In this document: positions 1 to 54,837 of the stretch, in pieces
How positions within the stretch are numbered: the first letter of the stretch is position 1
Layout of the letters: the number at the start of each line of letters is the position of its first letter
Assembly (NCBI GenBank): GCA_032123355.1
Contig: JAQBFM010000079.1
Location: 1 to 54,837, forward strand
DNA length: 54,837 bases
Source: Lentisphaerales bacterium
GTDB taxonomy: Bacteria > Verrucomicrobiota > Kiritimatiellia > SPBP01
Direction of reading: 5' to 3'
Made by a program: the position numbers and the translations under genes
The notes under the pieces: generated by a model
Databases searched by the model: none
Told to the model about the DNA's origin: nothing
The model's input: the letters and a program-made list of their open reading frames with translations, nothing else

Positions 1-4
1 CGCA

Positions 5-86
5 CTAGCAGCCTGTCGGACTTCCCGCCAGAGGCGGGTCTGCCTTTGGCCTGATCCGCTTCGCTCTAAGTCCGCCATGCTGCTAG
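5..86. repeat. CTAG-bounded palindromic mini-element, copy 1 (MITE/REP-like)
   Basis: Left arm ctagcagcctgtcggactt vs reverse complement of right arm ctagcagcatggcggactt (17/19). Internal mini-palindrome cccgcc-aga-ggcggg. Right CTAG contains the TAG stop of the TraB/GumN gene. Confidence 0.75.
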
Positions 87-985
87 AACTGGCGCACGGA
101 ATACTTGCCAGTGTCTTTCAACAGCTGAACAATGCCCTTCTTCCCAACCATGTGGCCTGCGCCGACTACGACGAAGTAGGTCCCGCCCTTCTTCAGAAAG
201 CCTTGAACCTTTTCGGCCATCTGGACATTACGCTTGAAATACAGCTCCTCGTATACCGGTGCGAGCTCAGGGTCATCGGCAAGGCTCTTCATCAGGACCT
301 TCTCCAGTGCTTCGGCATCTCCGGTCTTCCAGCAGGTCAGTATGCTACCGACATCACGTGCGCTGTTCTCCAGCTCGGATAAGGTCAGAAGCAGCAACTT
401 GTCTCCGTGTGGCCCCAGCACATTGTCCACGAGGTCGAGCTGCATTGCTGCCGACTCAAGCTCAAGAACGGTCTTGCTGCCGCGCGCCGCCGTGAGGAAA
501 TGCATGTCGATTCCGTTCATGGGCGAGAATCCCATGCTCATCAACTCAAGCGTTTCCACACTCATTGCGACGAACCATGGTTTGAACGCATTGAAGAAGA
601 GCGGACTGATGCCATACCTCGAGCATGCCGTATCGAGTTTCTCCATTGTTGTCACTGAGACCAGGTCCTCCAGCATAAGGCCATTTGTTATGCACGCTCT
701 GGCAAGGAACATCGCCTGCACCATCAGCTGGTTTTTGGTCGGATCAATTTCGACAACCAGGTTGGATGAGGACTTGAAGGAGTCTTCGATTCTCTCGTCG
801 AGTGGATAAAGGCTTTTCGGAGCCAGGTGCATTGAACCTAGCAGGAAGGCGGTGCCGTTTTCGGAACAGACCTCCCACATGAATACATTTGTCTCTTCGG
901 CCTGAGCCGGAATGGCCAGGAGGAACAAAGCGACAATCAGAGCCAGTACTCCTGCTGTAAGCAGCCTCCGTTTGTTCGTGGTCAT
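83..985 (-). CDS. TraB/GumN family secreted protein
   Basis: Signal peptide (..AIPAQA/EE); LLGSMH motif, GID..F, ELES, C-terminal FVVVGAGH motif typical of TraB/GumN/Tiki proteins. Confidence 0.9.
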   Translation of the reverse strand: MTTNKRRLLTAGVLALIVALFLLAIPAQAEETNVFMWEVCSENGTAFLLGSMHLAPKSLYPLDERIEDSFKSSSNLVVEIDPTKNQLMVQAMFLARACITNGLMLEDLVSVTTMEKLDTACSRYGISPLFFNAFKPWFVAMSVETLELMSMGFSPMNGIDMHFLTAARGSKTVLELESAAMQLDLVDNVLGPHGDKLLLLTLSELENSARDVGSILTCWKTGDAEALEKVLMKSLADDPELAPVYEELYFKRNVQMAEKVQGFLKKGGTYFVVVGAGHMVGKKGIVQLLKDTGKYSVRQF

Positions 986-1053
986 TGCCGAGTCGGTCCT
1001 TTCTTCATCCTGCTAACATGTCCTTCAGTGGCCCGCGCTGCTGGTGTTAATGC

Positions 1054-2097
1054 TTAACGTTCGAGTCTGGGCAGTAGGTGTTCGAAGTAGAGATCCAGCA
1101 TGTCCCCACTTATGTTGGGCGGCAGGTGGTTGCCGACGGCAAGAATGGCGCCCTTGCAGTCGGATAGCCGCTCGAATGTCCTGTCGATATCGGCGAGGAC
1201 CTGGTCGCGTCGCCCCAGTGTGATGTCGCGGCAATCGACGAAACTGCCGACGAGGCATTTCGTGCGGCCGAAATTGTCGGCCATGAACCCGAAATCATTA
1301 CAGGGCTCAAAGATGAAGCCGTCTGCGCCGGCTTCGGCCACGTCGACGGCGAACTCCATGAAGTTACCGTCGGAGCAGAAGAGAACTTTTTTGCCGGCTT
1401 CGTGAATCGGTTTCCACAACTCGGCGTATCTTGGAATGATGATCTTGCGGTAGACATCGGGGCTCATGAACGCACCGGAGGTCCAGACGAAATCATCATG
1501 CTGAATAACGACTTCAACGCTGGTCTTGGCCCAGGCCTTCATGAAGAACATTGTGCGTCTGAAGAAACTGTCCAACACGGGCTCCAGCCTCGCCGGCTCG
1601 GAGGCGGCGAGCAGCAACATGTCCCATCCGAATGAGCTGATCGCGCCGGAGACGAGGCTGGTGTAGCATCCGCCGGTGAGAAGCGTGTTGGGTCTGGCCG
1701 CCCGGGAATCCACGACTATCTTCTCATATGCAGCGACCTGTTCATCGAAATCGGGAAGACCGTACTCCTCGACTGCATTGAAGTCCCACACTTGCGCCTC
1801 GGAGGTGAAGGGAGATGGCTTCGCCTGCCGCTGGTCGCTTCCATCGGCGGCATACGAGGCGTGGCCCATGTCTGTGACACGGCCGGCCTCTGCCCAATTT
1901 ACCAGGCCGTCATTGGTCGACCACAGCATGTCGAAACAGAAGCGGTCAAAAGCGGCAACGTGCAGGTTCGGCGAGTCAGCCGGCAGACCGACACTACGCG
2001 CCAGATAGTCCGTGTGATAGTCGAGACTGTACTCCGTATGTCCCCATCGACTGGATGGTCTGAGGAATATGTTGTCGAGTGCTGTCTTTATACTCAT
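1054..2097 (-). CDS. Uroporphyrinogen decarboxylase (URO-D/MtaA-like) family protein
   Basis: FGWDMLL, QHDD, HxxGKKVLFCSDGN, GADGFIFEP, ILAVGNHLPP pattern of URO-D-like TIM barrels; substrate not assignable. Confidence 0.75.
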   Translation of the reverse strand: MSIKTALDNIFLRPSSRWGHTEYSLDYHTDYLARSVGLPADSPNLHVAAFDRFCFDMLWSTNDGLVNWAEAGRVTDMGHASYAADGSDQRQAKPSPFTSEAQVWDFNAVEEYGLPDFDEQVAAYEKIVVDSRAARPNTLLTGGCYTSLVSGAISSFGWDMLLLAASEPARLEPVLDSFFRRTMFFMKAWAKTSVEVVIQHDDFVWTSGAFMSPDVYRKIIIPRYAELWKPIHEAGKKVLFCSDGNFMEFAVDVAEAGADGFIFEPCNDFGFMADNFGRTKCLVGSFVDCRDITLGRRDQVLADIDRTFERLSDCKGAILAVGNHLPPNISGDMLDLYFEHLLPRLER

Positions 2098-2490
2098 GAA
2101 TCCTCCTGAGCTTCTGGTTCGAGCTGTGGATACCAGATATCATCGCGGAGCGCAAATCAAACATGGTGTTATGGTGTGGGGAGGGCGCATTCCACTTCTG
2201 TAGGGTTTTGTTGATCCTGTGATCCTGTGAGCGTAGAGAGGCCACGAAGACAGGAAGTCCATAGCAGATGCGCTACTACATGAGCAAGCAGCATCAACAA
2301 CGAAAACCGTGATGAAGAGGAACTTCGAACAATGGGTGAATGGAGAGAAGAGAAGATTAACCGCGAATAGCCCGTCTTCAACACCCATAGGCTCATCGCC
2401 ACTCATACGTCGTTCTGCCGTAATTCGTGCTGAGAGTTATCCCTACGGAAGTGACATGCGCCCGGACATCCAGACGTGATGCTTTTCTTC

Positions 2491-2523
2491 TTGCACACGT
2501 TTCATGGAGAGACTATATAAACT
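2491..2523 (+). promoter_or_regulatory. Candidate sigma70 promoter for the rib operon
   Basis: TTGCAC-17 bp-TATATA(AACT) just upstream of the FMN aptamer. Confidence 0.45.
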
Positions 2524-2535
2524 CGTACAACTTGA

Positions 2536-2699
2536 AATCTTCGGGACAGGGTGGGTCCGCAGTCAGTTGAGCGGACGATTCCCAACCGGCGGTAAAAGCC
2601 CGCGAGTCCAGGTTGCATTTGACCGGGACAGATACGGTGAAATTCCGTGGCCGACAGTAATGGAGTCTTGTTACTTCTGAGTCTGGATGGGAGAAGATT
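2536..2699 (+). ncRNA. FMN riboswitch (RFN element)
   Basis: aatcttcggg(a)cagggtg...attcccaaccggcggt...agcccgcgag...ggtgaaattcc...ccgacagt...agtctggatgggagaagatt; P1 aatcttc/gaagatt; directly upstream of riboflavin genes. Confidence 0.95.
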
Positions 2700-2718
2700 G
2701 TTCTGAGCATCTCTTTGT

Positions 2719-2748
2719 CCCGAAGGCATTGTGTCTTCGGGCTTTTTT
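2719..2748 (+). terminator. Intrinsic terminator, expression platform of the FMN riboswitch
   Basis: cccgaagg-cattgtg-tcttcggg hairpin followed by c-tttttt, between aptamer and ribBA start. Confidence 0.8.
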
Positions 2749-2774
2749 GTGCCCGCACGCAGGAAGGGAAGAGA

Positions 2775-4004
2775 ATGAAAAGTCCGGGCACGGATACTAA
2801 TGGATGCATATTTGATCCGGTCGAAGAGGCCGTTGCCGCCGTACGCAACGGCGAGCTTGTCGTGGTCACTGATGACGAGACGAGAGAGAACGAGGGTGAC
2901 CTCGTCGTGGCTGCCCAGAAGGTCAGCGATAAAGCCATAAACTTCATGACAATCAATGGGCGTGGGCTCATCTGTGTTGCACTTCCGTCCGACCGACTCC
3001 GTAAGCTCGGTATCGAGAAGCTGTCGCATCGGCGAGGCGGCGACCGGTTCGGCACCGCATTCACGGAATCTGTTGACGCGGCTAACGGAATAACAACGGG
3101 TATAAGCGCGCAGGATCGGGCCGAAACAATACGCGTGCTGATGGACGAGAATAGTAAGCCCCAGGACGTAGTAAGTCCGGGCCACATGTTTCCACTTGAG
3201 GCTAAGCCGGGCGGCGTCCTGCGGCGCGCCGGCCATACAGAAGCAGCGGTCGATCTTGCCGTCATGGCCGGACTGCGCCCCGCCGGGGTGATCTGCGAGA
3301 TTCTTCGGGAAGATGGTAAAATGGCGCGATTGCCGGAATTGCGTGAAATCAGTTCGCGACATGGCCTGAAGATGATCTCAATCGCCGACCTGATAGCTTA
3401 CCGAAGGAGCAGTGAGAAACTCGTCGAGAAAGTCAGGGCCATCTCATTGCCGACAGACTTGGGCCATTTCGACCTGCATCTCTACAGGTCCATAGTGGAT
3501 GGCGAACATCATCTTGCGCTGGTCATGGGTTCGCCCCAGACGGAAGATGCTCCACTTGTCAGGGTTCACAGCGAATGCCTTACCGGCGAAGTGCTTGGCT
3601 CCTTGCGCTGCGATTGCGGTCAGCAGCTGAAGGGCGCAATGCAGATGATATCCCAGGCCGGTGCCGGCGTCCTGGTCTACATGCGCCAGGAAGGAAGAGG
3701 CATCGGACTCGCGAATAAACTGCATGCATATGAGCTTCAGCAGACGGAAGGACTTGATACGGTTGACGCTAATACCAGGCTCGGCTTCCCAGCTGACCTG
3801 CGCGACTACGGGATTGGGGCCCAGATACTCCTTGATCTCGGACTCAAGCGCATTCGGCTCATGACCAATAATCCCAGGAAGATAGTCGGACTGCAGGGAT
3901 ACGGCCTGACCATAGTCGAACGAATTCCAATCGTTCACGAGTCAACTGAATACAGCGAAGCGTATCTCCATACCAAGAAGGTGAAGCTCGGTCATTTGTT
4001 GTAG
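2775..4004 (+). CDS. ribBA: Bifunctional 3,4-dihydroxy-2-butanone 4-phosphate synthase / GTP cyclohydrolase II
   Basis: DDETRENEGDL, GHMFPL, RAGHTEA, RVHSECLTGE, RCDCGQQL, QEGRGIG, TNNPRK. Start set at ATG 2775 after a purine-rich RBS; the ORF-track start lies inside the terminator. Confidence 0.97.
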   Translation: MKSPGTDTNGCIFDPVEEAVAAVRNGELVVVTDDETRENEGDLVVAAQKVSDKAINFMTINGRGLICVALPSDRLRKLGIEKLSHRRGGDRFGTAFTESVDAANGITTGISAQDRAETIRVLMDENSKPQDVVSPGHMFPLEAKPGGVLRRAGHTEAAVDLAVMAGLRPAGVICEILREDGKMARLPELREISSRHGLKMISIADLIAYRRSSEKLVEKVRAISLPTDLGHFDLHLYRSIVDGEHHLALVMGSPQTEDAPLVRVHSECLTGEVLGSLRCDCGQQLKGAMQMISQAGAGVLVYMRQEGRGIGLANKLHAYELQQTEGLDTVDANTRLGFPADLRDYGIGAQILLDLGLKRIRLMTNNPRKIVGLQGYGLTIVERIPIVHESTEYSEAYLHTKKVKLGHLL

Positions 4005-4048
4005 GAGCAGCGTGCAAAGATGAATATAACAAGAAAAGGAGGCAGCAG

Positions 4049-4531
4049 ATGAGCAGGGAAGAAATACAGGGACTATTGAAGGCTGACGGTATAAAGGCGT
4101 GCGTCGTGATAAGCCGGTTCAATGACTTCTTCACGAAACAGCTTCTTGACGGCGCAGTGGACTGTTTTGTGCGGCATGGCGGCAACGAAAACAGCCTGAC
4201 GGTAATATGGACACCCGGTGCTAACGAATTGCCGCTCGTGGCGGATCGTGCAGCCAAGTCAGGCAAGTTCAGCGGCCTTGTTGCTCTCGGTGCGGTTGTG
4301 CAGGGAGCCACCCGACACGCGGAACTGATCAATACACAGGTGTCGAGGTCTCTGGCAAAGACTGCCATGGACACCGAACTTCCACTGATCAATGGCGTCG
4401 TCTGCGCGGACAACCTCGAACAGGCGATAGAGCGATGCGGAACAAAATCAGGCAACAAGGGCTGGACTTCCATGCTGGCTCTTATTGAAATGGTCAATCT
4501 CTACAAGGAACTGGGACGGGGCGGGAAATAG
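4049..4531 (+). CDS. ribH: 6,7-dimethyl-8-ribityllumazine synthase
   Basis: SRFN, PGANELP, GAVVQGATRH, INGV, NKG motifs; SD aggagg. Confidence 0.97.
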   Translation: MSREEIQGLLKADGIKACVVISRFNDFFTKQLLDGAVDCFVRHGGNENSLTVIWTPGANELPLVADRAAKSGKFSGLVALGAVVQGATRHAELINTQVSRSLAKTAMDTELPLINGVVCADNLEQAIERCGTKSGNKGWTSMLALIEMVNLYKELGRGGK

Positions 4532-4533
4532 AA

Positions 4534-5034
4534 ATGGGCAAAAGGCGTGACGCCCGCGAACGGGCAATACAGTTGCTGTTTCAGCTCGATATGAACCCGC
4601 AGGACGTCGACTCGACGCTGCGCGGGTTCTGGCATGACAGCGGAGCCAGCAACGAGACGATTGAATTCGCCGAATCCCTTGTACGCGGCGTTATGCAGAA
4701 CCTTTCTGAAATCGACCTCATGATTCAGAAGAACACGACCAACTGGGATATCTCGAGGATCGGCAAGGTCGAGAAGTGCGTACTGCGTCTCGCTTTCTAT
4801 GAACTTCTCTATCGGACGGATATTCCGCCGGTGGTCTCAATTAATGAAGCAATTGAGATTGCGAAGCTATACGGGGGTGGAGAAGCATCCGGGAAGTTTA
4901 TCAACGGTATTCTGGACAACATAAGGAGGGATCTGCATCGGCCGGCTCGCACTGCCGGGAAGTCGCCGTCGGAGGCCAATGCGACTGATCCGGAGCCGGA
5001 GCAGACGGAAGATGACCAGCCGCAAGTCAACTGA
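4534..5034 (+). CDS. nusB: Transcription antitermination factor NusB
   Basis: RRDARERAIQLLFQ, LRLAFYEL, SINEAIEIAKLY, FINGILD; conserved ribH-nusB pair. Confidence 0.96.
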   Translation: MGKRRDARERAIQLLFQLDMNPQDVDSTLRGFWHDSGASNETIEFAESLVRGVMQNLSEIDLMIQKNTTNWDISRIGKVEKCVLRLAFYELLYRTDIPPVVSINEAIEIAKLYGGGEASGKFINGILDNIRRDLHRPARTAGKSPSEANATDPEPEQTEDDQPQVN

Positions 5035-6178
5035 TCATGACGAGTGCCTTATGCAGCGGGCAATCGAGCTCGGAGTGAAAGGCATGGGACGCACCTCGCC
5101 GAATCCGCCGGTCGGTGCCGTAGTGGTCAACCGTGGCAGCATCGTTGGCGAGGGATTCCACCGTAGAGCAGGGGGAGCTCACGCTGAAATAGAGGCACTC
5201 TCCGCAGCGGGCCGGAAGGCGGCAGGTGCAAGCTTGTATGTCACACTCGAGCCTTGTTCCACAAGTGGCCGGACCGGGCCGTGTACGGACGAAATTATCA
5301 GACGCAAGGTCAGACGGGTCATTATTTCGGCGACCGACCCAAACCCGTCTCACAACGGGCGCGGCATCAGAGTCCTGCGCCGGGCCGGTATAGGAGTAGT
5401 TACCGGGATATGCGCGGATCCGGGCCGCGAACTGATCGCGCCATTCCGCAAATGGATCACTCGCGGGCTCCCTTTCCTGACCCTGAAGATGGCGATGAGC
5501 CTCGATGGGCGAATCGCTGACTGCAAAGGACACTCAAAATGGATCACCGGCGAATCTTCACGATCACTTGTTAAACGCATGAGAGGCCGAGTCGATGCGG
5601 TAATGGTCGGAAGCCGAACTGCATGCAAGGACAATCCATCACTCACCGCGAGGCCATGTCCTTTCCGGATAATCCTCAATTCTGCGGGCAGTCTTCCGTT
5701 GACGGCAACCGTTCTGAATGACGACCATGTCGAGCGCACAGTCATTGCCGTTGCCCACAGCTGTTCACTCGACCGCGAAAGAAGCTATACCCGCAAAGGG
5801 GCCGCAGTATGGCGTATCGGAAATCGGGGAGGGCATCTATCGCTGAGGTCCCTTTTTCGCCGGATGGCTAAAGAGGAAATTCTACACGTCCTTTGCGAGG
5901 GGGGCTCGGAGCTTGCCGACTCACTACTCAGGGACGAACTCATTGATGAGCTGTTGTTCTTTATTGCGCCATCGATTCTCGGCGGGAAGAACGCTGTGCC
6001 GGTCATTGGCGGCACCTCGGACCGATCTCTTGACAAGCGTGAATCGCTGGTGTTTGCCGAACTCGGAATGTCCGGCCGTGATATCCTGGCTCGGTCATTG
6101 CCCGCAGGAGACCGCTGCAAAAATGGAGCTTCTGCGATTATGAGAGGACTGGTGCGTAGTGTTCACCGGATTGATTAG
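5012..6178 (+). CDS. ribD: Riboflavin biosynthesis deaminase/reductase RibD
   Basis: PNPPVGAV, HAE, LEPCS...PC zinc site, KMAMSLDG, VLCEGG; start uncertain (5012 or 5051). Confidence 0.95.
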   Translation: MTSRKSTDHDECLMQRAIELGVKGMGRTSPNPPVGAVVVNRGSIVGEGFHRRAGGAHAEIEALSAAGRKAAGASLYVTLEPCSTSGRTGPCTDEIIRRKVRRVIISATDPNPSHNGRGIRVLRRAGIGVVTGICADPGRELIAPFRKWITRGLPFLTLKMAMSLDGRIADCKGHSKWITGESSRSLVKRMRGRVDAVMVGSRTACKDNPSLTARPCPFRIILNSAGSLPLTATVLNDDHVERTVIAVAHSCSLDRERSYTRKGAAVWRIGNRGGHLSLRSLFRRMAKEEILHVLCEGGSELADSLLRDELIDELLFFIAPSILGGKNAVPVIGGTSDRSLDKRESLVFAELGMSGRDILARSLPAGDRCKNGASAIMRGLVRSVHRID

Positions 6179-6809
6179 CAACGTCGGCATTTTATGCAGA
6201 ATTGAGACGAGGGGTAATGGGGCCCGAATCCACGTTCGCCCAACCGAGCCATGGCCAGGCCCGCTGACCATCGGGGAGAGTGTGTCGGTTCAGGGCATTT
6301 GCCTGACCGTGACATCGTGCGCGGGCGAAGTATTCACATGTGATGTTCTCCATGAAACACTGGACACATGTAGTCTGGGTGCCAAGCGCGAAGGGGCCCT
6401 CCTGAACCTGGAGCGAGCTCTCAGGGTAGGGGACCGCCTTGGAGGACATTTTGTGACCGGCCATGTTGACGGAACCGGAATCGTTAAGGCTGTAACAAGC
6501 ATCGGGGAGGATCATCTGCTTGACGTTATGTGTGATCGCCGCATGCTTGCCGCTATGGTGGAGAAGGGCTCAGTGGCCTGCGATGGTGTCAGTTTGACAA
6601 TATCACGACTGGACGCTGACGGGTTTGGGGTGTGCCTGATCCCGGAAACGTGGCATAGGACGTCGCTGCACGCCCTGAGGCGTGGCGAGACGGTCAATAT
6701 CGAAACCGATCTGCTCGCGAAGCACATTCTCAAGAGCCTTTCGTCCACAACTCAGGCGTGTCGCAGGCTTACCATGGAAGATCTGCAATCTGCCGGATTC
6801 TTGCAGTAG
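6159..6809 (+). CDS. ribE: Riboflavin synthase (alpha chain; ribE/ribC depending on nomenclature)
   Basis: MFTGL N-terminus, GICLTV, LNLERAL, GGHFVTGHVD, GVSLTI, VNIETD. Confidence 0.97.
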   Translation: MFTGLISNVGILCRIETRGNGARIHVRPTEPWPGPLTIGESVSVQGICLTVTSCAGEVFTCDVLHETLDTCSLGAKREGALLNLERALRVGDRLGGHFVTGHVDGTGIVKAVTSIGEDHLLDVMCDRRMLAAMVEKGSVACDGVSLTISRLDADGFGVCLIPETWHRTSLHALRRGETVNIETDLLAKHILKSLSSTTQACRRLTMEDLQSAGFLQ

Positions 6810-6869
6810 ATGCATCATAGTCCTGCTCAGGCTGCGCCATATGCTCCATCTTTTTCGGGCTTTCAGTCT

Positions 6870-6898
6870 TTGACTTTCGAATCACGGTTCCCTACACT
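6870..6898 (+). promoter_or_regulatory. sigma70-type promoter
   Basis: TTGACT-17 bp-TACACT, 49 bp before the zinc-ribbon gene. Confidence 0.65.
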
Positions 6899-6947
6899 GC
6901 TCGAAATCATTAATCCCAATCACGGGCAAATCCGGGGGCCTGAGTAG

Positions 6948-7643
6948 ATGCCGAGGGATGTTGAAGATCTAATTGCTGTCCAGGTGTTGGACATCCGCAT
7001 ATTGAAGCTTGAGCAGGAACTACGTGACATCCCTGATCGTAAGCACCAGATCAGCCAGCGGAACAACGCCCTGAAGGAATCGTTGGAGTCAGAAAAAGAC
7101 TCGTCCAGGTCCGCGCGGGCACGAGCTGCGGAACTGGAACTTGAGGCCCGCAGCGAACGAGAAAAGATCGCCAAACTCCGCACGCAACAGATGCAGCTGA
7201 AGTCCAACAAGGAATTCAAGGTGATGGCGGATGAGATAGCCCTTGTGGAACGGCATGCAGCCAGTTTCGACGATAAGCAAATTGAGGCCCTTGAACAGGT
7301 CGAGCAGGTCGAGCAGCGGGTCCGGGATGTTGAAAACAACCTCAATAGTGCTGACGGAGAGATGCAATTGAGCGTGCAAGAACTCGACGCCCGTATCCGC
7401 GATATCGAGGCGGAGCTTGCAACGGTTCGTCAGGAACGAGATAAAACCGCCTCAGTGGTGAAGCCAGCCTGGCTGAAGAGTTATCGCCGGCTTTTCGATA
7501 ATAAGAAGGATGCCGTGGTAGTCTCTGCAGAAAACGGCTTTTGTGGAGGCTGCAACCTGAAGCTGCCGCCGCAAGTTACTCATGATGCCAGGCAGGGCGA
7601 CAATCTCGTAGATTGCCCATTCTGTCGTCGACTGCTCTATTGA
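6948..7643 (+). CDS. Coiled-coil protein with C-terminal C4 zinc ribbon (DUF164/CT398/HP0958-like)
   Basis: Long heptad-rich region then CGGCNLKLPPQ...CPFCRRLLY; this family often lies next to rnpB. Confidence 0.9.
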   Translation: MPRDVEDLIAVQVLDIRILKLEQELRDIPDRKHQISQRNNALKESLESEKDSSRSARARAAELELEARSEREKIAKLRTQQMQLKSNKEFKVMADEIALVERHAASFDDKQIEALEQVEQVEQRVRDVENNLNSADGEMQLSVQELDARIRDIEAELATVRQERDKTASVVKPAWLKSYRRLFDNKKDAVVVSAENGFCGGCNLKLPPQVTHDARQGDNLVDCPFCRRLLY

Positions 7644-7668
7644 CCAAAGCTCGATCCCGACGTATATT
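7640..7668 (+). promoter_or_regulatory. sigma70-type promoter for rnpB
   Basis: TTGACC-17 bp-TATATT; the -35 overlaps the upstream stop codon. Confidence 0.65.
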
Positions 7669-7710
7669 CAAGTGGTAGTAACGCTGGCAATCAGTTCTTT
7701 TGTATCGATT

Positions 7711-8086
7711 GGTGGAGGCGTTCGGTCGCTCTTTCGCAACTGTGAAAGGGAGGAAAGTCCGGACTCCTCAGAGCAGGATGTCCTCGGGCTCGAAAGGGTA
7801 CCGGGGAGGCATTCCGTTAACCGGAATGGACGGACAGTGCCACAGAGAATATACCGCTCCGCATAATGCCTTGTGCACTATACGGAGTAAGGGTGAAAAG
7901 GTGGTGTAAGAGACCACCGGACCTTGCAGTAATGCGGGTTGCATGGCAAACCCCATCCGGAGCAAGATCAAATAGGGGACCCGAGGGGCTGCTCGCCCCG
8001 TTCCCGTGAAAGCGGGTAGGGTTCCGGGTAGATCGCATAAGATAAATGACCGACATCTGAACAGAATCCGGCTTATGTCCTCTGCC
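7711..8086 (+). ncRNA. rnpB: RNase P RNA (bacterial type A)
   Basis: gaggaaagtccggactc, agtgccacagagaa, gggtgaaaaggtggtgtaagagaccacc, ggcaaaccccatccggagcaag, aacagaatccggcttat; P1 ggtggagg/cctctgcc. Ends approximate. Confidence 0.96.
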
Positions 8087-9007
8087 TTTCGATACACTAA
8101 ATTAACCGGCAGGTCCGCCTGGGCCGTGCTGGCTGCTGCGTTGATTGCGTGTCTGCTATTCGCAGTAGCATATTTTCGGCTTCCGTCACTCTTGCCCGCA
8201 GGTCCAGGTGTTGAGGCAACGCCCTCCGACTGGGCTGCTGTTGTCCCGCTGCATCAATGCACGTGGTCGGTCTTCCAGACCACAGACGGCAAAACTGAGC
8301 CGGAAGCCGGTCCCTTATCGCAGCGCTTCAGGCTCGCCGGAACGCTCGTGTGGCTCGACCCTGACGGCACCGAGATCAAGAAAGCTATCCTCGCCGATCT
8401 CCAGGCCCGCACCGAAGAAATAGTCAGCGAGGGCACACTCGTCGGCAGCATAGAGGTCGTACGGATTCGACGTGAGAGCGTGTTGCTCAGAGATCGGGTA
8501 GGGGGGCAGGAAGAGGAACTTATTCTAACATACGCCCGCCCTACCCCTGAGCACGACCAGAACGATCCCCCTGCCGTGAGCGCCCCTGAGGGCCTTGAGC
8601 TCGGAGAAGGGGAACTCGTTATTTCAACCAACCGCTTTGGAGCCCAGGTCGGCGCAACCCGCTGGGTAATGTCCCGCGTCAGCGTCATGGGCTTTGTCGA
8701 CGAGATGTCCGAACATCCCGCTCGCGTCGCCAAGCTTTTCGATTCAATGAAGCCCGTCTATGAAGGCGACGGGCCTACGAGGCAGGTTTCCGGCTACGTG
8801 CTGCAACTCGAGGGCGAAGGTGACTTCTATCGCGATGTCGGCCTTAAGGAGGGCGATATTGTTCGCCGGGTGAACAATCTGCCCATGCAGAGCCAGCATC
8901 GCGCAATCTTCTGGATCGACCAGTTCCGGGCCAACAACGCTAATGCATTCCAGATCGACGTAGAGCGTGACGGGAAGGCCGTGCGCCTCGAATACCTCGT
9001 TCGCTAG
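8075..9007 (+). CDS. Type II secretion system protein C-like (N-terminal TM, HR domain, C-terminal PDZ-like)
   Basis: TM helix; FRLAGT..KAILAD...G..V.RIRRESVLL; GLKEGDIVRRVNN PDZ-like end; start uncertain (ATG 8075 or GTG 8126). Confidence 0.75.
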   Translation: MSSAFRYTKLTGRSAWAVLAAALIACLLFAVAYFRLPSLLPAGPGVEATPSDWAAVVPLHQCTWSVFQTTDGKTEPEAGPLSQRFRLAGTLVWLDPDGTEIKKAILADLQARTEEIVSEGTLVGSIEVVRIRRESVLLRDRVGGQEEELILTYARPTPEHDQNDPPAVSAPEGLELGEGELVISTNRFGAQVGATRWVMSRVSVMGFVDEMSEHPARVAKLFDSMKPVYEGDGPTRQVSGYVLQLEGEGDFYRDVGLKEGDIVRRVNNLPMQSQHRAIFWIDQFRANNANAFQIDVERDGKAVRLEYLVR

Positions 9008-9165
9008 ACCTGCCGCGCAAGTCCTGTAGTGCTCGTACCCGTCGATAACCGCTCCGCTGATCTACCCGTTGTGCATGACAGACATCGTGAGTAGACATAA
9101 GATATATTATCCGACATTGCGGTAAACCGGCTGTATGTCCGGCAATCCAGCAATTGAATGCGGGG

Positions 9166-10314
9166 CTATCGTCTAATAAGCCCCCAGCGTGACGAGAATG
9201 GCCAGTAGACTACCACCGCAGGCCCCAACGTATTGCGAGCCTTCACGGGTCCCCAGTAACGTCCGTCAAGGCTATGCTCGGTGTTGTCACCCAGGCAAAG
9301 GTACTCATCCGGACCGAGCGTCATCTCCTGGCCTGCATCCGCAAGAAAGTCGCGCTCCTCGGGTTCGGAGCCGGTCGGCACATAGCCGTTGGGCCGGTCA
9401 GTATAGATCCCATCCCGCCGAGCAATCGCCCCGATAGCACCATCCTCGACAAGTACGCCGTTAACTTTCAGGTACGGAGGCTCTATGGCAATCTTTTCGC
9501 CCGGCAAACCGCACGTCCGCTTTATGTAGTGCTTGTTTGTGCCCAGCTTCTCAATGCCCTTCGTGATGAATACCATGACTTCACTGCGCCTCGGCGGCCT
9601 GAAGTTCCAGCTGAGCTTGTCAACAAACACATGGTCACCGGCAACCCGTATACCGGACGCGATAACAGTCTGACCCCTTACGACCGAGCTTCCTATGCCG
9701 ACTCGAAGCTGCACATTCGGTGGCAGCCCCTGCCGATAGCCGCCGTCTATCTCAATATACCCCGGCACGGGCATAACTCCGCTCGATGCCAGCTGCGCCC
9801 CCTCCTCAGCTATTCGACTCTGCGTCCCAACAGCAGTTATGACGCCAGAGTAATCAGCCTTGAGTTCCTCGTACCAATGTCCCAGTACCAACCACTTCAG
9901 GGAGTTCAACGGAAAACGATCACTGACGCCGGCTTCCCCGGCCGGAATGTAGTGTATCCCGTACAAGCTTGGCTGCATCGAACCTGTTGGAATCTTGAAA
10001 GGCTGAATGAAGTAGGCTCGAAATCCCATCGCGACAGCAAGAGCGACGGCTGCAATTTCGACGTATTCCCTGAGCACCGGAAATCTCTTACTAGGAGCAA
10101 CAGCGACAATCGCGTTCTCAAGAGCCTTCATAGCCTTTGTTATGCCGGCTCCGTCCCCGCGCTGTACCATCTCACTCATATCGCGCTCGGCGGTCCTGAG
10201 CCTCGCCATCGCTTCTGCAGGAGCTATGTCCTCGCGCATGCGTCGTACATAGCACGCATTTCTGAGCAATTCCTGCGCAGCCTTCCTTTGCCGTCGATCA
10301 ACACGCTGTTGCAT
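9166..10314 (-). CDS. lepB: Signal peptidase I with long N-terminal region and insertion
   Basis: QPFKIPTGSMQP (catalytic Ser), GDHVFVDK, YIKR (Lys), LGDNTEHSLDGRYWG; follows lepA. Confidence 0.93.
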   Translation of the reverse strand: MQQRVDRRQRKAAQELLRNACYVRRMREDIAPAEAMARLRTAERDMSEMVQRGDGAGITKAMKALENAIVAVAPSKRFPVLREYVEIAAVALAVAMGFRAYFIQPFKIPTGSMQPSLYGIHYIPAGEAGVSDRFPLNSLKWLVLGHWYEELKADYSGVITAVGTQSRIAEEGAQLASSGVMPVPGYIEIDGGYRQGLPPNVQLRVGIGSSVVRGQTVIASGIRVAGDHVFVDKLSWNFRPPRRSEVMVFITKGIEKLGTNKHYIKRTCGLPGEKIAIEPPYLKVNGVLVEDGAIGAIARRDGIYTDRPNGYVPTGSEPEERDFLADAGQEMTLGPDEYLCLGDNTEHSLDGRYWGPVKARNTLGPAVVVYWPFSSRWGLIRR

Positions 10315-10339
10315 TGGTCCCCTTCCCGCCCACCTTACG

Positions 10340-12145
10340 TCAATAGTTTCCAGTAAGAATCGACATGAACGCCTTTTGCGGCACGTTCACCTTGCCGACC
10401 TGCTTCATCCGCTTCTTGCCGGCTTTCTGTCGTTCGAGCAGTTTACGCTTTCGCGTAACATCTCCTCCATAACATTTCGCCGTAACATCCTTCCTCAGAG
10501 CCCGGATTGTCTCCCGGGCAATAATGCTCCGGTTGATCGCAGCCTGGACAGGTATGGAAAACATGTGTGGTGGAATGACATCCTTCAGCACTTTGCACAT
10601 CTGGCGTCCACGCGATGCAGCCTTTGACCTGTGAACCATGCACGAGAACGCGTCAACAGGCTCTTCATTCAGCAGAATGTCCAGTTTCACGACATCACTC
10701 GTTTCATAGCCCGAATGCTCATAATCCATTGATGCATAACCGTGGCTGACACTCTTAAGTTGATCGTGAAATTCTACCAGGATCTCATTCAAAGGCAGCC
10801 TGCTGGACAGCATCACTCGCTTCGTATCAAGAGAGTCGGTCCTCTCGAGGATGCCTCGCTTGTCGAGAAGGAGCTTCATTATATCGCCGATGTTTTCATT
10901 ATTGCAGAGCATTGAAGCCTTGATCATCGGCTCTTCAATACGCTCGATACGGGTCAGTTCCGGCATGAACGCCGGGTTATCAATCATACTCACAGTTCCA
11001 TCCTTCATGTGGATCCTGTAGATAACCGAGGGGTATGTATTGATTATGTCGACATCAAACTCCCGTCTCAGCCGCTCTTGCACAATTTCCATGTGAAGCA
11101 GACCCAGAAACCCGCATCTGAACCCGAAACCGAGGATGGTCGACGATTCTGCCTGGTACGAGAAAGCGCTGTCGTTGAGGCTGAGCTTGTCCATGCTGTG
11201 CTTCAGCTTCTCATAGTCTTCCGAGCTAACTGGATATACCCCGCTGAAAACCATTGGACGTACAATCTGGAAGCCCGGCAATGCTTCGCGCGCCGGATGA
11301 TCGACGGTTGTCACAGTGTCGCCGATACTGAGATCCGACGGCTTCCTGATGGTCGCAACCATGTAACCTACCTCGCCGGACTCAAGAGACGTAGTCTCCT
11401 CAGGCTCCGGCCTGAAGACGCCCACCTCCTTCACCTCTGAAGCGCAGTTTGTAGCCAGCATCCGGATACGATCCTTCTTCTGAAGCCTCCCGTCCTTAAC
11501 CCTGACGTAAGCCACCACGCCTCTGTACGTATCGTAGACTGAATCAAAAATCAGTGCCCGTGTGCCGACATCGGCAGTCTCTGCCGGAGGTCGAATTCTC
11601 TTCACTACAGCCTCCAGCACCGCCGCGACCCCCTCCCCCGTCTTCGCGCTCACGAGCAGGGCATCGTCCATGCTGATCGCCAGGATTTCCTCAACCTGGC
11701 GCATCGTTCTTCCAACGTCCGCGCCTGGCAGATCAATCTTGTTAACCACGGGTATCAACGTGAGATTGTTAAGAACCGCAAGGTGCGTGTTTGCCACCGT
11801 TTGAGCCTCTACACCTTGCGCTGCATCAATCACAAGGATTGCGCCCTCACAGGCCGCCATGCTTCGGGAGACTTCGTATCCAAAATCGACGTGCCCCGGT
11901 GTGTCTATCAGGTTAAGCAGGTACGTCTTTCCATCCTCCGCCACATAGTTCATTGCGACCGGATGCGACTTGATGGTGATCCCGCGTTCCCTTTCAAGAT
12001 CCATGCTGTCAAGTACCTGATCCCGGAACTCACGATCGGCAACACTATTCGTCAATTGAAGCATACGATCAGCCAGGGTTGACTTGCCGTGATCAATGTG
12101 GGCAATGATGCAGAAATTACGGATACTCGCGATGTTTCCGTTCAT
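10340..12145 (-). CDS. lepA: Translation elongation factor 4 (LepA)
   Basis: IAHIDHGKSTLADR, RERGITIK, DTPGHVDF, GFRCGFLGLLHMEI, KCYGGDVTRKRKLL. Confidence 0.99.
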   Translation of the reverse strand: MNGNIASIRNFCIIAHIDHGKSTLADRMLQLTNSVADREFRDQVLDSMDLERERGITIKSHPVAMNYVAEDGKTYLLNLIDTPGHVDFGYEVSRSMAACEGAILVIDAAQGVEAQTVANTHLAVLNNLTLIPVVNKIDLPGADVGRTMRQVEEILAISMDDALLVSAKTGEGVAAVLEAVVKRIRPPAETADVGTRALIFDSVYDTYRGVVAYVRVKDGRLQKKDRIRMLATNCASEVKEVGVFRPEPEETTSLESGEVGYMVATIRKPSDLSIGDTVTTVDHPAREALPGFQIVRPMVFSGVYPVSSEDYEKLKHSMDKLSLNDSAFSYQAESSTILGFGFRCGFLGLLHMEIVQERLRREFDVDIINTYPSVIYRIHMKDGTVSMIDNPAFMPELTRIERIEEPMIKASMLCNNENIGDIMKLLLDKRGILERTDSLDTKRVMLSSRLPLNEILVEFHDQLKSVSHGYASMDYEHSGYETSDVVKLDILLNEEPVDAFSCMVHRSKAASRGRQMCKVLKDVIPPHMFSIPVQAAINRSIIARETIRALRKDVTAKCYGGDVTRKRKLLERQKAGKKRMKQVGKVNVPQKAFMSILTGNY

Positions 12146-12822
12146 CGACGCGCTCGCTCGGCGGCGATCCGCATGTCTGAAATTCCGGCTTTCATATCTG
12201 AAAGTCCGTAAAGAGCAGTTCCCGCCACAAAGGAATTAGCGCCGCTGGCCGCGCAAAGCGCCGCTGTCTTCATGTTGATTCCGCCATCAACCATGATATC
12301 CGTCTCCAGCTTGTCGGAGTTGAGACGTTCCCTGATCGTCCGTATCTTAGGAAGAACCGACTCGATGAAATCTTGACCACCGTACCCGGGATGAACAGTC
12401 ATGCACAGGATTTCACTGGCCTGCCCGATGTACGGGAACACCGCCTCCGCCTCAGTCTCCGGATTCAAGGTGATTCCAGGTCGGACGCCCAGTTCGGCGA
12501 TCAGCTTAAGCAGCCCCTGTTTATCGCAGGTTACGGCTTCTTCAACATGAACAAAGATGGTCGAGGCACCAGCCTTCGCAAATCTCGCAATCATCTGCTC
12601 CGGGCTTGTAACCATGAGGTGTACGCTTAGCGGTATCTTCACCGACCTGCGCGCCATCTCAACCACATCAGGACCCATGCTCAGATTCGGAACAAAATGC
12701 CCATCCATGATGTCGATATGCAGTTCATCGGCGCCGGAAAGCTCAGCAAGCCGCGCACCGGCTTCGAGTTTACCGAAATCGGCAGCTAACAGTGACGGCA
12801 GTATCTTGATGCTAAGGCTCAT
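12142..12822 (-). CDS. rpe: Ribulose-phosphate 3-epimerase
   Basis: PSLLAADF, HIDIMDGHFVPN, HLMV, MTVHPGYGGQ, VDGGI. Confidence 0.97.
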   Translation of the reverse strand: MSLSIKILPSLLAADFGKLEAGARLAELSGADELHIDIMDGHFVPNLSMGPDVVEMARRSVKIPLSVHLMVTSPEQMIARFAKAGASTIFVHVEEAVTCDKQGLLKLIAELGVRPGITLNPETEAEAVFPYIGQASEILCMTVHPGYGGQDFIESVLPKIRTIRERLNSDKLETDIMVDGGINMKTAALCAASGANSFVAGTALYGLSDMKAGISDMRIAAERARR

Positions 12823-12832
12823 CAGGACCGGG

Positions 12833-12841
12833 AATATACCA
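12833..12841 (-). promoter_or_regulatory. Extended -10 promoter for rpe-lepA-lepB
   Basis: Minus strand TG-G-TATATT, 10 nt before the rpe ATG; no clear -35. Confidence 0.45.
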
Positions 12842-12901
12842 GAGATTCCTCAGCTCGGGCGAGAACAAACCCGCATGACCGGTGGGATACACTCAGCACC
12901 G

Positions 12902-12930
12902 TTGACACGACAAGCCGGCCACCATACCAT
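12902..12930 (+). promoter_or_regulatory. sigma70-type promoter for pdp-punA
   Basis: TTGACA-17 bp-TACCAT, ATG 7 nt later. Confidence 0.7.
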
Positions 12931-12936
12931 TCCTGA

Positions 12937-14262
12937 ATGAGCATGCTTCCACAATGGATAATCGAAAAGAAGCGTGACGGCGAACCACTGGTTGAATCCG
13001 AGATCCGGGATTTTATACAGGGCTACACCACCGGCCTCATACCTGACTACCAGATGTCCGCTCTGGCAATGGCCATCTTCTTCAACGGAATGAGCTCCGA
13101 AGAGACCTCACTCCTGACTCGCGCAATGCTGGAATCCGGAGAAACCGTCAACACCTCATCAATAACCCGCCCGAAGATCGACAAGCATTCGAGCGGCGGG
13201 ATCGGGGACAAGGTCTCCATCGTTCTTGGACCTCTTGCAGCTGCCTGTGGCCTGGCCGTTCCAATGATCTCCGGCAGGGGCCTCGGAATTACAGGCGGTA
13301 CACTGGATAAGCTCGAGTCAATTCCCGGGTACCGTACCGCACTGAGCAGCAAGGAGTTCGTTGATATCGTGGGCAAGTGCGGCTGTTCCATAACCGCTCA
13401 GACGCCCAGGATCGTGCCGGCGGATCGTAAGCTCTATGCGCTGCGCGACGTTACAGGCACCGTTCCATCCATTCCGCTCATCGTGGCAAGTATCATGAGC
13501 AAGAAACTGGCTGCCGGCCTTGATGGTCTCGTACTCGACATCAAGTGTGGAACCGGTGCATTCATGAAAACCCGCGCGGATGCATGCTCACTCGGATCTG
13601 CGCTGGTCGAGGTGGGTCGAAGTACCGGGCTGCCGACCCGTGCTCTTGTCACTGACATGAACCAACCTATCGGACGTACTGCAGGGAACGCACTGGAGAT
13701 CGTTGAATCAATCGAAACACTTCGTGGTAACGGACCCGAAGACCTTGTGACACTCACCATTGCGCTATGTGCCAGGATGCTTGTACTCGCCCGCGCCAAA
13801 CGCGATCTCGCTACCGCAAGCGACTATGCCGCTCGAACATTGAAGTCCGGGAAGGCCCTCGGGGTGTTCGCCGATATGCTAGCCTTGCATGGCGGCGAGC
13901 GGGGCGTGATTGACGATCCGTCACTGTTGCCCAGGGCTCGCGTGGTGAAGCCGATCATGGCCGCGAGCACCGGTTTCGTATCCCGCGTTGACGCGGAGAA
14001 GATCGGCAAGGCATGTCTCGTGCTCGGCGCCGGTCGCAGACTTACAACCGATACCGTTGACCATGCCGTCGGGGTTTCAGACATGGTCAAGGTCGGTGAG
14101 CACGTCACTGCCGGTCAATCGCTTGCAACCCTTCACTCGAATCGGGATGATGCGATGTTTGAGGCGGAAGAACTTGCTGCTGCTGCATTCAGTATTGCCG
14201 GGGCCGCAGTCTCAACTGCGCAGCCGCTCATCATCGAAGAACTCACGGGGGAAGACTCATGA
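12937..14262 (+). CDS. pdp: Pyrimidine-nucleoside/thymidine phosphorylase
   Basis: KKRDG, DKHSSGGIGDK, ISGRGLGITGGTLDKLESIPG, ASIMSKKLA, LDIKCGTGAFMK. Confidence 0.95.
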   Translation: MSMLPQWIIEKKRDGEPLVESEIRDFIQGYTTGLIPDYQMSALAMAIFFNGMSSEETSLLTRAMLESGETVNTSSITRPKIDKHSSGGIGDKVSIVLGPLAAACGLAVPMISGRGLGITGGTLDKLESIPGYRTALSSKEFVDIVGKCGCSITAQTPRIVPADRKLYALRDVTGTVPSIPLIVASIMSKKLAAGLDGLVLDIKCGTGAFMKTRADACSLGSALVEVGRSTGLPTRALVTDMNQPIGRTAGNALEIVESIETLRGNGPEDLVTLTIALCARMLVLARAKRDLATASDYAARTLKSGKALGVFADMLALHGGERGVIDDPSLLPRARVVKPIMAASTGFVSRVDAEKIGKACLVLGAGRRLTTDTVDHAVGVSDMVKVGEHVTAGQSLATLHSNRDDAMFEAEELAAAAFSIAGAAVSTAQPLIIEELTGEDS

Positions 14263-15104
14263 ATATGCAGCTTCTTGACGACGCACTGAATAGTGTTCGA
14301 TCTCATCTAACCGGCAACGAACCGCGGTGCGCCGTAGTTCTCGGGTCCGGCTGCAGCCAGGCCGCTGACTTCGTGCAAGCGGAGGCCACCATCGCTTACG
14401 CCGCGATCCCCGGGCTTGGAAAGCCCGGCGTTCAGGGACATGCCGGGCATCTCGTGTACGGACGCAGTTCCGGCCTACCCACGCTGGTGTTCTGCGGCAG
14501 ACGTCACTGGTATGAAGGCGAAGGCTGGGAACCCATCGCGATTCCCATATATATCTGTGCGAAGCTTGGCGTCCGAATCATTGTCCTGACTAATGCTGCG
14601 GGAGGGATCCGCGGTGACCTGGAGCCGGGCAACGTGATGATAATCAAGGACCACATTAACCTGATGGGATCGAATCCGTTACTCGGCATGCACGACGATG
14701 TCTGGGGACCGCGTTTCCCGGATCAAAGTGCCGTTTACGATCCCGGACTCCGCTCCATACTGGAGCACGCTGCAAGGGAGGCGGGACTAAGCCCCGCTTG
14801 CGGCACATACATGGGCGTCAACGGACCGACATACGAAACCCCCGCTGAAATCGATGCCTTTGAGCGACTCGGCGCGGATGCGATCGGCATGTCAACTGTG
14901 CCGGAATCGATCCTGGCTAACGCCGCGGGCATCAAGGTCGGCGGCCTCTCCTGTATAGCGAACCAGACGCGCGGCCGAACCGACAAAGCTGTATCGCACT
15001 CGGAAGTCCTGTGCACAGTCGAGGAGTCAGCGCGCAACATCTCAAAGATGCTTGTCGCCGCATGGCGCGCACTGTCGGAGGATCACTCTGGACTCCTTGC
15101 CTGA
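14259..15104 (+). CDS. punA: Purine-nucleoside phosphorylase (trimeric type)
   Basis: VVLGSG, GHAG, GRRHWYEG, TNAAGG, GPTYETPAE, GMSTVPE, N-terminal ATGA overlap with pdp. Confidence 0.92.
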   Translation: MNMQLLDDALNSVRSHLTGNEPRCAVVLGSGCSQAADFVQAEATIAYAAIPGLGKPGVQGHAGHLVYGRSSGLPTLVFCGRRHWYEGEGWEPIAIPIYICAKLGVRIIVLTNAAGGIRGDLEPGNVMIIKDHINLMGSNPLLGMHDDVWGPRFPDQSAVYDPGLRSILEHAAREAGLSPACGTYMGVNGPTYETPAEIDAFERLGADAIGMSTVPESILANAAGIKVGGLSCIANQTRGRTDKAVSHSEVLCTVEESARNISKMLVAAWRALSEDHSGLLA

Positions 15105-15116
15105 CCACACTAGCTT

Positions 15117-16505
15117 ATGACTTCCAACACCATAGCGAGTACCGACCAGCAGGATATCGACTGGATGGCGGCGCACGTCGATCCGGATGCTACCGCTATT
15201 GTGGCAAGATTACAGAACGCCGGACACACCGCTTATCTTGCAGGCGGATGCGTCAGGGACCTCCTCCTCCGGCTCACGCCGAAGGATTTCGACATTGCCA
15301 CAAGTGCAAGACCAGACTCAGTACTCGCCTTGTTCCCCGATGCTATCGAGACTGGACGCTCCTTCGGCGTGATCCGCGTCCCTGTAGATAGCCGATCCTT
15401 CGAAATCGCGACTTTCAGAAAAGACCACGCTTATGCCGATGGGCGACATCCGAGTTCTGTTTCATTCTCCGACGCCCGGACCGATGCTGAACGTCGCGAC
15501 TTCACAATCAACGCGCTCTTCTATGATCCCGCTGCAAACAGTTTGATCGACTTCGTTGCAGGTATGGCCGACCTGCACGGTCGCCTCGTGCGTGCCGTGG
15601 GAGACCCAGATGCTCGTTTCCGAGAAGATCATCTGCGTCTTCTCCGAGGGCCACGCTTCGCCGCAGTTCTTGGTTTTGAGATTGGAGAGTCTACACGGCA
15701 GGCAATCCAACGTAACGCGGGTCTCCTTTCCAGCGTGTCGTCCGAAAGAATCTGCGAGGAGTTCAGCCGCATCCTCCTGGAGTCGCCAAGGCCGGGCAAG
15801 GCCATGCGGATGCTTCTAGACCTGCAGTTACTTGACTCATTTCTGCCCGAAGCCTGCAGGATGTCGGGACAGGCCCAGAACGAAGTCCATCATCCCGAGG
15901 GCGATGTATTCACGCACACAGCTCTAATGCTGGACAACATGCGATCTCCTGACCTTGCACTTGCGCTTGCGGTCCTCTTTCATGACATTGGGAAACCGGC
16001 TGTCGTAGAACACTCCAGGGGCTATCCATCATTTCCAAACCACGCCGCCGCAGGTGCAGATATCACCCGTAGTGCCATAGACAGGCTCAGGTTTCCTGTC
16101 CATCTCCGTGATGACGTCTCCGCAATTGTCCGGAACCACATGAAATATATGGACGTCCAGAAAATGCGGAACTCAACGCTACGACGATTAATGGGTGCAC
16201 ATACGTTTCGGACGGAACTCGAGTTGCACAGGCTCGATTGCGCCTGTAGCCATGGCAAACTCTCCAACTATCGATTCCTGATCGAGCGGCTCAAGGAATT
16301 TGAGGCCGAGCCAGTTCTTCCTGCGCCGTGGGTCTCTGGCAACGATATCATGCAGATGGGTATTCCCCAAGGGCCTGAAGTCGGCTACTGGCGAAGGCTC
16401 GCCTACGATCTGCAGCTTGACGGCGCAATTTCTGACCGCGGCAGCCTGCTCGCCCGTATCGCGTACGATATCAAATCGGGCAGCCGCCCCCCTTTTCCGT
16501 TGTAA
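15117..16505 (+). CDS. cca: Class II CCA-adding tRNA nucleotidyltransferase with HD domain
   Basis: GGCVRDLL, KDFDIAT, RRDFTINA, EDHLR, HPEGDVFTH, LFHDIGKP. Confidence 0.8.
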   Translation: MTSNTIASTDQQDIDWMAAHVDPDATAIVARLQNAGHTAYLAGGCVRDLLLRLTPKDFDIATSARPDSVLALFPDAIETGRSFGVIRVPVDSRSFEIATFRKDHAYADGRHPSSVSFSDARTDAERRDFTINALFYDPAANSLIDFVAGMADLHGRLVRAVGDPDARFREDHLRLLRGPRFAAVLGFEIGESTRQAIQRNAGLLSSVSSERICEEFSRILLESPRPGKAMRMLLDLQLLDSFLPEACRMSGQAQNEVHHPEGDVFTHTALMLDNMRSPDLALALAVLFHDIGKPAVVEHSRGYPSFPNHAAAGADITRSAIDRLRFPVHLRDDVSAIVRNHMKYMDVQKMRNSTLRRLMGAHTFRTELELHRLDCACSHGKLSNYRFLIERLKEFEAEPVLPAPWVSGNDIMQMGIPQGPEVGYWRRLAYDLQLDGAISDRGSLLARIAYDIKSGSRPPFPL

Positions 16506-16565
16506 ACACCTGCGTCGGCCTGTAATGTGCTCCAATTCGATATCTCACTACCCGGAGGCGCGCCG

Positions 16566-16916
16566 ATGCTTTTGACATTATTGAAATCAAAGCTGCACGG
16601 AGCAGTTGTAACATCCTTGAATCCCGACTACGAGGGAAGCATTACGATAGACTCGCAGTTGATGAAAGCGGCTGGAATTATCCTTCACGAGAAGGTACTT
16701 GTAGCAAACGCGGTCAATGGCAACCGATTCGAAACCTACGCGATTCCTGCTGATGAAGGGTCTCGGGAAATCTGCCTGAACGGACCCGCCACACGGCTGG
16801 GAAGTGTTGGGGATCGCCTGATTATCTTCACTTTTGCGCACATGCCCGGCGAAGAAGCGCAGAAATGGCATCCGACGGTTGTTGTGCTCGATCCAGAAAA
16901 TCGCCCGGTGCTATAG
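16566..16916 (+). CDS. panD: Aspartate 1-decarboxylase
   Basis: KSKLH, YEG/SITID autocleavage site (G24-S25), GNRFETY, CLNG. Confidence 0.96.
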   Translation: MLLTLLKSKLHGAVVTSLNPDYEGSITIDSQLMKAAGIILHEKVLVANAVNGNRFETYAIPADEGSREICLNGPATRLGSVGDRLIIFTFAHMPGEEAQKWHPTVVVLDPENRPVL

Positions 16917-16930
16917 CCGTCACCGATCTT

Positions 16931-18181
16931 CTACGCGCTCCGAGCTCGAGGGAGTTCTTTCACTCGACCCAATGATGTCGTCCTGCGATCAACCATCGTC
17001 TTGGTGATTCTCAGTGACCGCACCTTCTTGATCCTCGGCGCCTCGAACATTACTTCCAACATAATCTCCTCAAGTATTGAGCGAAGCCCGCGTGCCCCTG
17101 TTTTCTTCTTGAGCGCCGCACGAGCAAGTGAGCGCAAAGCACTGTCCGTGAACGCAAGCTCAATACCTTCCATTGCAAGCAACTTCTGGTACTGACGCAC
17201 CATACAGTTTCTTGGTTCGATCAGAATTCTGACCAGATCAGATTCACTCAGGTCGCCGAGTGTCGTAATTACCGGAAGTCGTCCTATGAACTCAGGGATG
17301 AGCCCGAACTTCAGAAGATCCTCAGGCTCAATCGCAGACTCATTGCCCGGCGTGGACCCTGCCCCGCTGGAAAACCCAAGTGCGCTCTCTCCCACTCGCC
17401 GTTTGACAACATCCGACAAACCCACAAAGGCGCCTCCGCAAATGAAGAGAATGCGCTCCGTGTTTATCCGGATATATTCCTGCTGCGGGTGTTTCCTTCC
17501 GCCCTGCGGCGCCACCGAGGCCGTCGTGCCCTCGAGAATCTTCAGCAGTGCCTGTTGCACTCCTTCGCCTGAGACGTCTCTGGTAATCGATACATTTTCC
17601 GTACGTCGAGTGATCTTGTCGATTTCGTCAATGTAGACGATGCCCGTTTCTGCCCGGGCTATGTCATTGTCAGCTGCCTGTATAAGCCGCAACAGGATGT
17701 TTTCGACATCCTCCCCAACATAACCTGCCTCGGTCAGGGTTGTGGCATCAGAGATACTGAAAGGCACATCGAGACACTTGGCCAGTGTCCGGGCCAGCAA
17801 GGTTTTCCCGCAGCCCGTAGGCCCGATCAGCAGCACATTGCTCTTCTCAATTTCAACGTCATCATAGCGGCTGTCACCCTTGACATCTCCTGCCTGGGTA
17901 ATTCGCTTGTAGTGATTGTGCACAGCGACGGACAGGACTTTCTTGGTATGCTCCTGCCCTACCACATACCGATCTAGATATGCGGCGATCTCATGAGGCT
18001 TGGGAACCGTCAGTTTGCGTGGGCCCGTTGTGCGTTCGCCCTCATGCTCCTTCAGCATCGACTGACACAGAAGAACGCACTGATCGCATATACTTCCTCT
18101 AGTTCCGTCGATCAGCCTTCTGACATCGTCAGCAGCTCGTCCGCAGAAGGAGCACGCCGATTTATCGTGTGTACGACTCAT
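16931..18181 (-). CDS. clpX: ATP-dependent Clp protease ATP-binding subunit ClpX
   Basis: CSFCG zinc finger, [37 protein letters not shown]. Confidence 0.99.
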
Positions 18182-18807
18182 GTGTCCATTTTCTTCCGCG
18201 ACGCTTTCCTGGTTACTTCAGGCAGGACTTCATCCACAAGCCCATATTCTCTGGCCTGCTCAGCCGACATGAAGAAATCGCGATCCGTGTCTTGCGCCAC
18301 GGCGTCGTCGCTTTTGCCCGTATGCGTAGCCAAAATGTGGTTTACCATGTCCTTCAGGCGCAGAATTTCGCGGGCCTGGATGCTGATATCCGTAGCCTGC
18401 CCCTGCGCGCCACCCCACGGTTGATGAATCATGATGCGGGCATTAGGCAGTGCGAACCGCTTCTTCTTCGTGCCGGCAGCCAGCAGCAGGGCGGCAATAC
18501 TTGCCGCCTGGCCAACGCAGTAGGTTGCAACATCGCATTTCAAGTATTGGATCGTGTCGTATATGGCCAATCCGGCCGTAACAACACCCCCTGGGGAGTT
18601 GATATAGACACTCACGTCCTTCTCGGCGTCTTCACTTTGCAGGAAGAGAAGCTGGGCAACAACCACATTGCTTACCTCGTCCGATATCCCCGTGCCGATG
18701 AAGATAATACGATCTTTCAGCAGCCTCGAAAAAATATCATAAGCCCGCTCACCGCGCGCCGACTGCTCCACTACAAAGGGAACCAGCATTTGATCACGTT
18801 CTTTCAT
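18178..18807 (-). CDS. clpP: ATP-dependent Clp protease proteolytic subunit
   Basis: [37 protein letters not shown]; SD aaaggag before ATG 18807. Confidence 0.98.
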
Positions 18808-18833
18808 TCCAACTCCTTTCGAGTATGAGAGCA

Positions 18834-20138
18834 TCACTTCTTCTTGATCTTCGCCAGTGAAAGGGCATAGTCCAACGCTTTCTCGCTCTTAATGCCCTTC
18901 CTGACATCATCGAGCCCATCCCTCTGTTCCAGATTCGCACGAAGCACAGCAGGATCCGCGCCATGCCGCTCGGCCATAATCTCTATATGCTTCCCGACCT
19001 CATCCTCACCAACCGAGATCCCTGCCTCATCCGCGATTCGCTCAAGAATGTAGCCAAGTTTTACACGTTCCGTTGCAGACCGCGTCGCCTCGGCCAGGAT
19101 GCCGTCGCGCTCCTTCTCTATCTCCTCCTTCGATACGCCGCGGGAGGTGTTCGACATGACAATGTCCTGCACAATTCTTCTTGTCTCTTCGCTCACGAGA
19201 GACTCGGGAACATCAATATTGGTATGCTTCAGGAGATGCTCCGCCAGCACGTTCTTTCTCCGCCTGGTCTCAGCCTGCTCAGCAGCCGACCGAAGACCGT
19301 TACGAGCCTTCTCCCGAAGCTCCGCCGCAGATCCCACTTTCAACGTCTTGAGAAACTCTTCGTCCAGTTCAGGCAGCTTCCTGGCTTTCACCTCCTTCAG
19401 GGAGACGTCATATGACGCAGATCTGCCGCGCAAGGATTCGATACGGTAGTCGCCCGGAAACTCGACGCTGACCTCGCGAGTTTCTCCAACCTTCATGCCG
19501 TCAATACCCTTGGACAGTCCGGGAATCGCCTCACGCGCATCTCCGATCATCATCCAGAAATCCGCGCCCTTCCCCACCCATGCAGCTTCCTTGGCAAGCG
19601 CCGTCAGCGGCCTTTCGTCAACGGTGGCCGTGAAATCCACCTTCACAGCGTCTCCCGTCGTAGCCGCCCTGTCGTCCGCGTCTTCGAATGTTGAAAACTT
19701 TTCTCTCACCTCTCTGATGGCATCATCAACCCGTTCTTCCGATGGCTCCATCGGCTCACCCTTGACGCGTATCCCTTTGTACTTCGGCGTTTTGAACTTC
19801 GGAGGAATGTCCACCGTCGCAGTAAACGACAATCCCTTGCCGTCTTCCATGCTCACGTTCTTAACGTCGACCACAGCCACCGCATCCACGCCCTCGGAAG
19901 CAATCGCCTCCCTGTAGCACTTCGGAAGCATGTGTTTGCGAAGTTCTTCCTGGATTGCGTCTGCGTATTTTCGCTCCACGATACTCGCCGGTGCCTTGCC
20001 CTTTCTGAATCCGGGAATTGTCGTCCCACTCCTGAACTCCTCGACAATCGTCTTGCGCTCAGCCTCAAGCACTGACGCATCAACCTCGATTTCGAGAGCC
20101 CGCCTGCAAGGGCCGGCCGGCCGAATCTTGACCTTCAT
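18834..20138 (-). CDS. tig: Trigger factor
   Basis: [10 protein letters not shown] ribosome-binding motif, FKBP-like middle domain, tig-clpP-clpX order. Confidence 0.96.
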
Positions 20139-20174
20139 TCCCGTGCTCCCTCTTCTGTCCCTCATTTGCGGCCA

Positions 20175-21629
20175 TTACTCCTTCATTGACACAAGAAACT
20201 CAACGTTGCTCTTCGTCTTCTTCATTCGATTGACAATAAGCTCCATTGCCTCGACCGGCGGAATCCCGTTAATCGCCTTTCGCAGTATCCATATCTTACC
20301 CAGTTCATCTGGATGAACGAGCAGCTCTTCCTTGCGCGTACCCGACTTCTCGATATTGATCGCAGGGAATATTCTCTTGTCCACCAGATGCCTGTCCAGA
20401 CACAATTCCATGTTCCCGGTGCCCTTGAATTCTTCGAAGATCACCTCGTCCATCCTGCTTCCGGTATCAACCAGAGCAGTAGCAATGATTGTCAGGCTGC
20501 CACCCTCCTCGATATTCCTGGCAGCACCAAAGAAACGTTTCGGTTTCTGCAGCGCATTGGCATCTACACCACCCGACAGAATCTTGCCGCTGTGGGGCTG
20601 AAGGGTATTGTAGGCCCTTGCCAATCGCGTGATGCTGTCGAGGAGAATTACCACATCCTTGCCACACTCAACCATCCGCTTGGACATCTCGATAACGATT
20701 TCAGCAACCTGCACATGACGTTCCGGCGACTCGTCAAAAGTCGAGCTCAGCACATGGGCCTTGGTTGTTCGCTCCATGTCCGTCACTTCCTCAGGCCGTT
20801 CGTCAATCAGCAGAATGAACAGCTCAGCATCTGGATGATTAGTCGAGATACTGTTGGCCATCTTCTGGAGCAACACCGTCTTCCCCGTTCGAGGAGGTGC
20901 GACGATCAACCCGCGCTGTCCGAAGCCGATAGGAGTGAAGATGTCCATCACCCTCATCGATATTTCCTCGGGGTTCACCTCAAGGTTGGACCGCCTGTCC
21001 GGGAACAACGGAGTGAGATTCTCGAATGGCGTCTTGACTTTAGGCTTCTCGGGATCCTGGTCGTTGACTTCCTCCACCTTGAGCAGAGCGAAGAATCGTT
21101 CTTTTTCCTTAGGCTGCCGTATTTCGCCCCGTACGAGATCTCCTGTTCTCAATGCGAACCTTCTGATCTGCGAAGGCGACACATAGATATCCTCTGCACA
21201 GGGCACATAGTTGTTATACGGTGACCGCAGAAATCCGAACCCATCTGCCAGGATTTCGAGCACTCCTTCGCCGAACAGACGGCCGCTAGACCGTGCACTC
21301 GCCTTAAGAATCTCGAAAATCAGCTCATGTTTCCGGAGAGCTCCGAGGTCCGTAAGCCCCATCTCGGCCGCCATTTTGCTCAACTCAGGAACAGACATCT
21401 TTTGGAGTTCCGGCAAGCGCATATCGACGCCGAGCTTCTCGGGATCAATCGGGCCCCGCTGTTCCGCCCCGTCGTGCGGTGTTCCGTTTCCATTTCCGTT
21501 AGGAGGCGAGCTCGGCACATCCCTGTGTTCACCAACAGGTCGTCGATTGTCAACCCGATCCTTCTGCCTCGGGTGTCGGCTTCGTCGTCCTCGCACCTGC
21601 CAGTTCGGTTTATCGCTATTTCCAGCCAT
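20175..21629 (-). CDS. rho: Transcription termination factor Rho
   Basis: [57 protein letters not shown]; ~70-aa extra N-terminus. Confidence 0.99.
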
Positions 21630-21630
21630 A

Positions 21631-22221
21631 CTAACTCTCCAGCACGAGCTTCAATGCCCGCTCAGTTTGTTTTCTAAGCCCGTCCAGGCTTCCCGCATTG
21701 TATAGAACAACATCACTTCTCTTCATCTTCTCCGTCACATCATACTGGGCCGAGATTCTCCGTCTCGCTTCGGGCTCACCGAAACCCCTTTTCGCAAGAC
21801 GCTGCAACTGTTTCTCCAACGGAGCCGCAACGCACACTACCCTATCCCAACCCTCCTCGAACCCTCCTTCAAACAGCAAAGGCACGATGACCGTAGCAGC
21901 GAGAACAGGCTCATCGATCTGCTTCAGCCATTGCTCCCAACCGGCCTTCACGTGCGGGTGCACGATCCCGTTAAGAATGCCCCGTTGCTCGGATGATGAG
22001 AACACTATATCGCCGAGTCGATCTCGGTCTATTTCACCGCGCTCATCCAGGAGATCAGAACCAAATTCATCCACCACCTGGTCAAACACTGAACTGCCGC
22101 GGCGCATCACATCGTGGGCTATCGAGTCACAATCACAGACAGCCACATTCATCTCGCGCAGGAATGCCCCCACACGGCTCTTGCCGCAGGCAATACCACC
22201 AGTAACTGCAAGTTTCAACAT
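21631..22221 (-). CDS. coaE: Dephospho-CoA kinase
   Basis: [11 protein letters not shown]-loop, [20 protein letters not shown]. Confidence 0.96.
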
Positions 22222-22384
22222 GGCATGACGCTCAACGCCACACAATCCCCACTCCGCAAATCAGAACAAAGAATGGGTTCACAGTCCAACTGCCATACTC
22301 ATAGAACATGGAAACACTGCAGTTGAATGAAAACGAGATTCGGGAGTAACAAACAAAGACTTAATCAGTATCAGGATTGCCGTC

Positions 22385-22412
22385 ATCTTACCTGAGATTC
22401 CGCCGTTGTCAA
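22385..22412 (-). promoter_or_regulatory. Candidate sigma70 promoter for coaE-rho-tig-clpP-clpX
   Basis: Minus strand TTGACA-16 bp-TAAGAT. Confidence 0.5.
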
Positions 22413-22440
22413 GGGTCCTTCCCCTCCTTTTTTGGGGTGT

Positions 22441-23298
22441 CTATCCCCGCTGATCACGAACGAGGGTGTGCAACTCAAGCTCCTCGAGAAACGGATCGAG
22501 TGCCTCGCTATCTACCGGTTTAACTCCAATATCCGCCAGCTCAACACGGGTATCCAGGTCACGGCGAAGGCGAACAAGATCAACGTTCCTGTCCACGATC
22601 GCACGAGATTCCCTGAGAGCCTCACGAATCCGGACCGGCTCAACCTCTTCAATGTGCGCGTATACCTCCCTTACGCTCTCGTACTTGACGAGCAGTTTCG
22701 CCGCGGTCTTTGGGCCCACGCCGCGAACGCCGGGGATATTGTCGGACTGGTCCCCGACAAGCGCCAGCAAATCGGGGATCACCGCCGGCCCCACACCCAT
22801 CTTCGCCTTCACACCTGCCTCGTCAAGAACATGGTCTATAGCTGAGGGGCGGATCACGGTCACCCCGGCGCCTACGAGCTGTAATAGGTCCTTGTCCGAG
22901 CTGACGACGACGATCGCCATGTCATCTCGAGCGAACCTGGAAACGAGCGTTGCTATTACGTCGTCCGCCTCGCATCCATCCATCATCACTTGAGGGACTC
23001 CTGAAAGTGTCAGGTACCGCGATATTAATGGTATTTGCCCCCTGAGCTCGTCTGGCATAGAGGGCCGCTGGGCCTTGTACGACGCAAGTATCGCCATACG
23101 TTCCACGGGCAGCCCTCCGTCGAACGTGACAATCCAGTGTGTCGGTTGAAGTATCCGCCTGTACTGCTCAATCATGCGTGCAAAACCATACACGGCATTC
23201 GTGGGTATACCCGCTGAGGTCGACAGGGACCGGATCGCAAAGAACGCCCGATAAATGAGGCCGTGTCCGTCTATAATAGCAAGTTTTGCGGAAGACAT
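22441..23298 (-). CDS. Stand-alone 5'-3' exonuclease / flap endonuclease (PolA N-terminal domain only)
   Basis: IIDGHGLIYRAFFA, PTNAVYGF, TFDGG, EADDVIAT, SDKDLLQL, GDQSDNIPGV.GVGPKTA; stops without a Klenow domain. Confidence 0.92.
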   Translation of the reverse strand: MSSAKLAIIDGHGLIYRAFFAIRSLSTSAGIPTNAVYGFARMIEQYRRILQPTHWIVTFDGGLPVERMAILASYKAQRPSMPDELRGQIPLISRYLTLSGVPQVMMDGCEADDVIATLVSRFARDDMAIVVVSSDKDLLQLVGAGVTVIRPSAIDHVLDEAGVKAKMGVGPAVIPDLLALVGDQSDNIPGVRGVGPKTAAKLLVKYESVREVYAHIEEVEPVRIREALRESRAIVDRNVDLVRLRRDLDTRVELADIGVKPVDSEALDPFLEELELHTLVRDQRG

Positions 23299-23415
23299 CG
23301 GAGGCAACTGGTCCTGCAGGACGCACTATACAAACACCGAACCGCTCGTCGGTAGACACTACCTGCCGCCGGATTCGGCTAGTTTATGAAATGGAGAAAC
23401 GACAGGACGAAAAGC

Positions 23416-26250
23416 CTACGGATTCTCGTCGGCCCCGGCAGTCATTGACTCGGTCCCAACGGGGATTGCCTTCCCTGAAGGATCCACCAGTCGAGCTGTG
23501 ACGAAAATAAGCAGGTTTCTCTTTGCGCTGGATTTCTGCTTGGACTTAAACAGACCGCCGATCAGCGGCAGCTCACCAAGGAAGGGAATTCTGTCATCAG
23601 TGCTATTCAAATCCTCGGAGATCAGCCCGCCCATGACCACCGTTGCGCCGTTGTAGACCTTAACTGTGGTGGAAACACTTCTTGCATGAAAGAAAGGCAT
23701 CAGCATCGGAATCCGCGATCCATCCCCAAGTTCATATCCGTAATCATGCCACTCCGGAGGAGTCACGACTTCCGGAGCAAGCGTAAGCTGGATAATACTG
23801 TTCCCCTGCGACAACTCTGGAAGAACCGTCAAAATGACACCCACTTCGCGTGTCTCGAACGTATCCGGCACAACCACCGTCGGCATCACACCGCCCCAGG
23901 CATCGCCACCGGCTATCTGGCCTTGCGTGACTCTGTATTCCGTCGGATAGATGTACTCCGTTACAACGCGAACCGTCGCTTCCAGGCCGGGCTGCGTGGT
24001 AACCTTCGGGGCAGACAGCAGATCAGCATGCCCGCTTTGCTCAATGGCGTGGAGAATCAGCGCCAACTCGGGATTAGTCAACACAGACTGGAAAGTCATG
24101 ATGCCGCTCGAGCCACCCGATGTGCCTGCCGTAGCGCCGATGCCCAGGGTGTTATAACGCAGGTTCTTGGTGAATCCCCCCTGCGTCGCGTTCTCTTGCA
24201 CGAGCATGCGCGGCCGCGCATTCAGCGCTCCCCCGGCGCCCTTTTTGGTCGCAACTTCGAAATCATCCGTAAGCAGCCACTCAAGTCCGAGCTCTTCCAG
24301 GTCAGTCTGCGCAATATCTACGAACCTGGTTTCTATCTCAACCTGCGGCTGCACGACATTAAGTTCCTGCAGAACTCGCTCAAAACTCGCAAGGTTCCCC
24401 TCCGTATTTGCCACAATCAGCTTGCCGATACTGCTATTATAACTGATTGAAGTGCCAATCGGGAACTGGACACCAAGCTGAATGAAATATGCCTTGAGAT
24501 CGCCTGTATCTGTATCCAGCGACGTCGGGGCAAGTGTAATGAATCCGCCACCATCATCACCGCCACCCATGGAAGCGTCTGCCCTCAACCTGGAAATGAC
24601 CGTGGGGTCGACCGCGTAGAACCGCGTCACAATTGTCCCCTCTGCAGCGTTCTGAGGAATAATCATAACGATGTTCTTCTCAACGCGAAACTTGAGGTTC
24701 GCCACCTCGGTTATGATCTTGATCGCATCGAGCAACGTTACGTATCGTGCCTGGAACGACACAGTTCTCTCTTCTTCGTCGCCGATATTGAGGATGATAT
24801 TAACGCCCCTGGCGAGTTCATCTTCTGTCGATTTGTCTGCTGCTATGCTGGCTTCCACCAGAAACTCGATAACGTCCTTGATATTCGCCTCGCGGAAGGA
24901 TATCTCAGGAATCCGAATCGATTCCATTTTATGCCGCAGCTTATCTTCCTCTCTCACGACGATGACCGATGTGTTTGAGCCATATGTTGTTATGCCGGTG
25001 TCAAGATAATGGTTATAGTCCCGTGGGTTCCAGGTCTCCCGCACGTCAGCTATTCGTTCGCGAGACATGGCGTCGCGCTCTGATGTTTCGCGACCATACC
25101 TGCGATTTTGAATACCTTTGAGACGATTGATGGCACTGTCGTTTGATGGGTCGATTGCCAGAACCATCTTAAGGCTCTCGGCCGCCTCCTTGAACTCATC
25201 AACCCGCATGTGTTCATCCGCCTTGCGGATCCACAGCTCGGCCCGTCTTTGCTTCTCCTGGTAGTCGCTGGCAACTCTTCTGCGAACACTATCACGTTCA
25301 GCAATAGACTGTTGCTCAGTAATACGCGCCTCAATCCGTTCCACCAGGCGTTCGGCACCCAGGAACTTCCTGTTTCTTGCCAGCGCCCTTTGAGCCATCA
25401 CGAGCGCCCCATCTTCGCCCGTCAGTTCGCCTTCATTTAGCAGATCCAGCGCCAGGTAGTACTCGGCAATCATTGCGCCGTCATTCGCCCTGCGAAAAGC
25501 ATCTGCAGTCTCCAGCCTCTTCGGAAGATGCGCTTCTGCATTAAGGAAATGATGCAGCGCCGTCTTGTAGGATCTCTCCATGAGTGCCTGTTCGGCAAGT
25601 TCCAGGTCATGCATTCCCTGGATCTCCACAGCGCGGTTACGAATAACCGCTTCCGCTTCCGGACCTTCCATTGTCTCGGCTTCGACCTCCAGCTTGGGAC
25701 CGCGCACCAACCGACGATCAGGCGAAGTTACAAATCCGCCGGGACCCCGCCGCATTCCATCTTCGCCTGCATCTCCACCAGAATCACTGCTAAGAATCTT
25801 TCGCAGGTCTTCCATATCGTCTGTCAAAGGCGTCGGCTGCATCTCCCCCGAGCCCTCTTCCACATCACCGAGCAAAGCTTCTTCATCAGCATCACCGAGC
25901 AAAGCTTCTTCATCAGCAAAGTCAGCATTGACTCCGTCGACAGCGTCCCGCGGAATCTCGCCTTCTGGCTCAATCGGTTCATCGAACATGTCGGGCTCAT
26001 CGAACCCGCCGGCATCGTCCGTTCCCCAGTCGTCAGAGCCGTCAGTTACGGGCTCATCAAAGCCCATGTCTTCGACTGCTCCCTTTTCCGGAGCAACAAC
26101 TTCGGTAGCCGGTTCGGAATCGAAGTCATCGCCGAGCAGATCCGCGAGCAATGCGTCGGAGTCATCCTGTGCAACAACAGGATGGAAAACTATTATCGCG
26201 AGCAAGATCGCAATAACCAGCAACGCTGCATATCGCATATGAACAGACAT
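23416..26250 (-). CDS. Secretin (GspD/PilQ family; Amuc_1098-like) with acidic N-terminus and TPR-like region
   Basis: Signal peptide; acidic low-complexity region; QVEIETRFV, LLSAPKVTT, FETREVGV.L.V.P, IPFLGELPLIGGLFKS, RNLLIFVTARLVDP; start 26250 or 26238. Confidence 0.92.
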   Translation of the reverse strand: MSVHMRYAALLVIAILLAIIVFHPVVAQDDSDALLADLLGDDFDSEPATEVVAPEKGAVEDMGFDEPVTDGSDDWGTDDAGGFDEPDMFDEPIEPEGEIPRDAVDGVNADFADEEALLGDADEEALLGDVEEGSGEMQPTPLTDDMEDLRKILSSDSGGDAGEDGMRRGPGGFVTSPDRRLVRGPKLEVEAETMEGPEAEAVIRNRAVEIQGMHDLELAEQALMERSYKTALHHFLNAEAHLPKRLETADAFRRANDGAMIAEYYLALDLLNEGELTGEDGALVMAQRALARNRKFLGAERLVERIEARITEQQSIAERDSVRRRVASDYQEKQRRAELWIRKADEHMRVDEFKEAAESLKMVLAIDPSNDSAINRLKGIQNRRYGRETSERDAMSRERIADVRETWNPRDYNHYLDTGITTYGSNTSVIVVREEDKLRHKMESIRIPEISFREANIKDVIEFLVEASIAADKSTEDELARGVNIILNIGDEEERTVSFQARYVTLLDAIKIITEVANLKFRVEKNIVMIIPQNAAEGTIVTRFYAVDPTVISRLRADASMGGGDDGGGFITLAPTSLDTDTGDLKAYFIQLGVQFPIGTSISYNSSIGKLIVANTEGNLASFERVLQELNVVQPQVEIETRFVDIAQTDLEELGLEWLLTDDFEVATKKGAGGALNARPRMLVQENATQGGFTKNLRYNTLGIGATAGTSGGSSGIMTFQSVLTNPELALILHAIEQSGHADLLSAPKVTTQPGLEATVRVVTEYIYPTEYRVTQGQIAGGDAWGGVMPTVVVPDTFETREVGVILTVLPELSQGNSIIQLTLAPEVVTPPEWHDYGYELGDGSRIPMLMPFFHARSVSTTVKVYNGATVVMGGLISEDLNSTDDRIPFLGELPLIGGLFKSKQKSSAKRNLLIFVTARLVDPSGKAIPVGTESMTAGADENP
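25863..25916. repeat. Exact 27-bp tandem duplication inside the secretin gene
   Basis: catcaccgagcaaagcttcttcatcag x2, giving ADEEALLGD twice. Confidence 0.95.
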
Positions 26251-26308
26251 CAATCCAGTCACGTTCTTATTGCGCAAGAAATCGCCTACCCTAGAAACCA
26301 CCCTTGGC

Positions 26309-27370
26309 CTAGCGCCCAATTGGCACCTCCTTATTCGTGACGAAGTCAAAAAGTATCACCTTCTCTTTCTTCGCGTCAATATCTTTGACTAAGTATTTCT
26401 GCCCTTTTATGAGAACTTCCTGGCCCACCTTGATGACTATGACTTCGTCGGTGGGAACATACCTCAGTTTTGCTGACTTTTCCCAGTCTCCCTGCTTACG
26501 ATTCATCACCAGCACTATCTTCTTCTCACCCGCTTGAAGCGTCAGTTCTGACACATCTTCCTTCTTGATTGTGTTAAGGGATGGGGTCGGCACATCCATC
26601 GTCTTTTGAACGAAGTCAGCTATAGTAAAGCTCAACACCTGTTCGCCCATTCTCTTCCAGTATGTCTGTCCTTCTACGTGGTTGATAGAGAAGATCATCT
26701 TCTTGTCCTCACCCCTCATGTAGCTCTTGAAAATCATATTGAACGCCGCAACCCTTATTTCGCCAGCTACGAGTTTGCCAAATGCGTAAGCCGGGGGCGC
26801 GCTCTCGGCATCCGTCGGATCCGACTCGACCCCGTATTCCATGGTCGATCGAAACTCCTCTAGATTCGTAAAGCCATCGTCATCAGGATCCTCGGAAGCA
26901 TCATCACTGTTGTTGGAATCCAGCTGATATTTTGCCTCCCACTCATTCGACATGCCGTCGCCGTCGTCATCACCTTCCGGTGGAGACTCCGACCCCGGTT
27001 GCTCTTTGCCGCAGAAAGGACACACCAGGGCCAGGTACTCGATCGGTTTCTTGCACGCCATGTTCACACAGCTGACCCGCGTGGGTGGAACAGTGAGGCT
27101 TTCAGTGGAAACAATAGAGAGCTGAAACGGCTTCTGGATCTTCCCAAGCGCGTCAGCAAATGGTTCGTGCGCTATCGCTTCTACACGCGGAAACTCGGGC
27201 CGGAGTCCTGTCAGCCGTTGTTGAAACTCTTTCTGATCCTTCCGCGCGACCGCAGCTCGTACACCAAGCAGAAATATGGAAGCAATCAGCCCAACGAGAA
27301 CGGCAACGACCGCCATCTTCTCGTAGTGCCCTTTGAAAGCAAATCCCAGTTTGTTAAGATCAAGACTCAT
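26309..27370 (-). CDS. Pilus-like system protein (Amuc_1099-like) with Cys cluster and DxDxDG Ca-binding repeats
   Basis: N-terminal TM; CVNMAC...CPFC; DDDGDGMSNEWE..DPDDDGFTNLEEF; position between Amuc_1100-like gene and secretin. Confidence 0.7.
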   Translation of the reverse strand: MSLDLNKLGFAFKGHYEKMAVVAVLVGLIASIFLLGVRAAVARKDQKEFQQRLTGLRPEFPRVEAIAHEPFADALGKIQKPFQLSIVSTESLTVPPTRVSCVNMACKKPIEYLALVCPFCGKEQPGSESPPEGDDDGDGMSNEWEAKYQLDSNNSDDASEDPDDDGFTNLEEFRSTMEYGVESDPTDAESAPPAYAFGKLVAGEIRVAAFNMIFKSYMRGEDKKMIFSINHVEGQTYWKRMGEQVLSFTIADFVQKTMDVPTPSLNTIKKEDVSELTLQAGEKKIVLVMNRKQGDWEKSAKLRYVPTDEVIVIKVGQEVLIKGQKYLVKDIDAKKEKVILFDFVTNKEVPIGR

Positions 27371-28380
27371 GATTGGGGCCCGACCTGACTTTCTGACGGC
27401 TTCAGGAACGTATACACATCTATCGTTATTGTGACGGTCGCGTTCGCTTCCTTTGCTCTTCCGCTGACTACACGCTGATCCCGATATCTCTTATCATCCT
27501 GCATCTCCGCGTCCTCTGCATCCTCAGACAGCTTGTCCACATCCGTGAACAGATTGTCGGCATCGCCACCGCGCGCCCTTCTGGCCCAGCGAGCACGGGG
27601 ATCCACCTTAGCCTCGGTCTCCTGGACAACGTCCGAACTGGCGGTTATTTCCATGTTTGCAACGACAATAAACATCGGATCCCTGGCAATAGCGTTCAGG
27701 GACTCGACCAAGGCTGCCTCCTTGGTACCGAACTCGAAGATAAACCGTTCCCTCGCATAGATGCTCTCGAAAATATCAACCTCGGACTCCGCGCCTTCCG
27801 CAACAGCAGTTGCTTCAGTCCTGCCTCTTGGCCTGGATGTCGATTCGAACTCCTCACGTTTGATTGCAACCAATTCCTTGATGCCAGCTTTATACAGAAG
27901 AGAGCACAACTGTTCCACCATCCTCAGCTGCTTGGTAAGTCGCGGCACGGCATTTCGAGAGGGCGGTCGACCATCATCGTACGACTGAAAACTGAACGCG
28001 AACCTTTCTGGCAACACAATCTTCGATCCTGACGCTTCCGTTCGCAGATCGCTCTGCATCTTGTTCAAGCTTGCTAACCACTGCAGGGGCGATCCACCCT
28101 CCTTCGGTTCCTGCACCTGCATTTTCCTCATGCTATCCAGCAACGACTTCATTTCCTTCTGGTAATCGTCACGATTCTGCAGGATCGCATCGACGTTTGC
28201 CTGTTCCGGGAAAGGATTCCTGTGATAGATCGATTCCAGTGCAGACCACGCAAGGTTCAGCCCGCTCGAGGAAGAGCCCAGTTTGGCCCGTTCTCTAAGC
28301 AGTAGAATCCCGATCAGCGCCAGCACAACAACTTCCACAGACAGGACAACCATCAGGGCTATCTTTGTTTTGCGTCTCAC
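27367..28380 (-). CDS. Amuc_1100 family pilus-like protein (PilO-like)
   Basis: N-terminal TM, coiled coil, FAFSFQSY...P...LTKQL..V..L...GIKEL pattern; position after pilM. Confidence 0.72.
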   Translation of the reverse strand: MRRKTKIALMVVLSVEVVVLALIGILLLRERAKLGSSSSGLNLAWSALESIYHRNPFPEQANVDAILQNRDDYQKEMKSLLDSMRKMQVQEPKEGGSPLQWLASLNKMQSDLRTEASGSKIVLPERFAFSFQSYDDGRPPSRNAVPRLTKQLRMVEQLCSLLYKAGIKELVAIKREEFESTSRPRGRTEATAVAEGAESEVDIFESIYARERFIFEFGTKEAALVESLNAIARDPMFIVVANMEITASSDVVQETEAKVDPRARWARRARGGDADNLFTDVDKLSEDAEDAEMQDDKRYRDQRVVSGRAKEANATVTITIDVYTFLKPSESQVGPQS

Positions 28381-28392
28381 GATTCTAAGATC

Positions 28393-30030
28393 CTACAGCT
28401 CCATCGGGTTCTTCAACGCTGCGCGTATTGTAAAGCCCAGGCTGTACTCATTCGCAGTCACGATCCGCTCAACGTCAACATCGTCTGTAAAGAAAGAGCT
28501 GGTCTTCAGGGCATTGCCGAATTCACCGACCGTCGCAGCGTCGGGCACTTTGTCGACGAATCCTACGCCGGTAATCCGGAGTTGGCCGACGAACTGCTTG
28601 CCCTCGCGCGTCTCAAGCACGGGGTTCACGGAAGAGATCCACATTCCCTCAACTGTTCTGCTCTTAAGGTCATCCAGGATCTCCATCCATTGAGTGCGAG
28701 CGCTTACAAGATAAAGCAGTCTCTCTGCCTTCTTTTGAACCACAAGCGCCTCGGACATGTATTGATCCAACTGTCCCTGGACCATATCGAAGGCCACCGA
28801 CCCCTGCTCAATCTTTGCCAGATTGCGTTCGGATGTCACCCTGAGTCGCAGGAAATAATACCACCAGACAGAGACCGTCAGCACGAGCCCGACCGCGACA
28901 GCAATAAGAAAAGGAATCTTTGATTTGAACAGCTTGCGCGCCACAAGATGCTGCGGCATGAGATTAATCTCCATCGGACAGGAGAACAGCTTTCTCAATG
29001 CCACCCCGGTCACCTCGCCAAGCAGGTGTATTTTAGTCGCAACATCCTCAGAGGGAATACTGTTTGATACGGTGATGCGCTCGAACGGATTCAAGAACTC
29101 AACATCCAGCCCGAGTTTCTCACGAAGGAAGGTGTCCGTCTGCGGCATTACGCATGTGCCTCCGCAAAGCAGTAGAAGTGATGGCTTCCTTCCATTCTGC
29201 TGACTGCGATAGAAATTGATGGAACGGCTCACTTCAGCATGAAGCCGCGTCATTACGCTTCGTACCGTCTTCGATACCCGGTTGACAACGTGACTCTCTG
29301 CGCCGTCTACGGCCCCGCCAAAAGCCACGAAGGCATGCGCAAGCTTGAGTTCCTCGGCATCCTTGAAGGGAATCTCGAACTCCTTCATGAGCTCCTGCGT
29401 GATCGTGTTGCCGGCTATCGGAATACTCCGGGTAAAGCACCGTTCCTTCTCAATAAAGATCAGGTTGGTTGTTCTGGCCCCCATGTCCATCACGAGCGTG
29501 CAGGTATCGAGCTCGCCGTAGTTGAACCGCACGAGGTTATATAACGCCAGTGGCGCAACATCCACGACTTCCGGATCCAGCCCGGCTGCCTCGACACAAT
29601 CAGTGATCTTCTTCACCACGTCCGTCTTCATGGCAACAAGCATCACGCTCTGAGAACCGTCGGAGCTGTCGATCAGCTGATAATCCCACACCACCTCGTT
29701 TATCGGAAATGGCACATTCTGCTGGGCTTCATACTGAACTATCTGGTCGACCTTATCGTGGGCAGCCGGGGGAAGCTTGATAAAACGCGGGAACACATCC
29801 TTGCCCGAAACCGACAGTAAGACGGGGCCGGGTTTGATGTCCTGCTCCCTCATCATCTCGCGGACAGCCGATACGATATACGCCGAAGTATCCAACTCGT
29901 CACCCGGATCAACTCCGAGCGGAGCGATTGCATACTTGAGCAGCTTCAGGCCCATCGGCTTCAGCTGCTCAAACAAGGCGATCGTCAGCTGACTTGCGCC
30001 GATATCCAGGCTGATAATATCATTCGGCAT
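28393..30030 (-). CDS. pilM: Type IV pilus assembly protein PilM with fused PilN-like C-terminus (Amuc_1101-like)
   Basis: SLDIGAS, EAQQNVPFP, DMGARTT, IPIAGNTIT, RSINFY, LCGG; then INLMP (PilN N-terminal motif), TM helix and periplasmic domain. Confidence 0.88.
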   Translation of the reverse strand: MPNDIISLDIGASQLTIALFEQLKPMGLKLLKYAIAPLGVDPGDELDTSAYIVSAVREMMREQDIKPGPVLLSVSGKDVFPRFIKLPPAAHDKVDQIVQYEAQQNVPFPINEVVWDYQLIDSSDGSQSVMLVAMKTDVVKKITDCVEAAGLDPEVVDVAPLALYNLVRFNYGELDTCTLVMDMGARTTNLIFIEKERCFTRSIPIAGNTITQELMKEFEIPFKDAEELKLAHAFVAFGGAVDGAESHVVNRVSKTVRSVMTRLHAEVSRSINFYRSQQNGRKPSLLLLCGGTCVMPQTDTFLREKLGLDVEFLNPFERITVSNSIPSEDVATKIHLLGEVTGVALRKLFSCPMEINLMPQHLVARKLFKSKIPFLIAVAVGLVLTVSVWWYYFLRLRVTSERNLAKIEQGSVAFDMVQGQLDQYMSEALVVQKKAERLLYLVSARTQWMEILDDLKSRTVEGMWISSVNPVLETREGKQFVGQLRITGVGFVDKVPDAATVGEFGNALKTSSFFTDDVDVERIVTANEYSLGFTIRAALKNPMEL

Positions 30031-30046
30031 GTTGGTCCCTGCCGCA

Positions 30047-30727
30047 TCAACGGCGGATGGTCTCAAAATCCCAGTAGTTCACGTAGGCAAAAGGTGTTTC
30101 CCCGCGGTTCAGAAGCAAGCCGGAGCGTAATGTGACCTGGTCACTGTTCCGGATCTCCTGCGACTTCCACCACTGCCCATCGGCCAGACGGGCCTGAGGA
30201 CTCTCGTCCGACTTCCACACTGTTTCAGTACCGTATGTTATTTCAATGGCAACGGCAACGATATCGCCCAGCTTCGCGATCGTGCGAGGATGCAGGTACA
30301 TCTCGCTCATGTGATCCTTGCCATCGCCGACATCAGTGTATGTAACATCGCCCTCAAGAAGTGAATACGGTGTCTCCGCATCTTTATCCTTGGTAAGCAT
30401 GAGCACATAGAAACGGCACGAGAGCGTATTCATCCATTCAGGCTTTGAATCGTAGACTACCCTGACCCTTCCCCAATCCGGAGAGCGGGCCTTCCTGGAC
30501 GGCTCCGAATTGCGAATATTGTACTCAGGCGCCCGAACCTGAATGGACTGAGATAGCGTTTGAATCTTGAGATTCTCAGAGGCGTCTCCCTCTGATCCCT
30601 TTACCCCGGAGGCGGCGGATCCTCCGCGAACAGGCCTTCGTATCTGTCCCATCGACTGATGAATAGCAACAACGCACGCCACAGCCAATGAGATTATCAA
30701 TACATGCCGCAATCCACACTTATGCAT
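30047..30727 (-). CDS. Secreted protein, Amuc_1102-like first gene of the pilus-like locus
   Basis: Signal peptide, SD aaggag; beta-rich domain (W..V.V.Y, FYVL, G.VTY, MYLHP); assignment mainly from gene order. Confidence 0.6.
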   Translation of the reverse strand: MHKCGLRHVLIISLAVACVVAIHQSMGQIRRPVRGGSAASGVKGSEGDASENLKIQTLSQSIQVRAPEYNIRNSEPSRKARSPDWGRVRVVYDSKPEWMNTLSCRFYVLMLTKDKDAETPYSLLEGDVTYTDVGDGKDHMSEMYLHPRTIAKLGDIVAVAIEITYGTETVWKSDESPQARLADGQWWKSQEIRNSDQVTLRSGLLLNRGETPFAYVNYWDFETIRR

Positions 30728-30921
30728 CGCAAGACACTCCTTTCAAAAAGTCGCCGTGAACTGGCAATAGGCAAAAGAGCACGTCACTATAGGAATTTTT
30801 CGGCACCAAGAGCAAACAAAAAAGCTGATCTCGCCCCTTTTTTCCAGCCGCCGCCACACGGCCATGCATTCTGTACCACCATTCCGCACTTGGCCGAATC
30901 AAACGCCCTGCAACTGACATG

Positions 30922-30950
30922 TTGTAAAGCGACTCATGATCGTATATAAT
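30922..30950 (+). promoter_or_regulatory. sigma70-type promoter for the DJ-1 family gene
   Basis: TTGTAA-17 bp-TATAAT. Confidence 0.7.
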
Positions 30951-30979
30951 TAAGGACTCAATCAGGAGTGTACTGTCTC

Positions 30980-31537
30980 ATGAACTCGTTGATACCCGTC
31001 GCCGATGGAATCGAAGAAATGGAGACCGTCATCATTATCGACATTCTCCGACGTGCCGGAGGCAAAGTTGTGGTTGCGGGGTTGGGCGATACGCGCATTA
31101 CCGCATCCAGGGGTGTTCAAATCATCGCTGACCGACCATGGCTCGAGGCGGATCCCTCATGTTTCGATGCCCTCGTCATCCCGGGCGGCGCGGGCGGAGT
31201 GCGTCTGCTCGCTGCTGAGCCCACAGTACTTGACGCCGTACGATCCTTTGCCGACACGGGAAGGCTCCTTGCCGCCATATGCGCCGCGCCGCTCATCCTT
31301 CACGCAGCCGGAGTCATCGAGGGCCGAAGAATCGCCTGTCACCCCTCAATTGAAGCCAGTCTATCCGGAGCCATAGTGGTCCGTGAGCCGGTCGTAGTCG
31401 ATGGTCATATCGTGACAAGCCGTGGGGCGGGCACTGCCATCGAGTTCGCACTGAGAATACTTGACCTCACAGGCCAGGAATCGGCCGCGACTGGCATAGC
31501 GTCGGCAATACTCCACGAGCGATATCCGCACTGCTAG
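30980..31537 (+). CDS. DJ-1/PfpI (YajL/ThiJ) family protein
   Basis: GIEEME, DILRRAG, IPGG, AAICAAP (catalytic Cys), TSRGAGTA. Confidence 0.94.
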   Translation: MNSLIPVADGIEEMETVIIIDILRRAGGKVVVAGLGDTRITASRGVQIIADRPWLEADPSCFDALVIPGGAGGVRLLAAEPTVLDAVRSFADTGRLLAAICAAPLILHAAGVIEGRRIACHPSIEASLSGAIVVREPVVVDGHIVTSRGAGTAIEFALRILDLTGQESAATGIASAILHERYPHC

Positions 31538-31552
31538 GACGTCTGACCGCGG

Positions 31553-31969
31553 TCAGCGTCGTCTTCTGCGCGCGCGGGTTCTTGCTTCGCTCACAACAAT
31601 TCGCCGTCCGCCGACCTCTTGCGAATTCATCCCCTTGATCGCCGCGTGCCCATCCTGCGCGCTGATCATGGTCACAAATCCATAGCCTTTTGAAGCGCCC
31701 GACTTCTTGTTCTCAACTATTCGGATCGATCCGACACCCCCGAACTTTGAGAACAAGTTCCTTACCTGGGACTCACCCGCATCGTACGGCAGATTGCCAA
31801 TATAGAGCTCCATTCCACCTGCGGGCTTGCCACGAGACTCCGACCGCTTCGCGCCTGAACCTGATCCCGGGATCAGCCTCCCAAGAACTACGCCGGCGAC
31901 AAACCATGCAAGCGAAGCGACTGCGAGGATATACTCAGTGTTGTTTCTCACAATTTCCTGAATTGCCAT
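31553..31969 (-). CDS. RRM RNA-binding protein with N-terminal transmembrane helix
   Basis: ILAVASLAWFVAGVVLG hydrophobic helix; RNP2 LYIGNL, RNP1 KGYGFVTM; Arg-rich tail. Confidence 0.88.
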   Translation of the reverse strand: MAIQEIVRNNTEYILAVASLAWFVAGVVLGRLIPGSGSGAKRSESRGKPAGGMELYIGNLPYDAGESQVRNLFSKFGGVGSIRIVENKKSGASKGYGFVTMISAQDGHAAIKGMNSQEVGGRRIVVSEARTRARRRRR

Positions 31970-32016
31970 AATGCTTATTCCCCTTATTATTCTCTTTCCT
32001 CATACCAGGCATCGAC

Positions 32017-34101
32017 CTATCGCGCTTCGAGGAAGCCCTCAAGCTTGCGAATTCGCGTGGGATGCCTCAACTTGCGGAGTGCCTTTGCCTCAATCTGCCG
32101 GATTCTTTCTCGGGTCACCGCAAACTGTTTCCCGACCTCTTCAAGGGTCCTGGAATAACCGTCTGCTAATCCGAACCTGAGGTTCAGCACCTCCCTCTCT
32201 CTCGGCGTCAGCGTATGAAGCACATCCTTCAGCCTCTCCTTCAACAGGCTGTAGGCTGTCATCTCGGATGGGTTCTCAGCGGACTTATCTTCAATAAAGT
32301 CGCCAAAGTGCGCATCCTCTCCATCACCTACCGGGCTCTGCAGCGAAATCGGCTGTTGAGCCATCTTATATACGGCCCTGACCCGTTCCACCGGCAGGCC
32401 CATCTCATCAGCTGCCTCTTCTGGGGTTGGCTCCCGACCAAGCTCCTGGACAAGCCTCTTCTGGACCCGCAGCAGCTTGTTGATCGTTTCGATCATGTGA
32501 ACGGGGATCCTGATCGTCCGGGCCTGGTCTGCAATCGCCCTCGTTGCAGCCTGACGAATCCACCATGTAGCGTAGGTGCTGAACTTGTAACCACGGCGGT
32601 ACTCAAACTTCTCCACCGCCTTCATCAGTCCCGTATTGCCTTCCTGGATCAGGTCAAGAAATGAAAGACCGCGATTCATGTATTTCTTTACGATACTGAT
32701 CACCAACCGCAGATTCGCCTCGACCATCTCCGTGCGTGCCCGTTCGCCCTTTCGCATGTCAGCCTTCAGCGTCTTGAAGGCCTCGTCAAGATCCGCCGGC
32801 GTCATGCAAGCTTCGAGCGCATGCCCCTTTATCGCCGTCTCGAACTGCTTGATTCCCTCTGCTCGTTTCTTACTCTTTCGTTTCGCAGTGAACATCTCCA
32901 GCTCTGTCATGTCCTTGCGAAAAGCAACGTAAATTCCATCAATTGCCGCCTGCGTCAGTGACTCCACAACTTTCTGCTTGAAGTAAAGAGAGTCATACAA
33001 TGCCGACGTCTTCTGTCGCGCTTTCTCCAACAGCTTACCTCGCCGCGTCCGCTCACTGTTCGACATCTGTTTCCGCAGCGTTGCCATGAATGCCTTTGCC
33101 TGGATCTCGCGAGCCCGTACTACACTCCTCTTAAGACTAGGAAGCTTCTTTATGTAATCCCACCGGCTGTCGACATACTTATCCTGAATAACCCTGTCGA
33201 ATCTTTCTCCCCCGCTCTCGATCCTTTCAACAAGATCAAGGTACATATCTCCCGCACATCCCATCCGGTTAAAGAGGCCCCTCGTGGATATCTCGGCATC
33301 CTCGATTCGCTTGCAGATCTCGACTTCCTGCTCGCGCGTCAATAGCGGTACCTGTCCCATCTGGTGGAGGTACATCCGGATCGGGTCGTCGAACATGTCG
33401 AACCGTTCGGCTCGAGCAGTCTTCTCATCCTTTTCCGCCTGCTTCTTGTGCTTCTCGACCTCTGACTCCTCAATTATCTCAATCTCCATTTCGCGGAGAA
33501 GGAGCAGGTACGCCTCGAGCTCTTCGGGGTCGACAACACTGTCCGGCAGGGCCTCGTTGATGTCCTGGAAAGTGAGATAGCCCTGATCTTCGGCAAGACG
33601 GATCAGCTCTTTAAGCTTCTGGTTCCGCTCCGCCTTCTTCTGATCCGCCTGCTCCTCGGTCATCTGCTCTTCGTCGACCACCTTAAGATCGATACGCCCA
33701 CTCCTGGCCGATTTCTTGCGTGCCAGAGACTTAGTGGCAGCAGCCGAGCGCTTAAGAAGCTTTTGCTTCTTTACGGATCCTGCCCGAGCGGAGATCTTCT
33801 TCGCATCTGACCCAGCCTTCTTGCGTTTCAGCTTGGCCACTACGACTTTCCTGCCGACGGCAACTTTCCGCTTCTTTGCGGCGATGGGCTCGCGTGCAGA
33901 TTTCTTGGGCTTGCTTTTCGTGGGACGCACAGTCTTCTTCCGTGCAACCGATCCTGCACGGCTCTTCTTCGCACTCTTCCGAGTCACCCCGGATTTAGAG
34001 ATCTTCTTCCGCCCTGACGCCTTGGCCTTACTGACTCTCTTCGGAGCAGCCGCGCTTCGCCGCTTCTGCTTCTTGCCTTTTGGTTTCGAGCTCTTTGCCA
34101 T
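32017..34101 (-). CDS. rpoD: RNA polymerase primary sigma factor RpoD
   Basis: [61 protein letters not shown]; start set at ATG 34101 after SD ggag. Confidence 0.97.
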
Positions 34102-34701
34102 TATAACTCCATCAAACGCCAGGATTACGGATACACCCCACCCATTATACATCCCAATGGGACGAACGCCAAGCAATCGATTAGTTTGCCATCTGAGGAA
34201 ACGCTTCTCAAGCAGTAAAACCGAAAAAGAATGAGGCCAGAATCTGACGGACATCGGGCACTTTCCCGCCATACCAAGCACATATCCGCATCTGAAAACG
34301 GGAAACTGAACCTTGTACTCTAATGCTCCACACCAATCGCCAAGGCGGCGATGATGCCCACACAACGGACCGGCCGGTCGTACAGAAACATGCCGGTCAT
34401 ACAACATACACTCCAAATACACTCCAAACATGCGGCAAAACACAGACCCGCTGTTGCTGCGCTTCCCGTCCGATGAATGCGATTCAAAGGCGTCAATATG
34501 CTGTCAACATCCGCCGGTTGAACATTCGTTTGCGCGGTACCCCGCCGAAATCGCAATGTGACTAACCACAAAAAGACATCCGAAAGACAGGCTGAAAGCT
34601 TGACGCATGTGCCGCTTACGAGTAACAATGCAGACTGAATTATGGCATGGGTTCACACAATCCAGCTAGGCTTGTGTGTTGTGTAGACAAGGAGAACTAC
34701 A

Positions 34702-35604
34702 GTGAACAAAGGGTTTGCTATCGCAGCTATCGCGATTACCGCGTTTGCCCTTGCAGTTGTGCCGGAAACGGATGCCGCAAGGTTTCAGGACGAGTTTCAG
34801 TTGCTCAAGATCACGGGGACCTGCGAGGCAAAACTGCCCAGCGCCCGCGAATCCGACGCCGCGATTGAAGGTAAAATGTATCCCTACGGCACCACCCTTA
34901 AGACGGGTGCGGACTCTTCGGCAATACTCAGGCTATCATCCGGAAACGGGTTCCGCGTATTCGCCAAAACCACGATTGTAATCGCTGAAAGCGGCGCAGG
35001 AAGCCGAACCAAGATCCTGAAGCTCGATGCCGGCAGTGTGCAGGTGGTGCTTGAACCCAGCTTCCGAAAAGAGAATGAGCTGAAGGTAGAAACCCCGAGC
35101 GCCGTGTGCACAGCCATCGGCTGCGATTTCACTGTTGAGTACTATCTCGTTGGTGACCTGAAGACAACAATTGTAACGTGCGCCGAGGGCGAAGTTTCCA
35201 TTGATGAAACACTATTCTCTCTCTCCGGTCTTACGGAAGACGAACAGCTGACGGTGTCGGAATCACCGGACGGCACTTTCGTCAGAATCAAAGTGGTCAA
35301 AGGCGACGTGTCCGCGGATGTTCTTGAATCTGACAGCGGGAAGCGGCGGCTGGAGATGGCCACGGGCGACGAACTGGAAATCATGACCAAGCAGGCGGAC
35401 AGCAATCCCGACCGTATAGACGTCGTTTACAAGTTCGCGCCACTTGAAGGAGAACTGGTCGTTATCAGCACTCAGCTCGGCAAGGTAGAATCGGTGATCA
35501 TGGGCCCAACTGACCTGATGGCTGCCCCTGAAGATTGGCCCAATGTAACTGTAGTGACCCCAACCATCTGGGAGCAATCGTATACGCCGGTCGGCAGGCG
35601 GTAG
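34702..35604 (+). CDS. Secreted FecR-domain protein
   Basis: GTG start after SD aaggag; signal peptide; LKTGADSSAIL, L..G.V, VETPSAVC..IG..F FecR pattern. Confidence 0.7.
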   Translation: MNKGFAIAAIAITAFALAVVPETDAARFQDEFQLLKITGTCEAKLPSARESDAAIEGKMYPYGTTLKTGADSSAILRLSSGNGFRVFAKTTIVIAESGAGSRTKILKLDAGSVQVVLEPSFRKENELKVETPSAVCTAIGCDFTVEYYLVGDLKTTIVTCAEGEVSIDETLFSLSGLTEDEQLTVSESPDGTFVRIKVVKGDVSADVLESDSGKRRLEMATGDELEIMTKQADSNPDRIDVVYKFAPLEGELVVISTQLGKVESVIMGPTDLMAAPEDWPNVTVVTPTIWEQSYTPVGRR

Positions 35605-35697
35605 CAGCCCGACAGGGCTCGCGATCTGCGTGCTTGTCATCTGCATATCCGTAGTTCAATCCAATGCGGCGTAATGTGTTCCTCGACAAAGACGTCA

Positions 35698-37479
35698 ATG
35701 AGTGACAAGTCCACATCTATCGAAAGTTCGCCTAAGTCGCCCAGACCGCCTGCTCCGAAACCATACCGCTTCGTATTCGGCCCCATGCGGAAGAGGCTTA
35801 TTCTTATCTTCGGCGGCGTGGTGGTTTTCTCCTTCCTCCTTGGGTACGGACCAGGCAGTTGTATTAGAATGAGCTCCGTAGCAACCGACGACTCCCCCAC
35901 CGTGGGCGGCATGGCTGTTAAACCTATCGAACTGCAGGAAGCGCGTCGGCTCGCAATTGTTCAATACTGCCTGTCTTTCGGCGACAAGCCCAGGAACAAC
36001 GAAGAGGATATGAACCTTATCGATCGAACCGCGTGGTCTCATGTCGCTGCCCGACGCCTTGCCGAGCGGCTCGGAATGATGACAGGCACAGATGAGCTCA
36101 GGGAGGAAATAGAACGAACCTTTTCAAAGGACGGAAAATACGACCCCGTCGAGTACGAGAGACAGAAAGGTCTTCTTGCCATGAATTTCGGCATCGGTCC
36201 GGCAGACTTTGAGTCATACATCAGGAGCAACCTCACTGTAAGAAAGCTGCTCGACGTCATGTCTGCCGCATGCTGGATTCCGCCGTTCGAAGTACATCGG
36301 TACATGTCCCGCTATACAGATTCCTTTGTTCTCGATTACGCGCACCTGCCTGTTCAAGTGGCCGACACCGATATTAAGATAACACTCGACGACATGCTCT
36401 CGTTCCACGAAGACAATCCCTCTATGTTCCAGGAGCCAGAGATGCGGCGCGTGAACTATGTTGCGTTCCCTCTCTCTGATTACATGGACGAGACATCCGT
36501 CACCGATAAGGAAGCAAGGGACCTGTATGACAGGAACTACGAGGACTACATATCCATCGATACCAATAACCTTGAGTCTATCATTCCATTTGAAGATGTG
36601 CGTGATGAGATCCGCGATGAGATCCGCACCGATATGGCCAGGGATATGGCCGAACGGAAAGCCATGGATTTAGTGCTCGCCATTCCAACGGACGCTGTAG
36701 AGACAACCAAGGCCTTCGACACCACATGCGCCGCATACCAGTTAGAGCCTTCTCTGTCGCCTTACTTCGCTCGATACGATGACGTGCTCGACATCGTGGA
36801 TGCGCATGACTTCGCTGAGGCGACTTTCGAACTCATCGAGGGCGACGCGCAACGTTCTTTCAGTGATCCCGTCACGTGCGGAGACAGGGTCTTCGTGCTG
36901 TCACTTGACTCAATTCTTCCCACGCGCACCGCGGCTTTTGAGTCAGTATCAAATCGAGTGCAAACACTTGTGCTGAGCAAGGCCCTTGCAGAACTGCGGG
37001 AATCAAGGTCGCAGGATATTGCTGATACCGTCAAGCTGGCGGTAAAGGCGGGGACCAATTTTGCGGATGCAGTCCTTCCCTTCGGAGCAGAGCCGTTTCG
37101 GACAGATCCTTTTTCTCTCTTTTCTCCCGACACCAACATGCCGCAAAGCCAGGCCTTTCTGACCGCAGTCGCCTCTCGTCACGCCGGAGAATTCGCGGAA
37201 CCCATCATCGAAACAAACGGCGTGCTTGTGGCCTTTGTGGCCGAGCGGAAACCGGGCGACCTTGGTCTGGACCCCCGGTATGTGGTCCACCTGCTAAAAC
37301 AGGAGCGGGGTAGCCTCGTGTATCAGGATTGGCTTGCCCAGGAGTTGAAAGAGGTTGATTTCGCAGGAGAAAATGCGTCTCGATCATCCGACGACGAGCC
37401 CGAACCGGATGCCACGGAATCTGAAGACGACTCCCTTCAATCTGATGATCAATCGCAGGTGCCAGTCGACACCGAGTAG
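35698..37479 (+). CDS. SurA N-terminal / PpiD-like periplasmic chaperone
   Basis: N-terminal TM; EL...I...F..DG.YD..Y; F...E.R.V.YV.F; PFS...P; acidic tail; start 35674 or 35698. Confidence 0.72.
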   Translation: MSDKSTSIESSPKSPRPPAPKPYRFVFGPMRKRLILIFGGVVVFSFLLGYGPGSCIRMSSVATDDSPTVGGMAVKPIELQEARRLAIVQYCLSFGDKPRNNEEDMNLIDRTAWSHVAARRLAERLGMMTGTDELREEIERTFSKDGKYDPVEYERQKGLLAMNFGIGPADFESYIRSNLTVRKLLDVMSAACWIPPFEVHRYMSRYTDSFVLDYAHLPVQVADTDIKITLDDMLSFHEDNPSMFQEPEMRRVNYVAFPLSDYMDETSVTDKEARDLYDRNYEDYISIDTNNLESIIPFEDVRDEIRDEIRTDMARDMAERKAMDLVLAIPTDAVETTKAFDTTCAAYQLEPSLSPYFARYDDVLDIVDAHDFAEATFELIEGDAQRSFSDPVTCGDRVFVLSLDSILPTRTAAFESVSNRVQTLVLSKALAELRESRSQDIADTVKLAVKAGTNFADAVLPFGAEPFRTDPFSLFSPDTNMPQSQAFLTAVASRHAGEFAEPIIETNGVLVAFVAERKPGDLGLDPRYVVHLLKQERGSLVYQDWLAQELKEVDFAGENASRSSDDEPEPDATESEDDSLQSDDQSQVPVDTE

Positions 37480-37499
37480 CGCCTCATCTGCCATCCCCA

Positions 37500-37557
37500 C
37501 TAGCAGGGCTAGGGCTTTGACCCGCCGCAGGCAGGGCTAAGTCCGACGCACTGCTAG
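37500..37557. repeat. CTAG-bounded palindromic mini-element, copy 2
   Basis: ctagcag...ctgctag ends; right arm aagtccgacgcactgctag resembles copy 1 arms; inner cccgccgcaggcaggg. Confidence 0.7.
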
Positions 37558-37584
37558 AGAAAACTAGCCAGCTTCGCTGAAAGT

Positions 37585-37605
37585 GTTCAGGGGTTCAGAG
37601 TTCAG
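37585..37605. repeat. 7-bp tandem repeat
   Basis: gttcagg gttcaga gttcagg. Confidence 0.7.
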
Positions 37606-37690
37606 GAGGCCACCGGCGCTCGGACTCCGGCAGGTGCTTCTCCAGTGATTTGTCAAGACCGTTGAGCATTCGGATGCAAAGAAACGTAGC

Positions 37691-38683
37691 TTAAGGAGCT
37701 ATATCCACACGTCTCCCACAGTCGGCACATGAGCCATCTATCGTACCCCGGAGTTCCGTCATGTACCCGCGCCTGGTGACAAGCGTCGCACTACAGCCCG
37801 GGCACACCGTATTCTGCCCCTCCCCCGTGGTGTTCCCCAGGTATACGTAAGACAGAGCAGCACGGCTAACCTTCCACGCGCTCTCCATAAGAGAATACGG
37901 CGTCGACTTTATCGAGAGTTTGTATTGCGGTCTGTATGCGCTGATATGAAGGGGCGTACCAGGGCCCAGGTTCCCGGCAATCCATTCCGCAAGTGCATGG
38001 ACCTCGTCATCAGAACTGTTCAGTCCGGGAATCAGCAGGTTCGTGATTTCAACGTGACATCCTGCTTCGACCGCCTGCTTCGCGAAGTCCAGCACCGGGG
38101 CAAGTCGGCCACCGCAATGCATACGATAGAACTCCTCGTTCATGCTCTTGATGTCGATGTTCAGCGCGTCAACAAGAGGAAGGAGATCAGATGCCGGGCC
38201 ACGTTCGATGTATCCGTTGGTGACCAGCACGTTTTTCAGGCCGGCTTTCCGCACAGCTTGAGCGCAGTCCTGAACAAACTCGATCCCAACGAGCGGCTCG
38301 TTGTACGTATAGGCAACGCCAATCGATCCGGCAGAGCCCGCATCGGCCACAATTCCTGATGGATCCACATCACCTGCCCCCGACTCCACACGCTGCGATA
38401 TCGTCCAGTTCTGACAAAACTCACAAGCGAAGTTACAACCCCATCCCCCGATGCTGAATATTCGTGAGCCCGGGTGAAAATGGTAGAGCGGCTTCTTCTC
38501 TATCGGGTCAATGGCAGCCGAGGAAATCTTGCCGTAACCGCATGCATACAGGACGCCCCCCGACGCTCTGCGGATCCCGCACCGACCAGTCGCCCCCTCT
38601 GCAAGCCTGCACCGATGAGGACACAGCCCGCAGCGCACGCCGCCATCGTCAGCAGTCACCCAGTAACGTGCCTTCTTGTTCAC
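37691..38683 (-). CDS. AmmeMemoRadiSam system radical SAM enzyme
   Basis: N-terminal CGLCPHRC, DPIEKKPLYHFHPG, GCNFACEFCQNW (CxxxCxxC), YTYNEP, C-terminal CPGC. Confidence 0.92.
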   Translation of the reverse strand: MNKKARYWVTADDGGVRCGLCPHRCRLAEGATGRCGIRRASGGVLYACGYGKISSAAIDPIEKKPLYHFHPGSRIFSIGGWGCNFACEFCQNWTISQRVESGAGDVDPSGIVADAGSAGSIGVAYTYNEPLVGIEFVQDCAQAVRKAGLKNVLVTNGYIERGPASDLLPLVDALNIDIKSMNEEFYRMHCGGRLAPVLDFAKQAVEAGCHVEITNLLIPGLNSSDDEVHALAEWIAGNLGPGTPLHISAYRPQYKLSIKSTPYSLMESAWKVSRAALSYVYLGNTTGEGQNTVCPGCSATLVTRRGYMTELRGTIDGSCADCGRRVDIAP

Positions 38684-38805
38684 GGCAATCAGCTATCACA
38701 AAACTGCTCTCCGCGCAAGCCGGTCGTGAAAACAGACGCCTGCATTGATGTCGCGCCCTCATTACCGTTCCACTCCTGATTCCATCTTGAAGGTCCATCT
38801 GTTAC

Positions 38806-38850
38806 TCGTCCTCGTCCTCAGTGAGCGTAGCAAACGGTCCTCGTCCTCGG
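38806..38850. repeat. GTCCTC-linker repeat element shared with the 51.4-51.8 kb mosaic
   Basis: tcgtcctcgtcctcagtgag...aacggtcctcgtcctcg; compare 51592-51631 gtcctcagtgag...aacggtcctcgt. Confidence 0.75.
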
Positions 38851-39056
38851 ATGTTGAGTGCGGAGTCAGGAATCATGCCGGATCGCACATACCCATACCC
38901 ATCCGCGTTGATCGGCGGTCAGTTTCCCGCAGTTCTGCCGAAACCTGACACATGACCACTGACGACCGGCTTCCTCCTTGCCGGCTCTTCATGTGGCGTG
39001 TAAAGTCGTGCCGGGTTCGACATCACGGCCACCAGTGCAGGTAACGGGCATCACGA

Positions 39057-40238
39057 ATGAGAGTAATTCTACTTGTCCTCGACTCAGTGGGCATAGGGCA
39101 GGCACCCGATGCTGAAGACTATGGAGATGCAGGTGCCAATACCCTCGCGCATCTTGCCGAAGCCGACGGCGCGCTCGCCCTACCCTGCCTGCAACGCATG
39201 GGACTCGGGAACATACCGCCGCTTCTCCCCCATGGCTGCCCCATAGCGGGAGTTCCGCCCGTCGCAACACCGACTGCGCACTATGGAGCAATGCGAGAAG
39301 TCTCATCAGGCAAGGACACTACAACCGGGCACTGGGAAATGGCAGGACTGCGAATCGATAAAGGTTTCCACGTCTTTCCACCCGGCAAACCATCCTTCCC
39401 GGCCTCACTGACCGCGGAGTTCGAAAAGCTGACCGGCCGCAGCATCCAGGGCAACCGCGCCGCAAGCGGCACAAAGATTATCGACGAGCTGGGAGAACGC
39501 CAGATGGCGGAAGGTTTCTGGATCGTTTACACCAGCGCCGACTCGGTATTCCAGATCGCTGCGCACGAGGAAATCATTCCGCTGGAGGAGCTTTATGACG
39601 CATGCCTGACTGCACGGCGACTATGCGATCCGTTTCGGGTCGGACGGATCATCGCCCGTCCATACAGGGGTGTTCCCGGAAACTTCAAGCGCACCACGAA
39701 TCGACGTGACTTCTCCATGGTGCCGCCGGACCCCACCATAATGGACAGGTTGCTTCAATCCGGAATCAAGACGATCAGTGTCGGCAAGATTGACGACGTA
39801 TTTGCAGGCCGTGGCTTCGCACAGGTCTTTCACAACGAAGACACCGCTTCATCCCAGGTCTCGTTAACCTCGATCGTGGCCGATGAGCACAAGCACTGCT
39901 TCATATTCGCCAACTTCATAGACTTCGACATGCTGTACGGTCACCGGCGAGACCCCAGCGGCTATGCGCGTGCACTCGAGAAGACCGATGCCTATCTCTC
40001 CGGTCTGCTGCCGATGCTGAAACCCGACGACGTGCTGATTCTGACCGCCGATCACGGCAACGACCCCACTTTCTCCGGAACGGACCACACCCGTGAATTC
40101 GTTCCGCTCCTGGTTTATTCGACCCGTGGGCCGCACGTCAGGAACCTCGGAATCAGGGACGGATTCTACGACGTCGCGCAATCCGTGGCCGCATGCTTCG
40201 GGCTTGATCCCATCCCTAACGGCAAAAGCTTCCTGTGA
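39057..40238 (+). CDS. deoB: Phosphopentomutase
   Basis: LVLDSVGIG, GKDTTTGHWE, YTSADSVFQIAAHE, VGKIDD, DFDMLYGHRRD, TADHGNDPT, DHTRE. Confidence 0.97.
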   Translation: MRVILLVLDSVGIGQAPDAEDYGDAGANTLAHLAEADGALALPCLQRMGLGNIPPLLPHGCPIAGVPPVATPTAHYGAMREVSSGKDTTTGHWEMAGLRIDKGFHVFPPGKPSFPASLTAEFEKLTGRSIQGNRAASGTKIIDELGERQMAEGFWIVYTSADSVFQIAAHEEIIPLEELYDACLTARRLCDPFRVGRIIARPYRGVPGNFKRTTNRRDFSMVPPDPTIMDRLLQSGIKTISVGKIDDVFAGRGFAQVFHNEDTASSQVSLTSIVADEHKHCFIFANFIDFDMLYGHRRDPSGYARALEKTDAYLSGLLPMLKPDDVLILTADHGNDPTFSGTDHTREFVPLLVYSTRGPHVRNLGIRDGFYDVAQSVAACFGLDPIPNGKSFL

Positions 40239-40245
40239 GTTATGA

Positions 40246-41142
40246 TCACGCCGCAGATGTACCGGGCATTTTCAGATGTTCGGGTATTGCTGGCATTGCA
40301 CCTGGCTGAGTGCAGACGTAAGCCGCAAGCTCAGCCGCGTGCGCATGCAAGTCCTTCAGCGGACGGCCAGCCAGCAACCCCATCACCAGTGCCGCCGTGA
40401 AGGCATCACCCGCACCAACGGTGTCGACAACAGAGACCTTCGCCGGACCAAGTTCGCTTCGGTCGGATCCCGACATCACCACGCTTCCCTGGTCCCCCTT
40501 CGTCAGAGCAACGACCTTCAGTCCAAACTTCTCAATCAACCCGTGCATCACATACTCCTCAGCGCCATCCAGGGCAAGGAGCTCAGCGATAACGGGCAAT
40601 TCCTCCTCATTGCATTTCAGAACGTCACTCATGGCTACCGTCGTTGCTATTGTCTCCTGACTGAAATACGACTGACGCAGATTCACATCGAACACCTTCA
40701 GTGCATCACTGCCCGAACACTTGATTACTGCCCTGACAGCATCGCGAGAAACACTGTTTCGTTGGGACAGCGATCCGTAGCAGATTACGGAAGCACCGGC
40801 GGCAACATCCCTTAGACAATCAGTGGCGGCGATAAAATCCCACGCCACATTCTCGTGGATCACGTACCGTGGTTTGCCGGCAGAATCGAGTTCAACACTG
40901 ACAGTGCCCGTAGCGTGAAGAGGATCCACGTCGACACACGACACATCCAGCCCTGCCTCCGACAGCTCACGAAGAAGATCCTCGCCGTCCTCATCGTTAC
41001 CGACGCGACTCAAGACATAAGCTTCTGCGCCAAGTGCAAGGCAATGGTAGGCAAAATTGCATGGTGCACCACCCAGTTTACGGCCGGCAGGCAGAAGATC
41101 CCACAGCACCTCTCCAACACCAACTACAACGATCCGGTCCAT
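40246..41142 (-). CDS. PfkB family carbohydrate kinase (fructokinase-like)
   Basis: GEVLWD, GGAP.NFA, FDVNLRQ, DTVGAGDAF. Confidence 0.92.
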   Translation of the reverse strand: MDRIVVVGVGEVLWDLLPAGRKLGGAPCNFAYHCLALGAEAYVLSRVGNDEDGEDLLRELSEAGLDVSCVDVDPLHATGTVSVELDSAGKPRYVIHENVAWDFIAATDCLRDVAAGASVICYGSLSQRNSVSRDAVRAVIKCSGSDALKVFDVNLRQSYFSQETIATTVAMSDVLKCNEEELPVIAELLALDGAEEYVMHGLIEKFGLKVVALTKGDQGSVVMSGSDRSELGPAKVSVVDTVGAGDAFTAALVMGLLAGRPLKDLHAHAAELAAYVCTQPGAMPAIPEHLKMPGTSAA

Positions 41143-41174
41143 GCCTCCCCCGCATACTCCTGAAGCCGTGCCAC

Positions 41175-42212
41175 TCAGGCGTGAATCATGGCTTTCACAA
41201 CGCCATCACGATAGCCCGCAACGAGCTCGAATGCTTCAGGGGCCTCATCAAGTGCAAAGTGGTGCGTAATCATGAAATCAACATTGATCCCACCACAGTC
41301 GATCAAGTCCAGAGCTGTCTCGACACAGTCGCACTGCCTGCGAATGTTGATGATGCTGATTTCTCTCCTCCGGATCTTCTCTATCTCGAACTGGATAGAC
41401 GCTATCTCTGGGATGCCGGCAATGAGCAGCGTTCCACCCGGCTTCAGAAGTTCCACAGCCTGGTCTATCGCCTCCTGCTTCCCACAACATTCGAATACAG
41501 CGTCCAGCCCCAGGGGCTCACGCCCAAGAATCCCTGCCACCACATCCTCTTTATCAACATTGCCGGCCCAGCTTGCACCGCCGGCATTACGCGCAATGTC
41601 GACACGTTCATCGATCTTGTCCGTAACGTAGGTGGACCTCACCCCGTCTGCCCGCGCCGCCAGCAGCACCGACAACCCGATCGGGCCGGCACCCAGTATT
41701 CCTATCGCCGCATCCTGCGTTCGGCCAAAACGCCTGAACGTGTAAACTCCGATCGACAGGGGTTCAGCAATTGCTGCCCGATCGAGACCGATCGAGTTTC
41801 CAACCGGGAAACAGCTGCCCTCGGGCATAACGATGTACTCACATAGACATCCTTCCGATTCTCCGGGACATCCAAGAAACGTCAGGGCTCGGCATGTGTT
41901 GGATCTTCCGGCTTTGCACTGATCACATTCGCCACACGAGATTGCCGGATCAACCGCGATCCGGTCACCAGGCTTCAGGATGGTGACCGCTCCGCCAACC
42001 TTCTCGACCGTTCCGGAACATTCGTGACCTACCCGGAACGGGTATTCGACGCGCATCTTCCCGATATGGCCGGAAACATGATAGTGCACATCCGAACCGC
42101 ACACGCCCACCGACCCGACCCTGATGAGGACTTCTTTGTCATGCTTCAACTCGGGCGTTGGAACATCCCGTATTTCCATCTGCCTTAAACCCGTCAGCAC
42201 CGCAGCCTTCAC
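41175..42212 (-). CDS. Zinc-dependent alcohol/polyol dehydrogenase (sorbitol/threonine DH-like)
   Basis: CGSDVH, GHE, CGECDQC...C structural zinc, GAGPIG Rossmann motif. Confidence 0.92.
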   Translation of the reverse strand: MKAAVLTGLRQMEIRDVPTPELKHDKEVLIRVGSVGVCGSDVHYHVSGHIGKMRVEYPFRVGHECSGTVEKVGGAVTILKPGDRIAVDPAISCGECDQCKAGRSNTCRALTFLGCPGESEGCLCEYIVMPEGSCFPVGNSIGLDRAAIAEPLSIGVYTFRRFGRTQDAAIGILGAGPIGLSVLLAARADGVRSTYVTDKIDERVDIARNAGGASWAGNVDKEDVVAGILGREPLGLDAVFECCGKQEAIDQAVELLKPGGTLLIAGIPEIASIQFEIEKIRRREISIINIRRQCDCVETALDLIDCGGINVDFMITHHFALDEAPEAFELVAGYRDGVVKAMIHA

Positions 42213-42301
42213 CAGACACCACCCCTTTCATATCCCCGCTTGCCGCAGCTCAGCGCCGGCACGAACCACGACGAAACTGCCGCCACACCACCGACTTTCT
42301 T

Positions 42302-42418
42302 TCACCATGAAGAACATGAAGAGCATGAAGGGTCGAAGAACAGGGCTTGCGGTCCATCCTTGATCATCCCGCACTGAATCTCACCAGGAACAACCTCTCT
42401 TCATGACCTTCATGGTGA
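42302..42418. repeat. 22-bp inverted repeat built from 9-bp catgaag units
   Basis: tcaccatgaagaacatgaagag (42302-42323) vs reverse complement of 42397-42418 tcaccatgaaggtcatgaagag (20/22). Confidence 0.85.
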
Positions 42419-42453
42419 GATAATAGTGGCGAGAATACGCAGTGCGCACGCAA

Positions 42454-43467
42454 TCAGTTACTGCCGGTCCATGGCTGGAACCCGAGCTGACGCGCCACAT
42501 CCTCTTCCATGTATGTGCCGTGCCCCTTGCCGTAGAACTCAGAATCCTTTCGAAAATATATTCCGCTCCGCTGGTTGACCCACACATCACCTGGATCGCC
42601 AGCATGCGGAGACACCGCGGGTCCCGTCCGCCCGCCACCACCACCACCACCACCACCGCCCCCTTTCGAGCTGGTGGTCTCGGCCTGCTTCTTCTGCCAG
42701 ATCGTCCCCTGTGTCGATTCCAGCTCGTTCTCGGCCCCGTCCGGCAACTCACGCAGGAAATCCAGACCTGTAGCACCTTCAACCTTATCTATTGAGCACA
42801 CGTATCGTTCAATGCTTCCCGACGCGTTCATCGGAAGGAGGAATGCCACCGGCAGCATGATGTCAGCTTCCTTGCGCAGGACGATCTTAAAAAGACCTTC
42901 AGGAACGGCAATACGGCCGCGATCTGTTCGTTTCGGCGATTCACCGAGCACGGGCCCGGTCATTACCCATACCTCACCGTATTCCTTCGCCCAATCCCTC
43001 ACCCGCTCCTCTATATCGTGCCATACCTTGAGGAACCCCTCACCCGGCTCGATCGCGACCACGTTCGCAAGCGAATAGGACATCTTTTCCGTGCCCTCGC
43101 CTCTACCGAGGCTGTCCAGCGGCGAAAGCAGCTGAAGCGTTTCGTATCCCGACGCTTCTATGTCGCCATCTGTCGCTGAACGAAGGCCTTTTTCGACAAT
43201 GATCGGATCTACGAAATACTTGTGCTGCTTCACGAGTTGCCCGCCGGTGCAATACATGGGCGTCAAGTGATACGCCACGCAAACCGGCGTCCTCAACGTC
43301 GAGCTGTATCCGGAATAGTATGCATTGTGCGAAATCGGATACCCACCCCTCGGGCGTCCGAAAAGCACGTGCTCGCTTTCGTTGTCCTTGTCGCCCTCAA
43401 GCTCCTGTGCAAACACTGGAGCCACAAATGCCGCTACGAACAACAGCGCCGATAGAACCTTTTTCAT
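42454..43467 (-). CDS. Secreted DNA/RNA non-specific endonuclease-fold protein with degenerate active site, poly-Gly linker and small C-terminal domain
   Basis: Signal peptide; Y..GYS..LR.P..VAYHL, F..DP, W..IE..VRDWA..YGEVWV.TGP, P..LFKIV, AFLLP, SID.VE..TGLDF scaffold; SGY-ETLQ in place of SGY-DRGH. Confidence 0.82.
   Translation of the reverse strand: MKKVLSALLFVAAFVAPVFAQELEGDKDNESEHVLFGRPRGGYPISHNAYYSGYSSTLRTPVCVAYHLTPMYCTGGQLVKQHKYFVDPIIVEKGLRSATDGDIEASGYETLQLLSPLDSLGRGEGTEKMSYSLANVVAIEPGEGFLKVWHDIEERVRDWAKEYGEVWVMTGPVLGESPKRTDRGRIAVPEGLFKIVLRKEADIMLPVAFLLPMNASGSIERYVCSIDKVEGATGLDFLRELPDGAENELESTQGTIWQKKQAETTSSKGGGGGGGGGGGRTGPAVSPHAGDPGDVWVNQRSGIYFRKDSEFYGKGHGTYMEEDVARQLGFQPWTGSN
42631..42663 (-). 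repeat. Glycine codon run (11 Gly, 7 x GGT)
   Basis: ggg ggc (ggt)7 ggc ggg on the minus strand. Confidence 0.95.
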
Positions 43468-43512
43468 ATCTGTACTCCTCCTTCATACGTCCTGGTATCA
43501 ACATCCATTATC

Positions 43513-44571
43513 TCACCGCACCTGCCACAAATACATCAGTCTTGATTGCACCTGGTGCCCGTCTATTCTCAGATCAAGGCCAGGCCTGGCAAAACTCTTC
43601 AAAAGCGAAGAAAGCCCCAATTCATGGTCGTAACGCAACACCTTCACATTTTCGACGTCCAGCATTCCGCAAAGCCGCGCAACCGCATCGTCCCAGTACC
43701 CGATCTCATCAATGAGCCTGCAATCGAGAGCCTTTGAAGCCGACAGCACGCAACCATCCGCTATCTCCTTTACCTCTTCGACGGTTAACCCGGGCCGCCC
43801 ATTCACAATCAATTCAACAAATCGCTCATACATCTCGTCGACCATCTCCTGCAGCATCGCCCGCTGTGACTCCGTCAGGTCTTCGAAGGGACTCAGAAGG
43901 TTCTTGTTCTCACCCGACTTAACGGTCTCCATGCGTACGCCGTATTCGTCACCAAGCCCTTTTATGTTCAGCTTGCTTATCATCACGCCGATCGAGCCCG
44001 TCAACGTCGTGGGATGTGCAATGATGTAATCGGCAGCCACTGCAACATAGTATCCGCCCGAGGCTGCCAGGTCGCCCATGATTGCGATCACTTGCCTGCC
44101 GGCCTGTTCAGCCTTGAAATCCATGACAGCCCTGTGAAGAAGGTCCGAGGCAGTGATGCTGCCACCGGGACTATCTATCTCAAGAATCAGGCCCTTGATC
44201 TCAGGGTCCTTCGTTGCCGCTCGTATCTGCCGCAGCGCCTTCTCGACCGGCCCCTCCTCACTGAACCATCCTGCGTCTTCCTCTGAAGAAACCAGCACAC
44301 CCCGCACCGGAATGCGGACAACACTCACATCGCCACTTCCGTATGACCAGACGGCACGCAACGACGGCACGTCGTCAACCCCTGCATCCGTCCCGCCCTT
44401 CCGTGCGCCTATGATCGCAAAGACTGCAACAAACAGAAGCACCGTAGCGAACGCCGAGGCGATCGGCGATACCAGGCCCATTGTCAGTCCCCACAGGCAG
44501 CCAGTTCGGCCGCCCGGCTCCCGTGCCCTGCGCCTGGGGATTGGTGGTATAGATTCAGAACAATCATTCAT
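43513..44571 (-). CDS. sppA: Signal peptide peptidase SppA (S49)
   Basis: IDSPGGS, AASGGYY (catalytic Ser), TLTGSIGV, KSGENK; N-terminal TM. Confidence 0.92.
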   Translation of the reverse strand: MNDCSESIPPIPRRRAREPGGRTGCLWGLTMGLVSPIASAFATVLLFVAVFAIIGARKGGTDAGVDDVPSLRAVWSYGSGDVSVVRIPVRGVLVSSEEDAGWFSEEGPVEKALRQIRAATKDPEIKGLILEIDSPGGSITASDLLHRAVMDFKAEQAGRQVIAIMGDLAASGGYYVAVAADYIIAHPTTLTGSIGVMISKLNIKGLGDEYGVRMETVKSGENKNLLSPFEDLTESQRAMLQEMVDEMYERFVELIVNGRPGLTVEEVKEIADGCVLSASKALDCRLIDEIGYWDDAVARLCGMLDVENVKVLRYDHELGLSSLLKSFARPGLDLRIDGHQVQSRLMYLWQVR

Positions 44572-44622
44572 TATGCAACATCCTATCGCATGCACAGCCA
44601 AAGTTCAAGTGACGAACCGATC

Positions 44623-45768
44623 TCAACCCGCTTTTCCATCAGGCTCCGCCCCTGGCCGAATGGGCTTCCGCAGCTTTCCGTACAGCCCGAGCAGGAAATC
44701 GCGGTTGTCAGCCCTCGCATACCGCGTCGTTCCTCCCATTCGATTGAACGTCTTCAGGTATCTCCTGTAGTAGGACGGATCTGATGAAGCAGGTTCGGAT
44801 CCCGAGCTCCATCCTTTACCTGCCGGCGCAAGATCTATGACCGCAGTCCATAAATCGTTGATGTGTTCGCCCTTTGCGATGTGCAGATTCTGACACATCG
44901 ACAGCGCCTTTTCGAATATCATGGGTGACATCACCGCAGAACCGATCGATATGTATGCGCCGCCATCAAGTCGGTTCACACCCTCGGCGAACGCCAGAAA
45001 GTCCCGGAGTCCGGTCCTCCCGATGGCAGCCCCGCTATTCAACGGATGTGTATATATGATGTCGTGTCCTATCATCGGCAATCCGAAGAATGGTATCCCC
45101 AGTCGAAATGCCGCCGCCTGGACACTCAGGTGCTTGAACTTGTGCGGTATCTCGTGACGGCCCGGCCTGACATTCAGCCCCGTCATGATCGTGAGCAGAT
45201 CCGATGCGGCCGCGCTGCAGGCCGGGTCCGACTCCAGGTTGGCCGTTATTTCCTGTCTCAACGTCCCGGACTCGGGAAGGTTGAGACACTCCTGTTCAAT
45301 CATCGCACCAACCGACTCCCCGTAGCCCATGCCCAGGTACGCGCCAACGCCGATGGCCAGGTTGATGTAGCGACCGGTTTCCTCCCAGATTCCGAACCGG
45401 CCGGCATCGACATTTTCCTTTACGTCTTCCCCGGTCTCTCCCTGGTACGCCAGTTCCCAGTCATGAATGACCCCCGCCCCGTTCGTCGCCAGGTGCGTCA
45501 CCCATCCATCATCCATCAACTTGATAAGGAGCGGTCCCAGCCCGTTCTTGATCGTGTGCGCACCGAACGTCAGCATTACAGGCCTGCCATTCTTCTTCGC
45601 AGCAACCACGCGCTCAACCGTCTCGTCAACGAGCAAACGAGCCGCCCTCGAGAGACCGCGCGGCTTGGCATCGACTGGAACCATGTCCGTAGCGGCGAAC
45701 ACCCGGTTCCTTCGTTCCGACAGTGGCCTGATTCTCAAAGCCTTTCTATCGAGTTGTTTGTGTGGCAC
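44623..45768 (-). CDS. Deoxyhypusine synthase-like (DHS-like NAD-binding fold) protein of unknown function
   Basis: LTFGAH.IK.GL, HLATNGAG.IHD.E, IGHDI, IGSAV..P..FEKAL; GTG start after SD aggag. Confidence 0.65.
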   Translation of the reverse strand: MPHKQLDRKALRIRPLSERRNRVFAATDMVPVDAKPRGLSRAARLLVDETVERVVAAKKNGRPVMLTFGAHTIKNGLGPLLIKLMDDGWVTHLATNGAGVIHDWELAYQGETGEDVKENVDAGRFGIWEETGRYINLAIGVGAYLGMGYGESVGAMIEQECLNLPESGTLRQEITANLESDPACSAAASDLLTIMTGLNVRPGRHEIPHKFKHLSVQAAAFRLGIPFFGLPMIGHDIIYTHPLNSGAAIGRTGLRDFLAFAEGVNRLDGGAYISIGSAVMSPMIFEKALSMCQNLHIAKGEHINDLWTAVIDLAPAGKGWSSGSEPASSDPSYYRRYLKTFNRMGGTTRYARADNRDFLLGLYGKLRKPIRPGAEPDGKAG

Positions 45769-45864
45769 TTCGCAACTCCTCAACCCTTTAGCCAAACTCA
45801 ACATCGCGGACCCATCAATCCGCTTGCCAATCCGTGTACGTCAGGCTAACCTGAATCATCTGGA

Positions 45865-45923
45865 CTAGCAGACCTGGGCCTTTGTGACCTGCGCAGCATG
45901 GCGCAAAGGCCTGGGTCTGCTAG
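45865..45923. repeat. CTAG-bounded palindromic mini-element, copy 3
   Basis: ctagcagacctgggcctttg ... caaaggcctgggtctgctag, a 20-bp stem with two G-U pairs, 16 bp upstream of tRNA-Arg. Confidence 0.8.
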
Positions 45924-45939
45924 CTTCGCAATCCACTAT

Positions 45940-46016
45940 GCCCCCGTAGCTCAGCTGTATAGAGCAGCGGCCTTCTAAGCCGCGGGTCGCAGGTTAGAGT
46001 CCTGCCGGGGGTGCCA
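45940..46016 (+). tRNA. tRNA-Arg (anticodon TCT)
   Basis: Cloverleaf: acceptor gcccccg/cgggggt, D stem gctc/gagc, anticodon stem gcggc/gccgc with loop cttctaa, T stem gcagg/cctgc, A20, encoded CCA. Confidence 0.95.
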
Positions 46017-46031
46017 CCTGCGGTCACACCA

Positions 46032-46823
46032 CTATTCCGTTGACACCCCGTACTCATACCCTCTCATACGATCGTCCACCGGACTGATTATGCTGAAAGG
46101 CCGGGACTGACCCGCTGGAAGGCCCTCGCCCAGTACCGCGAAGGTCGAGTCCGACCGCAGCGGCTTCCCGTTAACGTCAAGCCAGTTCACGGTCACCTTG
46201 ATCTGCTTCACAATCTCCGTTCCGGTGTTCCTCACTTCAGCCTCAAAAGTCATGTACTTCTCATCGCTGCTCGAAGCCGCATTCTCGATCGCGATTGAAT
46301 AAGTCGGCTGGCTGATAGTCTCGAGTTCCGGCACTGCTCCGCCTTCGACCGGCGTGTCGTCGGTCTCTGTCATAGCGGCCGCTCTGGAATTGAACAATGC
46401 CATGGCCTGGGCGTGATTGGTCGTGTATGCGCGCAACTCAACAGTCTTCTCCGCATCCTGTGCCCATTCATACATGCCGCACGGATAAACCTGCTTATCA
46501 AAGGCATCCTTCAGTTCGTACTCTGACGGGTCCACATAGACAAAGATCTTTCTACTTGTGCGCAGGTAATACTTCCCGTCTACCTCCCACTTGAAGTAGC
46601 CGCGGTTACTCAGCTCCGCCGATGTCACTCGACGTTCCGCTTCATTCTGGTCCGACGCAAGCACAGGCACACGCTGGAGCACAACGCCGTCTTCCACCAC
46701 TGCCAGCACCGAAGCGCCCGGCACATCCCGCGCCCGAAGCAAGTCGGCGCCGCCGTCCGCGGCACCACACACGCGGGCACCAGCCCACAAGGCTATAAAC
46801 AGCACCAATGTGATTCTTTTCAT
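46032..46823 (-). CDS. Secreted protein with C-terminal FxLYD-like domain
   Basis: Signal peptide; C-terminal EAEVRNTG..VKQIKVTVNWLD.NGK.L..D...LPAGQSRPF. Confidence 0.65.
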   Translation of the reverse strand: MKRITLVLFIALWAGARVCGAADGGADLLRARDVPGASVLAVVEDGVVLQRVPVLASDQNEAERRVTSAELSNRGYFKWEVDGKYYLRTSRKIFVYVDPSEYELKDAFDKQVYPCGMYEWAQDAEKTVELRAYTTNHAQAMALFNSRAAAMTETDDTPVEGGAVPELETISQPTYSIAIENAASSSDEKYMTFEAEVRNTGTEIVKQIKVTVNWLDVNGKPLRSDSTFAVLGEGLPAGQSRPFSIISPVDDRMRGYEYGVSTE

Positions 46824-46827
46824 TCTA

Positions 46828-47640
46828 TCACCTCCCAATCAGAAGATATGTCTTCCATGCCATCTCAAGTTTCTCGATTGTCCCTGTTTCCGCAGGATAT
46901 GAAAGACGCAATCCTTCTTCTACGCAAGATCCATCCCTCATGCTGCGACAGAATTTCCCGAACCGATCAGAACCATGCTCCTCGATCAGGTAACCCACCA
47001 ACGCGATAGATTCCGCATAAAACGCAGTCACAAGCTCCTTATCATCACTCTTTCTAACGTCGATAGCCATCAGCTTTCTTAGCGGAATCAGCCTGTTTGC
47101 CCGGGCAAGCCGGACCGTCGCATCCCTGGCTTCTTTCCGACGACCCGCCTCTTCCCACATTGCGACCCCCTCATTGAGCCAGATCGGAACATCATCCCCC
47201 AGTCCCATGAATTCCCTGAACATAAGGTGTGCCATCTCGTGCGGGAGCACGCCATCAATGAAAGATGCCTCGCTCGCAACCCCGCTTATCTCCCGCTTAT
47301 CGTGGTTCGCCGCACCGACAGCCCAGTCCGGCGCAGCATTGTTCGCGGCAAAAGCTTCACGCGACTCAAACAACCGGATCGATACCCGCTTCTCCCAGAG
47401 CCAGAAACTGTCATGCCTCGTGAAGCCGAGATCCCTAGTGATCGTCTTGTAGTACTTCTCCGCTGCATTCAGCGTATCGCGCGCAGATCGTCCATTATTC
47501 GCGTAGTAGATCACGAAATGCTTTCCCTTCAGTTCCCGCCAGGCCTCCTCGCCAATTGCGGGTGTTGAAGATCCCACCAGTAGAAGGCAAAGCGCCTGCC
47601 TCGCCGCTGCCTTTGCCGCCATATGACACGTCTTATTCAT
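46828..47640 (-). CDS. Secreted peptidase MA family (gluzincin) metallopeptidase
   Basis: HEMAH (HExxH) followed by PIWLNEGVA; FY..S..LV.YL..G; start uncertain. Confidence 0.8.
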   Translation of the reverse strand: MNKTCHMAAKAAARQALCLLLVGSSTPAIGEEAWRELKGKHFVIYYANNGRSARDTLNAAEKYYKTITRDLGFTRHDSFWLWEKRVSIRLFESREAFAANNAAPDWAVGAANHDKREISGVASEASFIDGVLPHEMAHLMFREFMGLGDDVPIWLNEGVAMWEEAGRRKEARDATVRLARANRLIPLRKLMAIDVRKSDDKELVTAFYAESIALVGYLIEEHGSDRFGKFCRSMRDGSCVEEGLRLSYPAETGTIEKLEMAWKTYLLIGR

Positions 47641-47712
47641 TTCTTTCAACTGAACGATCGCGGTTCAGGCTCAGGCCCACATACTCAACAATTAAGGCCC
47701 GTCGGCTCGCAC

Positions 47713-48576
47713 TCATTTCCTGCTCGCACGTTCCAGTACGTCCCGGTCCTTGCTGCTCAACGAGCTCCAACCGCCATTCGCCAACTTGTCCAGAACCCGA
47801 TCCACTTCCCGCGTTGAAGGAGTCTCGTCACCCTTCCACACAACGCGCGGACGAGCCTTCTTAATCCTCAAACCCACTCGTCGAAATCTGTTGGTAAGCC
47901 ATTGGAGTACCTTTGGTTCCGTAGTCCTGCTCATGCCACCGTAGATTCCGTAACGTGCAACCCGCCGACCGTAGAAGTAACCCGCAAGTCCGCCGGCAAG
48001 GTGAGCCATGTGCGCAACGCCTCCAAGTCTGCCGAAATACGAGGCAGCAATCGATATAAGTGCCAGAATAATCACCAGCGTTCGCGCCTGCATCGTTATC
48101 GGAAAGAAGTAGAAGAGGATCGTCAACGGCCGCCTCGGATAGAGCCCTGCAAATGCACCGACAATCCCGTATATCGCGCCGGACGCACCAACGCAGCTCA
48201 TTCCGGACCGTGCCGAGATGATCAGCCAGCCGAGCCCTCCCACGATGCCGCAAAGCAAATACAGTCGTATGAACCGACCGGACCCCACAGTCCGTTCGAC
48301 CTCAGGACCAAGGAAGTAAAGCGGCAGGATGTTGAACAAGAGATGCCAGATATTCGCATGCAGAAACATGTACGTCACTATCTGCCATATCCTGAACTTC
48401 GAGACGAAGTCCCAGCTTAGTGCCACACCATCCAGGCTCCACCCGAACCCTCGCACAAGAGATGTCTGCGCCACGAACGACGCGGCAAGCGCGATCATAA
48501 GCGCCTTCACCACCGGCGTTGGTCGCGGCATCATTATCCCCGGCATATACCCACCATCTGAATCAGTCATTCGCAT
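47713..48576 (-). CDS. Rhomboid family intramembrane serine protease
   Basis: WQIVTYMFLH..WHLLFN, GASGAIYG (Ser), AHLAG (His); C-terminal VDRVLDK...GWSSLS..DR..L helix. Confidence 0.93.
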   Translation of the reverse strand: MRMTDSDGGYMPGIMMPRPTPVVKALMIALAASFVAQTSLVRGFGWSLDGVALSWDFVSKFRIWQIVTYMFLHANIWHLLFNILPLYFLGPEVERTVGSGRFIRLYLLCGIVGGLGWLIISARSGMSCVGASGAIYGIVGAFAGLYPRRPLTILFYFFPITMQARTLVIILALISIAASYFGRLGGVAHMAHLAGGLAGYFYGRRVARYGIYGGMSRTTEPKVLQWLTNRFRRVGLRIKKARPRVVWKGDETPSTREVDRVLDKLANGGWSSLSSKDRDVLERASRK

Positions 48577-48668
48577 GTAGAAACAGCCCTTCGTCTTGAT
48601 CGCTATCCCTAATACATACAGCACCACAGCAGAAATTCAAATTCTATCCGGCATTCCAGCCAGTCTTC

Positions 48669-48684
48669 TGTACATCACCGTACA
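48669..48684. promoter_or_regulatory. Palindromic operator candidate TGT-N10-ACA
   Basis: tgtac-atcacc-gtaca in the divergent gap between rhomboid and the FHA-sigma54 activator. Confidence 0.4.
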
Positions 48685-48724
48685 CAGGCTCTGCAGCGGT
48701 GTAGCCTTCTGTATGCACATTTCA

Positions 48725-48753
48725 TTGATTTCGTCTTAATCCGGGTGTAATCT
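48725..48753 (+). promoter_or_regulatory. sigma70-type promoter for the FHA-sigma54 activator gene
   Basis: TTGATT-17 bp-TAATCT, ATG 11 nt later, no SD. Confidence 0.55.
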
Positions 48754-48763
48754 CCACACAGTA

Positions 48764-50125
48764 ATGAAGATAACGACCCCAACCGTGATCGTGAAGCGCA
48801 AAGGCAAGCCCGATTCACTGCTTGTTCAGAAGTCCAGAATCATCGTGATTGATGGTGCGCAGCAGGGCGATGAGATTGTCCTGGAGTCCGAACGTTTTAC
48901 GATGGGTTCCTCGCCGCAGAACGACATGGTCATCGTTGATCCGGCAGTCTCCAAGCAACACTGCGAGATCCAGCTATTTCCCCAGGGCTATCTCATCCGC
49001 GATCTCGAGAGTACCAACGGGACCTTCGTGCATGGTGTCCGGGTCACCGACGCGTTCCTTAACGACGGCTCCGAAATCACGCTCGGCACAACACGGCTTC
49101 TCTTCTGCCCTCTCCAGGCTACGACCGAGTTCACACTCAGCGACAACGACATGTTCGGCCGGGTAATCGGCAAGAGTATCGCGATGAAGAAACTCTTCTA
49201 CATCGCAGAAACCTATGCCCCAACCGATACAACGATCCTTATCGAAGGAGCAACGGGCACCGGCAAGGAGATTCTTGCGGAAGAGATTCACAATCACAGC
49301 AAGCGGCGCGACGGTCCGTTTGTTGTGATCGATTGCGGCGCACTCTCTCACGGCATCGTGGAGAGCGAGCTTTTTGGTCACACAAGGGGCGCCTACACAG
49401 GCGCCGCCACAGATCGGATGGGAGCCTTCGAGCAGGCTAACGGTGGCACCATCTTCATAGACGAAATAAGCGAACTCGACTTGATGTTACAGCCCAAACT
49501 CCTGCGCGTTCTTGAGAAGAAGGAAGTCCGGCGCATGGGTTCGAACAAGATGAAGCACGTCGACGTAAGGATTATCTGTGCCACGAACCTGTCCCTGGAG
49601 AAGCAGGTCAATTCGTCACGGTTCCGCGAAGATCTCTATTTCAGGATTTCGATCGCTAAGATTGTCCTGCCGCCTCTCCGTAACAGGAAAGAGGACATCT
49701 CCCTGCTTACCCAGCATTTCCTCAAGGAATTCACCGGCGAGGAAGATGCCGGCAAGCTGATCAACCTCCAGAAGACTATGCAGGCGTTCAACGAATACGA
49801 CTGGCCGGGTAATGTGCGTGAACTGAGGAACCTGGTCGAAATGACTGCGCACGCGCCCGAAGGAATGATTGATCCCGGGGCGCACATGTACCTCGGTCGC
49901 ATGGGCAATGCGCCCTCCTCCACGGCCGCTCATCAATATGACGATTCGCCCTTCAAGGAAGCCAAGAACCGTGTGATCGGCGACTTCGAAGAGCATTACC
50001 TGCGCGAACTGCTCGACCGGAACGAATGGAATGTTTCGAAAGCCGCGCGTGAAGCAGACATTGAACGCGTTTACCTGATCCGGCTGATGAAGAAGTATGG
50101 AATGAAACGGACCGACACCATCTGA
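48764..50125 (+). CDS. FHA-domain sigma54-dependent enhancer-binding protein (FHA-AAA+-Fis HTH)
   Basis: FHA: GS...D..VSKQHC..DLESTNGT; AAA+: GATGTGKE, ELFGH.RGAYTGA, DEI, FREDLYFR, WPGNVREL; C-terminal HTH NVSKAAREADI.R. Confidence 0.95.
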   Translation: MKITTPTVIVKRKGKPDSLLVQKSRIIVIDGAQQGDEIVLESERFTMGSSPQNDMVIVDPAVSKQHCEIQLFPQGYLIRDLESTNGTFVHGVRVTDAFLNDGSEITLGTTRLLFCPLQATTEFTLSDNDMFGRVIGKSIAMKKLFYIAETYAPTDTTILIEGATGTGKEILAEEIHNHSKRRDGPFVVIDCGALSHGIVESELFGHTRGAYTGAATDRMGAFEQANGGTIFIDEISELDLMLQPKLLRVLEKKEVRRMGSNKMKHVDVRIICATNLSLEKQVNSSRFREDLYFRISIAKIVLPPLRNRKEDISLLTQHFLKEFTGEEDAGKLINLQKTMQAFNEYDWPGNVRELRNLVEMTAHAPEGMIDPGAHMYLGRMGNAPSSTAAHQYDDSPFKEAKNRVIGDFEEHYLRELLDRNEWNVSKAAREADIERVYLIRLMKKYGMKRTDTI

Positions 50126-50155
50126 CGCGGGCATCGAGGTTCCGGGGAACGGATT

Positions 50156-50290
50156 GTGCGTGAGTGTGGGCGGCAATCGTGTCGAGTCAGGTTGCCGTAA
50201 TGAAGAGAACCCTCCCGCAGAGACGCAGGAAACTGATAGTGTGTGAGTGTGGGGAAACAAACATACTCACACACTCCCAGACTCCCACAC
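50156..50290. repeat. gtgtgagtgtggg direct/inverted repeat cluster
   Basis: gtgcgtgagtgtggg (50156) and gtgtgtgagtgtggg (50239); inverted actcacacact (50265) and actcccacac (50281). Confidence 0.7.
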
Positions 50291-50324
50291 AGGCAGTTCC
50301 CCCTCAGCCTTCCAACATATTGGT

Positions 50325-50353
50325 TTGACCGCCGCATCGCCGACCTGTAGGCT
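50325..50353 (+). promoter_or_regulatory. sigma70-type promoter for fba
   Basis: TTGACC-17 bp-TAGGCT. Confidence 0.55.
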
Positions 50354-50416
50354 GATTCGCAATCTTCGATATCGAAGGCAGCAGCACAAATCACATGAAC
50401 GGAAGGGTACAGCACA

Positions 50417-51367
50417 ATGATCGTATCGACGAAGCAACTGTTTGAACACGCTTATGGAAACTATGCTGTTGGGGCCTACAACATCAACAATCTTGAGCAG
50501 ACCATGGGCCTGTTCCGGGGCTGCATTGACAGCAAGGCCCCGTTCATCATCCAAATATCAAAGGGCGCTCGTTCATACACCAACAAGCTGATGCTTGAGG
50601 CGATGATCCGTACCGCGGGCGACATCTTCCCGGACGCGATCTTCGCTGTTCATCTGGATCATGGTGATGAAGAAGCTTGCATGGACTGCATCGAGAGCGG
50701 GTTCTACAGTTCGGTCATGATTGATGCCAGCGACCAACCCTTCGATGGGAATATCGAGACGACCAAGCGCGTTGTGGACGCGGCCCATGCCAAAGACATC
50801 GCGGTCGAAGCCGAACTCGGGCAACTTGGCGGAGTAGAAGAGCACGTCTCGGTCAGCGAAGAAGACGCACACCTTACCGACCCGGCACAGGTCGAAGAGT
50901 TTGTGCATCGCACGAATTGTGACAGCCTTGCATGCGCGATCGGCACAAGCCATGGAGCCTACAAGTTTACGAGCAGCCAGGGGCTGCACTTCGAAGTAAT
51001 CGAAGAAGTGCGACGTCGCCTACCGGGCTTTCCGATCGTCATGCATGGTTCGAGTTCCGTACCGCAGGACGAAGTCAAGCGCATCAATGCGGCCGGTGGC
51101 GAGATGAAGGGCGCAAAGGGCGTGGATGAGGCCCAGATCAGCAAAGCCGGCAAGATGGGCGTAACGAAGGTGAACATCGACACCGACGGCAGGCTGGTAT
51201 GGTGCCGCGTACACCGCGAGTTCTTCAGAGATAAGCCGGAAGTCTTCGATCTGCGCAAGCCCGGTATCGTCTTCATGGACGAGTACGCCAAGTATATCGT
51301 GCACAAGAATGACGTACTCGGAAGCTCCGGCAAGATCGATGCAGTTCGCAAGCTGGTCTCCAAATAG
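50417..51367 (+). CDS. fba: Fructose-bisphosphate aldolase class II
   Basis: AVGAYNINN, HLDHG, SSVMIDAS, VEAELG, AIGTSHGAYK, VMHGSS, KVNIDTD. Confidence 0.96.
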   Translation: MIVSTKQLFEHAYGNYAVGAYNINNLEQTMGLFRGCIDSKAPFIIQISKGARSYTNKLMLEAMIRTAGDIFPDAIFAVHLDHGDEEACMDCIESGFYSSVMIDASDQPFDGNIETTKRVVDAAHAKDIAVEAELGQLGGVEEHVSVSEEDAHLTDPAQVEEFVHRTNCDSLACAIGTSHGAYKFTSSQGLHFEVIEEVRRRLPGFPIVMHGSSSVPQDEVKRINAAGGEMKGAKGVDEAQISKAGKMGVTKVNIDTDGRLVWCRVHREFFRDKPEVFDLRKPGIVFMDEYAKYIVHKNDVLGSSGKIDAVRKLVSK

Positions 51368-51419
51368 CCGCACTACTTCGCTGATCCGGGCCTTCCGCGC
51401 GAACAAGATAATCGTCCTG

Positions 51420-51829
51420 CCCTACGAAGCCGCTCGCGGCGAAGTAGGGTCCTCGTCCGCCCGACGTAGCCAGGAGGTTCGCTTCGCGGACCGACGGCGA
51501 AGTCGGGACACAAGGTAAAGCGAGGTGCCTCTCCGGCGCCGCATGAATCGTCCTCGTCCTCGCCTGCCCGACGTAGCCTTGGCGAAGTTGGGTCCTCAGT
51601 GAGGAACGCGAAGCGTGACGAACGGTCCTCGTGTGCCAAGCCGTAGTCCCGACCTCGAAGAGAGTCGGGAGACGAAGGCTGGTCCTCGGCAGTTCTGGTG
51701 GGCCGGGCTGTCCCCTGTACCAGAGTCCGTCAGCCGACGGACACGGTACAGGGCACGCCCAGCACGGCCGAACCAGCAGCTTCCGGTACTCGCGATGAGG
51801 CCTGTCCTCCGAAGCTTCCGCGAAGGAGG
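51420..51829. repeat. Mosaic array of palindromic modules separated by GTCCTC linkers (BIME-like)
   Basis: Modules at 51420-51449, 51460-51507, 51567-51592, 51636-51682, 51806-51829 sharing an outer frame CC..cg(a/t)ag ... g(c/a)gaag..GG. Confidence 0.85.
51697..51774. repeat. REP/REPIN-like inverted pair with nested hairpin
   Basis: ccctgtacc ... ggtacaggg around gtccgtc-agcc-gacggac; the left 23 bp recur exactly at 54524. Confidence 0.75.
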
Positions 51830-51974
51830 AACAGCGCCGCCTGCCCCGCACTGTGCTTTGCTCTGGTGCGGGGCGAGCCACCTACTGCGGCCACCGCAAT
51901 GTGGCAGGCAGCAAGTTCCAACTGCGTGCAGTTTCGTAGTGACACCAACGGCACAAGTTCCTACCATTCCCTAC

Positions 51975-52012
51975 TTGGACATTGGATATTCCTTGTTGGA
52001 TATTGGATATTG
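51975..52012. repeat. 7-bp periodic array
   Basis: ttggaca ttggata ttccttg ttggata ttggata ttg. Confidence 0.85.
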
Positions 52013-52076
52013 AAGGGGGCGAGGCAGCCGATTCTCCTGCAACTTGATTACAGTGAGACATTAAGGATGGCGCATC

Positions 52077-53369
52077 ATGATACCACGCTACACCGGCAGT
52101 GAAATGGGGGCCATCTGGTCGGACGAAAACAAGTATGCCGTCTGGCTCAAGATTGAAATACTTGCGTGCGAAGCAATGCATAAGCAGGGCCTCGTACCCG
52201 CCGCCGACCTGGCCCGCATCAAGAGACGGGCCCGCTTCAACGTTGCTCGGATCGATAAGCTCGAGCTCAAGGTGCGCCACGACGTTATCGCGTTTCTGTC
52301 AAATGTCGCCGAATATGTCGGCCCGTCCTCCCGCTATATCCATCGCGGCCTCACGAGCTCCGATATCCTGGACACCGCGCTCGCAGTCCAGATGAAACAG
52401 GCGATCGGCATCCTGATTAAGGACGCGCAGGCAGTACGGAGCGCGGCTGCGGCCAAGGCAAAGAAGTTCAAGTGCACCCCGATGATCGGACGCTCGCACG
52501 GTGTTCATGCGGAGCCTATCACCTTCGGCCTCAAGATGGCCCTTATGTATGACGAGTTCGGGCGAGCCATAGACCGTCTGAAGCGCGCGCAGGATATCAT
52601 ATCTGTCGGCCAGCTTTCGGGCGCAGTGGGAACCCATGCTCATCTCTCACCCGTTGTTGAGAAATACGTCTGCCGAAAACTGGGGCTGAAACCGGCCGCC
52701 ATTTCCACACAGGTACTCCAGAGGGACCGGCATGCGGAATACATGTCCGCCCTCGCCCTCTGCGGGGCATCTGTCGAACGATGGGCCCAGGAATTCCGGC
52801 ACCTGCAACGTACCGAGGTGCTCGAGGTCGAGGAGTATTTCGGGAGCAAGCAGAAAGGATCTTCTGCGATGCCACATAAGAAGAATCCTATCACCGGTGA
52901 AAAACTCTGCGGCCTGGCACGCATCATCAGGGGCAACCTTGTCGCGGCCCTCGAGAATGTTGCGCTCTGGCACGAACGCGACATTTCGCACTCATCCGTC
53001 GAACGCATCATACTACCCGACAGTACCATTGCGCTTGATCACATGCTCGTCTCACTTGACGGTCTGGTCAGACAGATGAAGGTCAGCCCGAAACGCATGC
53101 TGGCAAACATGAATCTTACGCGCGGCCTGATTCACTCGCAGCAACTGCTGCTTGCCCTTGCCGACTCCGGACTCGAGCGGGATCTCGCCTACCGCATCGT
53201 TCAACGAAACGCGATGAAATCGTGGGAGACCGGAAAGGACTTCAGGACCCTGATCGAAGCAGACCCGGATATTGTTTCAAGGGTCTCAGCCAAGGCAATA
53301 GACCGTGCTTTCGATCTCGACGTGCACTTCAAGGATGTCGACAGAACATTCAAAGCCCTGGGGCTCTGA
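52077..53369 (+). CDS. purB: Adenylosuccinate lyase
   Basis: MIPRY, RHDV, H.GLTSSD, GRSHGVHAEP, GSSAMPHKKNP, LWHERDISHSS. Confidence 0.98.
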   Translation: MIPRYTGSEMGAIWSDENKYAVWLKIEILACEAMHKQGLVPAADLARIKRRARFNVARIDKLELKVRHDVIAFLSNVAEYVGPSSRYIHRGLTSSDILDTALAVQMKQAIGILIKDAQAVRSAAAAKAKKFKCTPMIGRSHGVHAEPITFGLKMALMYDEFGRAIDRLKRAQDIISVGQLSGAVGTHAHLSPVVEKYVCRKLGLKPAAISTQVLQRDRHAEYMSALALCGASVERWAQEFRHLQRTEVLEVEEYFGSKQKGSSAMPHKKNPITGEKLCGLARIIRGNLVAALENVALWHERDISHSSVERIILPDSTIALDHMLVSLDGLVRQMKVSPKRMLANMNLTRGLIHSQQLLLALADSGLERDLAYRIVQRNAMKSWETGKDFRTLIEADPDIVSRVSAKAIDRAFDLDVHFKDVDRTFKALGL

Positions 53370-53395
53370 TCAGGTAATACACGGGAAACGATCCG

Positions 53396-54451
53396 ATGAA
53401 ATCTGTTCAAAAGAAGAAATCTGCATATGCCAGGGCCGGCGTTGATATCGACGAGATGATGGCCGGACTCGACGCTGCAAAGCGGATGATAAATGGAACA
53501 GCCATTAAGGGTGTTCTCAGCACAGTCGGATCCTTCGGGGGCCTGTTCCAGTTGCCCGGCACCGGCAACGTACTCGTTGCAAGCACCGACGGAGTCGGCA
53601 CAAAACTGAAGGTTGCGCTCATGGCCCGACGGCACGACACCGTCGGGCGTGACCTCGTAAATCACTGTGTAAACGATATCCTTGTGCAAGGCGCAAAGCC
53701 GCTCTTCTTCCTCGATTATCTCGGGGCTTCCGGCCTGACAACGTCCGTCTTCGTCAAGGTGATATCCGGATTGTGCGTAGCGTGCAGGCAGAACGGCTGC
53801 GCATTGCTCGGAGGCGAAACCGCCGAGATGCCCGGTTTGTATCCCAAGGGTGAATATGATCTTGTCGGAACAATAATCGGGGTCGTGCCCAGGCGCCGCA
53901 TCATCACCGGGTCGCGTATCAAGAGCGGGGACGTCATCATCGGGTTGCCATCCTCCGGCCTTCACACGAACGGTTATTCGCTTGCCCGGAAAGTCATATT
54001 CGAGAAAGCAGGCCTGACTGTAGCGGATATTCTGCCGGGCACCCGCCGGACTGTCGGTGACGTGCTGCTGGCCGTTCATCGGAGTTACCTGGCGCCCGTG
54101 CAGACCATGTTGCACGCCGGTGTGCCGATTCATGGAATGGCACATATTACCGGTGGTGGATTGCCCGACAATACCGCGCGGATCATGCCGGACGGCACAT
54201 CTGCAGTGTATGACAGGTCATCATGGCAGCCGCCTCCGGTGTTTTCGTTCATCCGGAAGACGGGCCGCATCGACCTGGACGAGATGTATCGGGTTTTCAA
54301 TATGGGTATCGGCCTTTCGATTATCATGCCACCGTCCGCTGTCGCACGCGCAACCGGCATCCTGAAGAAGGCGCGGGTTAGCCCCACCGTAGTCGGATGC
54401 GTCAAGAAAGGCAGTCGTGCCGTCGTTCTTGAGAACACGCCTTCCCCCTGA
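53396..54451 (+). CDS. purM: Phosphoribosylformylglycinamidine cyclo-ligase (AIR synthetase)
   Basis: YARAGVDI, STDGVGTK, NDILVQGA.PLFFLDY, GGETAEMPG, SSGLHTNGYSL, HITGGG, FNMGIG. Confidence 0.98.
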   Translation: MKSVQKKKSAYARAGVDIDEMMAGLDAAKRMINGTAIKGVLSTVGSFGGLFQLPGTGNVLVASTDGVGTKLKVALMARRHDTVGRDLVNHCVNDILVQGAKPLFFLDYLGASGLTTSVFVKVISGLCVACRQNGCALLGGETAEMPGLYPKGEYDLVGTIIGVVPRRRIITGSRIKSGDVIIGLPSSGLHTNGYSLARKVIFEKAGLTVADILPGTRRTVGDVLLAVHRSYLAPVQTMLHAGVPIHGMAHITGGGLPDNTARIMPDGTSAVYDRSSWQPPPVFSFIRKTGRIDLDEMYRVFNMGIGLSIIMPPSAVARATGILKKARVSPTVVGCVKKGSRAVVLENTPSP

Positions 54452-54523
54452 CGGAACGACTCAAGACCAGCATCTTCTGGTACTCCCGCTGGGGCTTGTC
54501 CTCCGTATTGACCTACGGCAAAA

Positions 54524-54546
54524 GGTGGGCCGGGCTGTCCCCTGTA
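54524..54546. repeat. Exact 23-bp direct repeat of 51697-51719
   Basis: ggtgggccgggctgtcccctgta at both sites. Confidence 0.95.
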
Positions 54547-54679
54547 GGCGCTTCCGGGTTTGTGGGGGGATTTGTCATTGGCCATATGCACATACACGCT
54601 CTGGCAGGCCGATGAAGTCGGACGATTAAGCGTAACCAAACAAGGCGGCCGGAGGCCACAACCAAAGAATCCGGCCGCC

Positions 54680-54761
54680 GTCACAGGTGCAGGTCGAAAG
54701 TGAAAGTGATGAGCGTACTCCCCAAACGGCTTCCGGCTTCCTCAGCACTTGCACCTGTGAC
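54680..54761. repeat. 12-bp inverted repeat with short-period flanks
   Basis: gtcacaggtgca (54680) / tgcacctgtgac (54750); adjacent gaaagt-gaaagt. Confidence 0.7.
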
Positions 54762-54837
54762 CTGCCACCTTCACCGCCTTAATCCGGCGCCAATTTTCTT
54801 GTTTTTTATCGCAGGCGCGCCGGATTAAGGCACTAAG

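Follow-up and report, generated by a model that had tools for sequence, protein, structure and literature searches.

The classical bacterial MITEs, Correia/NEMIS of Neisseria and RUP of pneumococcus, are small intergenic elements with terminal repeats, frequently co-transcribed and mobilised in trans. The hairpins described here are of the same general build, whereas Correia/NEMIS and RUP descend from different parent IS families and have different targets. The closest described system is MITEPye1 of Paracoccus yeei, a previously described IS1182-derived MITE that has terminal repeats of 18 bp and direct repeats of 4 bp, and for which the IS1182-family element ISPye18 is the presumed helper (PMC11578231). 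Within the same family, ISPse1 makes 4-bp repeats (PMC3281130), ISPsy36 targets GGCC (PMC8027508), and members including IS1272 target palindromes (PMC5678879).

We analyzed three short hairpins in a 54,837-bp stretch of DNA, which in its entirety we call the window. They are very probably MITEs, that is, transposase-less internal-deletion derivatives of a CTAG-targeting subgroup of the IS1182 family. An IS1182-derived MITE with 4-bp repeats is already known in MITEPye1, and the window elements are a new example of that kind. By its description, MITEPye1 is likewise a non-coding, intergenic hairpin with terminal repeats of about 18 bp akin to those of IS1182-family ISs, 4-bp direct repeats and a proposed mobilisation in trans. 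The window family differs from it in number (tens of copies, against one to three), in being very short (54-82 bp), and in having an almost invariant 19-bp end over at least six phyla with a flanking repeat that is always CTAG. IS1272 and ISPsy36 have in common with the window family the transposase family (IS1182), a preference for palindromic targets and short palindromic duplications, but IS1272 replaces target hairpins without duplication, whereas the window elements occupy a fixed tetranucleotide, found at either side of each. This CTAG on both flanks fits a short palindromic target with the 4-bp repeat of ISPse1 and MITEPye1 and the GGCC of ISPsy36; a TA duplication gives the same sequence.

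Three CTAG-bounded hairpins in the window

The hairpins lie exactly where a preliminary description had placed them, and each begins with CTAGCAG and ends with CTGCTAG, as it had claimed (Table 1). All three lack coding capacity at sizes of 58 to 82 bp, and all carry CTAG on both flanks. The tetranucleotide is indeed rare: 25 occurrences were observed in the 54,837 bp, where about 208 would be expected (ratio 0.12, an 8-fold depletion). Six of the eight CTAGCAG/CTGCTAG heptamers in the window belong to three facing pairs, which are the three hairpins; because of this arrangement and the depletion of CTAG, the end pattern is not a product of chance. Hairpin stability is pronounced for copies 1 and 3 (z = -4.9 and -6.7, respectively) and weak for copy 2 (z = -1.6). 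At the gathering score, Rfam 15 gave three kinds of match in the window (RNase P RNA, an FMN riboswitch and tRNA), none of them to a hairpin.

Table 1. Positions of the hairpins and their neighboring genes in the window
Feature	Position	Strand	Remark
Copy 1, 82-bp hairpin, very probably a MITE	5..86		left repeat 5-23, right repeat 68-86
TraB/PrgY/GumN-family gene	83..985	-	PF01963, E = 2.4e-57
SurA-like chaperone gene	35674..37479	+	upstream neighbor of copy 2
Copy 2, 58-bp hairpin, very probably a MITE of a lineage-specific subfamily	37500..37557		one canonical arm (right)
Copy 3, 59-bp CTAGCAG..CTGCTAG hairpin	45865..45923		non-canonical arms; insertion relative to sister species
tRNA-Arg(UCU)	45940..46016	+	downstream neighbor of copy 3

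The positions relative to genes also agree with those first reported. The right-hand CTAG of copy 1 supplies the TAG stop codon (83-85, minus strand) of the TraB-family gene, which in a relative (L129) is two codons longer and ends in TAA. Copy 2 begins 20 nt past the stop codon of the SurA-like gene, and copy 3 stops 16 nt short of tRNA-Arg(UCU). The nested mini-palindrome reported for copies 1 and 2 is present in the interior of copy 1 (cccgcc-aga-ggcggg); in copy 2 it is imperfect in the window and perfect in a contig from another strain (L001). Assemblies disagree on what lies downstream of the copy 1 locus, with three different contexts between them.

Terminal repeats, copy number and autonomous relatives

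Both arms of copy 1 and the right arm of copy 2 carry a 19-bp terminal inverted repeat, CTAG followed by CAGCCTGTCGGACTT. When a family end profile was compared with 109,674 window positions, these three arms took ranks 1 to 3, bearing out the proposed cross-match between the right arm of copy 2 and the arms of copy 1. The left repeat of copy 1 reads CTAGCAGCCTGTCGGACTT and matches the family consensus at 19/19 positions, its right repeat matches at 17/19, and copy 2 has a canonical right repeat (37539-37557; reverse complement CTAGCAGTGCGTCGGACTT). The left arm of copy 2 and the arms of copy 3 score at background on the repeat profile and have only CTAGCAG in common with the canonical repeat. 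A second cross-match had been proposed between these latter arms, and here the resemblance is suggestive only, with 9 of 13 matches beyond the heptamer (empirical p about 8e-4, or about 4e-3 allowing shifts).

Further copies were found for the copy 1 and copy 2 types, which are dispersed in multiple copies, and not for copy 3. In two independent metagenomes of the organism, elements of the two types reach roughly 15-90x single-copy depth (copy-1-like about 17-90x and copy-2-like about 13-30x flank depth), with the homology edge exactly at the CTAGs, where loose ends begin. Other copies of the copy 2 type have 7-8 differences in 59 bp, and their homology to the window is bounded sharply at 37499/37500 and 37557. 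Copies 1 and 2 are absent from the orthologous loci in relatives, the sister species among them, both loci being too diverged to align as a clean empty site. Eight metagenomes gave no presence/absence polymorphism within the species. Among the loci fetched from the related MAGs ELA067 and ELA687, we found one orthologous overlap (82% identity) and abutting arrays, with no empty site.

The same ends recur well beyond these genomes. A scan of other genomes for the end pattern identified at least 109 loci with at least 116 short hairpin elements of 54-80 bp. Among the matches listed, 116 short elements have the consensus ends CTAGCAGCCTGTCGGACTT / AAGTCCGACAGGCTGCTAG, with variable loops and co-varying positions 8-10, and CTAG flanks were found in 251 family arms, as in five IS copies. 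At least six phyla are represented among the hosts, which include Gamma-, Beta- and Alphaproteobacteria, Verrucomicrobia, Planctomycetota, Lentisphaerales/Victivallales, Terriglobia and Desulfuromonadales. End variants without CTAG are decayed ends or pieces of larger composite repeats and are uninformative on a 2-bp versus a 4-bp duplication. Clustering of all ORFs from the 109 loci listed yielded only generic families as shared protein neighbors (ABC transporters, histidine kinases) and no transposase cluster, and a literature search with the end sequence matched only unrelated PCR primers.

An autonomous element with the same ends, of the sort that the preliminary description called for, was found in Pseudomonas. 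This IS, carried on plasmids, is 1,571 bp long (1,571-1,576 bp among copies) and has the same repeat, 19/19, at both ends, identical to the left end of copy 1. Its five copies (for example, NZ_CP096823.1 at 50338-51908) lie in four unrelated contexts with CTAG on both flanks every time, and a Pseudomonas putida copy is only 72.5% identical in its interior while its ends are perfect. Unlike the window elements, the IS is autonomous and comes from another phylum; its 457-aa DDE transposase (WP_003458619.1 in the example) scores 383.5 bits on NF033551 (IS1182 family; cutoff 270) and has further matches to DDE_Tnp_1, DDE_Tnp_1_6 and DUF772. It may correspond to a named Pseudomonas aeruginosa IS1182-family element such as ISPa7. 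The parent family is IS1182, a relative of IS5, and not IS701 or IS5 proper, the types initially mentioned as preferring CTAG targets. No empty site for the IS was present in the plasmid collection, and tblastn detected no IS1182 transposase in the 54,837-bp window. In two loci from Verrucomicrobiia (L100 and L013) and two from Chthoniobacter (L020 and L089), N- or C-terminal remnants of the transposase lie between or adjoin the repeats; read from their sequence, these loci are deletion intermediates linking the IS to the MITE.

The identity of the transposase bears on a different mobile origin. IS630 prefers CTAG and duplicates TA, so that MITEs of an IS630/Tc1-mariner-type element, written C-TA-[GCAG..CTGC]-TA-G, would have exactly the ends observed, a 2-bp and a 4-bp duplication being indistinguishable by sequence. 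Such an origin is nonetheless highly unlikely: every autonomous element found with exactly these 19-bp ends codes for a transposase of the IS1182 family, the remnants in the deletion derivatives are IS1182-like, and no IS630-type gene was seen adjoining any end. An unnamed REP class had also been offered as an explanation. Short palindromic intergenic repeats would be accounted for if a RAYT (HUH Y1 transposase) mobilised them as REP/REPIN-type elements, or if the host maintained them as a REP class, but we give this reading very little credence, as the ends are those of a DDE IS, the flanks carry a duplicated palindromic tetranucleotide, and the same ends occur in at least six phyla, whereas REPs are lineage-specific. 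Incidentally, no association with a RAYT was noticed.

Finally, the hairpins could be independent intrinsic terminators or processing hairpins whose ends are similar by chance, since two of the three copies closely follow genes and the structures are stable. Yet no U-tract follows any copy, which also leaves the earlier suggestion of a possible recruitment as terminators without sequence support, and no terminator-like site coincides with them. Copy 3, moreover, lies upstream rather than downstream of its gene, and dozens of related copies and the conservation of the 19-bp ends across phyla likewise speak against chance similarity. For the set as a whole we consider this explanation barely tenable, and for copies 1 and 2 it is refuted by the copy number and the IS match. 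The MITE reading proposed at the outset, a non-autonomous family with CTAG target duplication and CAG..CTG ends, is supported by copy number, by insertion relative to a related genome and by the cognate IS.

Copy 3 and its probable place in the tRNA-Arg leader

Copy 3 has 25-bp arms that form a perfect or near-perfect palindrome (perfect in one strain), with an arm sequence type, CAGACCYRGGCCTTTG, unlike the canonical repeat. The sister species has a clean 55-bp gap at this locus, and a conserved tRNA-Arg(UCU) is found in the relative without the hairpin. Empty single-CTAG sites in relatives had been proposed as a check; of the three copies, only copy 3 has an alignable empty site, and this reads CCAA rather than CTAG. 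An RNA contig (45832-46002) covers copy 3 and reaches into tRNA-Arg, the RNA data consisting of single contigs at about 3x depth without strand information. Copy 3 probably now lies within the 5' leader of pre-tRNA-Arg, where any role is putative.

We also considered whether copy 3 alone falls outside the MITE family, either as an RNA hairpin of the tRNA-Arg 5' leader that arose independently or was selected locally, or as what is left of an unrelated CTAG-targeting element, with coincidental CTAGCAG ends. Besides the RNA contig that spans hairpin and tRNA, several observations point this way. The arms have no similarity to the canonical repeat past 7 nt, metagenome read depth equals that of the flanks and indicates a single copy, and two metagenome scans for arms of the copy 3 and copy 2 left types gave 0 matches. 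Other CTAG-bounded palindromes with different arms are known (for example, L043 1277-1336). Further, copy 3 differs between the window and strain X5 at two positions (CA>TG at 45875-6), and these changes keep G-U pairs on the tRNA strand only (-48.9 versus -40.6 kcal/mol); the chance that two transitions both preserve wobble pairs is, however, about 0.25. Against a separate origin stand the precision of the 55-bp insertion, with the tetranucleotide repeated on both sides, the typical family size of 59 bp, and the 9/13 match to the left arm of copy 2 noted above. Exact CTAGCAG/CTGCTAG ends are also very unlikely to arise by chance in a genome with so few CTAGs, as counted in the window. On balance a separate origin seems rather unlikely, and we lean toward placing copy 3 in the same superfamily as copies 1 and 2, an assignment for which the evidence consists of the 7-nt termini, the weak arm similarity to copy 2 and the fact of insertion.

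Proposed insertion into CTAG and its likely consequences

Judging from the family, a transposase supplied in trans would bind the subterminal repeat of about 15 bp (CAGCCTGTCGGACTT), excise or copy the element, and insert it into the palindromic tetranucleotide CTAG. The target would then stand on both sides as a 4-bp duplication, a length that we infer, as we do transposition in trans, the product of a TA duplication being identical. Because TAG can be read within CTAG on either strand, and because the genome otherwise strongly avoids the tetranucleotide, insertions would tend to fall onto or near stop codons and regenerate them, and would thus be harmless. Among the matches listed, 44% of elements have terminal TAGs that end a frame of 200 codons or more, compared to 23% of random sites; the association is genuine but amounts to only about twice the random rate, and we place no weight on it. 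One element (L116) lies between convergent genes and gives a TAG stop to both, and abutting elements have one CTAG in common. The elements are explained without any host function.

A broader reading, which we regard as doubtful at present, is that the CTAG-targeting IS1182 subgroup with its near-invariant 19-bp end makes up, together with its ultra-short MITEs, one system spread across phyla. The system would prefer TAG stops, among them the CTAG that overlapping convergent genes share, and every insertion would restore the stop while creating a further target. Where a genome is starved of CTAG, as this one is, the elements would supply a large share of the CTAGs and seed their own arrays, and strand-specific selection might keep copies such as copy 3 as RNA hairpins, in this case in the pre-tRNA-Arg leader.

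As the copy 1 locus warns, CTAG repeats of this kind break or mis-join metagenome assemblies. Of modest interest are a 19-bp end that is near-invariant over at least six phyla and a stop-codon-containing palindromic target that would make insertions harmless. As very probable members of an IS1182-derived MITE family, the recurring CTAG-bounded hairpins of uncultured PVC-group and other bacteria would be explained as ordinary mobile DNA, an identity that guards against annotating them as terminators, REPs or new RNA genes.

Three hairpins bounded by CTAG

Re-reading of the window sequence returned exactly the coordinates and the CTAGCAG and CTGCTAG ends of three hairpins (copies 1 to 3) in the preliminary description. 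CTAG is strongly avoided: base composition predicts about 208 occurrences in the window, which has 25 (ratio 0.12), and six of the eight CTAGCAG/CTGCTAG heptamers make up the three facing pairs, so that chance is excluded for this arrangement. Folding is far more stable than in shuffled sequences for copies 1 and 3 (z = -4.9 and -6.7, respectively) and weak for copy 2 (z = -1.6). The gene contexts are likewise as first described: the TAG of copy 1's CTAG is the stop codon of the TraB-family gene, copy 2 starts 20 nt past the SurA-like stop, and 16 nt separate the end of copy 3 from tRNA-Arg(UCU). An Rfam scan found no family at the three sites. The CTAG ends of the three elements represent about a quarter of all window CTAGs, and contigs of the sister species (L122 to L128) also show CTAG avoidance, with a single occurrence in ~13 kb and several contigs lacking it entirely.

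Hairpins, related loci and other features. Locations are in the window unless a locus is named; L-numbers are loci or contigs from other genomes or assemblies.
Feature	Location	Size or score	Remarks
Copy 1	5-86	82 bp	starts CTAGCAG, ends CTGCTAG
Copy 2	37500-37557	58 bp	starts CTAGCAG, ends CTGCTAG
Copy 3	45865-45923	59 bp	starts CTAGCAG, ends CTGCTAG
TraB-family gene	83-985 (-)		
Copy 1 locus in assemblies	window 1-86; L116 10900-10981; L117 2229-2310; L121 2346-2427		
IS1182-type element ends with CTAG landing			CTAG/CAG..GTCGGACTT
Copy 3-type arm			CAGACCYRGGCCTTTG
Transposase remnant	L100 (Verrucomicrobiia)		C-terminal piece
Transposase remnant	L013 (Verrucomicrobiia)		N-terminal piece
Transposase remnant	L020		decayed copy
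Transposase remnant	L089 (Chthoniobacter MAG)		N-terminus; copy cut by contig end
Start-codon pairing	L089 100-220	-43.8 kcal/mol	CATGGCTGCTAG
Unrelated palindrome	L043 1277-1336 (Moanabacter MAG)	60 bp	CTAGCCCGAATG...
Other high-copy repeats	37564-37678, 38806-38849, 42634-42660		assemblies break at all three
RNase P RNA, class A	7710-8091	219 bits	Rfam scan
FMN riboswitch	2533-2702	86 bits	Rfam scan

Copy number and an autonomous IS1182-family partner

To estimate copy number, Logan contigs of two independent sediment and aquatic metagenomes (X1 and X2) were mapped onto the elements. Summed depth of copy-2-like sequence was about 270 to 600 in X1 and 180 to 290 in X2, against 20 and 9.6 in the flanks; copy-1-like sequence reached 390 to 2,050 and 219 to 908, against 23.5 and 12. 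These depths are rough because they are summed over all organisms in a sample, and despite this they mean tens of copies, upholding the multi-copy family first proposed for the copy-1-like and copy-2-like types. Further copies of copy 2 cover 37499/37500-37557 with 7 to 8 differences per 59 bp, their flanks being unrelated exactly from the CTAGs outward, and CTAGs also bound copy-1-like sequence in both runs. Depth over copy 3 is exactly that of its flanks, and the metagenome contigs yielded no further copy of at least 80% likeness. Other high-copy repeats lie in the window, some adjoining copy 2 (see table); contigs over 37566-37634 and 37608-37678 have ~6 to 10 times flank depth, with TTCAGG-type near-repeats.

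An autonomous IS with the same ends was found on Pseudomonas plasmids. BLAST of one element against a plasmid collection matched Pseudomonas megaplasmids, where the 19-bp match adjoins genes annotated as IS1182-family transposase. The complete element measures 1,571 bp and its inverted ends match perfectly over 19 bp, and five copies in four unrelated contexts all read flank-CTAG/CAG...CTG/CTAG-flank; in a Pseudomonas putida relative the interior is 72.5% identical and the ends are still 19/19. Its 457-aa transposase scores 383.5 bits against NCBIfam NF033551 (IS1182 family; cutoff, 270) and also matches Pfam DDE_Tnp_1, DDE_Tnp_1_6, and DUF772. A tblastn search with this protein as query, covering every fetched locus, identified remnants beside repeats in PVC-group genomes (see table), which are the deletion intermediates expected between an IS and a MITE (a miniature transposase-less transposon). 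In two MAGs, abutting elements have one CTAG in common, which is what reuse of the regenerated site would produce. In L089, the terminal repeat of the 5' end of an IS1182-type IS pairs with the transposase start-codon region, plausibly a shield against read-in translation and possibly a route to mini-elements with one canonical end, like copy 2.

The ends themselves extend across phyla. A scan for CTAGCAG-N30-60-GTCCGNCNNNCTGCTAG with one genome per species returned at least 109 loci, against a few tens by chance (a rough estimate). Among the matches listed, 116 elements of 54 to 80 bp have nearly invariant ends (CTAGCAGCCTGTCGGACTT ... AAGTCCGACAGGCTGCTAG), with co-varying positions 8 to 10 (CCT/AGG, CTT/AAG, CGT/ACG, and TCT/AGA) and variable loops; by record title, the hosts among these matches are Gamma-, Beta-, and Alphaproteobacteria, Verrucomicrobia, Planctomycetota, Lentisphaerales, Victivallales, Terriglobia, and Desulfuromonadales. 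Some ends instead read CTAG-GAG or CTAG-GAA. The canonical end sequence, a 19-bp terminal inverted repeat, was not found in the searchable literature. When scored with a position weight matrix derived from 134 distinct family arms, both arms of copy 1 and the right arm of copy 2 were the top three of 109,674 window positions; the left arm of copy 2 and the two arms of copy 3 were at background once the shared heptamer was left out.

Several other elements resemble these hairpins. Elements of ~240 bp with the same ends (L012, L039, L059, L060, L080, L081, L102, and L104, from two MAGs and one Lentisphaerales MAG) carry the 61-bp hairpin as their right-hand part. A 93-bp Ca. Moanabacter subfamily, GAATCTGTCGGA...TCCGACAGATTC (L016, L040, L061, L062, L067, L086, and L110), has CTAG at one end only and a conserved CTTCCAAGAAAA-type extension at the other, and is therefore part of a larger composite repeat. 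The palindrome of L043 is perfect and CTAG-bounded with unrelated arms; CTAG-bounded hairpins thus include more than one arm family.

Insertion sites and copy 3 as a possible leader hairpin

A clean empty site is present at the copy 3 locus of the sister species. The neighboring gene has an 82% identical ortholog on a syntenic contig, the tRNA and both flanks are conserved in the alignment, and a single CCAA stands where the window has CTAG-55 bp-CTAG. The sister-species SurA-like locus has no CTAG element, and its divergence is too great to define an empty site at base level. A relative's TraB gene, also without an element, is two codons longer and ends in TAA, and the histidinol dehydrogenase gene downstream is conserved. 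Copies 2 and 3 are present in all eight metagenomes of the species.

Copy 1 lies 4 nt from the end of the window, itself a complete 54,837-bp contig, and beyond it the TraB locus has three different continuations in three assemblies. In L116, the element's second half belongs to another variant, in which the triplets CAT/ATG are matched, and the element lies between convergent TraB and OPT genes, giving both TAG stops. The TraB-histidinol dehydrogenase order is common to the window, L117, and a relative, and is therefore ancestral. Either copies recombine at these elements or assemblers mis-join at them.

Copy 3 is almost certainly a mobile insertion of some kind. It has only the terminal heptamers in common with the canonical repeat. 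Of the arm resemblances first described, that of the copy 2 right arm to copy 1 stood, and that of copy 2's unusual left arm to copy 3 was partial, at 9/13 positions (empirical p about 8e-4; about 4e-3 with shifts allowed). On balance, we favor placing copy 3 in the same superfamily as copies 1 and 2. In one strain copy 3 is perfectly palindromic; the window differs by CA>TG at 45875-6, a change that retains pairing, as G-U, on the tRNA strand only. A strandless metatranscriptome contig (depth, 3.4) starts at 45832, crosses the hairpin and reaches into the tRNA, and another begins exactly at 45940, the mature tRNA 5' end. This thin evidence fits a hairpin within the pre-tRNA leader. Over 45940-46231, three RNA contigs, each beginning no more than 10 nt from the mature 5' end of tRNA-Arg, continue 90 to 215 nt beyond its 3' end; they represent either a trailer left unprocessed or, in antisense, the 3' end of the minus-strand gene (46032-46838).

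Function and relation to known elements

The hairpins had also been suggested to act as terminators. In the window, no U-tract follows any of the three copies, leaving this idea without sequence support, and no promoter-like site was found. Among elements of other genomes, 44% have a terminal TAG that ends an open frame of 200 codons or more, versus 23% of random positions; this enrichment is real but modest and most simply reflects where CTAG is tolerated.

Many copies, an IS with the same ends, and an empty site support the proposal that the hairpins are MITEs; the parent family is IS1182, in place of the IS701/IS5-type elements of the preliminary description. Within IS1182, 4-bp repeats are reported for ISPse1 (PMC3281130), the palindromic tetranucleotide target GGCC for ISPsy36 (PMC8027508), and palindromic targets in general for IS1272 (PMC5678879). 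MITEPye1, a published MITE of IS1182 origin, has terminal repeats of 18 bp and direct repeats of 4 bp (PMC11578231). The hairpin family is of a kind already known, a tidy piece of natural history rather than new biology.

Follow-up and report, generated by a model that had tools for sequence, protein, structure and literature searches.

Distant orthologues of the Akkermansia Amuc_1102-1098 cluster probably form the envelope-spanning part of a type IV filament machine in a marine-sediment bacterium

What kind of envelope machine is encoded by a pilus-like scaffold and a secretin pore that have neither a filament nor a motor beside them? The question is raised by five minus-strand open reading frames in a 54,837-nucleotide contig (hereafter the window) from an uncultured, deep-branching Kiritimatiellia/Lentisphaeria-type bacterium of marine sediment. 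Counted from their first possible start codons, the frames are co-oriented and abutting from position 30727 to 23416, spanning 30727-30047 (226 aa), 30066-28393 (557 aa), 28380-27367 (337 aa), 27370-26309 (353 aa) and 26349-23416 (977 aa), with neighbours overlapping or lying no more than 12 nt apart. A sequence-only reading of the window had described five tightly spaced, co-oriented genes, and its coordinates agree exactly with the ORF listing; its descriptions of the five proteins were borne out by profile, topology and fold data, and its expectation of a host other than Akkermansia was confirmed by the origin of the genome, a deep-branching marine-sediment MAG. It had also stated that the window holds no pilin, PilB/PilT ATPase or PilC. 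Indeed, all such matches in this genome lie on other contigs, with 0 of 14 T2SSE ATPase matches, 0 of 18 T2SSF domain matches and 0 of 28 prepilin-motif ORFs on the window's own contig (C79).

The arrangement is not fortuitous. Of the 80 related loci fetched, whose MAGs carry the labels Kiritimatiellia, Lentisphaeria or Verrucomicrobiota, every one runs in the order 1102-1101-1100-1099-1098-exo-coaE-rho as far as its contig reaches, which excludes chance. Behind the secretin, the exonuclease was seen in 50 loci, coaE in 38 and rho in 32, counts that are limited by contig ends. In the window, this conserved syntenic flank, which lies outside the machine, occupies 20175-23307 on the minus strand and comprises a stand-alone 5'-3' exonuclease (22441-23307), the dephospho-CoA kinase gene coaE (21631-22245) and rho (20175-21629), all assigned by NCBIfam matches. 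The five genes are a real operon for a pilus-like machine, of which they encode the scaffold across the membrane and the pore in the outer membrane.

To which known system does the operon belong? When the proteins were searched against the NCBIfam Amuc_1098-1102 models, a check that the sequence-only reading had proposed, the top match of every one was the corresponding Amuc model (1102, 1101, 1100, 1099 and 1098, in gene order). Only Amuc_1099_fam was matched above its curated (equivalog) cut-off and the other four proteins fell short; these are therefore distant orthologues, recognised from their synteny, profiles and fold, rather than members by the NCBI naming rule. Pairwise identity to Akkermansia-type proteins is 24-34%, and the 1100-like protein is undetectable by BLAST. 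The genes follow one another as in an Akkermansia-type reference locus (L109), as had been claimed; there the coaE-rho flank is present without the exonuclease, and the Amuc models exceed their cut-offs. We read the five genes as distant, probably vertically inherited orthologues of the Amuc_1102-1098 cluster (the MUL2 locus plus its secretin), a newly found copy of a system already known. In Akkermansia, the MUL2 locus (amuc_1099-1102) is required for mucin acquisition, and Amuc_1100 resembles PilO/PilN (bioRxiv 10.64898/2025.12.30.696933). MUL2 synteny is kept in other Verrucomicrobiales, beyond Akkermansia, and the same secretin-coaE-rho flank is named in the legend of Fig. 2B (PMC13174399). 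The earlier statement that mechanism and substrate are unresolved is therefore partly outdated, given the published requirement for mucin acquisition. As the cluster, its mucin-uptake role and its conservation beyond Akkermansia are published and NCBIfam models exist, the kind of system is unchanged; what this locus adds at the level of the proteins are lineage-specific differences: the 1099-like protein has a ribbon of four cysteines and one more Ca-type repeat, and the secretin is extended by an acidic stretch.

The first gene (30047-30727, minus strand) encodes an Amuc_1102-like (MUL2A-like) exported beta protein of 226 aa. It has a Sec/SPase-I signal, with cleavage near AxA/Q in orthologues by their aligned N-termini, and neither a prepilin motif nor a lipobox was found in it. 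With an ordinary Sec signal and no prepilin signal, it is therefore not a canonical pilin; the Amuc_1102-type fold is reported to be pilin-like. The protein contains a conserved beta domain and a conserved C-terminal motif, TPFAxVNxDDYExIK. It matches NF042424 (Amuc_1102_rel) with E 1.8e-13 and 50.5 bits (cut-off 55), and its sole sequence match in the PDB is 7DSZ, Amuc_1102 itself (E 0.011). A profile of 47 orthologues aligns to 7DSZ far more strongly (E 4.3e-19, positions 41-205 on 21-196); this tie is one of sequence and profile.

The second gene (28393-30066, minus strand) encodes an Amuc_1101-like PilM-PilN fusion of 557 aa when read from TTG 30066. Its start is probably ATG 30030, because a 99%-identical database protein (P0001) has 545 aa. 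A PilM actin-like domain (residues 20-359) is followed by a TM helix at about 383-405 and a PilN-like periplasmic domain at about 463-549. The match to NF045709 (Amuc_1101_fam) reaches E 1e-148 and 497 bits (cut-off 650), and the PilM part exceeds the cut-off of TIGR01175 (168.8 against 133 bits) and matches PF11104 (PilM_2) at E 4e-38. When the C-terminal 188 aa were searched, PF05137 (PilN) was matched weakly, at E 0.0036 over model positions 2-76 of 78 and under the gathering score; this family is recorded for 4 of 120 listed homologues, which public sources call 'type IV pilus assembly protein PilM'.

The third and fourth genes encode bitopic proteins. The Amuc_1100-like, PilO-like protein (27367-28380, minus strand; 337 aa) consists of an N-terminal TM helix, a coiled coil and a ferredoxin-like alpha-beta core in which residues 182-202 form a disordered acidic insert. 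Its match to NF038287 (Amuc_1100_fam) is E 2e-27 with 96.4 bits (cut-off 180), and a family profile finds the Amuc_1100 PDB sequences at E 1e-11. Its AF2 model (pLDDT 81.8) retrieves the Amuc_1100 crystal structures 6LAD, 6LAF and 6KNY as all of the top ten Foldseek matches (E 6e-11 to 1e-9; TM-score on target 0.72-0.82), and the PilO structures 3JC8_Oa, 2RJZ and 5UVR rank after them. The Amuc_1099-like protein (26309-27370, minus strand; 353 aa) sits in the PilP/GspC gene position and matches NF042425 (Amuc_1099_fam) at E 5e-14, 52.5 bits, above the cut-off of 50. A TM helix within residues 16-55 precedes four cysteines in zinc-ribbon-like knuckles (C101, C106, C117 and C120; window 26996-27079). 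Residues 134-172 (window 26855-26971) contain two TSP3/EF-hand-like DxDxDG repeats, and the C-terminal region, residues 200-353, is all beta. Both motifs, RVxCxxCxRPIPYxAxxCPFCxxxQP and DxDxDG, are conserved in orthologues; TSP3_bac was matched in 30 of 48 (best E 8e-13) and zinc-ribbon families in 14 of the 48. The suggestion that this protein replaces PilP is supported by gene position and bitopic topology and by neither fold nor profile: a whole-chain Foldseek search with its AF2 model (pLDDT 90.8), which a single domain may escape, returned no PDB match and no PilP/GspC fold (best E 0.03), and the PilP profile matched none of the 48 orthologues.

The last gene encodes the Amuc_1098-like secretin (23416-26349, minus strand), which has 977 aa from TTG 26349; ATG 26250 is the probable start, because a signal peptide, MSVHMRYAALLVIAILLAIIVFHPVVAQ, then results. 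Its N-terminal part comprises acidic low-complexity sequence, in which a 27-bp unit is repeated exactly in tandem (25863-25918), together with TPR-like helices (TPR_1, E 0.0017) and periplasmic N-domains; a profile search for an AMIN domain gave no match. The pore domain spans residues 768-956 (window 23482-24048; PF00263, E 1e-33). Against NF042912 (Amuc_1098_fam), residues 233-962 align to 29-803 of 805 model positions with E 1e-108 and 364 bits (cut-off 750). The general secretin models are also matched below their cut-offs, GspD (TIGR02517) at 145.4 bits (cut-off 351.35) and PilQ (TIGR02515) at 132.7 bits (cut-off 284.35).

How might these parts work together? We consider it likely that the distant MUL2-type orthologues make up the envelope-spanning alignment complex of a type IV filament machine whose motor is encoded elsewhere. 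In such a machine, the cytoplasmic PilM actin-like domain would be joined through a single TM helix to the periplasmic PilN-like domain, in a GspL-like architecture, with the Amuc_1100-type protein as its PilO-like partner. The third bitopic protein, with its Cys ribbon, Ca-type repeats and beta domains, would occupy the PilP/GspC position, the large TPR-bearing secretin would serve as the outer-membrane pore, and the Sec-exported Amuc_1102-type beta protein may be a further component. Motor, platform and prepilins would be encoded elsewhere, the motor most likely by the conserved PilB-PilT-PilB cluster of contig C37, together with a PilC from contig C105. A motor of this composition would make the filament retractile and would suit adhesion to, or acquisition of, extracellular polymers.

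The motor assignment comes from the minimal genome of a relative. The window's genome contains nine secretin matches, eight long GspE/PilB-type ATPases and about nine platform genes, so partners cannot be assigned by exclusion there. In contrast, the 1.8-Mb genome G315, a single MAG that is 98% complete, has one secretin, which is of the Amuc_1098 type and adjoins Amuc_1101- and Amuc_1100-type genes, and its only real T2SSE ATPases belong to one PilB-PilT-PilB-PilC cluster. The best matches of these three ATPases in the window's genome are collinear (C37:7669-12319; 50, 58 and 52% identity). Since G315 has only this secretin and one such cluster, and its orthologues are collinear on C37, the C37 cluster is the likely motor of the operon. 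The PilB-PilT-PilB triplet also occurs in three further genomes (G009, G021 and G170).

An alternative, which we regard as unlikely, is a type II secretion-like exporter in which a short pseudopilus pushes folded proteins outward by way of the secretin. GspL would then correspond to the fusion, GspM to the 1100-like protein and GspC to the 1099-like protein. In its favour, PilM, TM helix and PilN are joined in one chain as in GspL, and the secretin scores slightly higher on GspD than on PilQ. An orphan GspC-like gene also lies in the window, about 14 kb from the operon and on the opposite strand (8006-9007, plus strand), the one that the sequence-only reading had placed at 8075. It encodes a TM helix, a middle domain and a C-terminal PDZ-like domain, and its top NCBIfam matches are GspC models, both under their cut-offs: NF041515 (GspC_delta; E 2.3e-14, 53.8 bits, cut-off 150, residues 97-333 on 92-311 of 311) and TIGR01713 (E 1.8e-7); a Pfam search with it gave no match. 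Moreover, an Akkermansia-type genome (G078) has two secretins and only two long ATPases, in tandem. However, the GspL, GspM and GspC models match no operon protein, whereas PilM passes its own cut-off, and a retraction ATPase of the PilT type belongs to the conserved motor cluster; to our knowledge, type II secretion systems do without one. The window's genome also has a separate GspD-GspE-GspF cluster (C201), and Akkermansia genetics, as cited in PMC13174399, indicates uptake rather than secretion.

Somewhat less probable still is an inward polymer gate that works without a conventional pilus, in which the Amuc_1102-like protein would be a binding or plug component and PilMN, 1100 and 1099 a gating scaffold. 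A pilin, ATPase or platform gene is found in the operon in 0 of 80 loci, the Amuc_1102-like protein is Sec-exported and not a prepilin, and mutants in MUL2 reportedly cannot acquire mucin (as cited in PMC13174399 and bioRxiv 10.64898/2025.12.30.696933). Against this, the operon encodes no energy source for gating, and the minimal genome G315 retains a full PilB-PilT-PilB-PilC set beside its single secretin. PilM domains couple to PilB/PilC-type motors, and the operon includes such a domain. Finally, it is barely credible that this is an ordinary canonical pilMNOPQ operon that looks odd through sequence divergence, the outcome that the sequence-only reading had named as its own refutation: PilM exceeds the TIGR01175 cut-off, homologues are publicly named PilM and the order parallels M-N-O-P-Q, but PilM and PilN are fused, the PilO and PilP models are unmatched, PilQ and GspD stay far below their cut-offs, there is an extra conserved 1102-like first gene, the P-position protein has a Cys ribbon and TSP3 repeats without a PilP fold, and the Amuc models are best for all five proteins, so that this reading is already contradicted.

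Conservation reaches across the phylum: Amuc_1100 family members occur in 310 of its 401 genomes, spread over 154 of 184 genera and almost always in single copy, and only 24 of the 310 match above the curated cut-off. The label 'PVC-specific' given to the system was examined only within the phylum and against 14 control genomes. The locus is truly absent from 10 of 10 genomes of one genus of the same class, one of them closed, and is therefore dispensable. It is transcribed in situ: each of the five genes is partly covered by metatranscriptome contigs of at least 99% identity, which come from four RNA runs in three studies and may include some DNA carry-over. The window's genome has two to three sulfatases, which leaves a role in sulfated-glycan foraging unsupported.

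More speculatively, the Amuc/MUL2 module might have come down vertically from the ancestor as the core secretin system of all Verrucomicrobiota sensu lato, fixed beside coaE-rho and served by a conserved PilB-PilT-PilB-PilC motor with two extension ATPases and one retraction ATPase. It would then be the sole type IV filament machine in minimal genomes, and a general retractile device for polymer capture or uptake rather than an adaptation of Akkermansia to mucin; we hold this only tentatively. If true, the Cys-ribbon/Ca-repeat protein in the PilP position would be a new, clade-specific kind of secretin coupler, and it is in any case a defined structural target. Amuc_1100, a TLR2-interacting protein, and its neighbours have mostly been studied as host-active probiotic factors of one gut species, and this locus adds evidence for their place in an ancient and broadly retained envelope machine of free-living PVC bacteria. 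The PilB-PilT-PilB(-PilC) pairing, reached by exclusion in a 1.8-Mb genome, offers a concrete candidate for the missing motor.

Three known systems allow a direct comparison. Type II secretion offers GspL, in which a single polypeptide likewise runs from an actin-like domain in the cytoplasm through a TM helix to a periplasmic domain, and parallels to GspM, GspC and GspD in a bitopic partner, another bitopic protein that probably extends to the secretin, and a GspD-related pore; the operon differs in that the GspL, GspM and GspC models match none of its proteins and that its probable motor cluster holds a PilT retraction ATPase. With the type IVa PilM-PilN-PilO-PilP and PilQ of Pseudomonas aeruginosa and Myxococcus xanthus (3JC8, 2RJZ) it shares a PilM domain above cut-off, PilN-like and PilO-like periplasmic ferredoxin-type domains, a secretin and a parallel gene order, and a PilB/PilT/PilC motor is encoded elsewhere in this genome. 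Unlike the type IVa system, PilM and PilN are fused, neither fold nor profile gives a match to PilP, the lipoprotein with the beta-sandwich (HR) domain, an additional exported gene comes first, and the secretin has a TPR/acidic N-terminus and scores far under the PilQ cut-off. Separate PilN and PilO proteins were not recognised; no PilO model is matched, and the likeness to PilO appears at the level of fold only, after Amuc_1100. The third system is the Akkermansia muciniphila Amuc_1098-1102 cluster. Here, in contrast, the 1099-like protein carries four ribbon cysteines and a pair of DxDxDG repeats, whereas its Akkermansia-type counterpart has a single repeat and lacks cysteine altogether. The secretin exceeds its counterpart by 70 aa and bears acidic repeats ahead of the family-model match, a 5'-3' exonuclease gene absent from the Akkermansia-type locus is inserted ahead of coaE, and the host is a marine-sediment bacterium with few sulfatases rather than a mucin specialist. 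Common to both are the five genes, their order and orientation, the coaE-rho flank, the Amuc_1100 fold (6KNY/6LAD/6LAF) and the Amuc_1102 profile (7DSZ).

The five co-oriented genes that a sequence-only reading had proposed as an Amuc_1098-1102-like envelope locus are present, with exactly the limits proposed, in an ORF listing of the window. All lie on the minus strand and encode an Amuc_1102-like protein (30727-30047, 226 aa), an Amuc_1101-like PilM-PilN fusion (30066-28393, 557 aa), an Amuc_1100-like protein (28380-27367, 337 aa), an Amuc_1099-like protein (27370-26309, 353 aa) and an Amuc_1098-like secretin (26349-23416, 977 aa). Taking the first possible start codons, the ORFs overlap or are separated by at most 12 nt. 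For the fusion, the ATG at 30030 is a likelier start, because a database protein 99% identical to it has 545 aa, and for the secretin the ATG at 26250 is likelier, because a signal peptide results. Downstream of the secretin, on the same strand, follow a stand-alone 5'-3' exonuclease consisting of the PolA N-terminal domain only (22441-23307), then coaE and rho. On the upstream side a divergent DJ-1 gene comes first, then the gene for an RRM RNA-binding protein that has a hydrophobic helix at its N-terminus (31553-31969, minus strand) and, with the RRM gene directly downstream of it, rpoD (32017-34443, minus strand), an 808-aa ORF with a long lysine-rich N-terminal extension; an rpoD-RRM pair likewise stands ahead of the operon at another locus, L105. 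Counts from a scan of the sequence for consensus promoters and terminators were not above those in shuffled sequence.

A check against NCBIfam agrees with the proposed identification, as the top match of each protein is the corresponding Akkermansia family: Amuc_1102_rel (50.5 bits, cut-off 55), Amuc_1101_fam (497 bits, cut-off 650), Amuc_1100_fam (96.4 bits, cut-off 180), Amuc_1099_fam (52.5 bits, cut-off 50) and Amuc_1098_fam (364 bits, cut-off 750). The secretin scored far under the cut-offs for both PilQ (132.7 bits against 284) and GspD (145.4 bits against 351). Pfam recognized PilM_2, Secretin, a weak TPR and a weak TSP3 repeat among the five proteins, and gave no match for the first (226 aa) and third (337 aa). 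The proposed fusion of PilM to PilN was also borne out. The protein exceeds the PilM cut-off (TIGR01175, 168.8 bits against 133), and its C-terminal 188 residues match PilN (PF05137) below threshold, at E 0.0036, yet over the full length of the model (positions 2-76 of 78). Since PF05137 is in addition on record in 4 of the 120 homologues listed for this protein, we accept the fusion.

The Amuc_1100-like and Amuc_1102-like proteins can be compared directly with solved structures. A model of the 337-aa protein, built with 50 orthologues (pLDDT 81.8), has as its ten best Foldseek matches in the PDB the Amuc_1100 crystals 6LAD, 6LAF and 6KNY (E 6e-11 to 1e-9; TM-score on target 0.72-0.82), followed by PilO (3JC8 chain Oa, 2RJZ and 5UVR). 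A profile of the clade's orthologues matches the Amuc_1100 PDB sequences over almost their full length (E 1e-11). For the 226-aa protein, the sole PDB sequence match is Amuc_1102 (7DSZ, E 0.011), and a profile of 47 orthologues matches the same entry at E 4.3e-19. The N-termini of this protein and 65 orthologues carry Sec/SPase-I signals ending near AxA|Q, and a lipobox is absent from all 66. That the protein might be a prepilin is ruled out, as the G|F-T-L-x-E motif occurs in none of these N-termini.

The sequence-only reading held that the Amuc_1099-like protein replaces PilP. An alignment of 48 orthologues resolves this protein into a TM helix, a four-cysteine ribbon (RVxCxxCxRPIPYxAxxCPFCxxxQP; C101, C106, C117 and C120 in the window protein), two DxDxDG repeats and a C-terminal beta region. 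Of the 48 orthologues, 30 have a TSP3_bac match (best E 8e-13) and 14 match zinc-ribbon families; none has a match to PilP or GspC models. The structural model is confident (pLDDT 90.8), and Foldseek returned no PDB fold match for it as a whole (best E 0.03, TM about 0.1). A PDB profile search gave weak EF-hand matches on the repeats and nothing else, and the isolated C-terminal domain showed no PilP likeness in Pfam. As the whole-model and profile searches do not indicate a shared fold, the replacement of PilP is a claim about gene position and topology rather than fold. A canonical pilMNOPQ operon is ruled out by the NCBIfam and Pfam matches together with the lack of a PilP fold or profile match.

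The locus is widespread. Homologues of the fusion number over 5,000 at E <= 1e-10, and at least 588 loci turned up in a scan in which each species was represented by a single genome. The 80 best, with identities of 42-52%, belong to MAGs that carry the labels Kiritimatiellia, Lentisphaerae, Victivallales or Verrucomicrobiota, and keep the order 1102-1101-1100-1099-1098, then exonuclease-coaE-rho, wherever the contig extends. Of 401 genomes examined in the phylum, 310 have a match to the Amuc_1100 family model, almost always a single one; they represent 154 of 184 genera and include 113 of the 132 other genomes of the window's own class. Only 24 of the 310 are above the curated cut-off. An Amuc_1101-type orthologue is absent from part of genus g19 and from all ten genomes of g4, a genus of the same class (G011, G017, G038, G089, G092, G203, G215, G224, G239 and G305; one is closed, at 3.9 Mb). 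The g4 genomes also have no Amuc_1100-type match, and their best Amuc_1101_fam score is below 39 bits. This whole genus has lost the locus, which is thus dispensable. Genus g41 has the fusion (456-464 bits), and the 1100-like gene alone was missed by detection. In a tree of the fusion alone and in one of four concatenated proteins, the window's branch is long and deep; it lies among MAGs labelled Kiritimatiellia or Lentisphaeria and is distant from the Akkermansia type.

The locus occurs in DNA sequencing runs of marine sediment and of aquatic metagenomes. In four RNA runs, drawn from three studies, assembled metatranscriptome contigs at >=99% identity span portions of all five genes. Their coverage peaks in the first gene and in the 5' region of the secretin gene, although contig depth reflects expression poorly and some DNA may have been carried over into the RNA contigs. 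Several RNA contigs end at 25863-25918, where an exact 27-bp tandem repeat (2.1 copies) encodes two copies of ADEEALLGD within the secretin's acidic N-terminal region; these breaks are probably an assembly effect of the repeat.

What might drive such a machine? As had been observed from the window, its contig carries no pilin, ATPase or platform gene: the genome's 14 T2SSE matches, 18 T2SSF domain matches and 28 prepilin-motif ORFs all lie on other contigs. The type IV filament repertoire is very rich for a 3.35-Mb genome, with 9 secretin matches, 2 prepilin peptidases, 8 long and 6 short T2SSE ATPases and about 9 platform genes, against only 28 prepilin-motif ORFs; filament genes lie on contigs C37, C40, C57, C60, C72, C100, C153 and C201. 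Assigning a motor by exclusion fails among so many systems, and we therefore examined a minimal relative, G315 (1.8 Mb, another class, 98% complete). Its single secretin is of Amuc_1098 type (334 bits) and adjoins Amuc_1101-type and Amuc_1100-type genes. Its only real T2SSE ATPases form a PilB-PilT-PilB triplet (G315 contig C20, locus L107, 5313-11319), in which two MshEN-domain extension ATPases flank a retraction ATPase and a T2SSF platform gene (PilC) follows directly. The three ATPases have collinear best matches in the window's genome, at C37:7669-12319 (50, 58 and 52% identity), flanked by gatAB and trxB/msbA; for PilC the best match is at C105:74054-75325 (39%). The triplet is also found in G009, G021 and G170 and recurs across classes of the phylum. 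From this one minimal MAG and the conserved gene clustering, we infer a pairing in which the operon would supply the alignment and pore half of a type IVa-like machine able to retract, with the C37-type PilB-PilT-PilB cluster as its motor.

Elsewhere in the window, an orphan gene beside lepB and lepA (8006-9007, plus strand), previously called GspC-like, encodes a TM helix and a C-terminal PDZ-like segment. It matches three GspC models, but all below threshold, and has no Pfam match. At 6948-7643 (plus strand) lies a CdsZ/CT398-like coiled-coil hairpin with a C4 zinc-ribbon (NF047363, E 8e-31, under cut-off); in Chlamydia, members of this family are known to partner components of secretion and of the sigma-54 system.

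The operon is real, and the system itself is already described. In 2017 the products of the Amuc_1098-1102 cluster were reported to be abundant in the envelope and possibly to build pili-like structures (PMC5332112), and five NCBI family models for it exist. According to a preprint relaying Davey et al. 2023, the cluster is named MUL2 and is important in mucin acquisition (bioRxiv 10.64898/2025.12.30.696933). As reported in a 2026 ISME J paper, aquatic Akkermansiaceae keep it in synteny with the secretin, coaE and rho; other Verrucomicrobiales often do, Chthoniobacterales do to a lesser degree, and in Methylacidiphilales it escaped detection. The proposed role is a type IV-like pilus attaching to fucose-rich glycans (PMC13174399). 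That the present host is a sulfated-glycan specialist is unsupported, as its genome has 2-3 sulfatase genes only, and so low a number weighs against linking the locus to mucin or sulfated glycans in this host. What the present analysis adds is the Amuc-type locus with its flank in a Kiritimatiellia/Lentisphaeria-type radiation, the lineage-specific cysteine ribbon and second Ca repeat, the acidic repeat extension of the secretin, the inserted exonuclease gene and a concrete candidate motor.

The Akkermansia-type reference G078, a closed 2.65-Mb genome whose Amuc_1100 match is above the curated cut-off, has the order 1102 (238 aa), 1101 (612), 1100 (317), 1099 (337), 1098 (907), coaE and rho. 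Identity to the window is 25% for 1102, 34% for 1101 (PilM part only), 27% for 1099, 24% for 1098, 36% for coaE and 48% for rho; 1100 gave no BLAST match. In Akkermansia-type genomes, the PilB genes form a tandem pair, and so do the PilT genes. The G078 locus is without an exonuclease gene ahead of coaE, whereas the window has one, as do 50 of 80 related loci at this position. Finally, the 1099 protein of G078 is without cysteine and has a single DxDxDG repeat, whereas that of the window combines the four-cysteine ribbon with two repeats.

Follow-up and report, generated by a model that had tools for sequence, protein, structure and literature searches.

The window analyzed here, a stretch of DNA of 54,837 nucleotides, encodes an exported relative of the NucA/Serratia/EndoG nucleases that is very probably dead as a nuclease, held under selection, and non-enzymatic in function. 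From the constant position of its gene right after sppA in all lineages of the clade, we infer that this pseudo-nuclease most likely acts in the envelope together with SppA, in a non-catalytic capacity; the reading is based on gene context, and we assign it a probability of roughly 40 to 45%. The linkage of sppA and the pseudo-nuclease gene, which recurs in all 11 lineages, is a new finding of this study. As a pseudo-enzyme, the family is an unusually clean case, combining a single full catalytic loss, a second loss of the ligands of a C-terminal mini-domain, long retention, and strict coupling to sppA. The coordinates of the gene, its parts, and its neighbors are given in Table 1.

Table 1. 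Features of the pseudo-nuclease gene and the genes upstream of it (positions in the window)
Feature	Position	Strand	Details
Pseudo-nuclease gene	42454..43467	-	337 aa plus stop; signal peptide, putatively dead PF01223 domain, disordered linker, C-terminal mini-domain
Shine-Dalgarno sequence	43475..43484	-	GAAGGAGGAG; strong; 7 nt before ATG; ctcctccttc on the + strand; read from sequence
Predicted Sec signal peptide, residues 1-20	43408..43467	-	MKKVLSALLFVAAFVAPVFA, followed by QE; read from sequence
Nuclease-like domain, residues 30-255	42703..43380	-	PF01223 HMM, PDB sequence matches, AF2, Foldseek
ETLQ in place of DRGH	43132..43143	-	General-base His to Gln, phosphate-contacting Arg to Thr, Gly to Leu
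GFLKVW in place of the x-N-R-x-x-W segment	43021..43038	-	Mg-binding Asn lost
Disordered linker, residues 256-292	42592..42702	-	Gly/Ser/Pro/Ala/Thr-rich; includes the Gly11 run
Gly11 run, residues 269-279	42631-42663	-	Exactly 11 Gly
C-terminal beta-beta-beta-alpha mini-domain, residues 293-337	42457..42591	-	G.VW...G.Y[FYH]...S..YG.G.G..M.E..A..LGF; His/Cys ligands found in related modules are missing
sppA (S49 signal peptide peptidase, 36K type)	43513..44601	-	45 bp upstream of the pseudo-nuclease gene; start codon uncertain, alternative near 44571
GSU2086-family protein gene	44623..45804	-	21 bp upstream of sppA

Nuclease fold and active-site residues

An initial annotation of this DNA had described an intact ORF with a Shine-Dalgarno sequence and a signal peptide, an extracytoplasmic product with a NucA/EndoG fold, and a linker of 11 glycines, and each of these features stood up to further analysis. 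The Sec-like N-terminus has hydrophobic counterparts in all family members and forms a helix of low pLDDT in the AF2 model, and the protein is accordingly predicted to be exported, either to the periplasm or out of the cell, as are the active bacterial PF01223 enzymes by their own signal peptides. The nuclease-like domain matched the PF01223 HMM with 60.7 bits against a cutoff of 23 (E value of 2.1e-16), and a phmmer comparison with proteins of known structure recovered EndoG, NucA, Serratia nuclease, and EXOG at E values of 1e-5 to 1e-4. The AF2 model has a pLDDT of 85 overall and >90 across the nuclease-like domain; when it was used as a Foldseek query, Serratia nuclease was matched at an E value of 4e-16 (TM score of 0.77 to 0.80 over 1qae, 1zm8, and 5gkc; RMSD of 2.7 to 2.8 Å), with further matches to NucA, EndoG, and the inactive NUC domain of autotaxin. 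An HMM score above the gathering cutoff and the fold predicted by AF2 and Foldseek together place the protein among the PF01223 (NucA/Serratia/EndoG) homologs, with a modeled nuclease fold in common with active members such as Serratia marcescens nuclease, Anabaena NucA, and EndoG/EXOG. The scaffold motifs of the active enzymes are kept (GY..SY, WVAY.L, SN, W, and TG.DF), as is the beta-beta-alpha finger in the AF2 model (strands at residues 109 to 112 and 136 to 139 and a helix at 143 to 163), and a GRG..CE loop is held in common with the nearest active relatives. The PF01223 score of the window protein is nonetheless only 61 bits, compared to 170 to 183 bits for active relatives.

The residues lost from this scaffold are those of the active site. 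HMMER pairs SGY-ETLQ of the window protein with SGY-DRGH and ANVVAI with SNM-PQ, such that PQ becomes AI, and GFLKVW aligns to the F/L-N-R-x-W segment that bears the Mg-binding Asn. We placed these positions in an alignment of 155 sequences, comprising the query, search matches, and listed representatives, in which the His of DRGH is conserved in 137, its Gly in 141, and the Mg-binding Asn in 139; the His never occurs, and no Asn is conserved, in the 11-member group that includes the window protein (referred to below as the dead clade). Columns this strongly conserved indicate that the substitutions are real departures rather than alignment noise. The replacement of DRGH by ETLQ and of PQ by AI and the missing Asn in GFLKVW, all of which had been noticed in the initial annotation, were thereby confirmed, and its description of the protein as catalytically dead holds in the sense that neither the general base nor the Mg ligand is present.

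Other catalytic and substrate-contacting positions are relaxed as well. Arg 80 is conserved in 90% of active sequences versus 22% of the dead clade, position 110 in 88% versus 50% (as Pro), and Glu 153 in 99% versus 40%; we take these positions to be the equivalents of R57, R87, and E127 of Serratia nuclease. In the dead clade, the relaxed positions are Arg 80, the DRGH Arg, Q139, the Asn, and E153. The segment that once formed the active site is the most conserved part of the active proteins (identity of 0.63), whereas in the dead clade it is the least conserved part and lies below the domain average (0.54, versus 0.63 to 0.64 in the beta-sheet core). Leu111 and a hydrophobic strand are nevertheless conserved at the old active site, and conserved residues specific to the clade are G121, R122, K128, S132, R198, K199, and G217. 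Judged by sequence, the general-base His, the Mg-binding Asn, the substrate or transition-state Args, and the Glu that characterize an active nuclease are all missing, and the protein is predicted to serve as a non-catalytic scaffold, without cleaving DNA or RNA through the mechanism typical of the family. In Serratia nuclease, the His89Gln substitution alone is quoted as lowering activity to <0.001% (cited in PMC3479092).

Activity as a nuclease or another hydrolase could in principle be sustained by residues recruited from elsewhere in the fold, as a precedent exists in the PacI-type His-Me enzymes, where Tyr replaces His (PMC5714182), and as His150 of the window protein lies beside the invariant Trp149. 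Across the clade, however, position 150 is occupied by H, R, K, G, A, Q, Y, or E, and within residues 104 to 160 the structural N135 is the only His, Asp, or Asn that the clade conserves. Constraint is relaxed over the whole of this segment, and we consider it very improbable that the protein is still an enzyme.

Age, selection, and occurrence of the dead clade

A syntenic ortholog with 81% identity to the window protein has the same residue losses, and the dN/dS between the two genes is 0.085 at a dS of 1.13, with values of 0.07 to 0.12 for neighboring genes. Broken down by part, dN/dS is 0.063 for the nuclease-like domain, 0.026 for the mini-domain, and 0.185 for the linker. The dead clade consists of about 11 clusters at 50% identity, all members of which lack both the His and the Asn; it is monophyletic (SH-like support of 0.995) with a depth of ~1.07 substitutions per site, and its sisters in the tree are the active proteins P0018 and P0015. 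Alignment and tree together document one ancestral loss of the entire catalytic and substrate-contacting set, comprising Asp-Arg-Gly-His, Pro-Gln, the Mg-binding Asn, the Glu, and the upstream Arg. Strong purifying selection has acted on both folded parts ever since. The gene is also transcribed, with near-identical contigs covering it in four metatranscriptome runs.

The initial annotation had raised two contrasting outcomes: that homologs share the loss under purifying selection, which is what we found, or that close homologs are intact and this copy is simply decaying, which is excluded by the dN/dS of 0.085 and the loss throughout the clade. If the gene had been inactivated recently and were turning into a pseudogene, this would explain the missing catalytic residues and nothing further. 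The ORF is intact and retains its Shine-Dalgarno sequence and signal peptide, the gene is expressed, the loss is common to a clade about one substitution per site deep, and near-identical copies of the gene are present in many independent metagenomes. Together with the dN/dS and clade analysis, these observations refute a decaying copy, the probability of which we regard as negligible.

The clade is small, old, and composed of environmental bacteria. A scan of genome contigs recovered a single member, in a MAG, and the other occurrences are in sediment or lake metagenomes; a profile word search for further members of the clade returned three proteins.

The C-terminal mini-domain and other PF01223 pseudo-enzymes

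The initial annotation had also described a small C-terminal module without Cys or His that resembles nuclease-associated modules. The module, a mini-domain of ~42 aa, is real and conserved in the family, and it contains no Cys, but a single, non-conserved His is present (H316). Its likeness to nuclease-associated modules was supported by profile-profile comparison, in which it matched a His/Cys-bearing proteobacterial module with a probability of 97.6 (E value of 3e-12) and a nuclease-attached module with a probability of 77 (E value of 2e-5). No match to the mini-domain was obtained in Pfam at E values of up to 10 or in the PDB by sequence, and a word search of 5.8 billion proteins recovered no free-standing small homologs; its relatives were found through tblastn on plasmids, profile-profile comparison, and the tails of active homologs. 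These relatives are the His/Cys mini-domains of the active PF01223 nucleases P0037, P0055, and P0128 and a His/Cys module in exported DUF3761 proteins of the Burkholderiales and Sphingomonadales, and all of them, like the mini-domain of the window protein, are ~42 aa long and C-terminal and follow a low-complexity linker. An unnamed ~42-aa mini-domain is therefore common to active nucleases and many proteobacterial exported proteins. In the dead clade, the His/Cys positions of these relatives are occupied by Phe/Tyr, Ser, or Trp or are absent, which demonstrates that the mini-domain has lost what appear to be the metal or disulfide ligands of its relatives.

The predicted beta-beta-beta-alpha structure of the mini-domain had the N-terminal Ada domain as its top three Foldseek matches (1wpk, 1u8b, and 1zgw), albeit weakly (E values of 0.5 to 2.6; TMq of 0.53 to 0.61), and an hhalign comparison with an approximate Ada sequence gave an E value of 0.035. 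The positions aligned to the four Cys zinc ligands of Ada (PF02805, Ada_Zn_binding) are F, S, W, and S. Given the weak similarity, the absence of Cys, and the lack of a Pfam match, we do not claim a relationship of this domain to Ada.

Binding of nucleic acids was the function favored in the initial annotation, in the form of a catalytically dead extracytoplasmic DNA/RNA receptor, protector, or decoy that possibly feeds a pilus-like uptake system. Descent from a nuclease and the retained fold are consistent with such a role, as are the relationship of the mini-domain to modules of active nucleases, its weak top matches to the DNA-binding N-terminal domain of Ada, and the ComEA-like HhH DNA-binding domains that the relatives P0003 and P0004 carry at the same C-terminal position. 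A precedent is provided by Tsal1 and Tsal2 of tsetse saliva, secreted PF01223 proteins in which Gln likewise replaces the general-base His; they are retained and abundantly expressed, show almost no nuclease activity, and are high-affinity binders of nucleic acids (PMC3479092). In the Tsal proteins, nevertheless, almost all other residues for cofactor and substrate are intact, whereas the window protein has lost these too, with R80, the Arg of DRGH, PQ, the Asn, and the Glu all relaxed and the old cleft the least conserved part of the domain; it thus resembles a Tsal-like class in the loss of the general base but not in the retention of the remaining residues. Its nuclease-like domain is also acidic, with a pI of 5.0 and a net charge of -10 (-15 to +8 across the family), and the mini-domain is near neutral. 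The Tsal proteins differ further in being eukaryotic and in having neither the C-terminal mini-domain nor a peptidase partner. The proposed uptake system, a PilM-to-secretin cluster at positions 23416 to 30727, lies 12 kb from the pseudo-nuclease gene, is cut off from it by rpoD, FecR, SurA-like, radical-SAM, and other genes, including housekeeping ones, and does not recur beside the other clade members. The link to uptake is therefore unsupported, and we consider nucleic acid binding in general to be unlikely.

A second precedent is the NUC domain of ENPP1-3 and autotaxin, an inactive PF01223 domain (PMC5714182 group 21) that has taken on a structural or binding role; the autotaxin NUC domain is among the top Foldseek matches of the window protein (E value of ~2e-15). 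The ENPP proteins are eukaryotic, and their NUC domain is fused to the phosphodiesterase domain that it braces, whereas the window protein is bacterial and has the 42-aa mini-domain as its sole other folded part. No bacterial inactive PF01223 group is listed in the His-Me classification (PMC5714182), and we found no description of a bacterial PF01223 pseudo-enzyme family in the literature searched, in which the known cases (Tsal and the autotaxin/ENPP NUC domain) are from animals.

The sppA neighborhood and the proposed role

The gene upstream of the pseudo-nuclease encodes a bona fide SppA, as its product scores 199 bits against TIGR00706 (cutoff of 155) and has both the Ser motif (AASGGYY) and the Lys motif (KSG). 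In 11 of 11 dead-clade lineages, the pseudo-nuclease gene is directly preceded on its own strand by an S49 gene at a distance of 4 to 100 bp (loci with this gene are the window, L001, L052 to L058, and L060). An S49 homolog was found near none of the other PF01223 homologs in 47 control loci (492 kb), and the gene is absent beside the active relative P0021; the window-type gene is thus always beside sppA, and its active relatives are not.

An alternative is that the protein serves the envelope independently of SppA, for example as a structural or adhesive periplasmic protein, and that the adjacency of the genes reflects inherited order or shared transcription. Strong purifying selection in a protein with no identifiable ligand could be explained in this way, and all clade members possibly belong to one bacterial lineage, as suggested by the one match in genome collections and the sediment or lake metagenomes; for that reason the synteny may be partly inherited rather than selected. 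We did not find a terminator between the two genes, but the 3'-terminal part of sppA contains a weak promoter-like site (matches of this kind did not exceed chance), and coverage by metatranscriptome contigs is higher for the pseudo-nuclease gene than for sppA; the site and the unequal coverage suggest that the two genes are possibly not strictly cotranscribed and that the pseudo-nuclease gene could have a promoter of its own. Against an SppA-unrelated role, the pair, its strand, and its short spacing have been kept in all lineages while SppA itself has diverged to 49 to 57% identity and all other flanking genes have changed. Retention of a gene pair in this manner is the usual sign of a functional operon, and we judge an envelope role unconnected with SppA to be rather unlikely, slightly more so than nucleic acid binding.

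The protein could also regulate an active PF01223 paralog in the same organism through heterodimer formation or competition. Pseudoenzymes often regulate active paralogs, and Serratia nuclease and EndoG are homodimers, the activity of which a dead paralog could tune or mask; the retained fold and the presence of active relatives in many bacteria would be compatible with this. No active PF01223 gene is present in the window or in the dead-clade loci, however, and the linkage to sppA would be left unexplained, so that regulation of a paralog appears improbable.

For the preferred reading, a non-catalytic partner of SppA, we propose that the ancestor was a secreted, Mg-dependent nuclease of the NucA/Serratia type with a tethered His/Cys mini-domain. 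The catalytic and substrate-contacting set and the mini-domain ligands were then lost and both folded parts retained as a non-catalytic scaffold, which may act in the cell envelope with SppA as a partner or regulator of the peptidase or as a substrate dedicated to it. The two proteins would touch by protein-protein contacts, made at the end of the flexible linker by the highly constrained mini-domain, while the dead nuclease domain would form the body. A more specific version, in which the dead body and the ligand-less mini-domain bind SppA and gate or inhibit its proteolytic chamber, or are processed by it, is doubtful. A functional analogy based on gene context is offered by SppI (YteJ) of Bacillus subtilis, which is in an operon with sppA and acts on SppA through its C-terminal domain (PMC7568657). 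SppI is described as a membrane protein and has no reported relation to nucleases (PMC7568657); homology between the two is not expected. If the more specific version is correct, no earlier bacterial family of PF01223 pseudo-enzymes would have had a role dedicated to the signal peptide peptidase pathway, and the protein would be a regulator of envelope proteolysis that evolved from a secreted nuclease. A functional coupling to sppA would also open a way of testing how SppA-type envelope proteases are regulated or targeted outside the Firmicutes, and it would exemplify the conversion of a secreted nuclease scaffold to protein-protein contacts.

Farther upstream, the order of the GSU2086-family gene, sppA, and the pseudo-nuclease gene also occurs in locus L007, and in L055 the GSU2086-family gene is adjacent but divergently oriented.

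A predicted secreted nuclease homolog without its catalytic residues

The open reading frame of the pseudo-nuclease is preceded by a Shine-Dalgarno sequence (GAAGGAGGAG) 7 nt ahead of its ATG, and its product begins with a typical Sec signal peptide, in agreement with the intact gene described in the initial annotation. The protein matches PF01223 (Endonuclease_NS) with an E value of 2e-16, and the sequences of solved EndoG, NucA, Serratia nuclease, and EXOG match it at E values of 1e-5 to 1e-4. In these alignments the SGY-DRGH of the solved nucleases is SGY-ETLQ in the window protein, SN(M/I)-PQ is ANVVAI, and the Mg-binding-Asn segment x-N-R-x-x-W is GFLKVW, so the three replacements first read from the sequence stand. 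We compiled an alignment of 155 sequences (the query, the initial search matches, and the matches listed when 1.84 billion cluster representatives were searched exhaustively), in which the general-base His column holds H in 137, the Mg-ligand Asn column N in 139, and the DRGH Gly column G in 141. By these comparisons the pseudo-nuclease is a putatively exported member of the NucA/EndoG fold family that lacks the full catalytic and substrate-contact set.

An AlphaFold2 model built on a 28-sequence alignment (mean pLDDT 85, pTM 0.70) places the nuclease-like domain above pLDDT 90 with the finger elements kept, followed by a disordered linker (residues 270 to 287) and a confident C-terminal module (pLDDT 86 to 93). 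Foldseek matched the model to Serratia nuclease (E value 4e-16, TM 0.77), to NucA, EndoG/CPS-6, and EXOG, and also to autotaxin's NUC domain, which is catalytically inactive. The linker's Gly run, counted at exactly 11 residues as initially annotated, is specified by an almost perfect trinucleotide repeat (ccaccacca... on the plus strand); because an 81%-identical ortholog has a different, non-repetitive linker at this place, the run is probably young and may change length by slippage.

Features of the contig discussed in the text
Feature	Position	Strand	Remarks
Pseudo-nuclease ORF	42454-43467	minus	intact, 337 aa
ETLQ in place of DRGH	43132-43143	minus	from alignment
Gly11 run	42631-42663	minus
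C-terminal mini-domain	42457-42591	minus	pattern G.VW...G.Y[FYH]...S..YG.G.G..M.E..A..LGF
sppA	43513-44601	minus	TIGR00706, 199 bits versus cutoff of 155; Ser and Lys motifs present
GSU2086-family gene (NF052581)	44623-45804	minus	21 bp upstream of sppA
Zn-dependent alcohol dehydrogenase-family gene			neighbor of pseudo-nuclease
PfkB kinase gene			neighbor of pseudo-nuclease
PilM-to-secretin cluster	23416-30727
rpoD	32017-34443	minus	unusually long (808 aa), long N-terminal extension
PolA-like gene	22441-23307	minus	5'-3' exonuclease domains only

Retention of the dead clade and relaxation of its old active site

Near-identical genes are present in many aquatic and marine-sediment metagenomes, and the 81%-identical ortholog (locus L001), which shares the gene order sppA, pseudo-nuclease, alcohol dehydrogenase, and PfkB, also has ETLQ and lacks the Asn. 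Between these two genes dN/dS is 0.085 at a dS of 1.13 (Nei-Gojobori), within the range of the flanking sppA, alcohol dehydrogenase, and PfkB genes (0.07 to 0.12); the regional values are 0.063 (nuclease-like domain), 0.185 (linker), and 0.026 (C-terminal module). The same exhaustive search recovered 10 further representatives (34 to 44% identity; E values of 1e-46 to 1e-68) that align full-length to the window protein, C-terminal module included. All 10 lack both the Mg-binding Asn and DRGH, which is replaced by WPLP, PPLF, LETP, WALS, STVL, VPLF, LL, or FPLT. Together with the window protein they form one clade, here called the dead clade (support of 0.995; FastTree, nuclease domain), with a mean depth of ∼1.07 substitutions/site and a sister group composed of the active P0018 and the degenerate P0015. 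The support and depth of this clade indicate that the catalytic residues were lost once, long ago, and that the protein has been retained ever since. Strong purifying selection acts on this old monophyletic clade, to which the pseudo-nuclease belongs; the alternative of a decaying copy is refuted by the low dN/dS, the loss common to the clade, and the metagenomic recurrence.

The finger segment (beta-beta-alpha, window residues 104 to 160) is the most conserved part of active homologs, with a mean column identity of 0.63, whereas in the dead clade it falls to 0.54 versus 0.63 to 0.64 in the beta-sheet core segments. Every catalytic or substrate-contact position whose conservation in active proteins reaches 80% (R80, D109, R110, G111, H112, P115, P138, Q139, N145, and E153) is relaxed in the dead clade. 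Where the Gly of DRGH used to be, the clade now has a conserved Leu, and it has also acquired a generally hydrophobic strand. The nuclease-like domain carries a net charge of -10 in the window protein, and family members span -15 to +8. These observations argue against the old nucleic-acid cleft still being the functional site. The initial proposal of a nucleic-acid receptor or decoy is unlikely, given the relaxed cleft and a charge that is acidic in the window protein and not conserved in the family. The tsetse Tsal1/2 proteins bind nucleic acids tightly with only the His changed, to Gln, and the other residues kept (PMC3479092), whereas in the dead clade the whole contact set is relaxed. Cryptic catalysis by other residues is a further alternative, against which no conserved candidate residue was found in the dead clade.

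A constrained C-terminal mini-domain

The C-terminal module, under tighter constraint than any other part of the protein, had been described as free of Cys and His; it contains one non-conserved His, so that description is corrected in this respect. Pfam and PDB sequence searches with the module returned no match, and a word-indexed search found no free-standing small homologs. A tblastn search of plasmids recovered its pattern at the C terminus of exported proteins of Ralstonia, Cupriavidus, Burkholderia, and Polymorphobacter, where a DUF3761 domain and an Ala/Pro linker precede VWAN.STKVYHCP..RYYGKTK.G.YM.E..AKA.G....GKAC (profile-profile probability of 97.6 to the dead-clade module, E value 3e-12). 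Among the matches listed, the active PF01223 nucleases P0037 and P0055 end in a related tail containing one His and three Cys, which matches the dead-clade profile at a probability of 77 (E value 2e-5) and the proteobacterial set at 94 (E value 8.5e-8). These matches support a relationship to nuclease-attached His/Cys modules.

A relationship to Ada is only a lead. Modeled alone, the module is beta-beta-beta-alpha (pLDDT 83), and its best three Foldseek matches are to the N-terminal domain of Escherichia coli Ada, all weak (E values of 0.5 to 2.6); hhalign against an approximate Ada sequence puts window F, S, W, and S on Cys38, Cys42, Cys69, and Cys72 (E value 0.035), and the active nuclease P0128 has a weak match to PF02805 (Ada zinc-binding). 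The His/Cys ligand positions of the relatives are lost in the dead-clade module, so both metal-dependent ancestral parts of this protein have been stripped of ligands while both folds are kept, and the mini-domain remains tethered to the nuclease-like domain.

The ∼42-aa mini-domain family is unnamed and not in Pfam. It is common to the dead clade, to some active PF01223 nucleases, and to exported proteins of Burkholderiales/Sphingomonadales, in which DUF3761 and an Ala/Pro linker often accompany it. The family was noted at 42457-42591 of the window and at loci L063 (253-750), L064 (223-753), and L065 (244-747).

Linkage to sppA and comparison with other pseudo-nucleases

The genes around the pseudo-nuclease are housekeeping genes, and the suggested link to a pilus-like system is without support, the PilM-to-secretin cluster lying 12 kb away beyond rpoD and other genes. 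In all dead-clade loci examined (L001, L052, L053, L054, L055, L056, L057, L058, and L060), an S49 gene immediately precedes the dead-clade gene, on its strand and 4 to 100 bp from it, and the other flanking genes vary. L058 and L007 are one and the same MAG contig, and L059 holds the same match. A tblastn search with the window SppA gave no homolog in 47 loci, 492 kb in all, that surround other PF01223 homologs; the active relative P0021 adjoins an antiporter subunit gene instead. SppA is 49 to 57% identical between lineages, and at such divergence it is usually only operons that preserve gene order. Between sppA and the pseudo-nuclease gene there is no terminator-like site, and a promoter-like match within the sppA 3' end is weak and not above chance. 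The pseudo-nuclease is strictly linked to sppA.

The GSU2086-family protein encoded next to sppA faintly resembles deoxyhypusine synthase and has no relative in the PDB; the order GSU2086, sppA, pseudo-nuclease recurs in L007 (55% identity), and in L055 the GSU2086-family gene is adjacent on the opposite strand.

In four metatranscriptome runs, contigs match the pseudo-nuclease gene with 0 to 1 mismatches, which shows that it is transcribed, with DNA carry-over a possible contribution. In three of the four, contigs cover no other protein-coding gene between 41100 and 46000 (4.9 kb), the remaining covered fragments lying at a tRNA near 45943 and in an intergenic region near 42300-42330; this hints at expression above sppA and its neighbors or from its own promoter.

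The pseudo-nuclease would have a non-catalytic role in the envelope, the likeliest being that of a partner, regulator, or dedicated substrate of SppA. NfeD-type S49-like proteases are encoded with their stomatin substrates. The disordered linker and very constrained terminal module would fit a tethered plug or a processing site. Rival readings are an envelope role unrelated to SppA and regulation of an active paralog. As an observation the dead-clade pseudo-nuclease is solid, and its mechanism is directly testable.

In full-text literature searches we found neither a bacterial PF01223 pseudo-nuclease family nor a nuclease-like SppA partner described. Eukaryotes provide documented cases of PF01223 or His-Me domains without activity: the NUC domain of ENPP/autotaxin, Smad MH1 (both PMC5714182), and Tsal (PMC3479092). 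Outside the dead clade, five proteins of the 155-sequence alignment (P0015, P0047, P0066, P0100, and P0146) also lack the general-base His, often with Gln instead, and all but P0066 lack the Mg-binding Asn as well, which suggests that pseudo-nucleases arose repeatedly in bacterial PF01223. The 525-aa protein P0017 has two tandem PF01223 domains and is possibly a dead-plus-live tandem, because the first has DRGQ (His to Gln) and the second an intact DRGH.

Follow-up and report, generated by a model that had tools for sequence, protein, structure and literature searches.

RNase P, the ribosome and T-boxes all read the elbow pair G19-C56 of tRNA, which as a rule is regarded as invariant. In a Lentisphaerales contig of 54,837 nt, the whole of which was analysed here and is referred to as the window, an earlier note had reported a tRNA-Arg(UCU) gene with U19 and A56 in place of these bases, and this was borne out by ARAGORN, Rfam, the sequence itself and five identical assemblies. 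The question raised by the locus is whether a tRNA with a swapped elbow pair still serves as a decoder, and whether the swap was selected for a property of its own or is an ordinary variant of the pair.

The tRNA-Arg(UCU) gene and its genomic setting

A single tRNA was called in the window by ARAGORN, tRNA-Arg(tct) (Table 1), and the Rfam tRNA model RF00005 matched it over its full length with an Infernal score of 65 bits, the gathering threshold being 29. The acceptor stem is GCCCCCG/CGGGGGT, with a G1.U72 wobble, and is followed by a TA linker. The D arm reads GCTC-AGCTGTATA-GAGC and is followed by A, the anticodon arm GCGGC-CTTCTAA-GCCGC, the variable loop GGGTC and the T arm GCAGG-TTAGAGT-CCTGC, while the 3' end consists of the discriminator G73 and an encoded CCA. 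As in a class I cloverleaf, the acceptor, D, anticodon and T stems are of 7, 4, 5 and 5 bp, respectively, and the anticodon and T loops are of 7 nt each. The canonical tertiary positions U8, A14, G15-C48, G18, U33, G53-C61, U54-A58, U55 and G57 were all kept. In the numbering used, G18 is at 45957, followed by U19 and by A20 at 45959, and U54-U55-A56 occupy 45994-45996; the class I pair G19-C56 is missing, the bases at these positions being different and still of Watson-Crick type. The identity set of Escherichia coli ArgRS comprises A20 in the D-loop, C35, U or G at 36 and A or G at 73. The corresponding elements of the window tRNA, judged from its sequence only, are A20, C35 (45975), U36 (45976) and G73 (46013). 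The G1.U72 wobble (45940 and 46011) is common to a genome of the same family (G002), other relatives having A1-U72 or G1-C72, and looks like the intermediate state of another compensatory change.

Table 1. Positions of the features discussed, all within the window.
Feature	Position	Strand	Basis
RNase P RNA, bacterial class A	7710..8091	+	Rfam RF00010, 219 bits
Possible weak promoter, TTGCCA-17 nt-TAACCT, upstream of the palindrome	45824..45852	+	Read by eye, a guess
CTAG-bounded palindrome, 20-bp stem, MITE-like, 16 nt upstream of tRNA +1	45865..45923	+	Fold, -48.9 kcal/mol
tRNA-Arg(UCU) gene, 77 nt, encoded CCA, G1.U72 wobble, A20, C35, G73	45940..46016	+	ARAGORN and Rfam
U19, D-loop base 3' of G18, where G is near-universal	45958	+	Sequence
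Anticodon TCT, reads AGA	45974..45976	+	ARAGORN
A56, third T-loop base, Watson-Crick partner of U19, where C is near-universal	45996	+	Sequence

The neighbouring sigma-54 activator protein was encoded on 19 contigs of other assemblies, and five of the loci fetched extended as far as the tRNA. These come from independent assemblies, namely two MAGs from NCBI, a JGI metagenome and two Logan assemblies of SRA data, and in each of them all 77 nt of the gene were the same as in the window. It was therefore concluded that U19 and A56 are not the result of an assembly or sequencing error. In the loci of these five other assemblies U19, A56 and the upstream hairpin were all present. The organism is contained in the samples of SRR8943091, SRR8943095 and JGI 3300048494.

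The window belongs to a Lentisphaeria-type MAG (G000) of 3.35 Mb in 231 contigs, estimated to be 94% complete. One of its 41 ARAGORN tRNA predictions has a UCU anticodon, in an assembly that is without several expected tRNAs (His, Gly-UCC and others). The canonical second copy on which the earlier note had made its reading depend was not found in this 94%-complete assembly, itself missing some tRNAs. The remaining Arg tRNAs have the anticodons ACG, CCG, UCG and CCU, none of them able to read AGA, and tRNA-Arg(UCU) is single-copy in nearly all genomes of the class. AGA had previously been taken for a rare codon, a view that did not survive: of every 1000 codons in long ORFs 6.8 are AGA, as are 9.3% of the Arg codons, and 1329 of the 1464 ORFs of at least 300 aa (about 90-91%) contain it, so that it is the least-used Arg codon of this genome, yet not rare. 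Taken together, the sole UCU tRNA found, the use of AGA and the five identical assemblies indicate that the window tRNA is a working AGA decoder and not an error or a pseudogene. Two near-identical predictions of tRNA-Leu(CAA) were also seen in this MAG (C15:5276-5361 and C126:602-684), one of them at a contig end and with a T-stem mismatch, and are probably an assembly break or a strain variant.

The neighbours of the tRNA gene encode an SppA-type S49 peptidase, two unknown ORFs, an MA-family peptidase, a rhomboid protein and a sigma-54 activator; integrase and phage genes were absent among them, and no exact-protein record was found for the upstream 393-aa ORF. A horizontal or phage origin of the gene was considered and rejected, because these neighbours are chromosomal housekeeping genes. 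An FMN riboswitch lies in the same window (2533-2702, forward strand, 86 bits). TruB and a homologue of a U5-methyltransferase are encoded in the genome, in which no T-box was found; the contact of the elbow with T-boxes, which the earlier note had also brought in, is therefore of no relevance here.

The CTAG hairpin that had been noticed just upstream of the gene, with a suggested effect on 5' maturation, is real (Table 1), but its proposed role was not supported. Its termini CTAGCAG...CTGCTAG are common to three copies in the window, the other two lying at 5-86 and 37500-37557, and partial copies were present on contigs C186 and C107. To judge from these copies, the hairpin is one member of a candidate MITE-like palindrome family and not a dedicated tRNA-processing signal. 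In one Logan assembly (L396, SRR8943095), the left arm of the palindrome has CCCAG where the window has CCTGG, by which two G.U pairs become Watson-Crick and a perfect DNA palindrome results. No consensus promoter of sigma-70 type and no terminator was found by a scan near the tRNA. As the possible weak promoter of Table 1 lies further upstream, the palindrome may be transcribed within the tRNA leader.

Distribution and covariation of the 19-56 pair

G19-C56 was present in 28 of the 29 class relatives fetched, G002 included, and the remaining one (G006) had A19-U56. When 401 genomes of the class were sampled, 302 matched a generic tRNA-Arg(UCU) pattern, and a base other than G at position 19 was found in three of these, namely U-A in G000 and A-U in both G006 and G266; the tRNA-Arg(UCU) sequence of G266 is the same as that on a contig labelled Victivallales (L115). 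Within the searched genomes, the U-A swap of the window was confined to one species-level lineage. The window tRNA was 80-87% identical to the tRNA-Arg(UCU) of class relatives, which fits vertical descent, and the flanks of the gene in G002 (L005) had nothing in common with the window besides the tRNA. In genome G203 (C1:32469-32523), a second, divergent tRNA-Arg(UCU)-like copy was seen with G19, U56 and the T-loop TTTGATC, and with a canonical copy beside it; this second copy may represent either an intermediate with G.U or a duplicate in decay.

In an anticodon-free scan, 251 class genomes were searched for any tRNA with a TAGCTCA...AGAGC D-arm in which both 19 and 56 were changed. Only the tRNA-Arg(UCU) genes of G000 and G006 were recovered with a 9-nt D-loop, and only a tRNA-Thr(CGU) of G000 with an 8-nt D-loop, so that, of the few thousand genes in the 251 genomes that had one of the D-arm skeletons scanned, about three were swapped; 16 genes of G000 itself fitted these skeletons. 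The tRNA-Thr(CGU) gene (C153:29353-29428) has A19-U56, the D-loop AGCTGACA and the T-loop TTTGATT. All of the 34-35 relatives with a match for this tRNA, G002 among them, carry G19-C56; the gene of G002 has the same anticodon and T stems as that of G000, in which the swap was accompanied by a change from A57 to G57.

For a wider census, about 186,000 species genomes were scanned for tRNA-Arg(UCU) with a base other than G19, whatever the base at 56, and at least 120 matches were listed. Twenty-four apparent A19-C56 cases were rejected as a numbering artefact, their D-loops (AGYGGAAYA) having the GG shifted by one position, and such artefacts were removed by also requiring a base other than G at position 17. 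Among the matches listed there were then at least 96 genes, comprising 84 with A19-U56, eight with U19-A56, three with U19.C56 and one with C19.C56. The U-A genes listed were all from Pseudanabaena-type cyanobacteria (eight species-level genomes), and their D- and T-loop sequences were the same as those of the window tRNA. The A-U genes listed were mostly from Chitinophagaceae and other Bacteroidota (about 70 species), with others from Opitutaceae, Polyangiaceae, Victivallales, Acidobacteriota, Margulisiibacteriota and further groups. As far as these genes can tell, U19-A56 is fixed across Pseudanabaena-type species and A19-U56 across Chitinophagaceae. The rarity that the earlier note had claimed for the swap was thus upheld among relatives, with one U-A and two A-U cases in 302 class genomes, whereas near-uniqueness was not, given its presence in Pseudanabaena, Chitinophagaceae, metagenomes and phages.

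JGI metagenomes were scanned completely for tRNA-Arg(UCU) with U19, the cyanobacterial acceptor type being left out, and 46 contigs with 43 different tRNA sequences were found, A56 being present in 42 and C56 in four. In IMG/VR viral contigs, at least 120 tRNA-Arg(UCU) genes with a base other than G19 were found among the matches listed, all of them Watson-Crick swapped (96 A-U, 19 U-A and five C-G). Where position 19 was U, position 56 was A in 42 of 46 metagenome, 8 of 11 genome and all 19 viral contigs among the matches listed. Over all bases other than G19, the complement was found at 56 in 254 of the 262 genes among the matches listed (92/96 from genomes, 42/46 from metagenomes and 120/120 from viral contigs), the eight exceptions keeping C56; single-change U19.C56 forms were seen in seven contigs among the matches listed. 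This pattern indicates that changes at 19-56 are compensatory covariation across independent lineages, and it supports the numbering adopted for the window tRNA. The earlier argument that a double change which keeps complementarity speaks for selection rather than decay or error gained from both these counts and the five identical assemblies.

The most window-like U-A tRNAs on long metagenome contigs (L225, 5432-5508, and L232, 2068-2144) are both chromosomal, and the two contigs share a tRNA-DUF6057-PD40 synteny at 44% protein identity and with G+C contents of 40% vs 60%. No homologue of their DUF6057 and PD40 genes was found in G000, and the proteins neighbouring the window tRNA gave no tblastn match on the 46 metagenome contigs. 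The two contigs, whose diverged synteny has no counterpart in G000, therefore stand for a distinct and ancient lineage in which U-A was retained.

Interpretation of the swap

The flat outer face of the 19-56 pair is recognised by the ribosome, RNase P and T-boxes largely via stacking (PMC4810234; PMC7912444), and an engineered A19-U56 pre-tRNA behaved like the wild type when processed by a protein-only RNase P enzyme (PMC4797305, Table 4). As an isosteric replacement, U-A would still close the elbow, and the face contacted by RNase P RNA, the L1 stalk, uL5 and the A-site finger should still be present. RNase P presumably removes the 5' leader and stacks on the elbow of this tRNA, whose processing, charging by ArgRS (A20, C35 and G73 being kept) and use on the ribosome should be essentially normal. 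At worst, the elbow would be a little less stable, since two hydrogen bonds take the place of three and the purine is now on the T-loop side. The swap, lineage-specific and fixed, would then be neutral or close to it. In our judgement the gene is probably a functional single-copy tRNA-Arg(UCU) in which G19-C56 was changed to U19-A56 by compensatory substitution, a neutral or near-neutral, fixed and recurrent variant that is no regulatory device.

The order of frequencies, A-U far above U-A and U-A above C-G, appears to fit mutational accessibility, as A-U would be reachable by two transitions via a G.U wobble, while U-A and C-G would each need two transversions via a mismatch. The U19.C56 forms are plausible intermediates. 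Since C19-G56 swaps occur as well, selection seems to act on the pairing itself and not on its weakness. The earlier proposal of a selected weakened elbow accordingly lost its footing: nothing was found to indicate such selection, a swap as strong as the original pair occurs, and the order of frequencies fits mutational accessibility. Two observations may speak against pure drift, namely the location in G000 of two of the three swapped tRNAs found in 251 class genomes and an apparent over-representation of Arg tRNAs. The swap is rare in the class and recurrent in bacteria and phages, and is an ordinary natural variant rather than a new mechanism.

The apparent Arg bias was seen in several places. 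In the full tRNA set of Pseudanabaena cinerea one of 40 tRNAs is swapped, Arg(UCU), and in that of Puia sp. P3 two of 47 are, Arg(UCU) and Arg(ACG), both genomes having been picked because they carry a swapped Arg(UCU). In Puia sp. P3 (L209, L207), both of these tRNAs have A19-U56 and are 71% identical to each other, and the pair is canonical in tRNA-Arg(CCU) and in the other 44. On phage contigs, a base other than C56 was found in 11 of 24 other Arg tRNAs vs 18 of 567 non-Arg tRNAs; this enrichment was judged to be confounded by paralogy and was set aside, the swapped Arg paralogues being nearest to Arg(UCU), at 0.64-0.81 identity. One IMG/VR contig (L357) encodes five Arg tRNAs (tct, tcg, gcg, ccg and cct), all without C56 and with elbows of U-A and C-G type, and these look like a paralogous family whose anticodons diversified after the swap. 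A57 was present in about three of some 250 swapped tRNAs vs about one in six to ten canonical relatives, the rest having G57. A tentative and rather doubtful extension is that 19-56 is a preferred swap site in tRNA-Arg, and in Arg(UCU) especially, that G57 is required for it, and that elbow reading is relaxed or altered in the Lentisphaeria lineage. A preference for Arg might then arise from the reading of the adjacent D-loop base A20 by ArgRS. If true, which bases form the elbow pair would depend on selection that differs between isoacceptors and lineages, and the pair would be no universal constant.

Much of the same evidence bears on the possibility of adaptive tuning, in which the weaker U-A elbow was selected because it changes how stable the AGA decoder is, how it is processed or modified or how fast it translocates, perhaps together with a structured leader. 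Such tuning would account for the recurrence of the Arg(UCU) swap in unrelated lineages, for the restriction of swaps to Arg tRNAs in the two complete sets above and for the fact that the sole swapped tRNA outside G000 in the class sample is again an Arg(UCU), and the near-universal G57 of swapped tRNAs looks like compensation for a weaker pair. The broad scans were limited to Arg(UCU), however, so that enrichment cannot be shown from them, and common descent of the phage Arg paralogues confounds the count. Furthermore, C19-G56, as strong as G-C, occurs too, a G.U or mismatch state is fixed in no clade, and the swapped Thr(CGU) reads the commonest Thr codon, which argues against any link to rare codons. 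Adaptive tuning was therefore considered unlikely.

A lineage-wide relaxation, in which a factor reading the identity of G19-C56 was changed or lost and swaps drift to fixation more easily, is less likely still. It would explain why G000 has U-A in Arg(UCU) and A-U in Thr(CGU), both of which are canonical in G002 and 34 other relatives, and why two of the three swaps with this D-arm skeleton in 251 class genomes sit in one genome, for which a rough post-hoc chance estimate gave about 1%; the lack of any T-box found in G000 would also agree with it. This statistic is, however, post hoc and based on two events, TruB and the U5-methyltransferase homologue are present, at least 36 other tRNAs of G000 are canonical and no candidate factor was identified. 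That the gene encodes a tRNA that is in decay, without function or not used on the ribosome, a reading to which the altered elbows marking the non-proteinogenic tRNA-Gly of Staphylococcus aureus (PMC5622331) and the MITE-like hairpin in the presumed leader might point, is scarcely credible for a gene that is the sole UCU tRNA found while AGA is used genome-wide, that has a perfect cloverleaf with all remaining tertiary and identity positions kept, that shows a compensated change rather than a one-sided loss and that is identical across five assemblies.

The window tRNA and the census together show that all three alternative Watson-Crick pairs are tolerated at 19-56, in essential single-copy tRNAs and across whole clades. 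This favours the view that the elbow is recognised through its shape and through stacking and not by base identity. The swapped tRNAs are natural test substrates, and in annotation they should not be marked as pseudogenes. The possible excess of tRNA-Arg, the co-requirement for G57 and the occurrence of two swaps in one genome are points for tRNA specialists.

Comparison with known elbow variants

No description of natural U19-A56 or A19-U56 tRNAs was found in the literature searched, the coverage of which was incomplete, and the related work found was limited to engineered elbow mutants and the U19 tRNA-Gly of S. aureus. These U19 tRNA-Gly species serve cell-wall synthesis. The window tRNA shares U19 with this non-proteinogenic tRNA-Gly, for which the passage in PMC5622331 gives U19 and no matching change at position 56, and differs from it in being compensated and the sole AGA decoder found. 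Among engineered molecules, the G19A/C56U pre-tRNA-Gly of Thermus thermophilus likewise has a compensated elbow and showed near wild-type kinetics (PMC4797305); unlike the window tRNA, it is an in vitro construct with A-U, for which the enzyme assayed was plant PRORP3 rather than a bacterial RNase P ribozyme.

The tRNA-Arg(UCU) genes of IMG/VR phages are Watson-Crick swapped like that of the window, but lie on viral contigs, often in tRNA clusters, whereas the window gene is chromosomal and looks vertically inherited. In the Chitinophagaceae (Puia sp. P3, L092/L209), in G006 and in G266/L115 (Victivallales), a compensated swap is found at the same pair and in the same isoacceptor. These carry A19-U56, in which the purine stays on the D-loop side and two transitions suffice, in contrast to the two transversions needed for the U-A of the window, and Puia swaps its tRNA-Arg(ACG) as well.

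The canonical argU-type tRNA-Arg(UCU) of 28 class relatives (L003-L030) resembles the window tRNA in its 77 nt, 5-nt variable loop, G53-C61 and encoded CCA, in the 9-nt D-loop AGYNG-N-AYA, including A20, and in the anticodon loop YUUCUAA. The relatives have G19-C56, and the window tRNA has U19-A56 together with the G1.U72 wobble common to G002. In Pseudanabaena cinerea FACHB-1277 (L102/L174), U19-A56, the D-loop AGYYGTATA and the T-loop TTAGAGT are all as in the window; the Pseudanabaena-type tRNA, fixed in at least eight species, nevertheless belongs to an unrelated phylum and has different stems, and its swap was therefore taken to be of independent origin.

Follow-up and report, generated by a model that had tools for sequence, protein, structure and literature searches.

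A cross-phylum family of oriented DNA hairpins in the fba–purB spacer of a Lentisphaerales bacterium and its link to tiny GIY-YIG nuclease genes

The REP, BIME and REPIN elements of Enterobacteria and Pseudomonas, which are associated with RAYT (Y1 HUH) transposases, are imperfect palindromes stacked together with linker motifs into intergenic mosaics. They carry an unpaired 5′ GTAG tag, their sequence changes preserve the structure, and the folded single strand is presumably recognized by a small dedicated enzyme. In Escherichia coli, BIMEs serve gyrase and IHF as binding sites. The CGTC-tagged REP superfamily, which includes dRS3 and the Rickettsia elements RPE-4 and RPE-6, is characterized by a tag (CGTC or TGTC) that stays unpaired, stems of 8–9 bp beginning with A/T pairs, a loop of 4–5 nt and a tail reading CCA (Di Nocera et al. 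2013, PMC3733652). More recently, Ssn-related motifs (SRM)—among them the Neisseria NTS repeats—were described together with the SsnA family of GIY-YIG single-stranded DNA nucleases (Chenal et al., Nat Commun 2025, PMC11893778). SsnA binds its hairpin exclusively as single-stranded DNA and in one strand only, the cut falling a few nucleotides upstream; Y6, Y17 and E64 are the residues that were mutated (PMC11893778). The hairpin modules described below are probably REP-like selfish or domesticated repeats of this Ssn type. While the kind is known already, the purine-bubble variant of the hairpin and the placement of nuclease genes just behind a tRNA or tmRNA gene are new with respect to the literature searched.

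The modules were found in a stretch of 54,837 nucleotides (the window), in the spacer between two plus-strand open reading frames: fba upstream (50417–51367; class II fructose-bisphosphate aldolase, Pfam PF01116 on an identical protein) and purB downstream (52077–53369; adenylosuccinate lyase, PF00206 and PF10397). Five modules, M1–M5, span 51416–51833, all on the plus strand and sense to both flanking genes. As an initial annotation of the sequence had stated, they share a frame and differ in their centers. Each consists of a 5′ tag (CTG in M1, M3 and M5, CG in M2, GTG in M4), a variable 6-bp outer stem, the bubble C-G(A/T)A-G...C-GAA-G, a GCC:GGC stem and a variable center. The arms are not palindromic as had been supposed: CGAAGCC/GGCGAAG and CGTAGCC/GGCGAAG hold a conserved 3 × 3 purine bubble in which G-W-A stands opposite G-A-A. 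M1 (51416–51452) combines a CCTG tag and a CCCTAC/GTAGGG stem with a GAA/GAA bubble and GCCG-CTCG-CGGC; the linker GTCCTCGTCC (51449–51458, plus strand) leads into M2 (51456–51510), whose frame is the canonical CCCGAC-GTA-GCC...GGC-GAA-GTCGGG. The center of M2 (AGGA-GG...CC-GAC) forms a second-tier hairpin with a GA/GA bubble and is not a random insert, since the AGGAG...CGAC type is shared with a Victivallales genome (L055). A plus-strand tag array, AATCGTCCTCGTCCTCGC (51545–51562), includes a CGTC-type tag specific to the lineage and is proposed as the zone where insertion or cutting takes place; it is followed by M3 (51563–51595), the canonical member, which reads CCTG-CCCGAC-GTA-GCC-TT-GGC-GAA-GTTGGG. 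Next come a GTCCTC-flanked unit with a GCGAAGC mini-hairpin (51592–51632, plus strand), high-copy by contig depth, and M4 (51633–51687), in which a divergent frame, CCA(A)GCC-GTA-GTC...GAC-GAA-GGCTGG, surrounds a CCGAC...GTCGG hairpin and is followed by GGTCCTC. The centers of M2 and M4 move together with their frames as units. M5 (51801–51833) reads CCTG-TCCTCC-GAA-GC-TTCC-GC-GAA-GGAGGA; its CCTCC stem variant recurs at three loci in other genomes (L024, L089 and L207). The GTCCTC linkers reported between the modules are present, GGTCCTC occurring four times in 51448–51687 and six times in the remaining 54 kb.

The modules are intermingled with other repeats. An approximately 80-nt hairpin at 51693–51778, to which no strand is assigned, folds as DNA with −31.5 kcal/mol (z −6.45); the REPIN-like hairpin of the initial annotation is thus real, but it belongs to a dispersed repeat family separate from the modules. 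A further unstranded hairpin, CCCCGCAC...GTGCGGGG (51842–51873), is devoid of a T run, and the purB-proximal region (51925–52042, plus strand) includes a TTGGATA-type direct repeat array; the 5′ part of the region is kept in a relative whose Fba is 94% identical. Taken singly, the modules have modest thermodynamic z-scores (−0.6 to −3.2), probably because nearest-neighbor models may under-credit purine bubbles, and covariation rather than folding energy was therefore taken as structural evidence. DNA folding yields the expected structure for M1, a fold for M2 and a fold with z −3.19 for M4. A strict structural scan for an outer stem of 5 bp, GNA...GAA and an inner stem of 2 bp gave four matches in 410 bp, all on the plus strand, against a mean of 1.1 in the block-shuffled window with both strands counted; M4, which needs a bulged A, was missed.

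The same hairpin is found in very many other genomes. A pattern scan over 185,579 species genomes returned at least 119 loci, about 75 of which carry the same 24–34 nt hairpin; among the matches listed, these come from many phyla (PVC bacteria, CPR, Bacteroidota, Acidobacteriota, Proteobacteria and others) and take the near-invariant form YTG-YCCGAC-GTA-GCC-TT-GGC-GAA-GTCGGR. About 40 Streptomyces and Mycobacterium matches, with a span of 43 nt, turned out to be conserved coding sequence and were excluded. The covariation noted between the arms of the five modules is real and extends to these distant copies. At the outermost pair, a position left free by the search pattern, C-G was observed 35 times, T-A 28 times, T-G five times and C-A twice (Fisher p 3e-12). 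When copies were defined by their core alone, all five outer positions were paired in 70 of 95; 95.9% of cells were paired, and double-sided changes numbered 47 compared with 12.8 ± 4.1 in shuffles. A covariance model (R1) trained exclusively on other genomes was then run on the window. It recovered M3 with 45.8 bits (E 4e-9), a near-perfect match to the consensus save for one G·T wobble and flank positions, as well as M1 (33.7 bits, E 4e-6) and M5 (32.3 bits, E 1e-5). M2 gave a weak local match (16 bits, E 0.11), M4 was not detected, and the window held no significant match beyond M1, M3 and M5. At Rfam gathering thresholds the spacer has no match, and at permissive settings the best hits, miRNA and mraW models with 18–22 bits, are confined to the long hairpin; a literature search with the hairpin sequence returned chance primer matches only. 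The repeat system had been proposed to be undescribed, which agrees with the Rfam result but not with the Ssn type having been published in 2025 (PMC11893778).

Copies in other genomes are tied to genes for small GIY-YIG proteins. Such genes lie 27–75 nt downstream of a module at L036, L102 and L125 (PF01541, E 1e-12 to 1e-15), and modules stand upstream of all four independently fetched homologues; the association thereby holds at all seven of the first loci. At 47 of 73 further loci a model match lies within 450 nt upstream of the GIY-YIG gene, compared with four matches in about 150 kb elsewhere. The linked genes encode single-domain proteins of 80–92 aa with conserved Y7, Y19 and E65; their best solved relatives in the PDB are UPF0213 and SLX1, and NCBIfam gave no match. 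At 42 of 61 loci the gene directly follows a tRNA or tmRNA gene; inverted hairpin copies are found right against the 3′ ends of such RNA genes. The leaders of GIY-YIG genes contain forward copies in 37 cases, inverted copies in 26 and both in 16, and the presence of both orientations in one leader is in keeping with an element recognized as DNA, whichever strand carries it. Among 617 ORFs of up to 250 aa lying within 400 bp of about 75 fetched hairpins, clustering revealed two recurrent families only, the GIY-YIG proteins and the N-terminus of an IS91-family transposase whose gene is interrupted by modules at L024, L081 and L123. A protein considered as a possible representative from the species studied here, P0067, proved to come from elsewhere.

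In several respects these hairpins and their partner genes resemble the Ssn system. Both comprise short oriented hairpin repeats of 20–50 nt with a 3-nt 5′ tag, which is critical in SRM, in high copy number and clustered in intergenic regions; in both, single-domain GIY-YIG genes of roughly 80–95 aa are flanked by their own hairpins, as seen here for the hairpin family across other genomes. Y7, Y19 and E65 of the nuclease align with Y6, Y17 and E64 of SsnA. Despite these resemblances, several differences exist. The SRM motif, HGTCWYN(0-2)YYVSBRHN(0-5)WNVSBRGN(0-2)RNCYNB, has no match on either strand of 51300–52100 and a single unrelated one in the whole window. A purine bubble between stems of 6 and 3 bp replaces the single 7–8 bp stem of SRM and NTS, and the tag is YTG rather than (C)GTC. 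The Ssn nucleases belong to the CDD family cd10448 (GIY-YIG_unchar_3); the putative single-stranded DNA nuclease considered here matches PF01541. Hosts are, among the matches listed, mainly PVC bacteria, CPR, Bacteroidota and Acidobacteriota, and the stereotypical position of the nuclease gene after a tRNA or tmRNA gene is mentioned neither in PMC11893778 nor in anything retrieved by a literature search for tRNA-linked small GIY-YIG genes. With the CGTC superfamily the modules share a CGTC/TGTC-type 5′ tag: CGTCCT(C/G) lies 1–12 nt upstream, and many copies from other phyla start with TGTCC. An associated transposase is absent in both, and some copies lie in frame within genes (L024), as RPEs do. 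The modules differ from that superfamily in their GC-rich 6 + 3 bp stems with an internal bubble and in that the T of TGTC is paired, T-A covarying with C-G.

Turnover of the modules is evident when relatives are compared. The 309-bp spacer of the relative with a 94% identical Fba (L137) holds one degenerate module, before which stands GAATCGTCCTCG, as in the tag array at 51545–51562. In the metagenomes, nine contigs per run show ...AATCGTCCTC fused directly to 51592 with M3 absent, and these are paralogous "empty" sites. The unit 51592–51632 reaches a summed contig depth of 640–1180, compared with 12–23 in the flanks, and an exact copy from another locus was found in an RNA-seq contig; 51961–52042 has a contig depth of 230–1240. 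Other contigs, with a depth like that of the organism, carry copies of M4 at about 91% identity, and the long hairpin at 51693–51778 has copies of about 93% identity in contigs from other loci. A metagenome pattern scan for 51598–51619 gave no match in a collection that evidently holds no samples with this organism. Nested forms, as the growth of palindromes within palindrome loops envisaged in the initial annotation would give, exist at two loci—a complete module sits within the loop of another at L042, and an insert at L099 is accompanied by a TCCCGG duplication—but in the fba–purB spacer the one insertion that was reconstructed, that of M3, lies between GTCCTC repeats.

M1, M2, M3, M5 and, more distantly, M4 belong to a family of strand-specific DNA hairpins found across phyla; it is probable that the autonomous partner of this family is a tiny single-domain GIY-YIG nuclease gene and that the hairpins can spread as solo copies. 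By analogy with SsnA and its NTS, the target of the nuclease would be the module folded in single-stranded DNA, and cleavage would fall a few nucleotides 5′ of the tag, in this genome within the GTCCTC/CGTCCTC linkers. Solo hairpins may then spread or duplicate at such cut sites and accumulate in tolerant spacers, which would produce a BIME-like mosaic mixed with other repeat families. Tolerance of G·T on one strand and conservation in both orientations indirectly support the predicted strand-specific recognition of single-stranded DNA. In this spacer the modules most likely serve no present function, or else separate fba from purB through insulation or termination.

A bolder reading, which we consider doubtful, is that the arrangement of tRNA or tmRNA 3′ end, inverted hairpin, forward hairpin and 80-aa GIY-YIG gene constitutes an autonomous mobile element of single-stranded DNA, some 400 bp long, which in many phyla homes to the CCA ends of genes for tRNA and tmRNA and sheds solo hairpins across the genome. 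Were this true, it would be the smallest self-mobilizing element known, and in the purine-bubble hairpin an Ssn-like nuclease would have a new and portable module by which to recognize single-stranded DNA. That the gene occupies a fixed place after tRNA or tmRNA genes makes the question of mobile versus domesticated cassette directly testable. The fba–purB spacer itself is an ordinary repeat pile-up; its modules expose a hairpin family that is kept almost letter for letter in very distant phyla and is linked with one clade of mini GIY-YIG nucleases. If these enzymes are SsnA-like, the hairpin would represent a second, structurally different site (stem, purine bubble, stem) for site-specific cutting of single-stranded DNA, of practical interest for single-stranded DNA tools. 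Annotators may also take it as a warning that covarying hairpins in leaders and trailers can be DNA repeats and not riboswitch-like RNAs.

Mobilization of the modules as REP/BIME elements by a RAYT transposase, as suggested in the initial annotation, would account for their clustered mosaic layout in an intergenic spacer and for the tetranucleotide GTAG in M2, M3 and M4. It is nevertheless highly improbable, because this GTAG lies within the bubble and not in an unpaired 5′ tag, is replaced by GAAG in M1 and M5, and is distinct from the conserved tag YTG; moreover, no Y1 (HUH) transposase recurs near the about 75 hairpins fetched, where the linked enzyme is the GIY-YIG nuclease. A role in RNA, with the modules acting as fba 3′ UTR or purB 5′ UTR elements, protein-bound loop-E-like bubbles, or terminator, stabilizer or processing signals, deserves more weight but is still quite unlikely. 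Under this explanation RNA processing would underlie the links with tRNA ends and with the leaders of GIY-YIG genes, inverted copies abutting tRNA and tmRNA 3′ ends would occupy the expected position of terminators, and the tolerance of G·T(U) wobbles on the plus strand only—as in M3, the minus strand of which has no fold—would find an explanation, as would the GUA/GAA bubble, which we take to resemble a loop E or sarcin-ricin motif. The common sense orientation of all five modules with respect to both flanking genes is also predicted by an RNA role and is a counterpoint to a DNA-repeat reading. Elsewhere, modules are about evenly sense and antisense to neighboring long ORFs (5 versus 6, a noisy test with crude gene calls). 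Structure is clearly under constraint, as the initial annotation had proposed for DNA or RNA alike, but selection on RNA structure is unlikely: copies in the two orientations are conserved to the same degree inside a single direction of transcription, although their RNAs would differ in having a purine or a pyrimidine bubble. The modules are, in addition, mostly missing from the same spacer of the 94% relative, have neither a T run nor an Rfam match, and are uncovered in RNA runs from the same studies, in which fba is weakly detected and coverage is too thin to exclude transcription. Finally, the two-base C-TT-G tip is a typical feature of DNA hairpins. SsnA, for its part, does not bind RNA (PMC11893778).

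Compared with an RNA role, it is somewhat less improbable, though still unlikely, that the modules are fossils of past invasions, neutrally kept or adopted by host proteins as binding sites, with no cognate nuclease in this genome and arranged by ordinary recombination among GTCCTC-flanked repeats. Consistent with relics, tblastn with 20 GIY-YIG proteins detected neither a gene nor a remnant in the 54.8-kb window, and M1, M2 and M5 showed no multi-copy status at 90% identity or above in the metagenome contigs, so that they may be old copies. The check for polymorphism among strains that had been advised revealed no presence/absence variation at this locus in six near-identical strains. A rearranged partial copy of the mosaic downstream of purM (54466–54546, plus strand), identified by blastn, resembles recombination debris: it joins a 5′ half-module (CTTG-TCCTCC-GTA) to the left arm of the long hairpin, repeated exactly at 54524–54546. 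Against relics stand the 45.8-bit, near-perfect match of M3 to the family consensus and the multi-copy state of the neighboring units in metagenome contigs, whose identity of 92–94% points to fairly recent spread.

The 709-bp spacer between fba (50417–51367, + strand) and purB (52077–53369, + strand) holds five hairpin modules, all on the + strand: M1 (51416–51452), M2 (51456–51510), M3 (51563–51595), M4 (51633–51687), and M5 (51801–51833). All five had been listed in the initial annotation, which read them as palindromes; their arms do not form simple palindromes, and a 3 × 3 purine bubble interrupts the stems. From M1 to M5, the 5′ tags are CTG, CG, CTG, GTG, and CTG, and the 6-bp outer stems, variable from one module to another, are CCCTAC, CCCGAC, CCCGAC, CCA(A)GCC, and TCCTCC. 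The bubble, left C-G(A/T)A-G opposite right C-GAA-G with C-G pairs closing both ends, is invariant; it is followed by an inner stem of GCC:GGC, GTC:GAC, or GC:GC and a centre of differing size. Single-strand DNA folding reproduces the proposed structures; for M3 the fold is lost on the reverse strand, where its G.T wobble turns into an A.C mismatch. An architecture scan of the window placed four of the five modules within 410 bp, against a mean of ~1 in block shuffles (both strands). GGTCCTC stands after M1, M3, and M4 and once more at 51624 (four of its ten copies in the window). Rfam gave no match in the spacer at gathering thresholds and, at permissive thresholds, only 18–22-bit hairpin look-alikes on a separate 80-nt near-perfect hairpin at 51693–51778. 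The latter belongs to a distinct dispersed family (DNA fold −31.5 kcal/mol, z −6.45), and its tip, read on the minus strand as TGTCCGTC..GACGGAC, has tag and stem without the bubble.

A pattern scan (CCGACGTAGCC-N(0-30)-GGCGAAGTYGG) of one genome per species (185,579 species) returned at least 119 loci. About 75 of the matches listed are one small hairpin, mostly exact YTG-YCCGAC-GTA-GCC-TT-GGC-GAA-GTCGGR, in Verrucomicrobiota, Planctomycetota, Lentisphaerota with Victivallales, Kiritimatiellae, Patescibacteria with Saccharibacteria, Bacteroidota, Acidobacteriota, delta- and gammaproteobacteria, Sumerlaeota, and others; extra copies at the listed loci carry different stems (CCGCC, CCACC, CCTCC, CCTGC, CCAGAC). 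Another ~40 listed matches (L014, L018, L039, and ~35 more) were set aside as coincidence: what the pattern meets there is 43 nt of a coding sequence conserved in actinobacteria (Streptomyces, mycobacteria), not a repeat. When only the core was used to define copies, all five outer positions were paired in 70 of 95. The outermost pair, which the scan pattern left free, is C-G (35 copies), T-A (28), T-G (5), or C-A (2), with a Fisher p of 3e-12. In 35 diverse copies, 95.9% of cells are paired, as against 17–46% when the partners are slid, and 47 double-sided changes compare with 12.8 ± 4.1 in shuffles. The bubble letters are constant across copies except for the left-side middle base. Comparison of the copies indicates that the hairpin structure is under constraint. 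A covariance model (R1) of these 35 copies, all from outside the window, was run against both strands of the 54.8 kb and gave 45.8 bits for M3, 33.7 for M1, and 32.3 for M5; M2 gave a local match of 16 bits around its large centre, M4 was too divergent to be detected, and there was no further significant match. These scores argue that the window modules are members of a cross-genome hairpin family.

A linked RAYT/Y1 transposase, which had been suggested as something to look for, gave way to a different enzyme. Clustering of ORFs near the listed hairpins revealed no recurrent Y1 transposase; the recurrent proteins were 85–92 aa single-domain GIY-YIG proteins (Pfam PF01541), whose genes follow a forward module at a distance of 27–75 nt in each of three unrelated genomes, and an IS91-type transposase interrupted by modules, with no third family. 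The same module–nuclease layout was found in all four homologues fetched with their flanks after a protein search. Of 80 further nuclease loci from metagenomes, 73 had sufficient upstream DNA, and 47 of these have an R1 match ≤450 nt upstream of the gene: a forward copy at 37 (median ~44 nt before the start codon), an inverted copy at 26 (median ~105 nt), and both orientations at 16. Away from these upstream zones R1 matched only four times in ~150 kb. The strict scan alone found a module at 32 of 67 nuclease loci, with a background of four matches in 97 kb. The window itself contains no GIY-YIG gene.

The nuclease gene is preceded by a tRNA or tmRNA gene at 42 of 61 loci, with the RNA gene ending 80–200 nt upstream, on the same strand in every case; many tRNA identities are represented. 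In at least 13 of the 42, the inverted module starts within the last 2–5 bases of the tRNA/tmRNA gene, and the terminal CCA is therefore part of the CCAGNC stem. The resulting stereotyped cassette, seen in many phyla, runs from tRNA/tmRNA through an inverted module and a forward module ~44 nt before the start codon to an 80–92 aa GIY-YIG gene (loci L130, L133, L134, and L141–L221; for example, L142 1352–1500 and L207 1398–1500). Solo hairpins are likewise enriched beside tRNA genes (tRNA within 150 nt at 7 of 74 listed loci). At gathering thresholds, Rfam places an FMN riboswitch (2533–2702), RNase P RNA (7710–8091), and a tRNA (45940–46013) in the window; no module adjoins this tRNA.

Since single-domain GIY-YIG genes, and no Y1 transposase, recur beside the hairpins, the closest known system is Ssn. 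SsnA of Neisseria meningitidis, a 94-aa single-domain GIY-YIG enzyme, binds one strand of the NTS hairpin, and solely in the single-stranded state; it cleaves the DNA a few nucleotides upstream, and cleavage depends critically on the three bases preceding the NTS palindrome (PMC11893778). The invariant Tyr7, Tyr19, and Glu65 of the present clade lie at positions mutated in SsnA. However, none of the modules fits the degenerate SRM motif published in PMC11893778; the present hairpin has a purine bubble, two short stems, and a YTG tag; and most of its nuclease genes are placed after tRNA/tmRNA genes. PMC11893778 makes no mention of tRNA. CGTC-tagged REP families (Di Nocera et al.) are unlike it in stems, loops, and tails. 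From sequence, the spacer is best described as a REP/BIME-like mosaic of an Ssn-type hairpin family whose cognate nuclease activity is putative. The spacer itself is ordinary; the hairpin family and the tRNA-linked nuclease cassette deserve proper study.

An inverted and a forward copy would be different structures as RNA and, as DNA, are one hairpin on opposite strands; both orientations are equally conserved inside a single transcription direction, from tRNA to nuclease gene. This, together with orientations that are about even relative to neighbouring long ORFs elsewhere (a crude test) and zero RNA-seq coverage of the spacer in runs detecting fba (thin data), makes it improbable that the modules act as RNA; that reading keeps a small share of belief because all five window modules are in sense orientation. 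A DNA-level element is therefore favoured.

The 709-bp spacer is shared by six assemblies whose Fba proteins are identical, with 0–5 base changes, none inside M1–M5. In L137, a relative that shares the gene order and whose Fba is 94% identical, the spacer is 309 bp; it retains the purB-proximal ~90 bp and carries one degenerate module preceded, as in the window, by a GAATCGTCCTCG tag, so gain or loss of ~400 bp of mosaic has followed the split of the two lineages. In Logan contigs from four sediment/aquatic metagenomes (organism depth 12–23), summed contig depth, which is not copy number, reaches 200–1200 across 51551–51796 and 51961–52042 and is not raised at M1, M2, and M5. Segments 51548–51632, 51622–51688, 51666–51739, and 51697–51769 recur on other organism-depth contigs at 91–97% identity (mostly ~93%). 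In nine contigs per run, ...AATCGTCCTC is joined straight to 51592 (GTCCTCAGTGAGG...); these paralogues lack M3, which by comparison is an insert of 36 nt between GTCCTC repeats. Cleavage a few nucleotides 5′ of the tag would land at this insertion point, between the repeats.

The initial annotation had interpreted the mosaic as palindromes inserting into palindrome loops; its observation is confirmed and its interpretation partly supported. The examples of nesting all come from other genomes. At L042 a complete module lies inside the loop of another, and the L099 copy (7738–7804) of a long Verrucomicrobiota variant, GCC-TCCCGGAGTCTAAACGACGGG-GCGAAG, has a 22-nt insert between a TCCCGG duplication. 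The long variant, also present at L016, L020, L025, L031, L037, L063, L078, and L113, is one of the elaborated centres at listed loci, along with the L042 nest and an M2-type centre in Victivallales (L055). In the spacer, the centre of M2 forms a second tier with a GA/GA bubble, common to another genome, and M4 and its centre travel as one unit in metagenome contigs. Modules also lie at the same position inside an IS91-family transposase gene in three deltaproteobacterial genomes (L024, 2213–3440; L081; L123); at L024, the copy at 2567–2590 breaks the reading frame, and that at 3007–3030 is in frame and read through (..APVRRRLAEGGW..).

Within the spacer, a GTCCTC-flanked unit with a GCGAAGC mini-hairpin (51592–51632) is matched exactly by a copy that stems from a different locus and lies in an RNA-seq contig (run X26). 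A repeat array of TTGGATA type immediately before purB (51961–52042; summed depth 230–1240 versus ~13), partly kept in the 94% relative, could be a dispersed promoter-like box. After the purM stop, a rearranged partial copy of the mosaic (54466–54546) repeats 51772–51811 at 85% identity, including the 5′ half-module CTTG-TCCTCC-GTA, and then carries an exact 23-nt repeat of the long-hairpin left arm (51697–51719).
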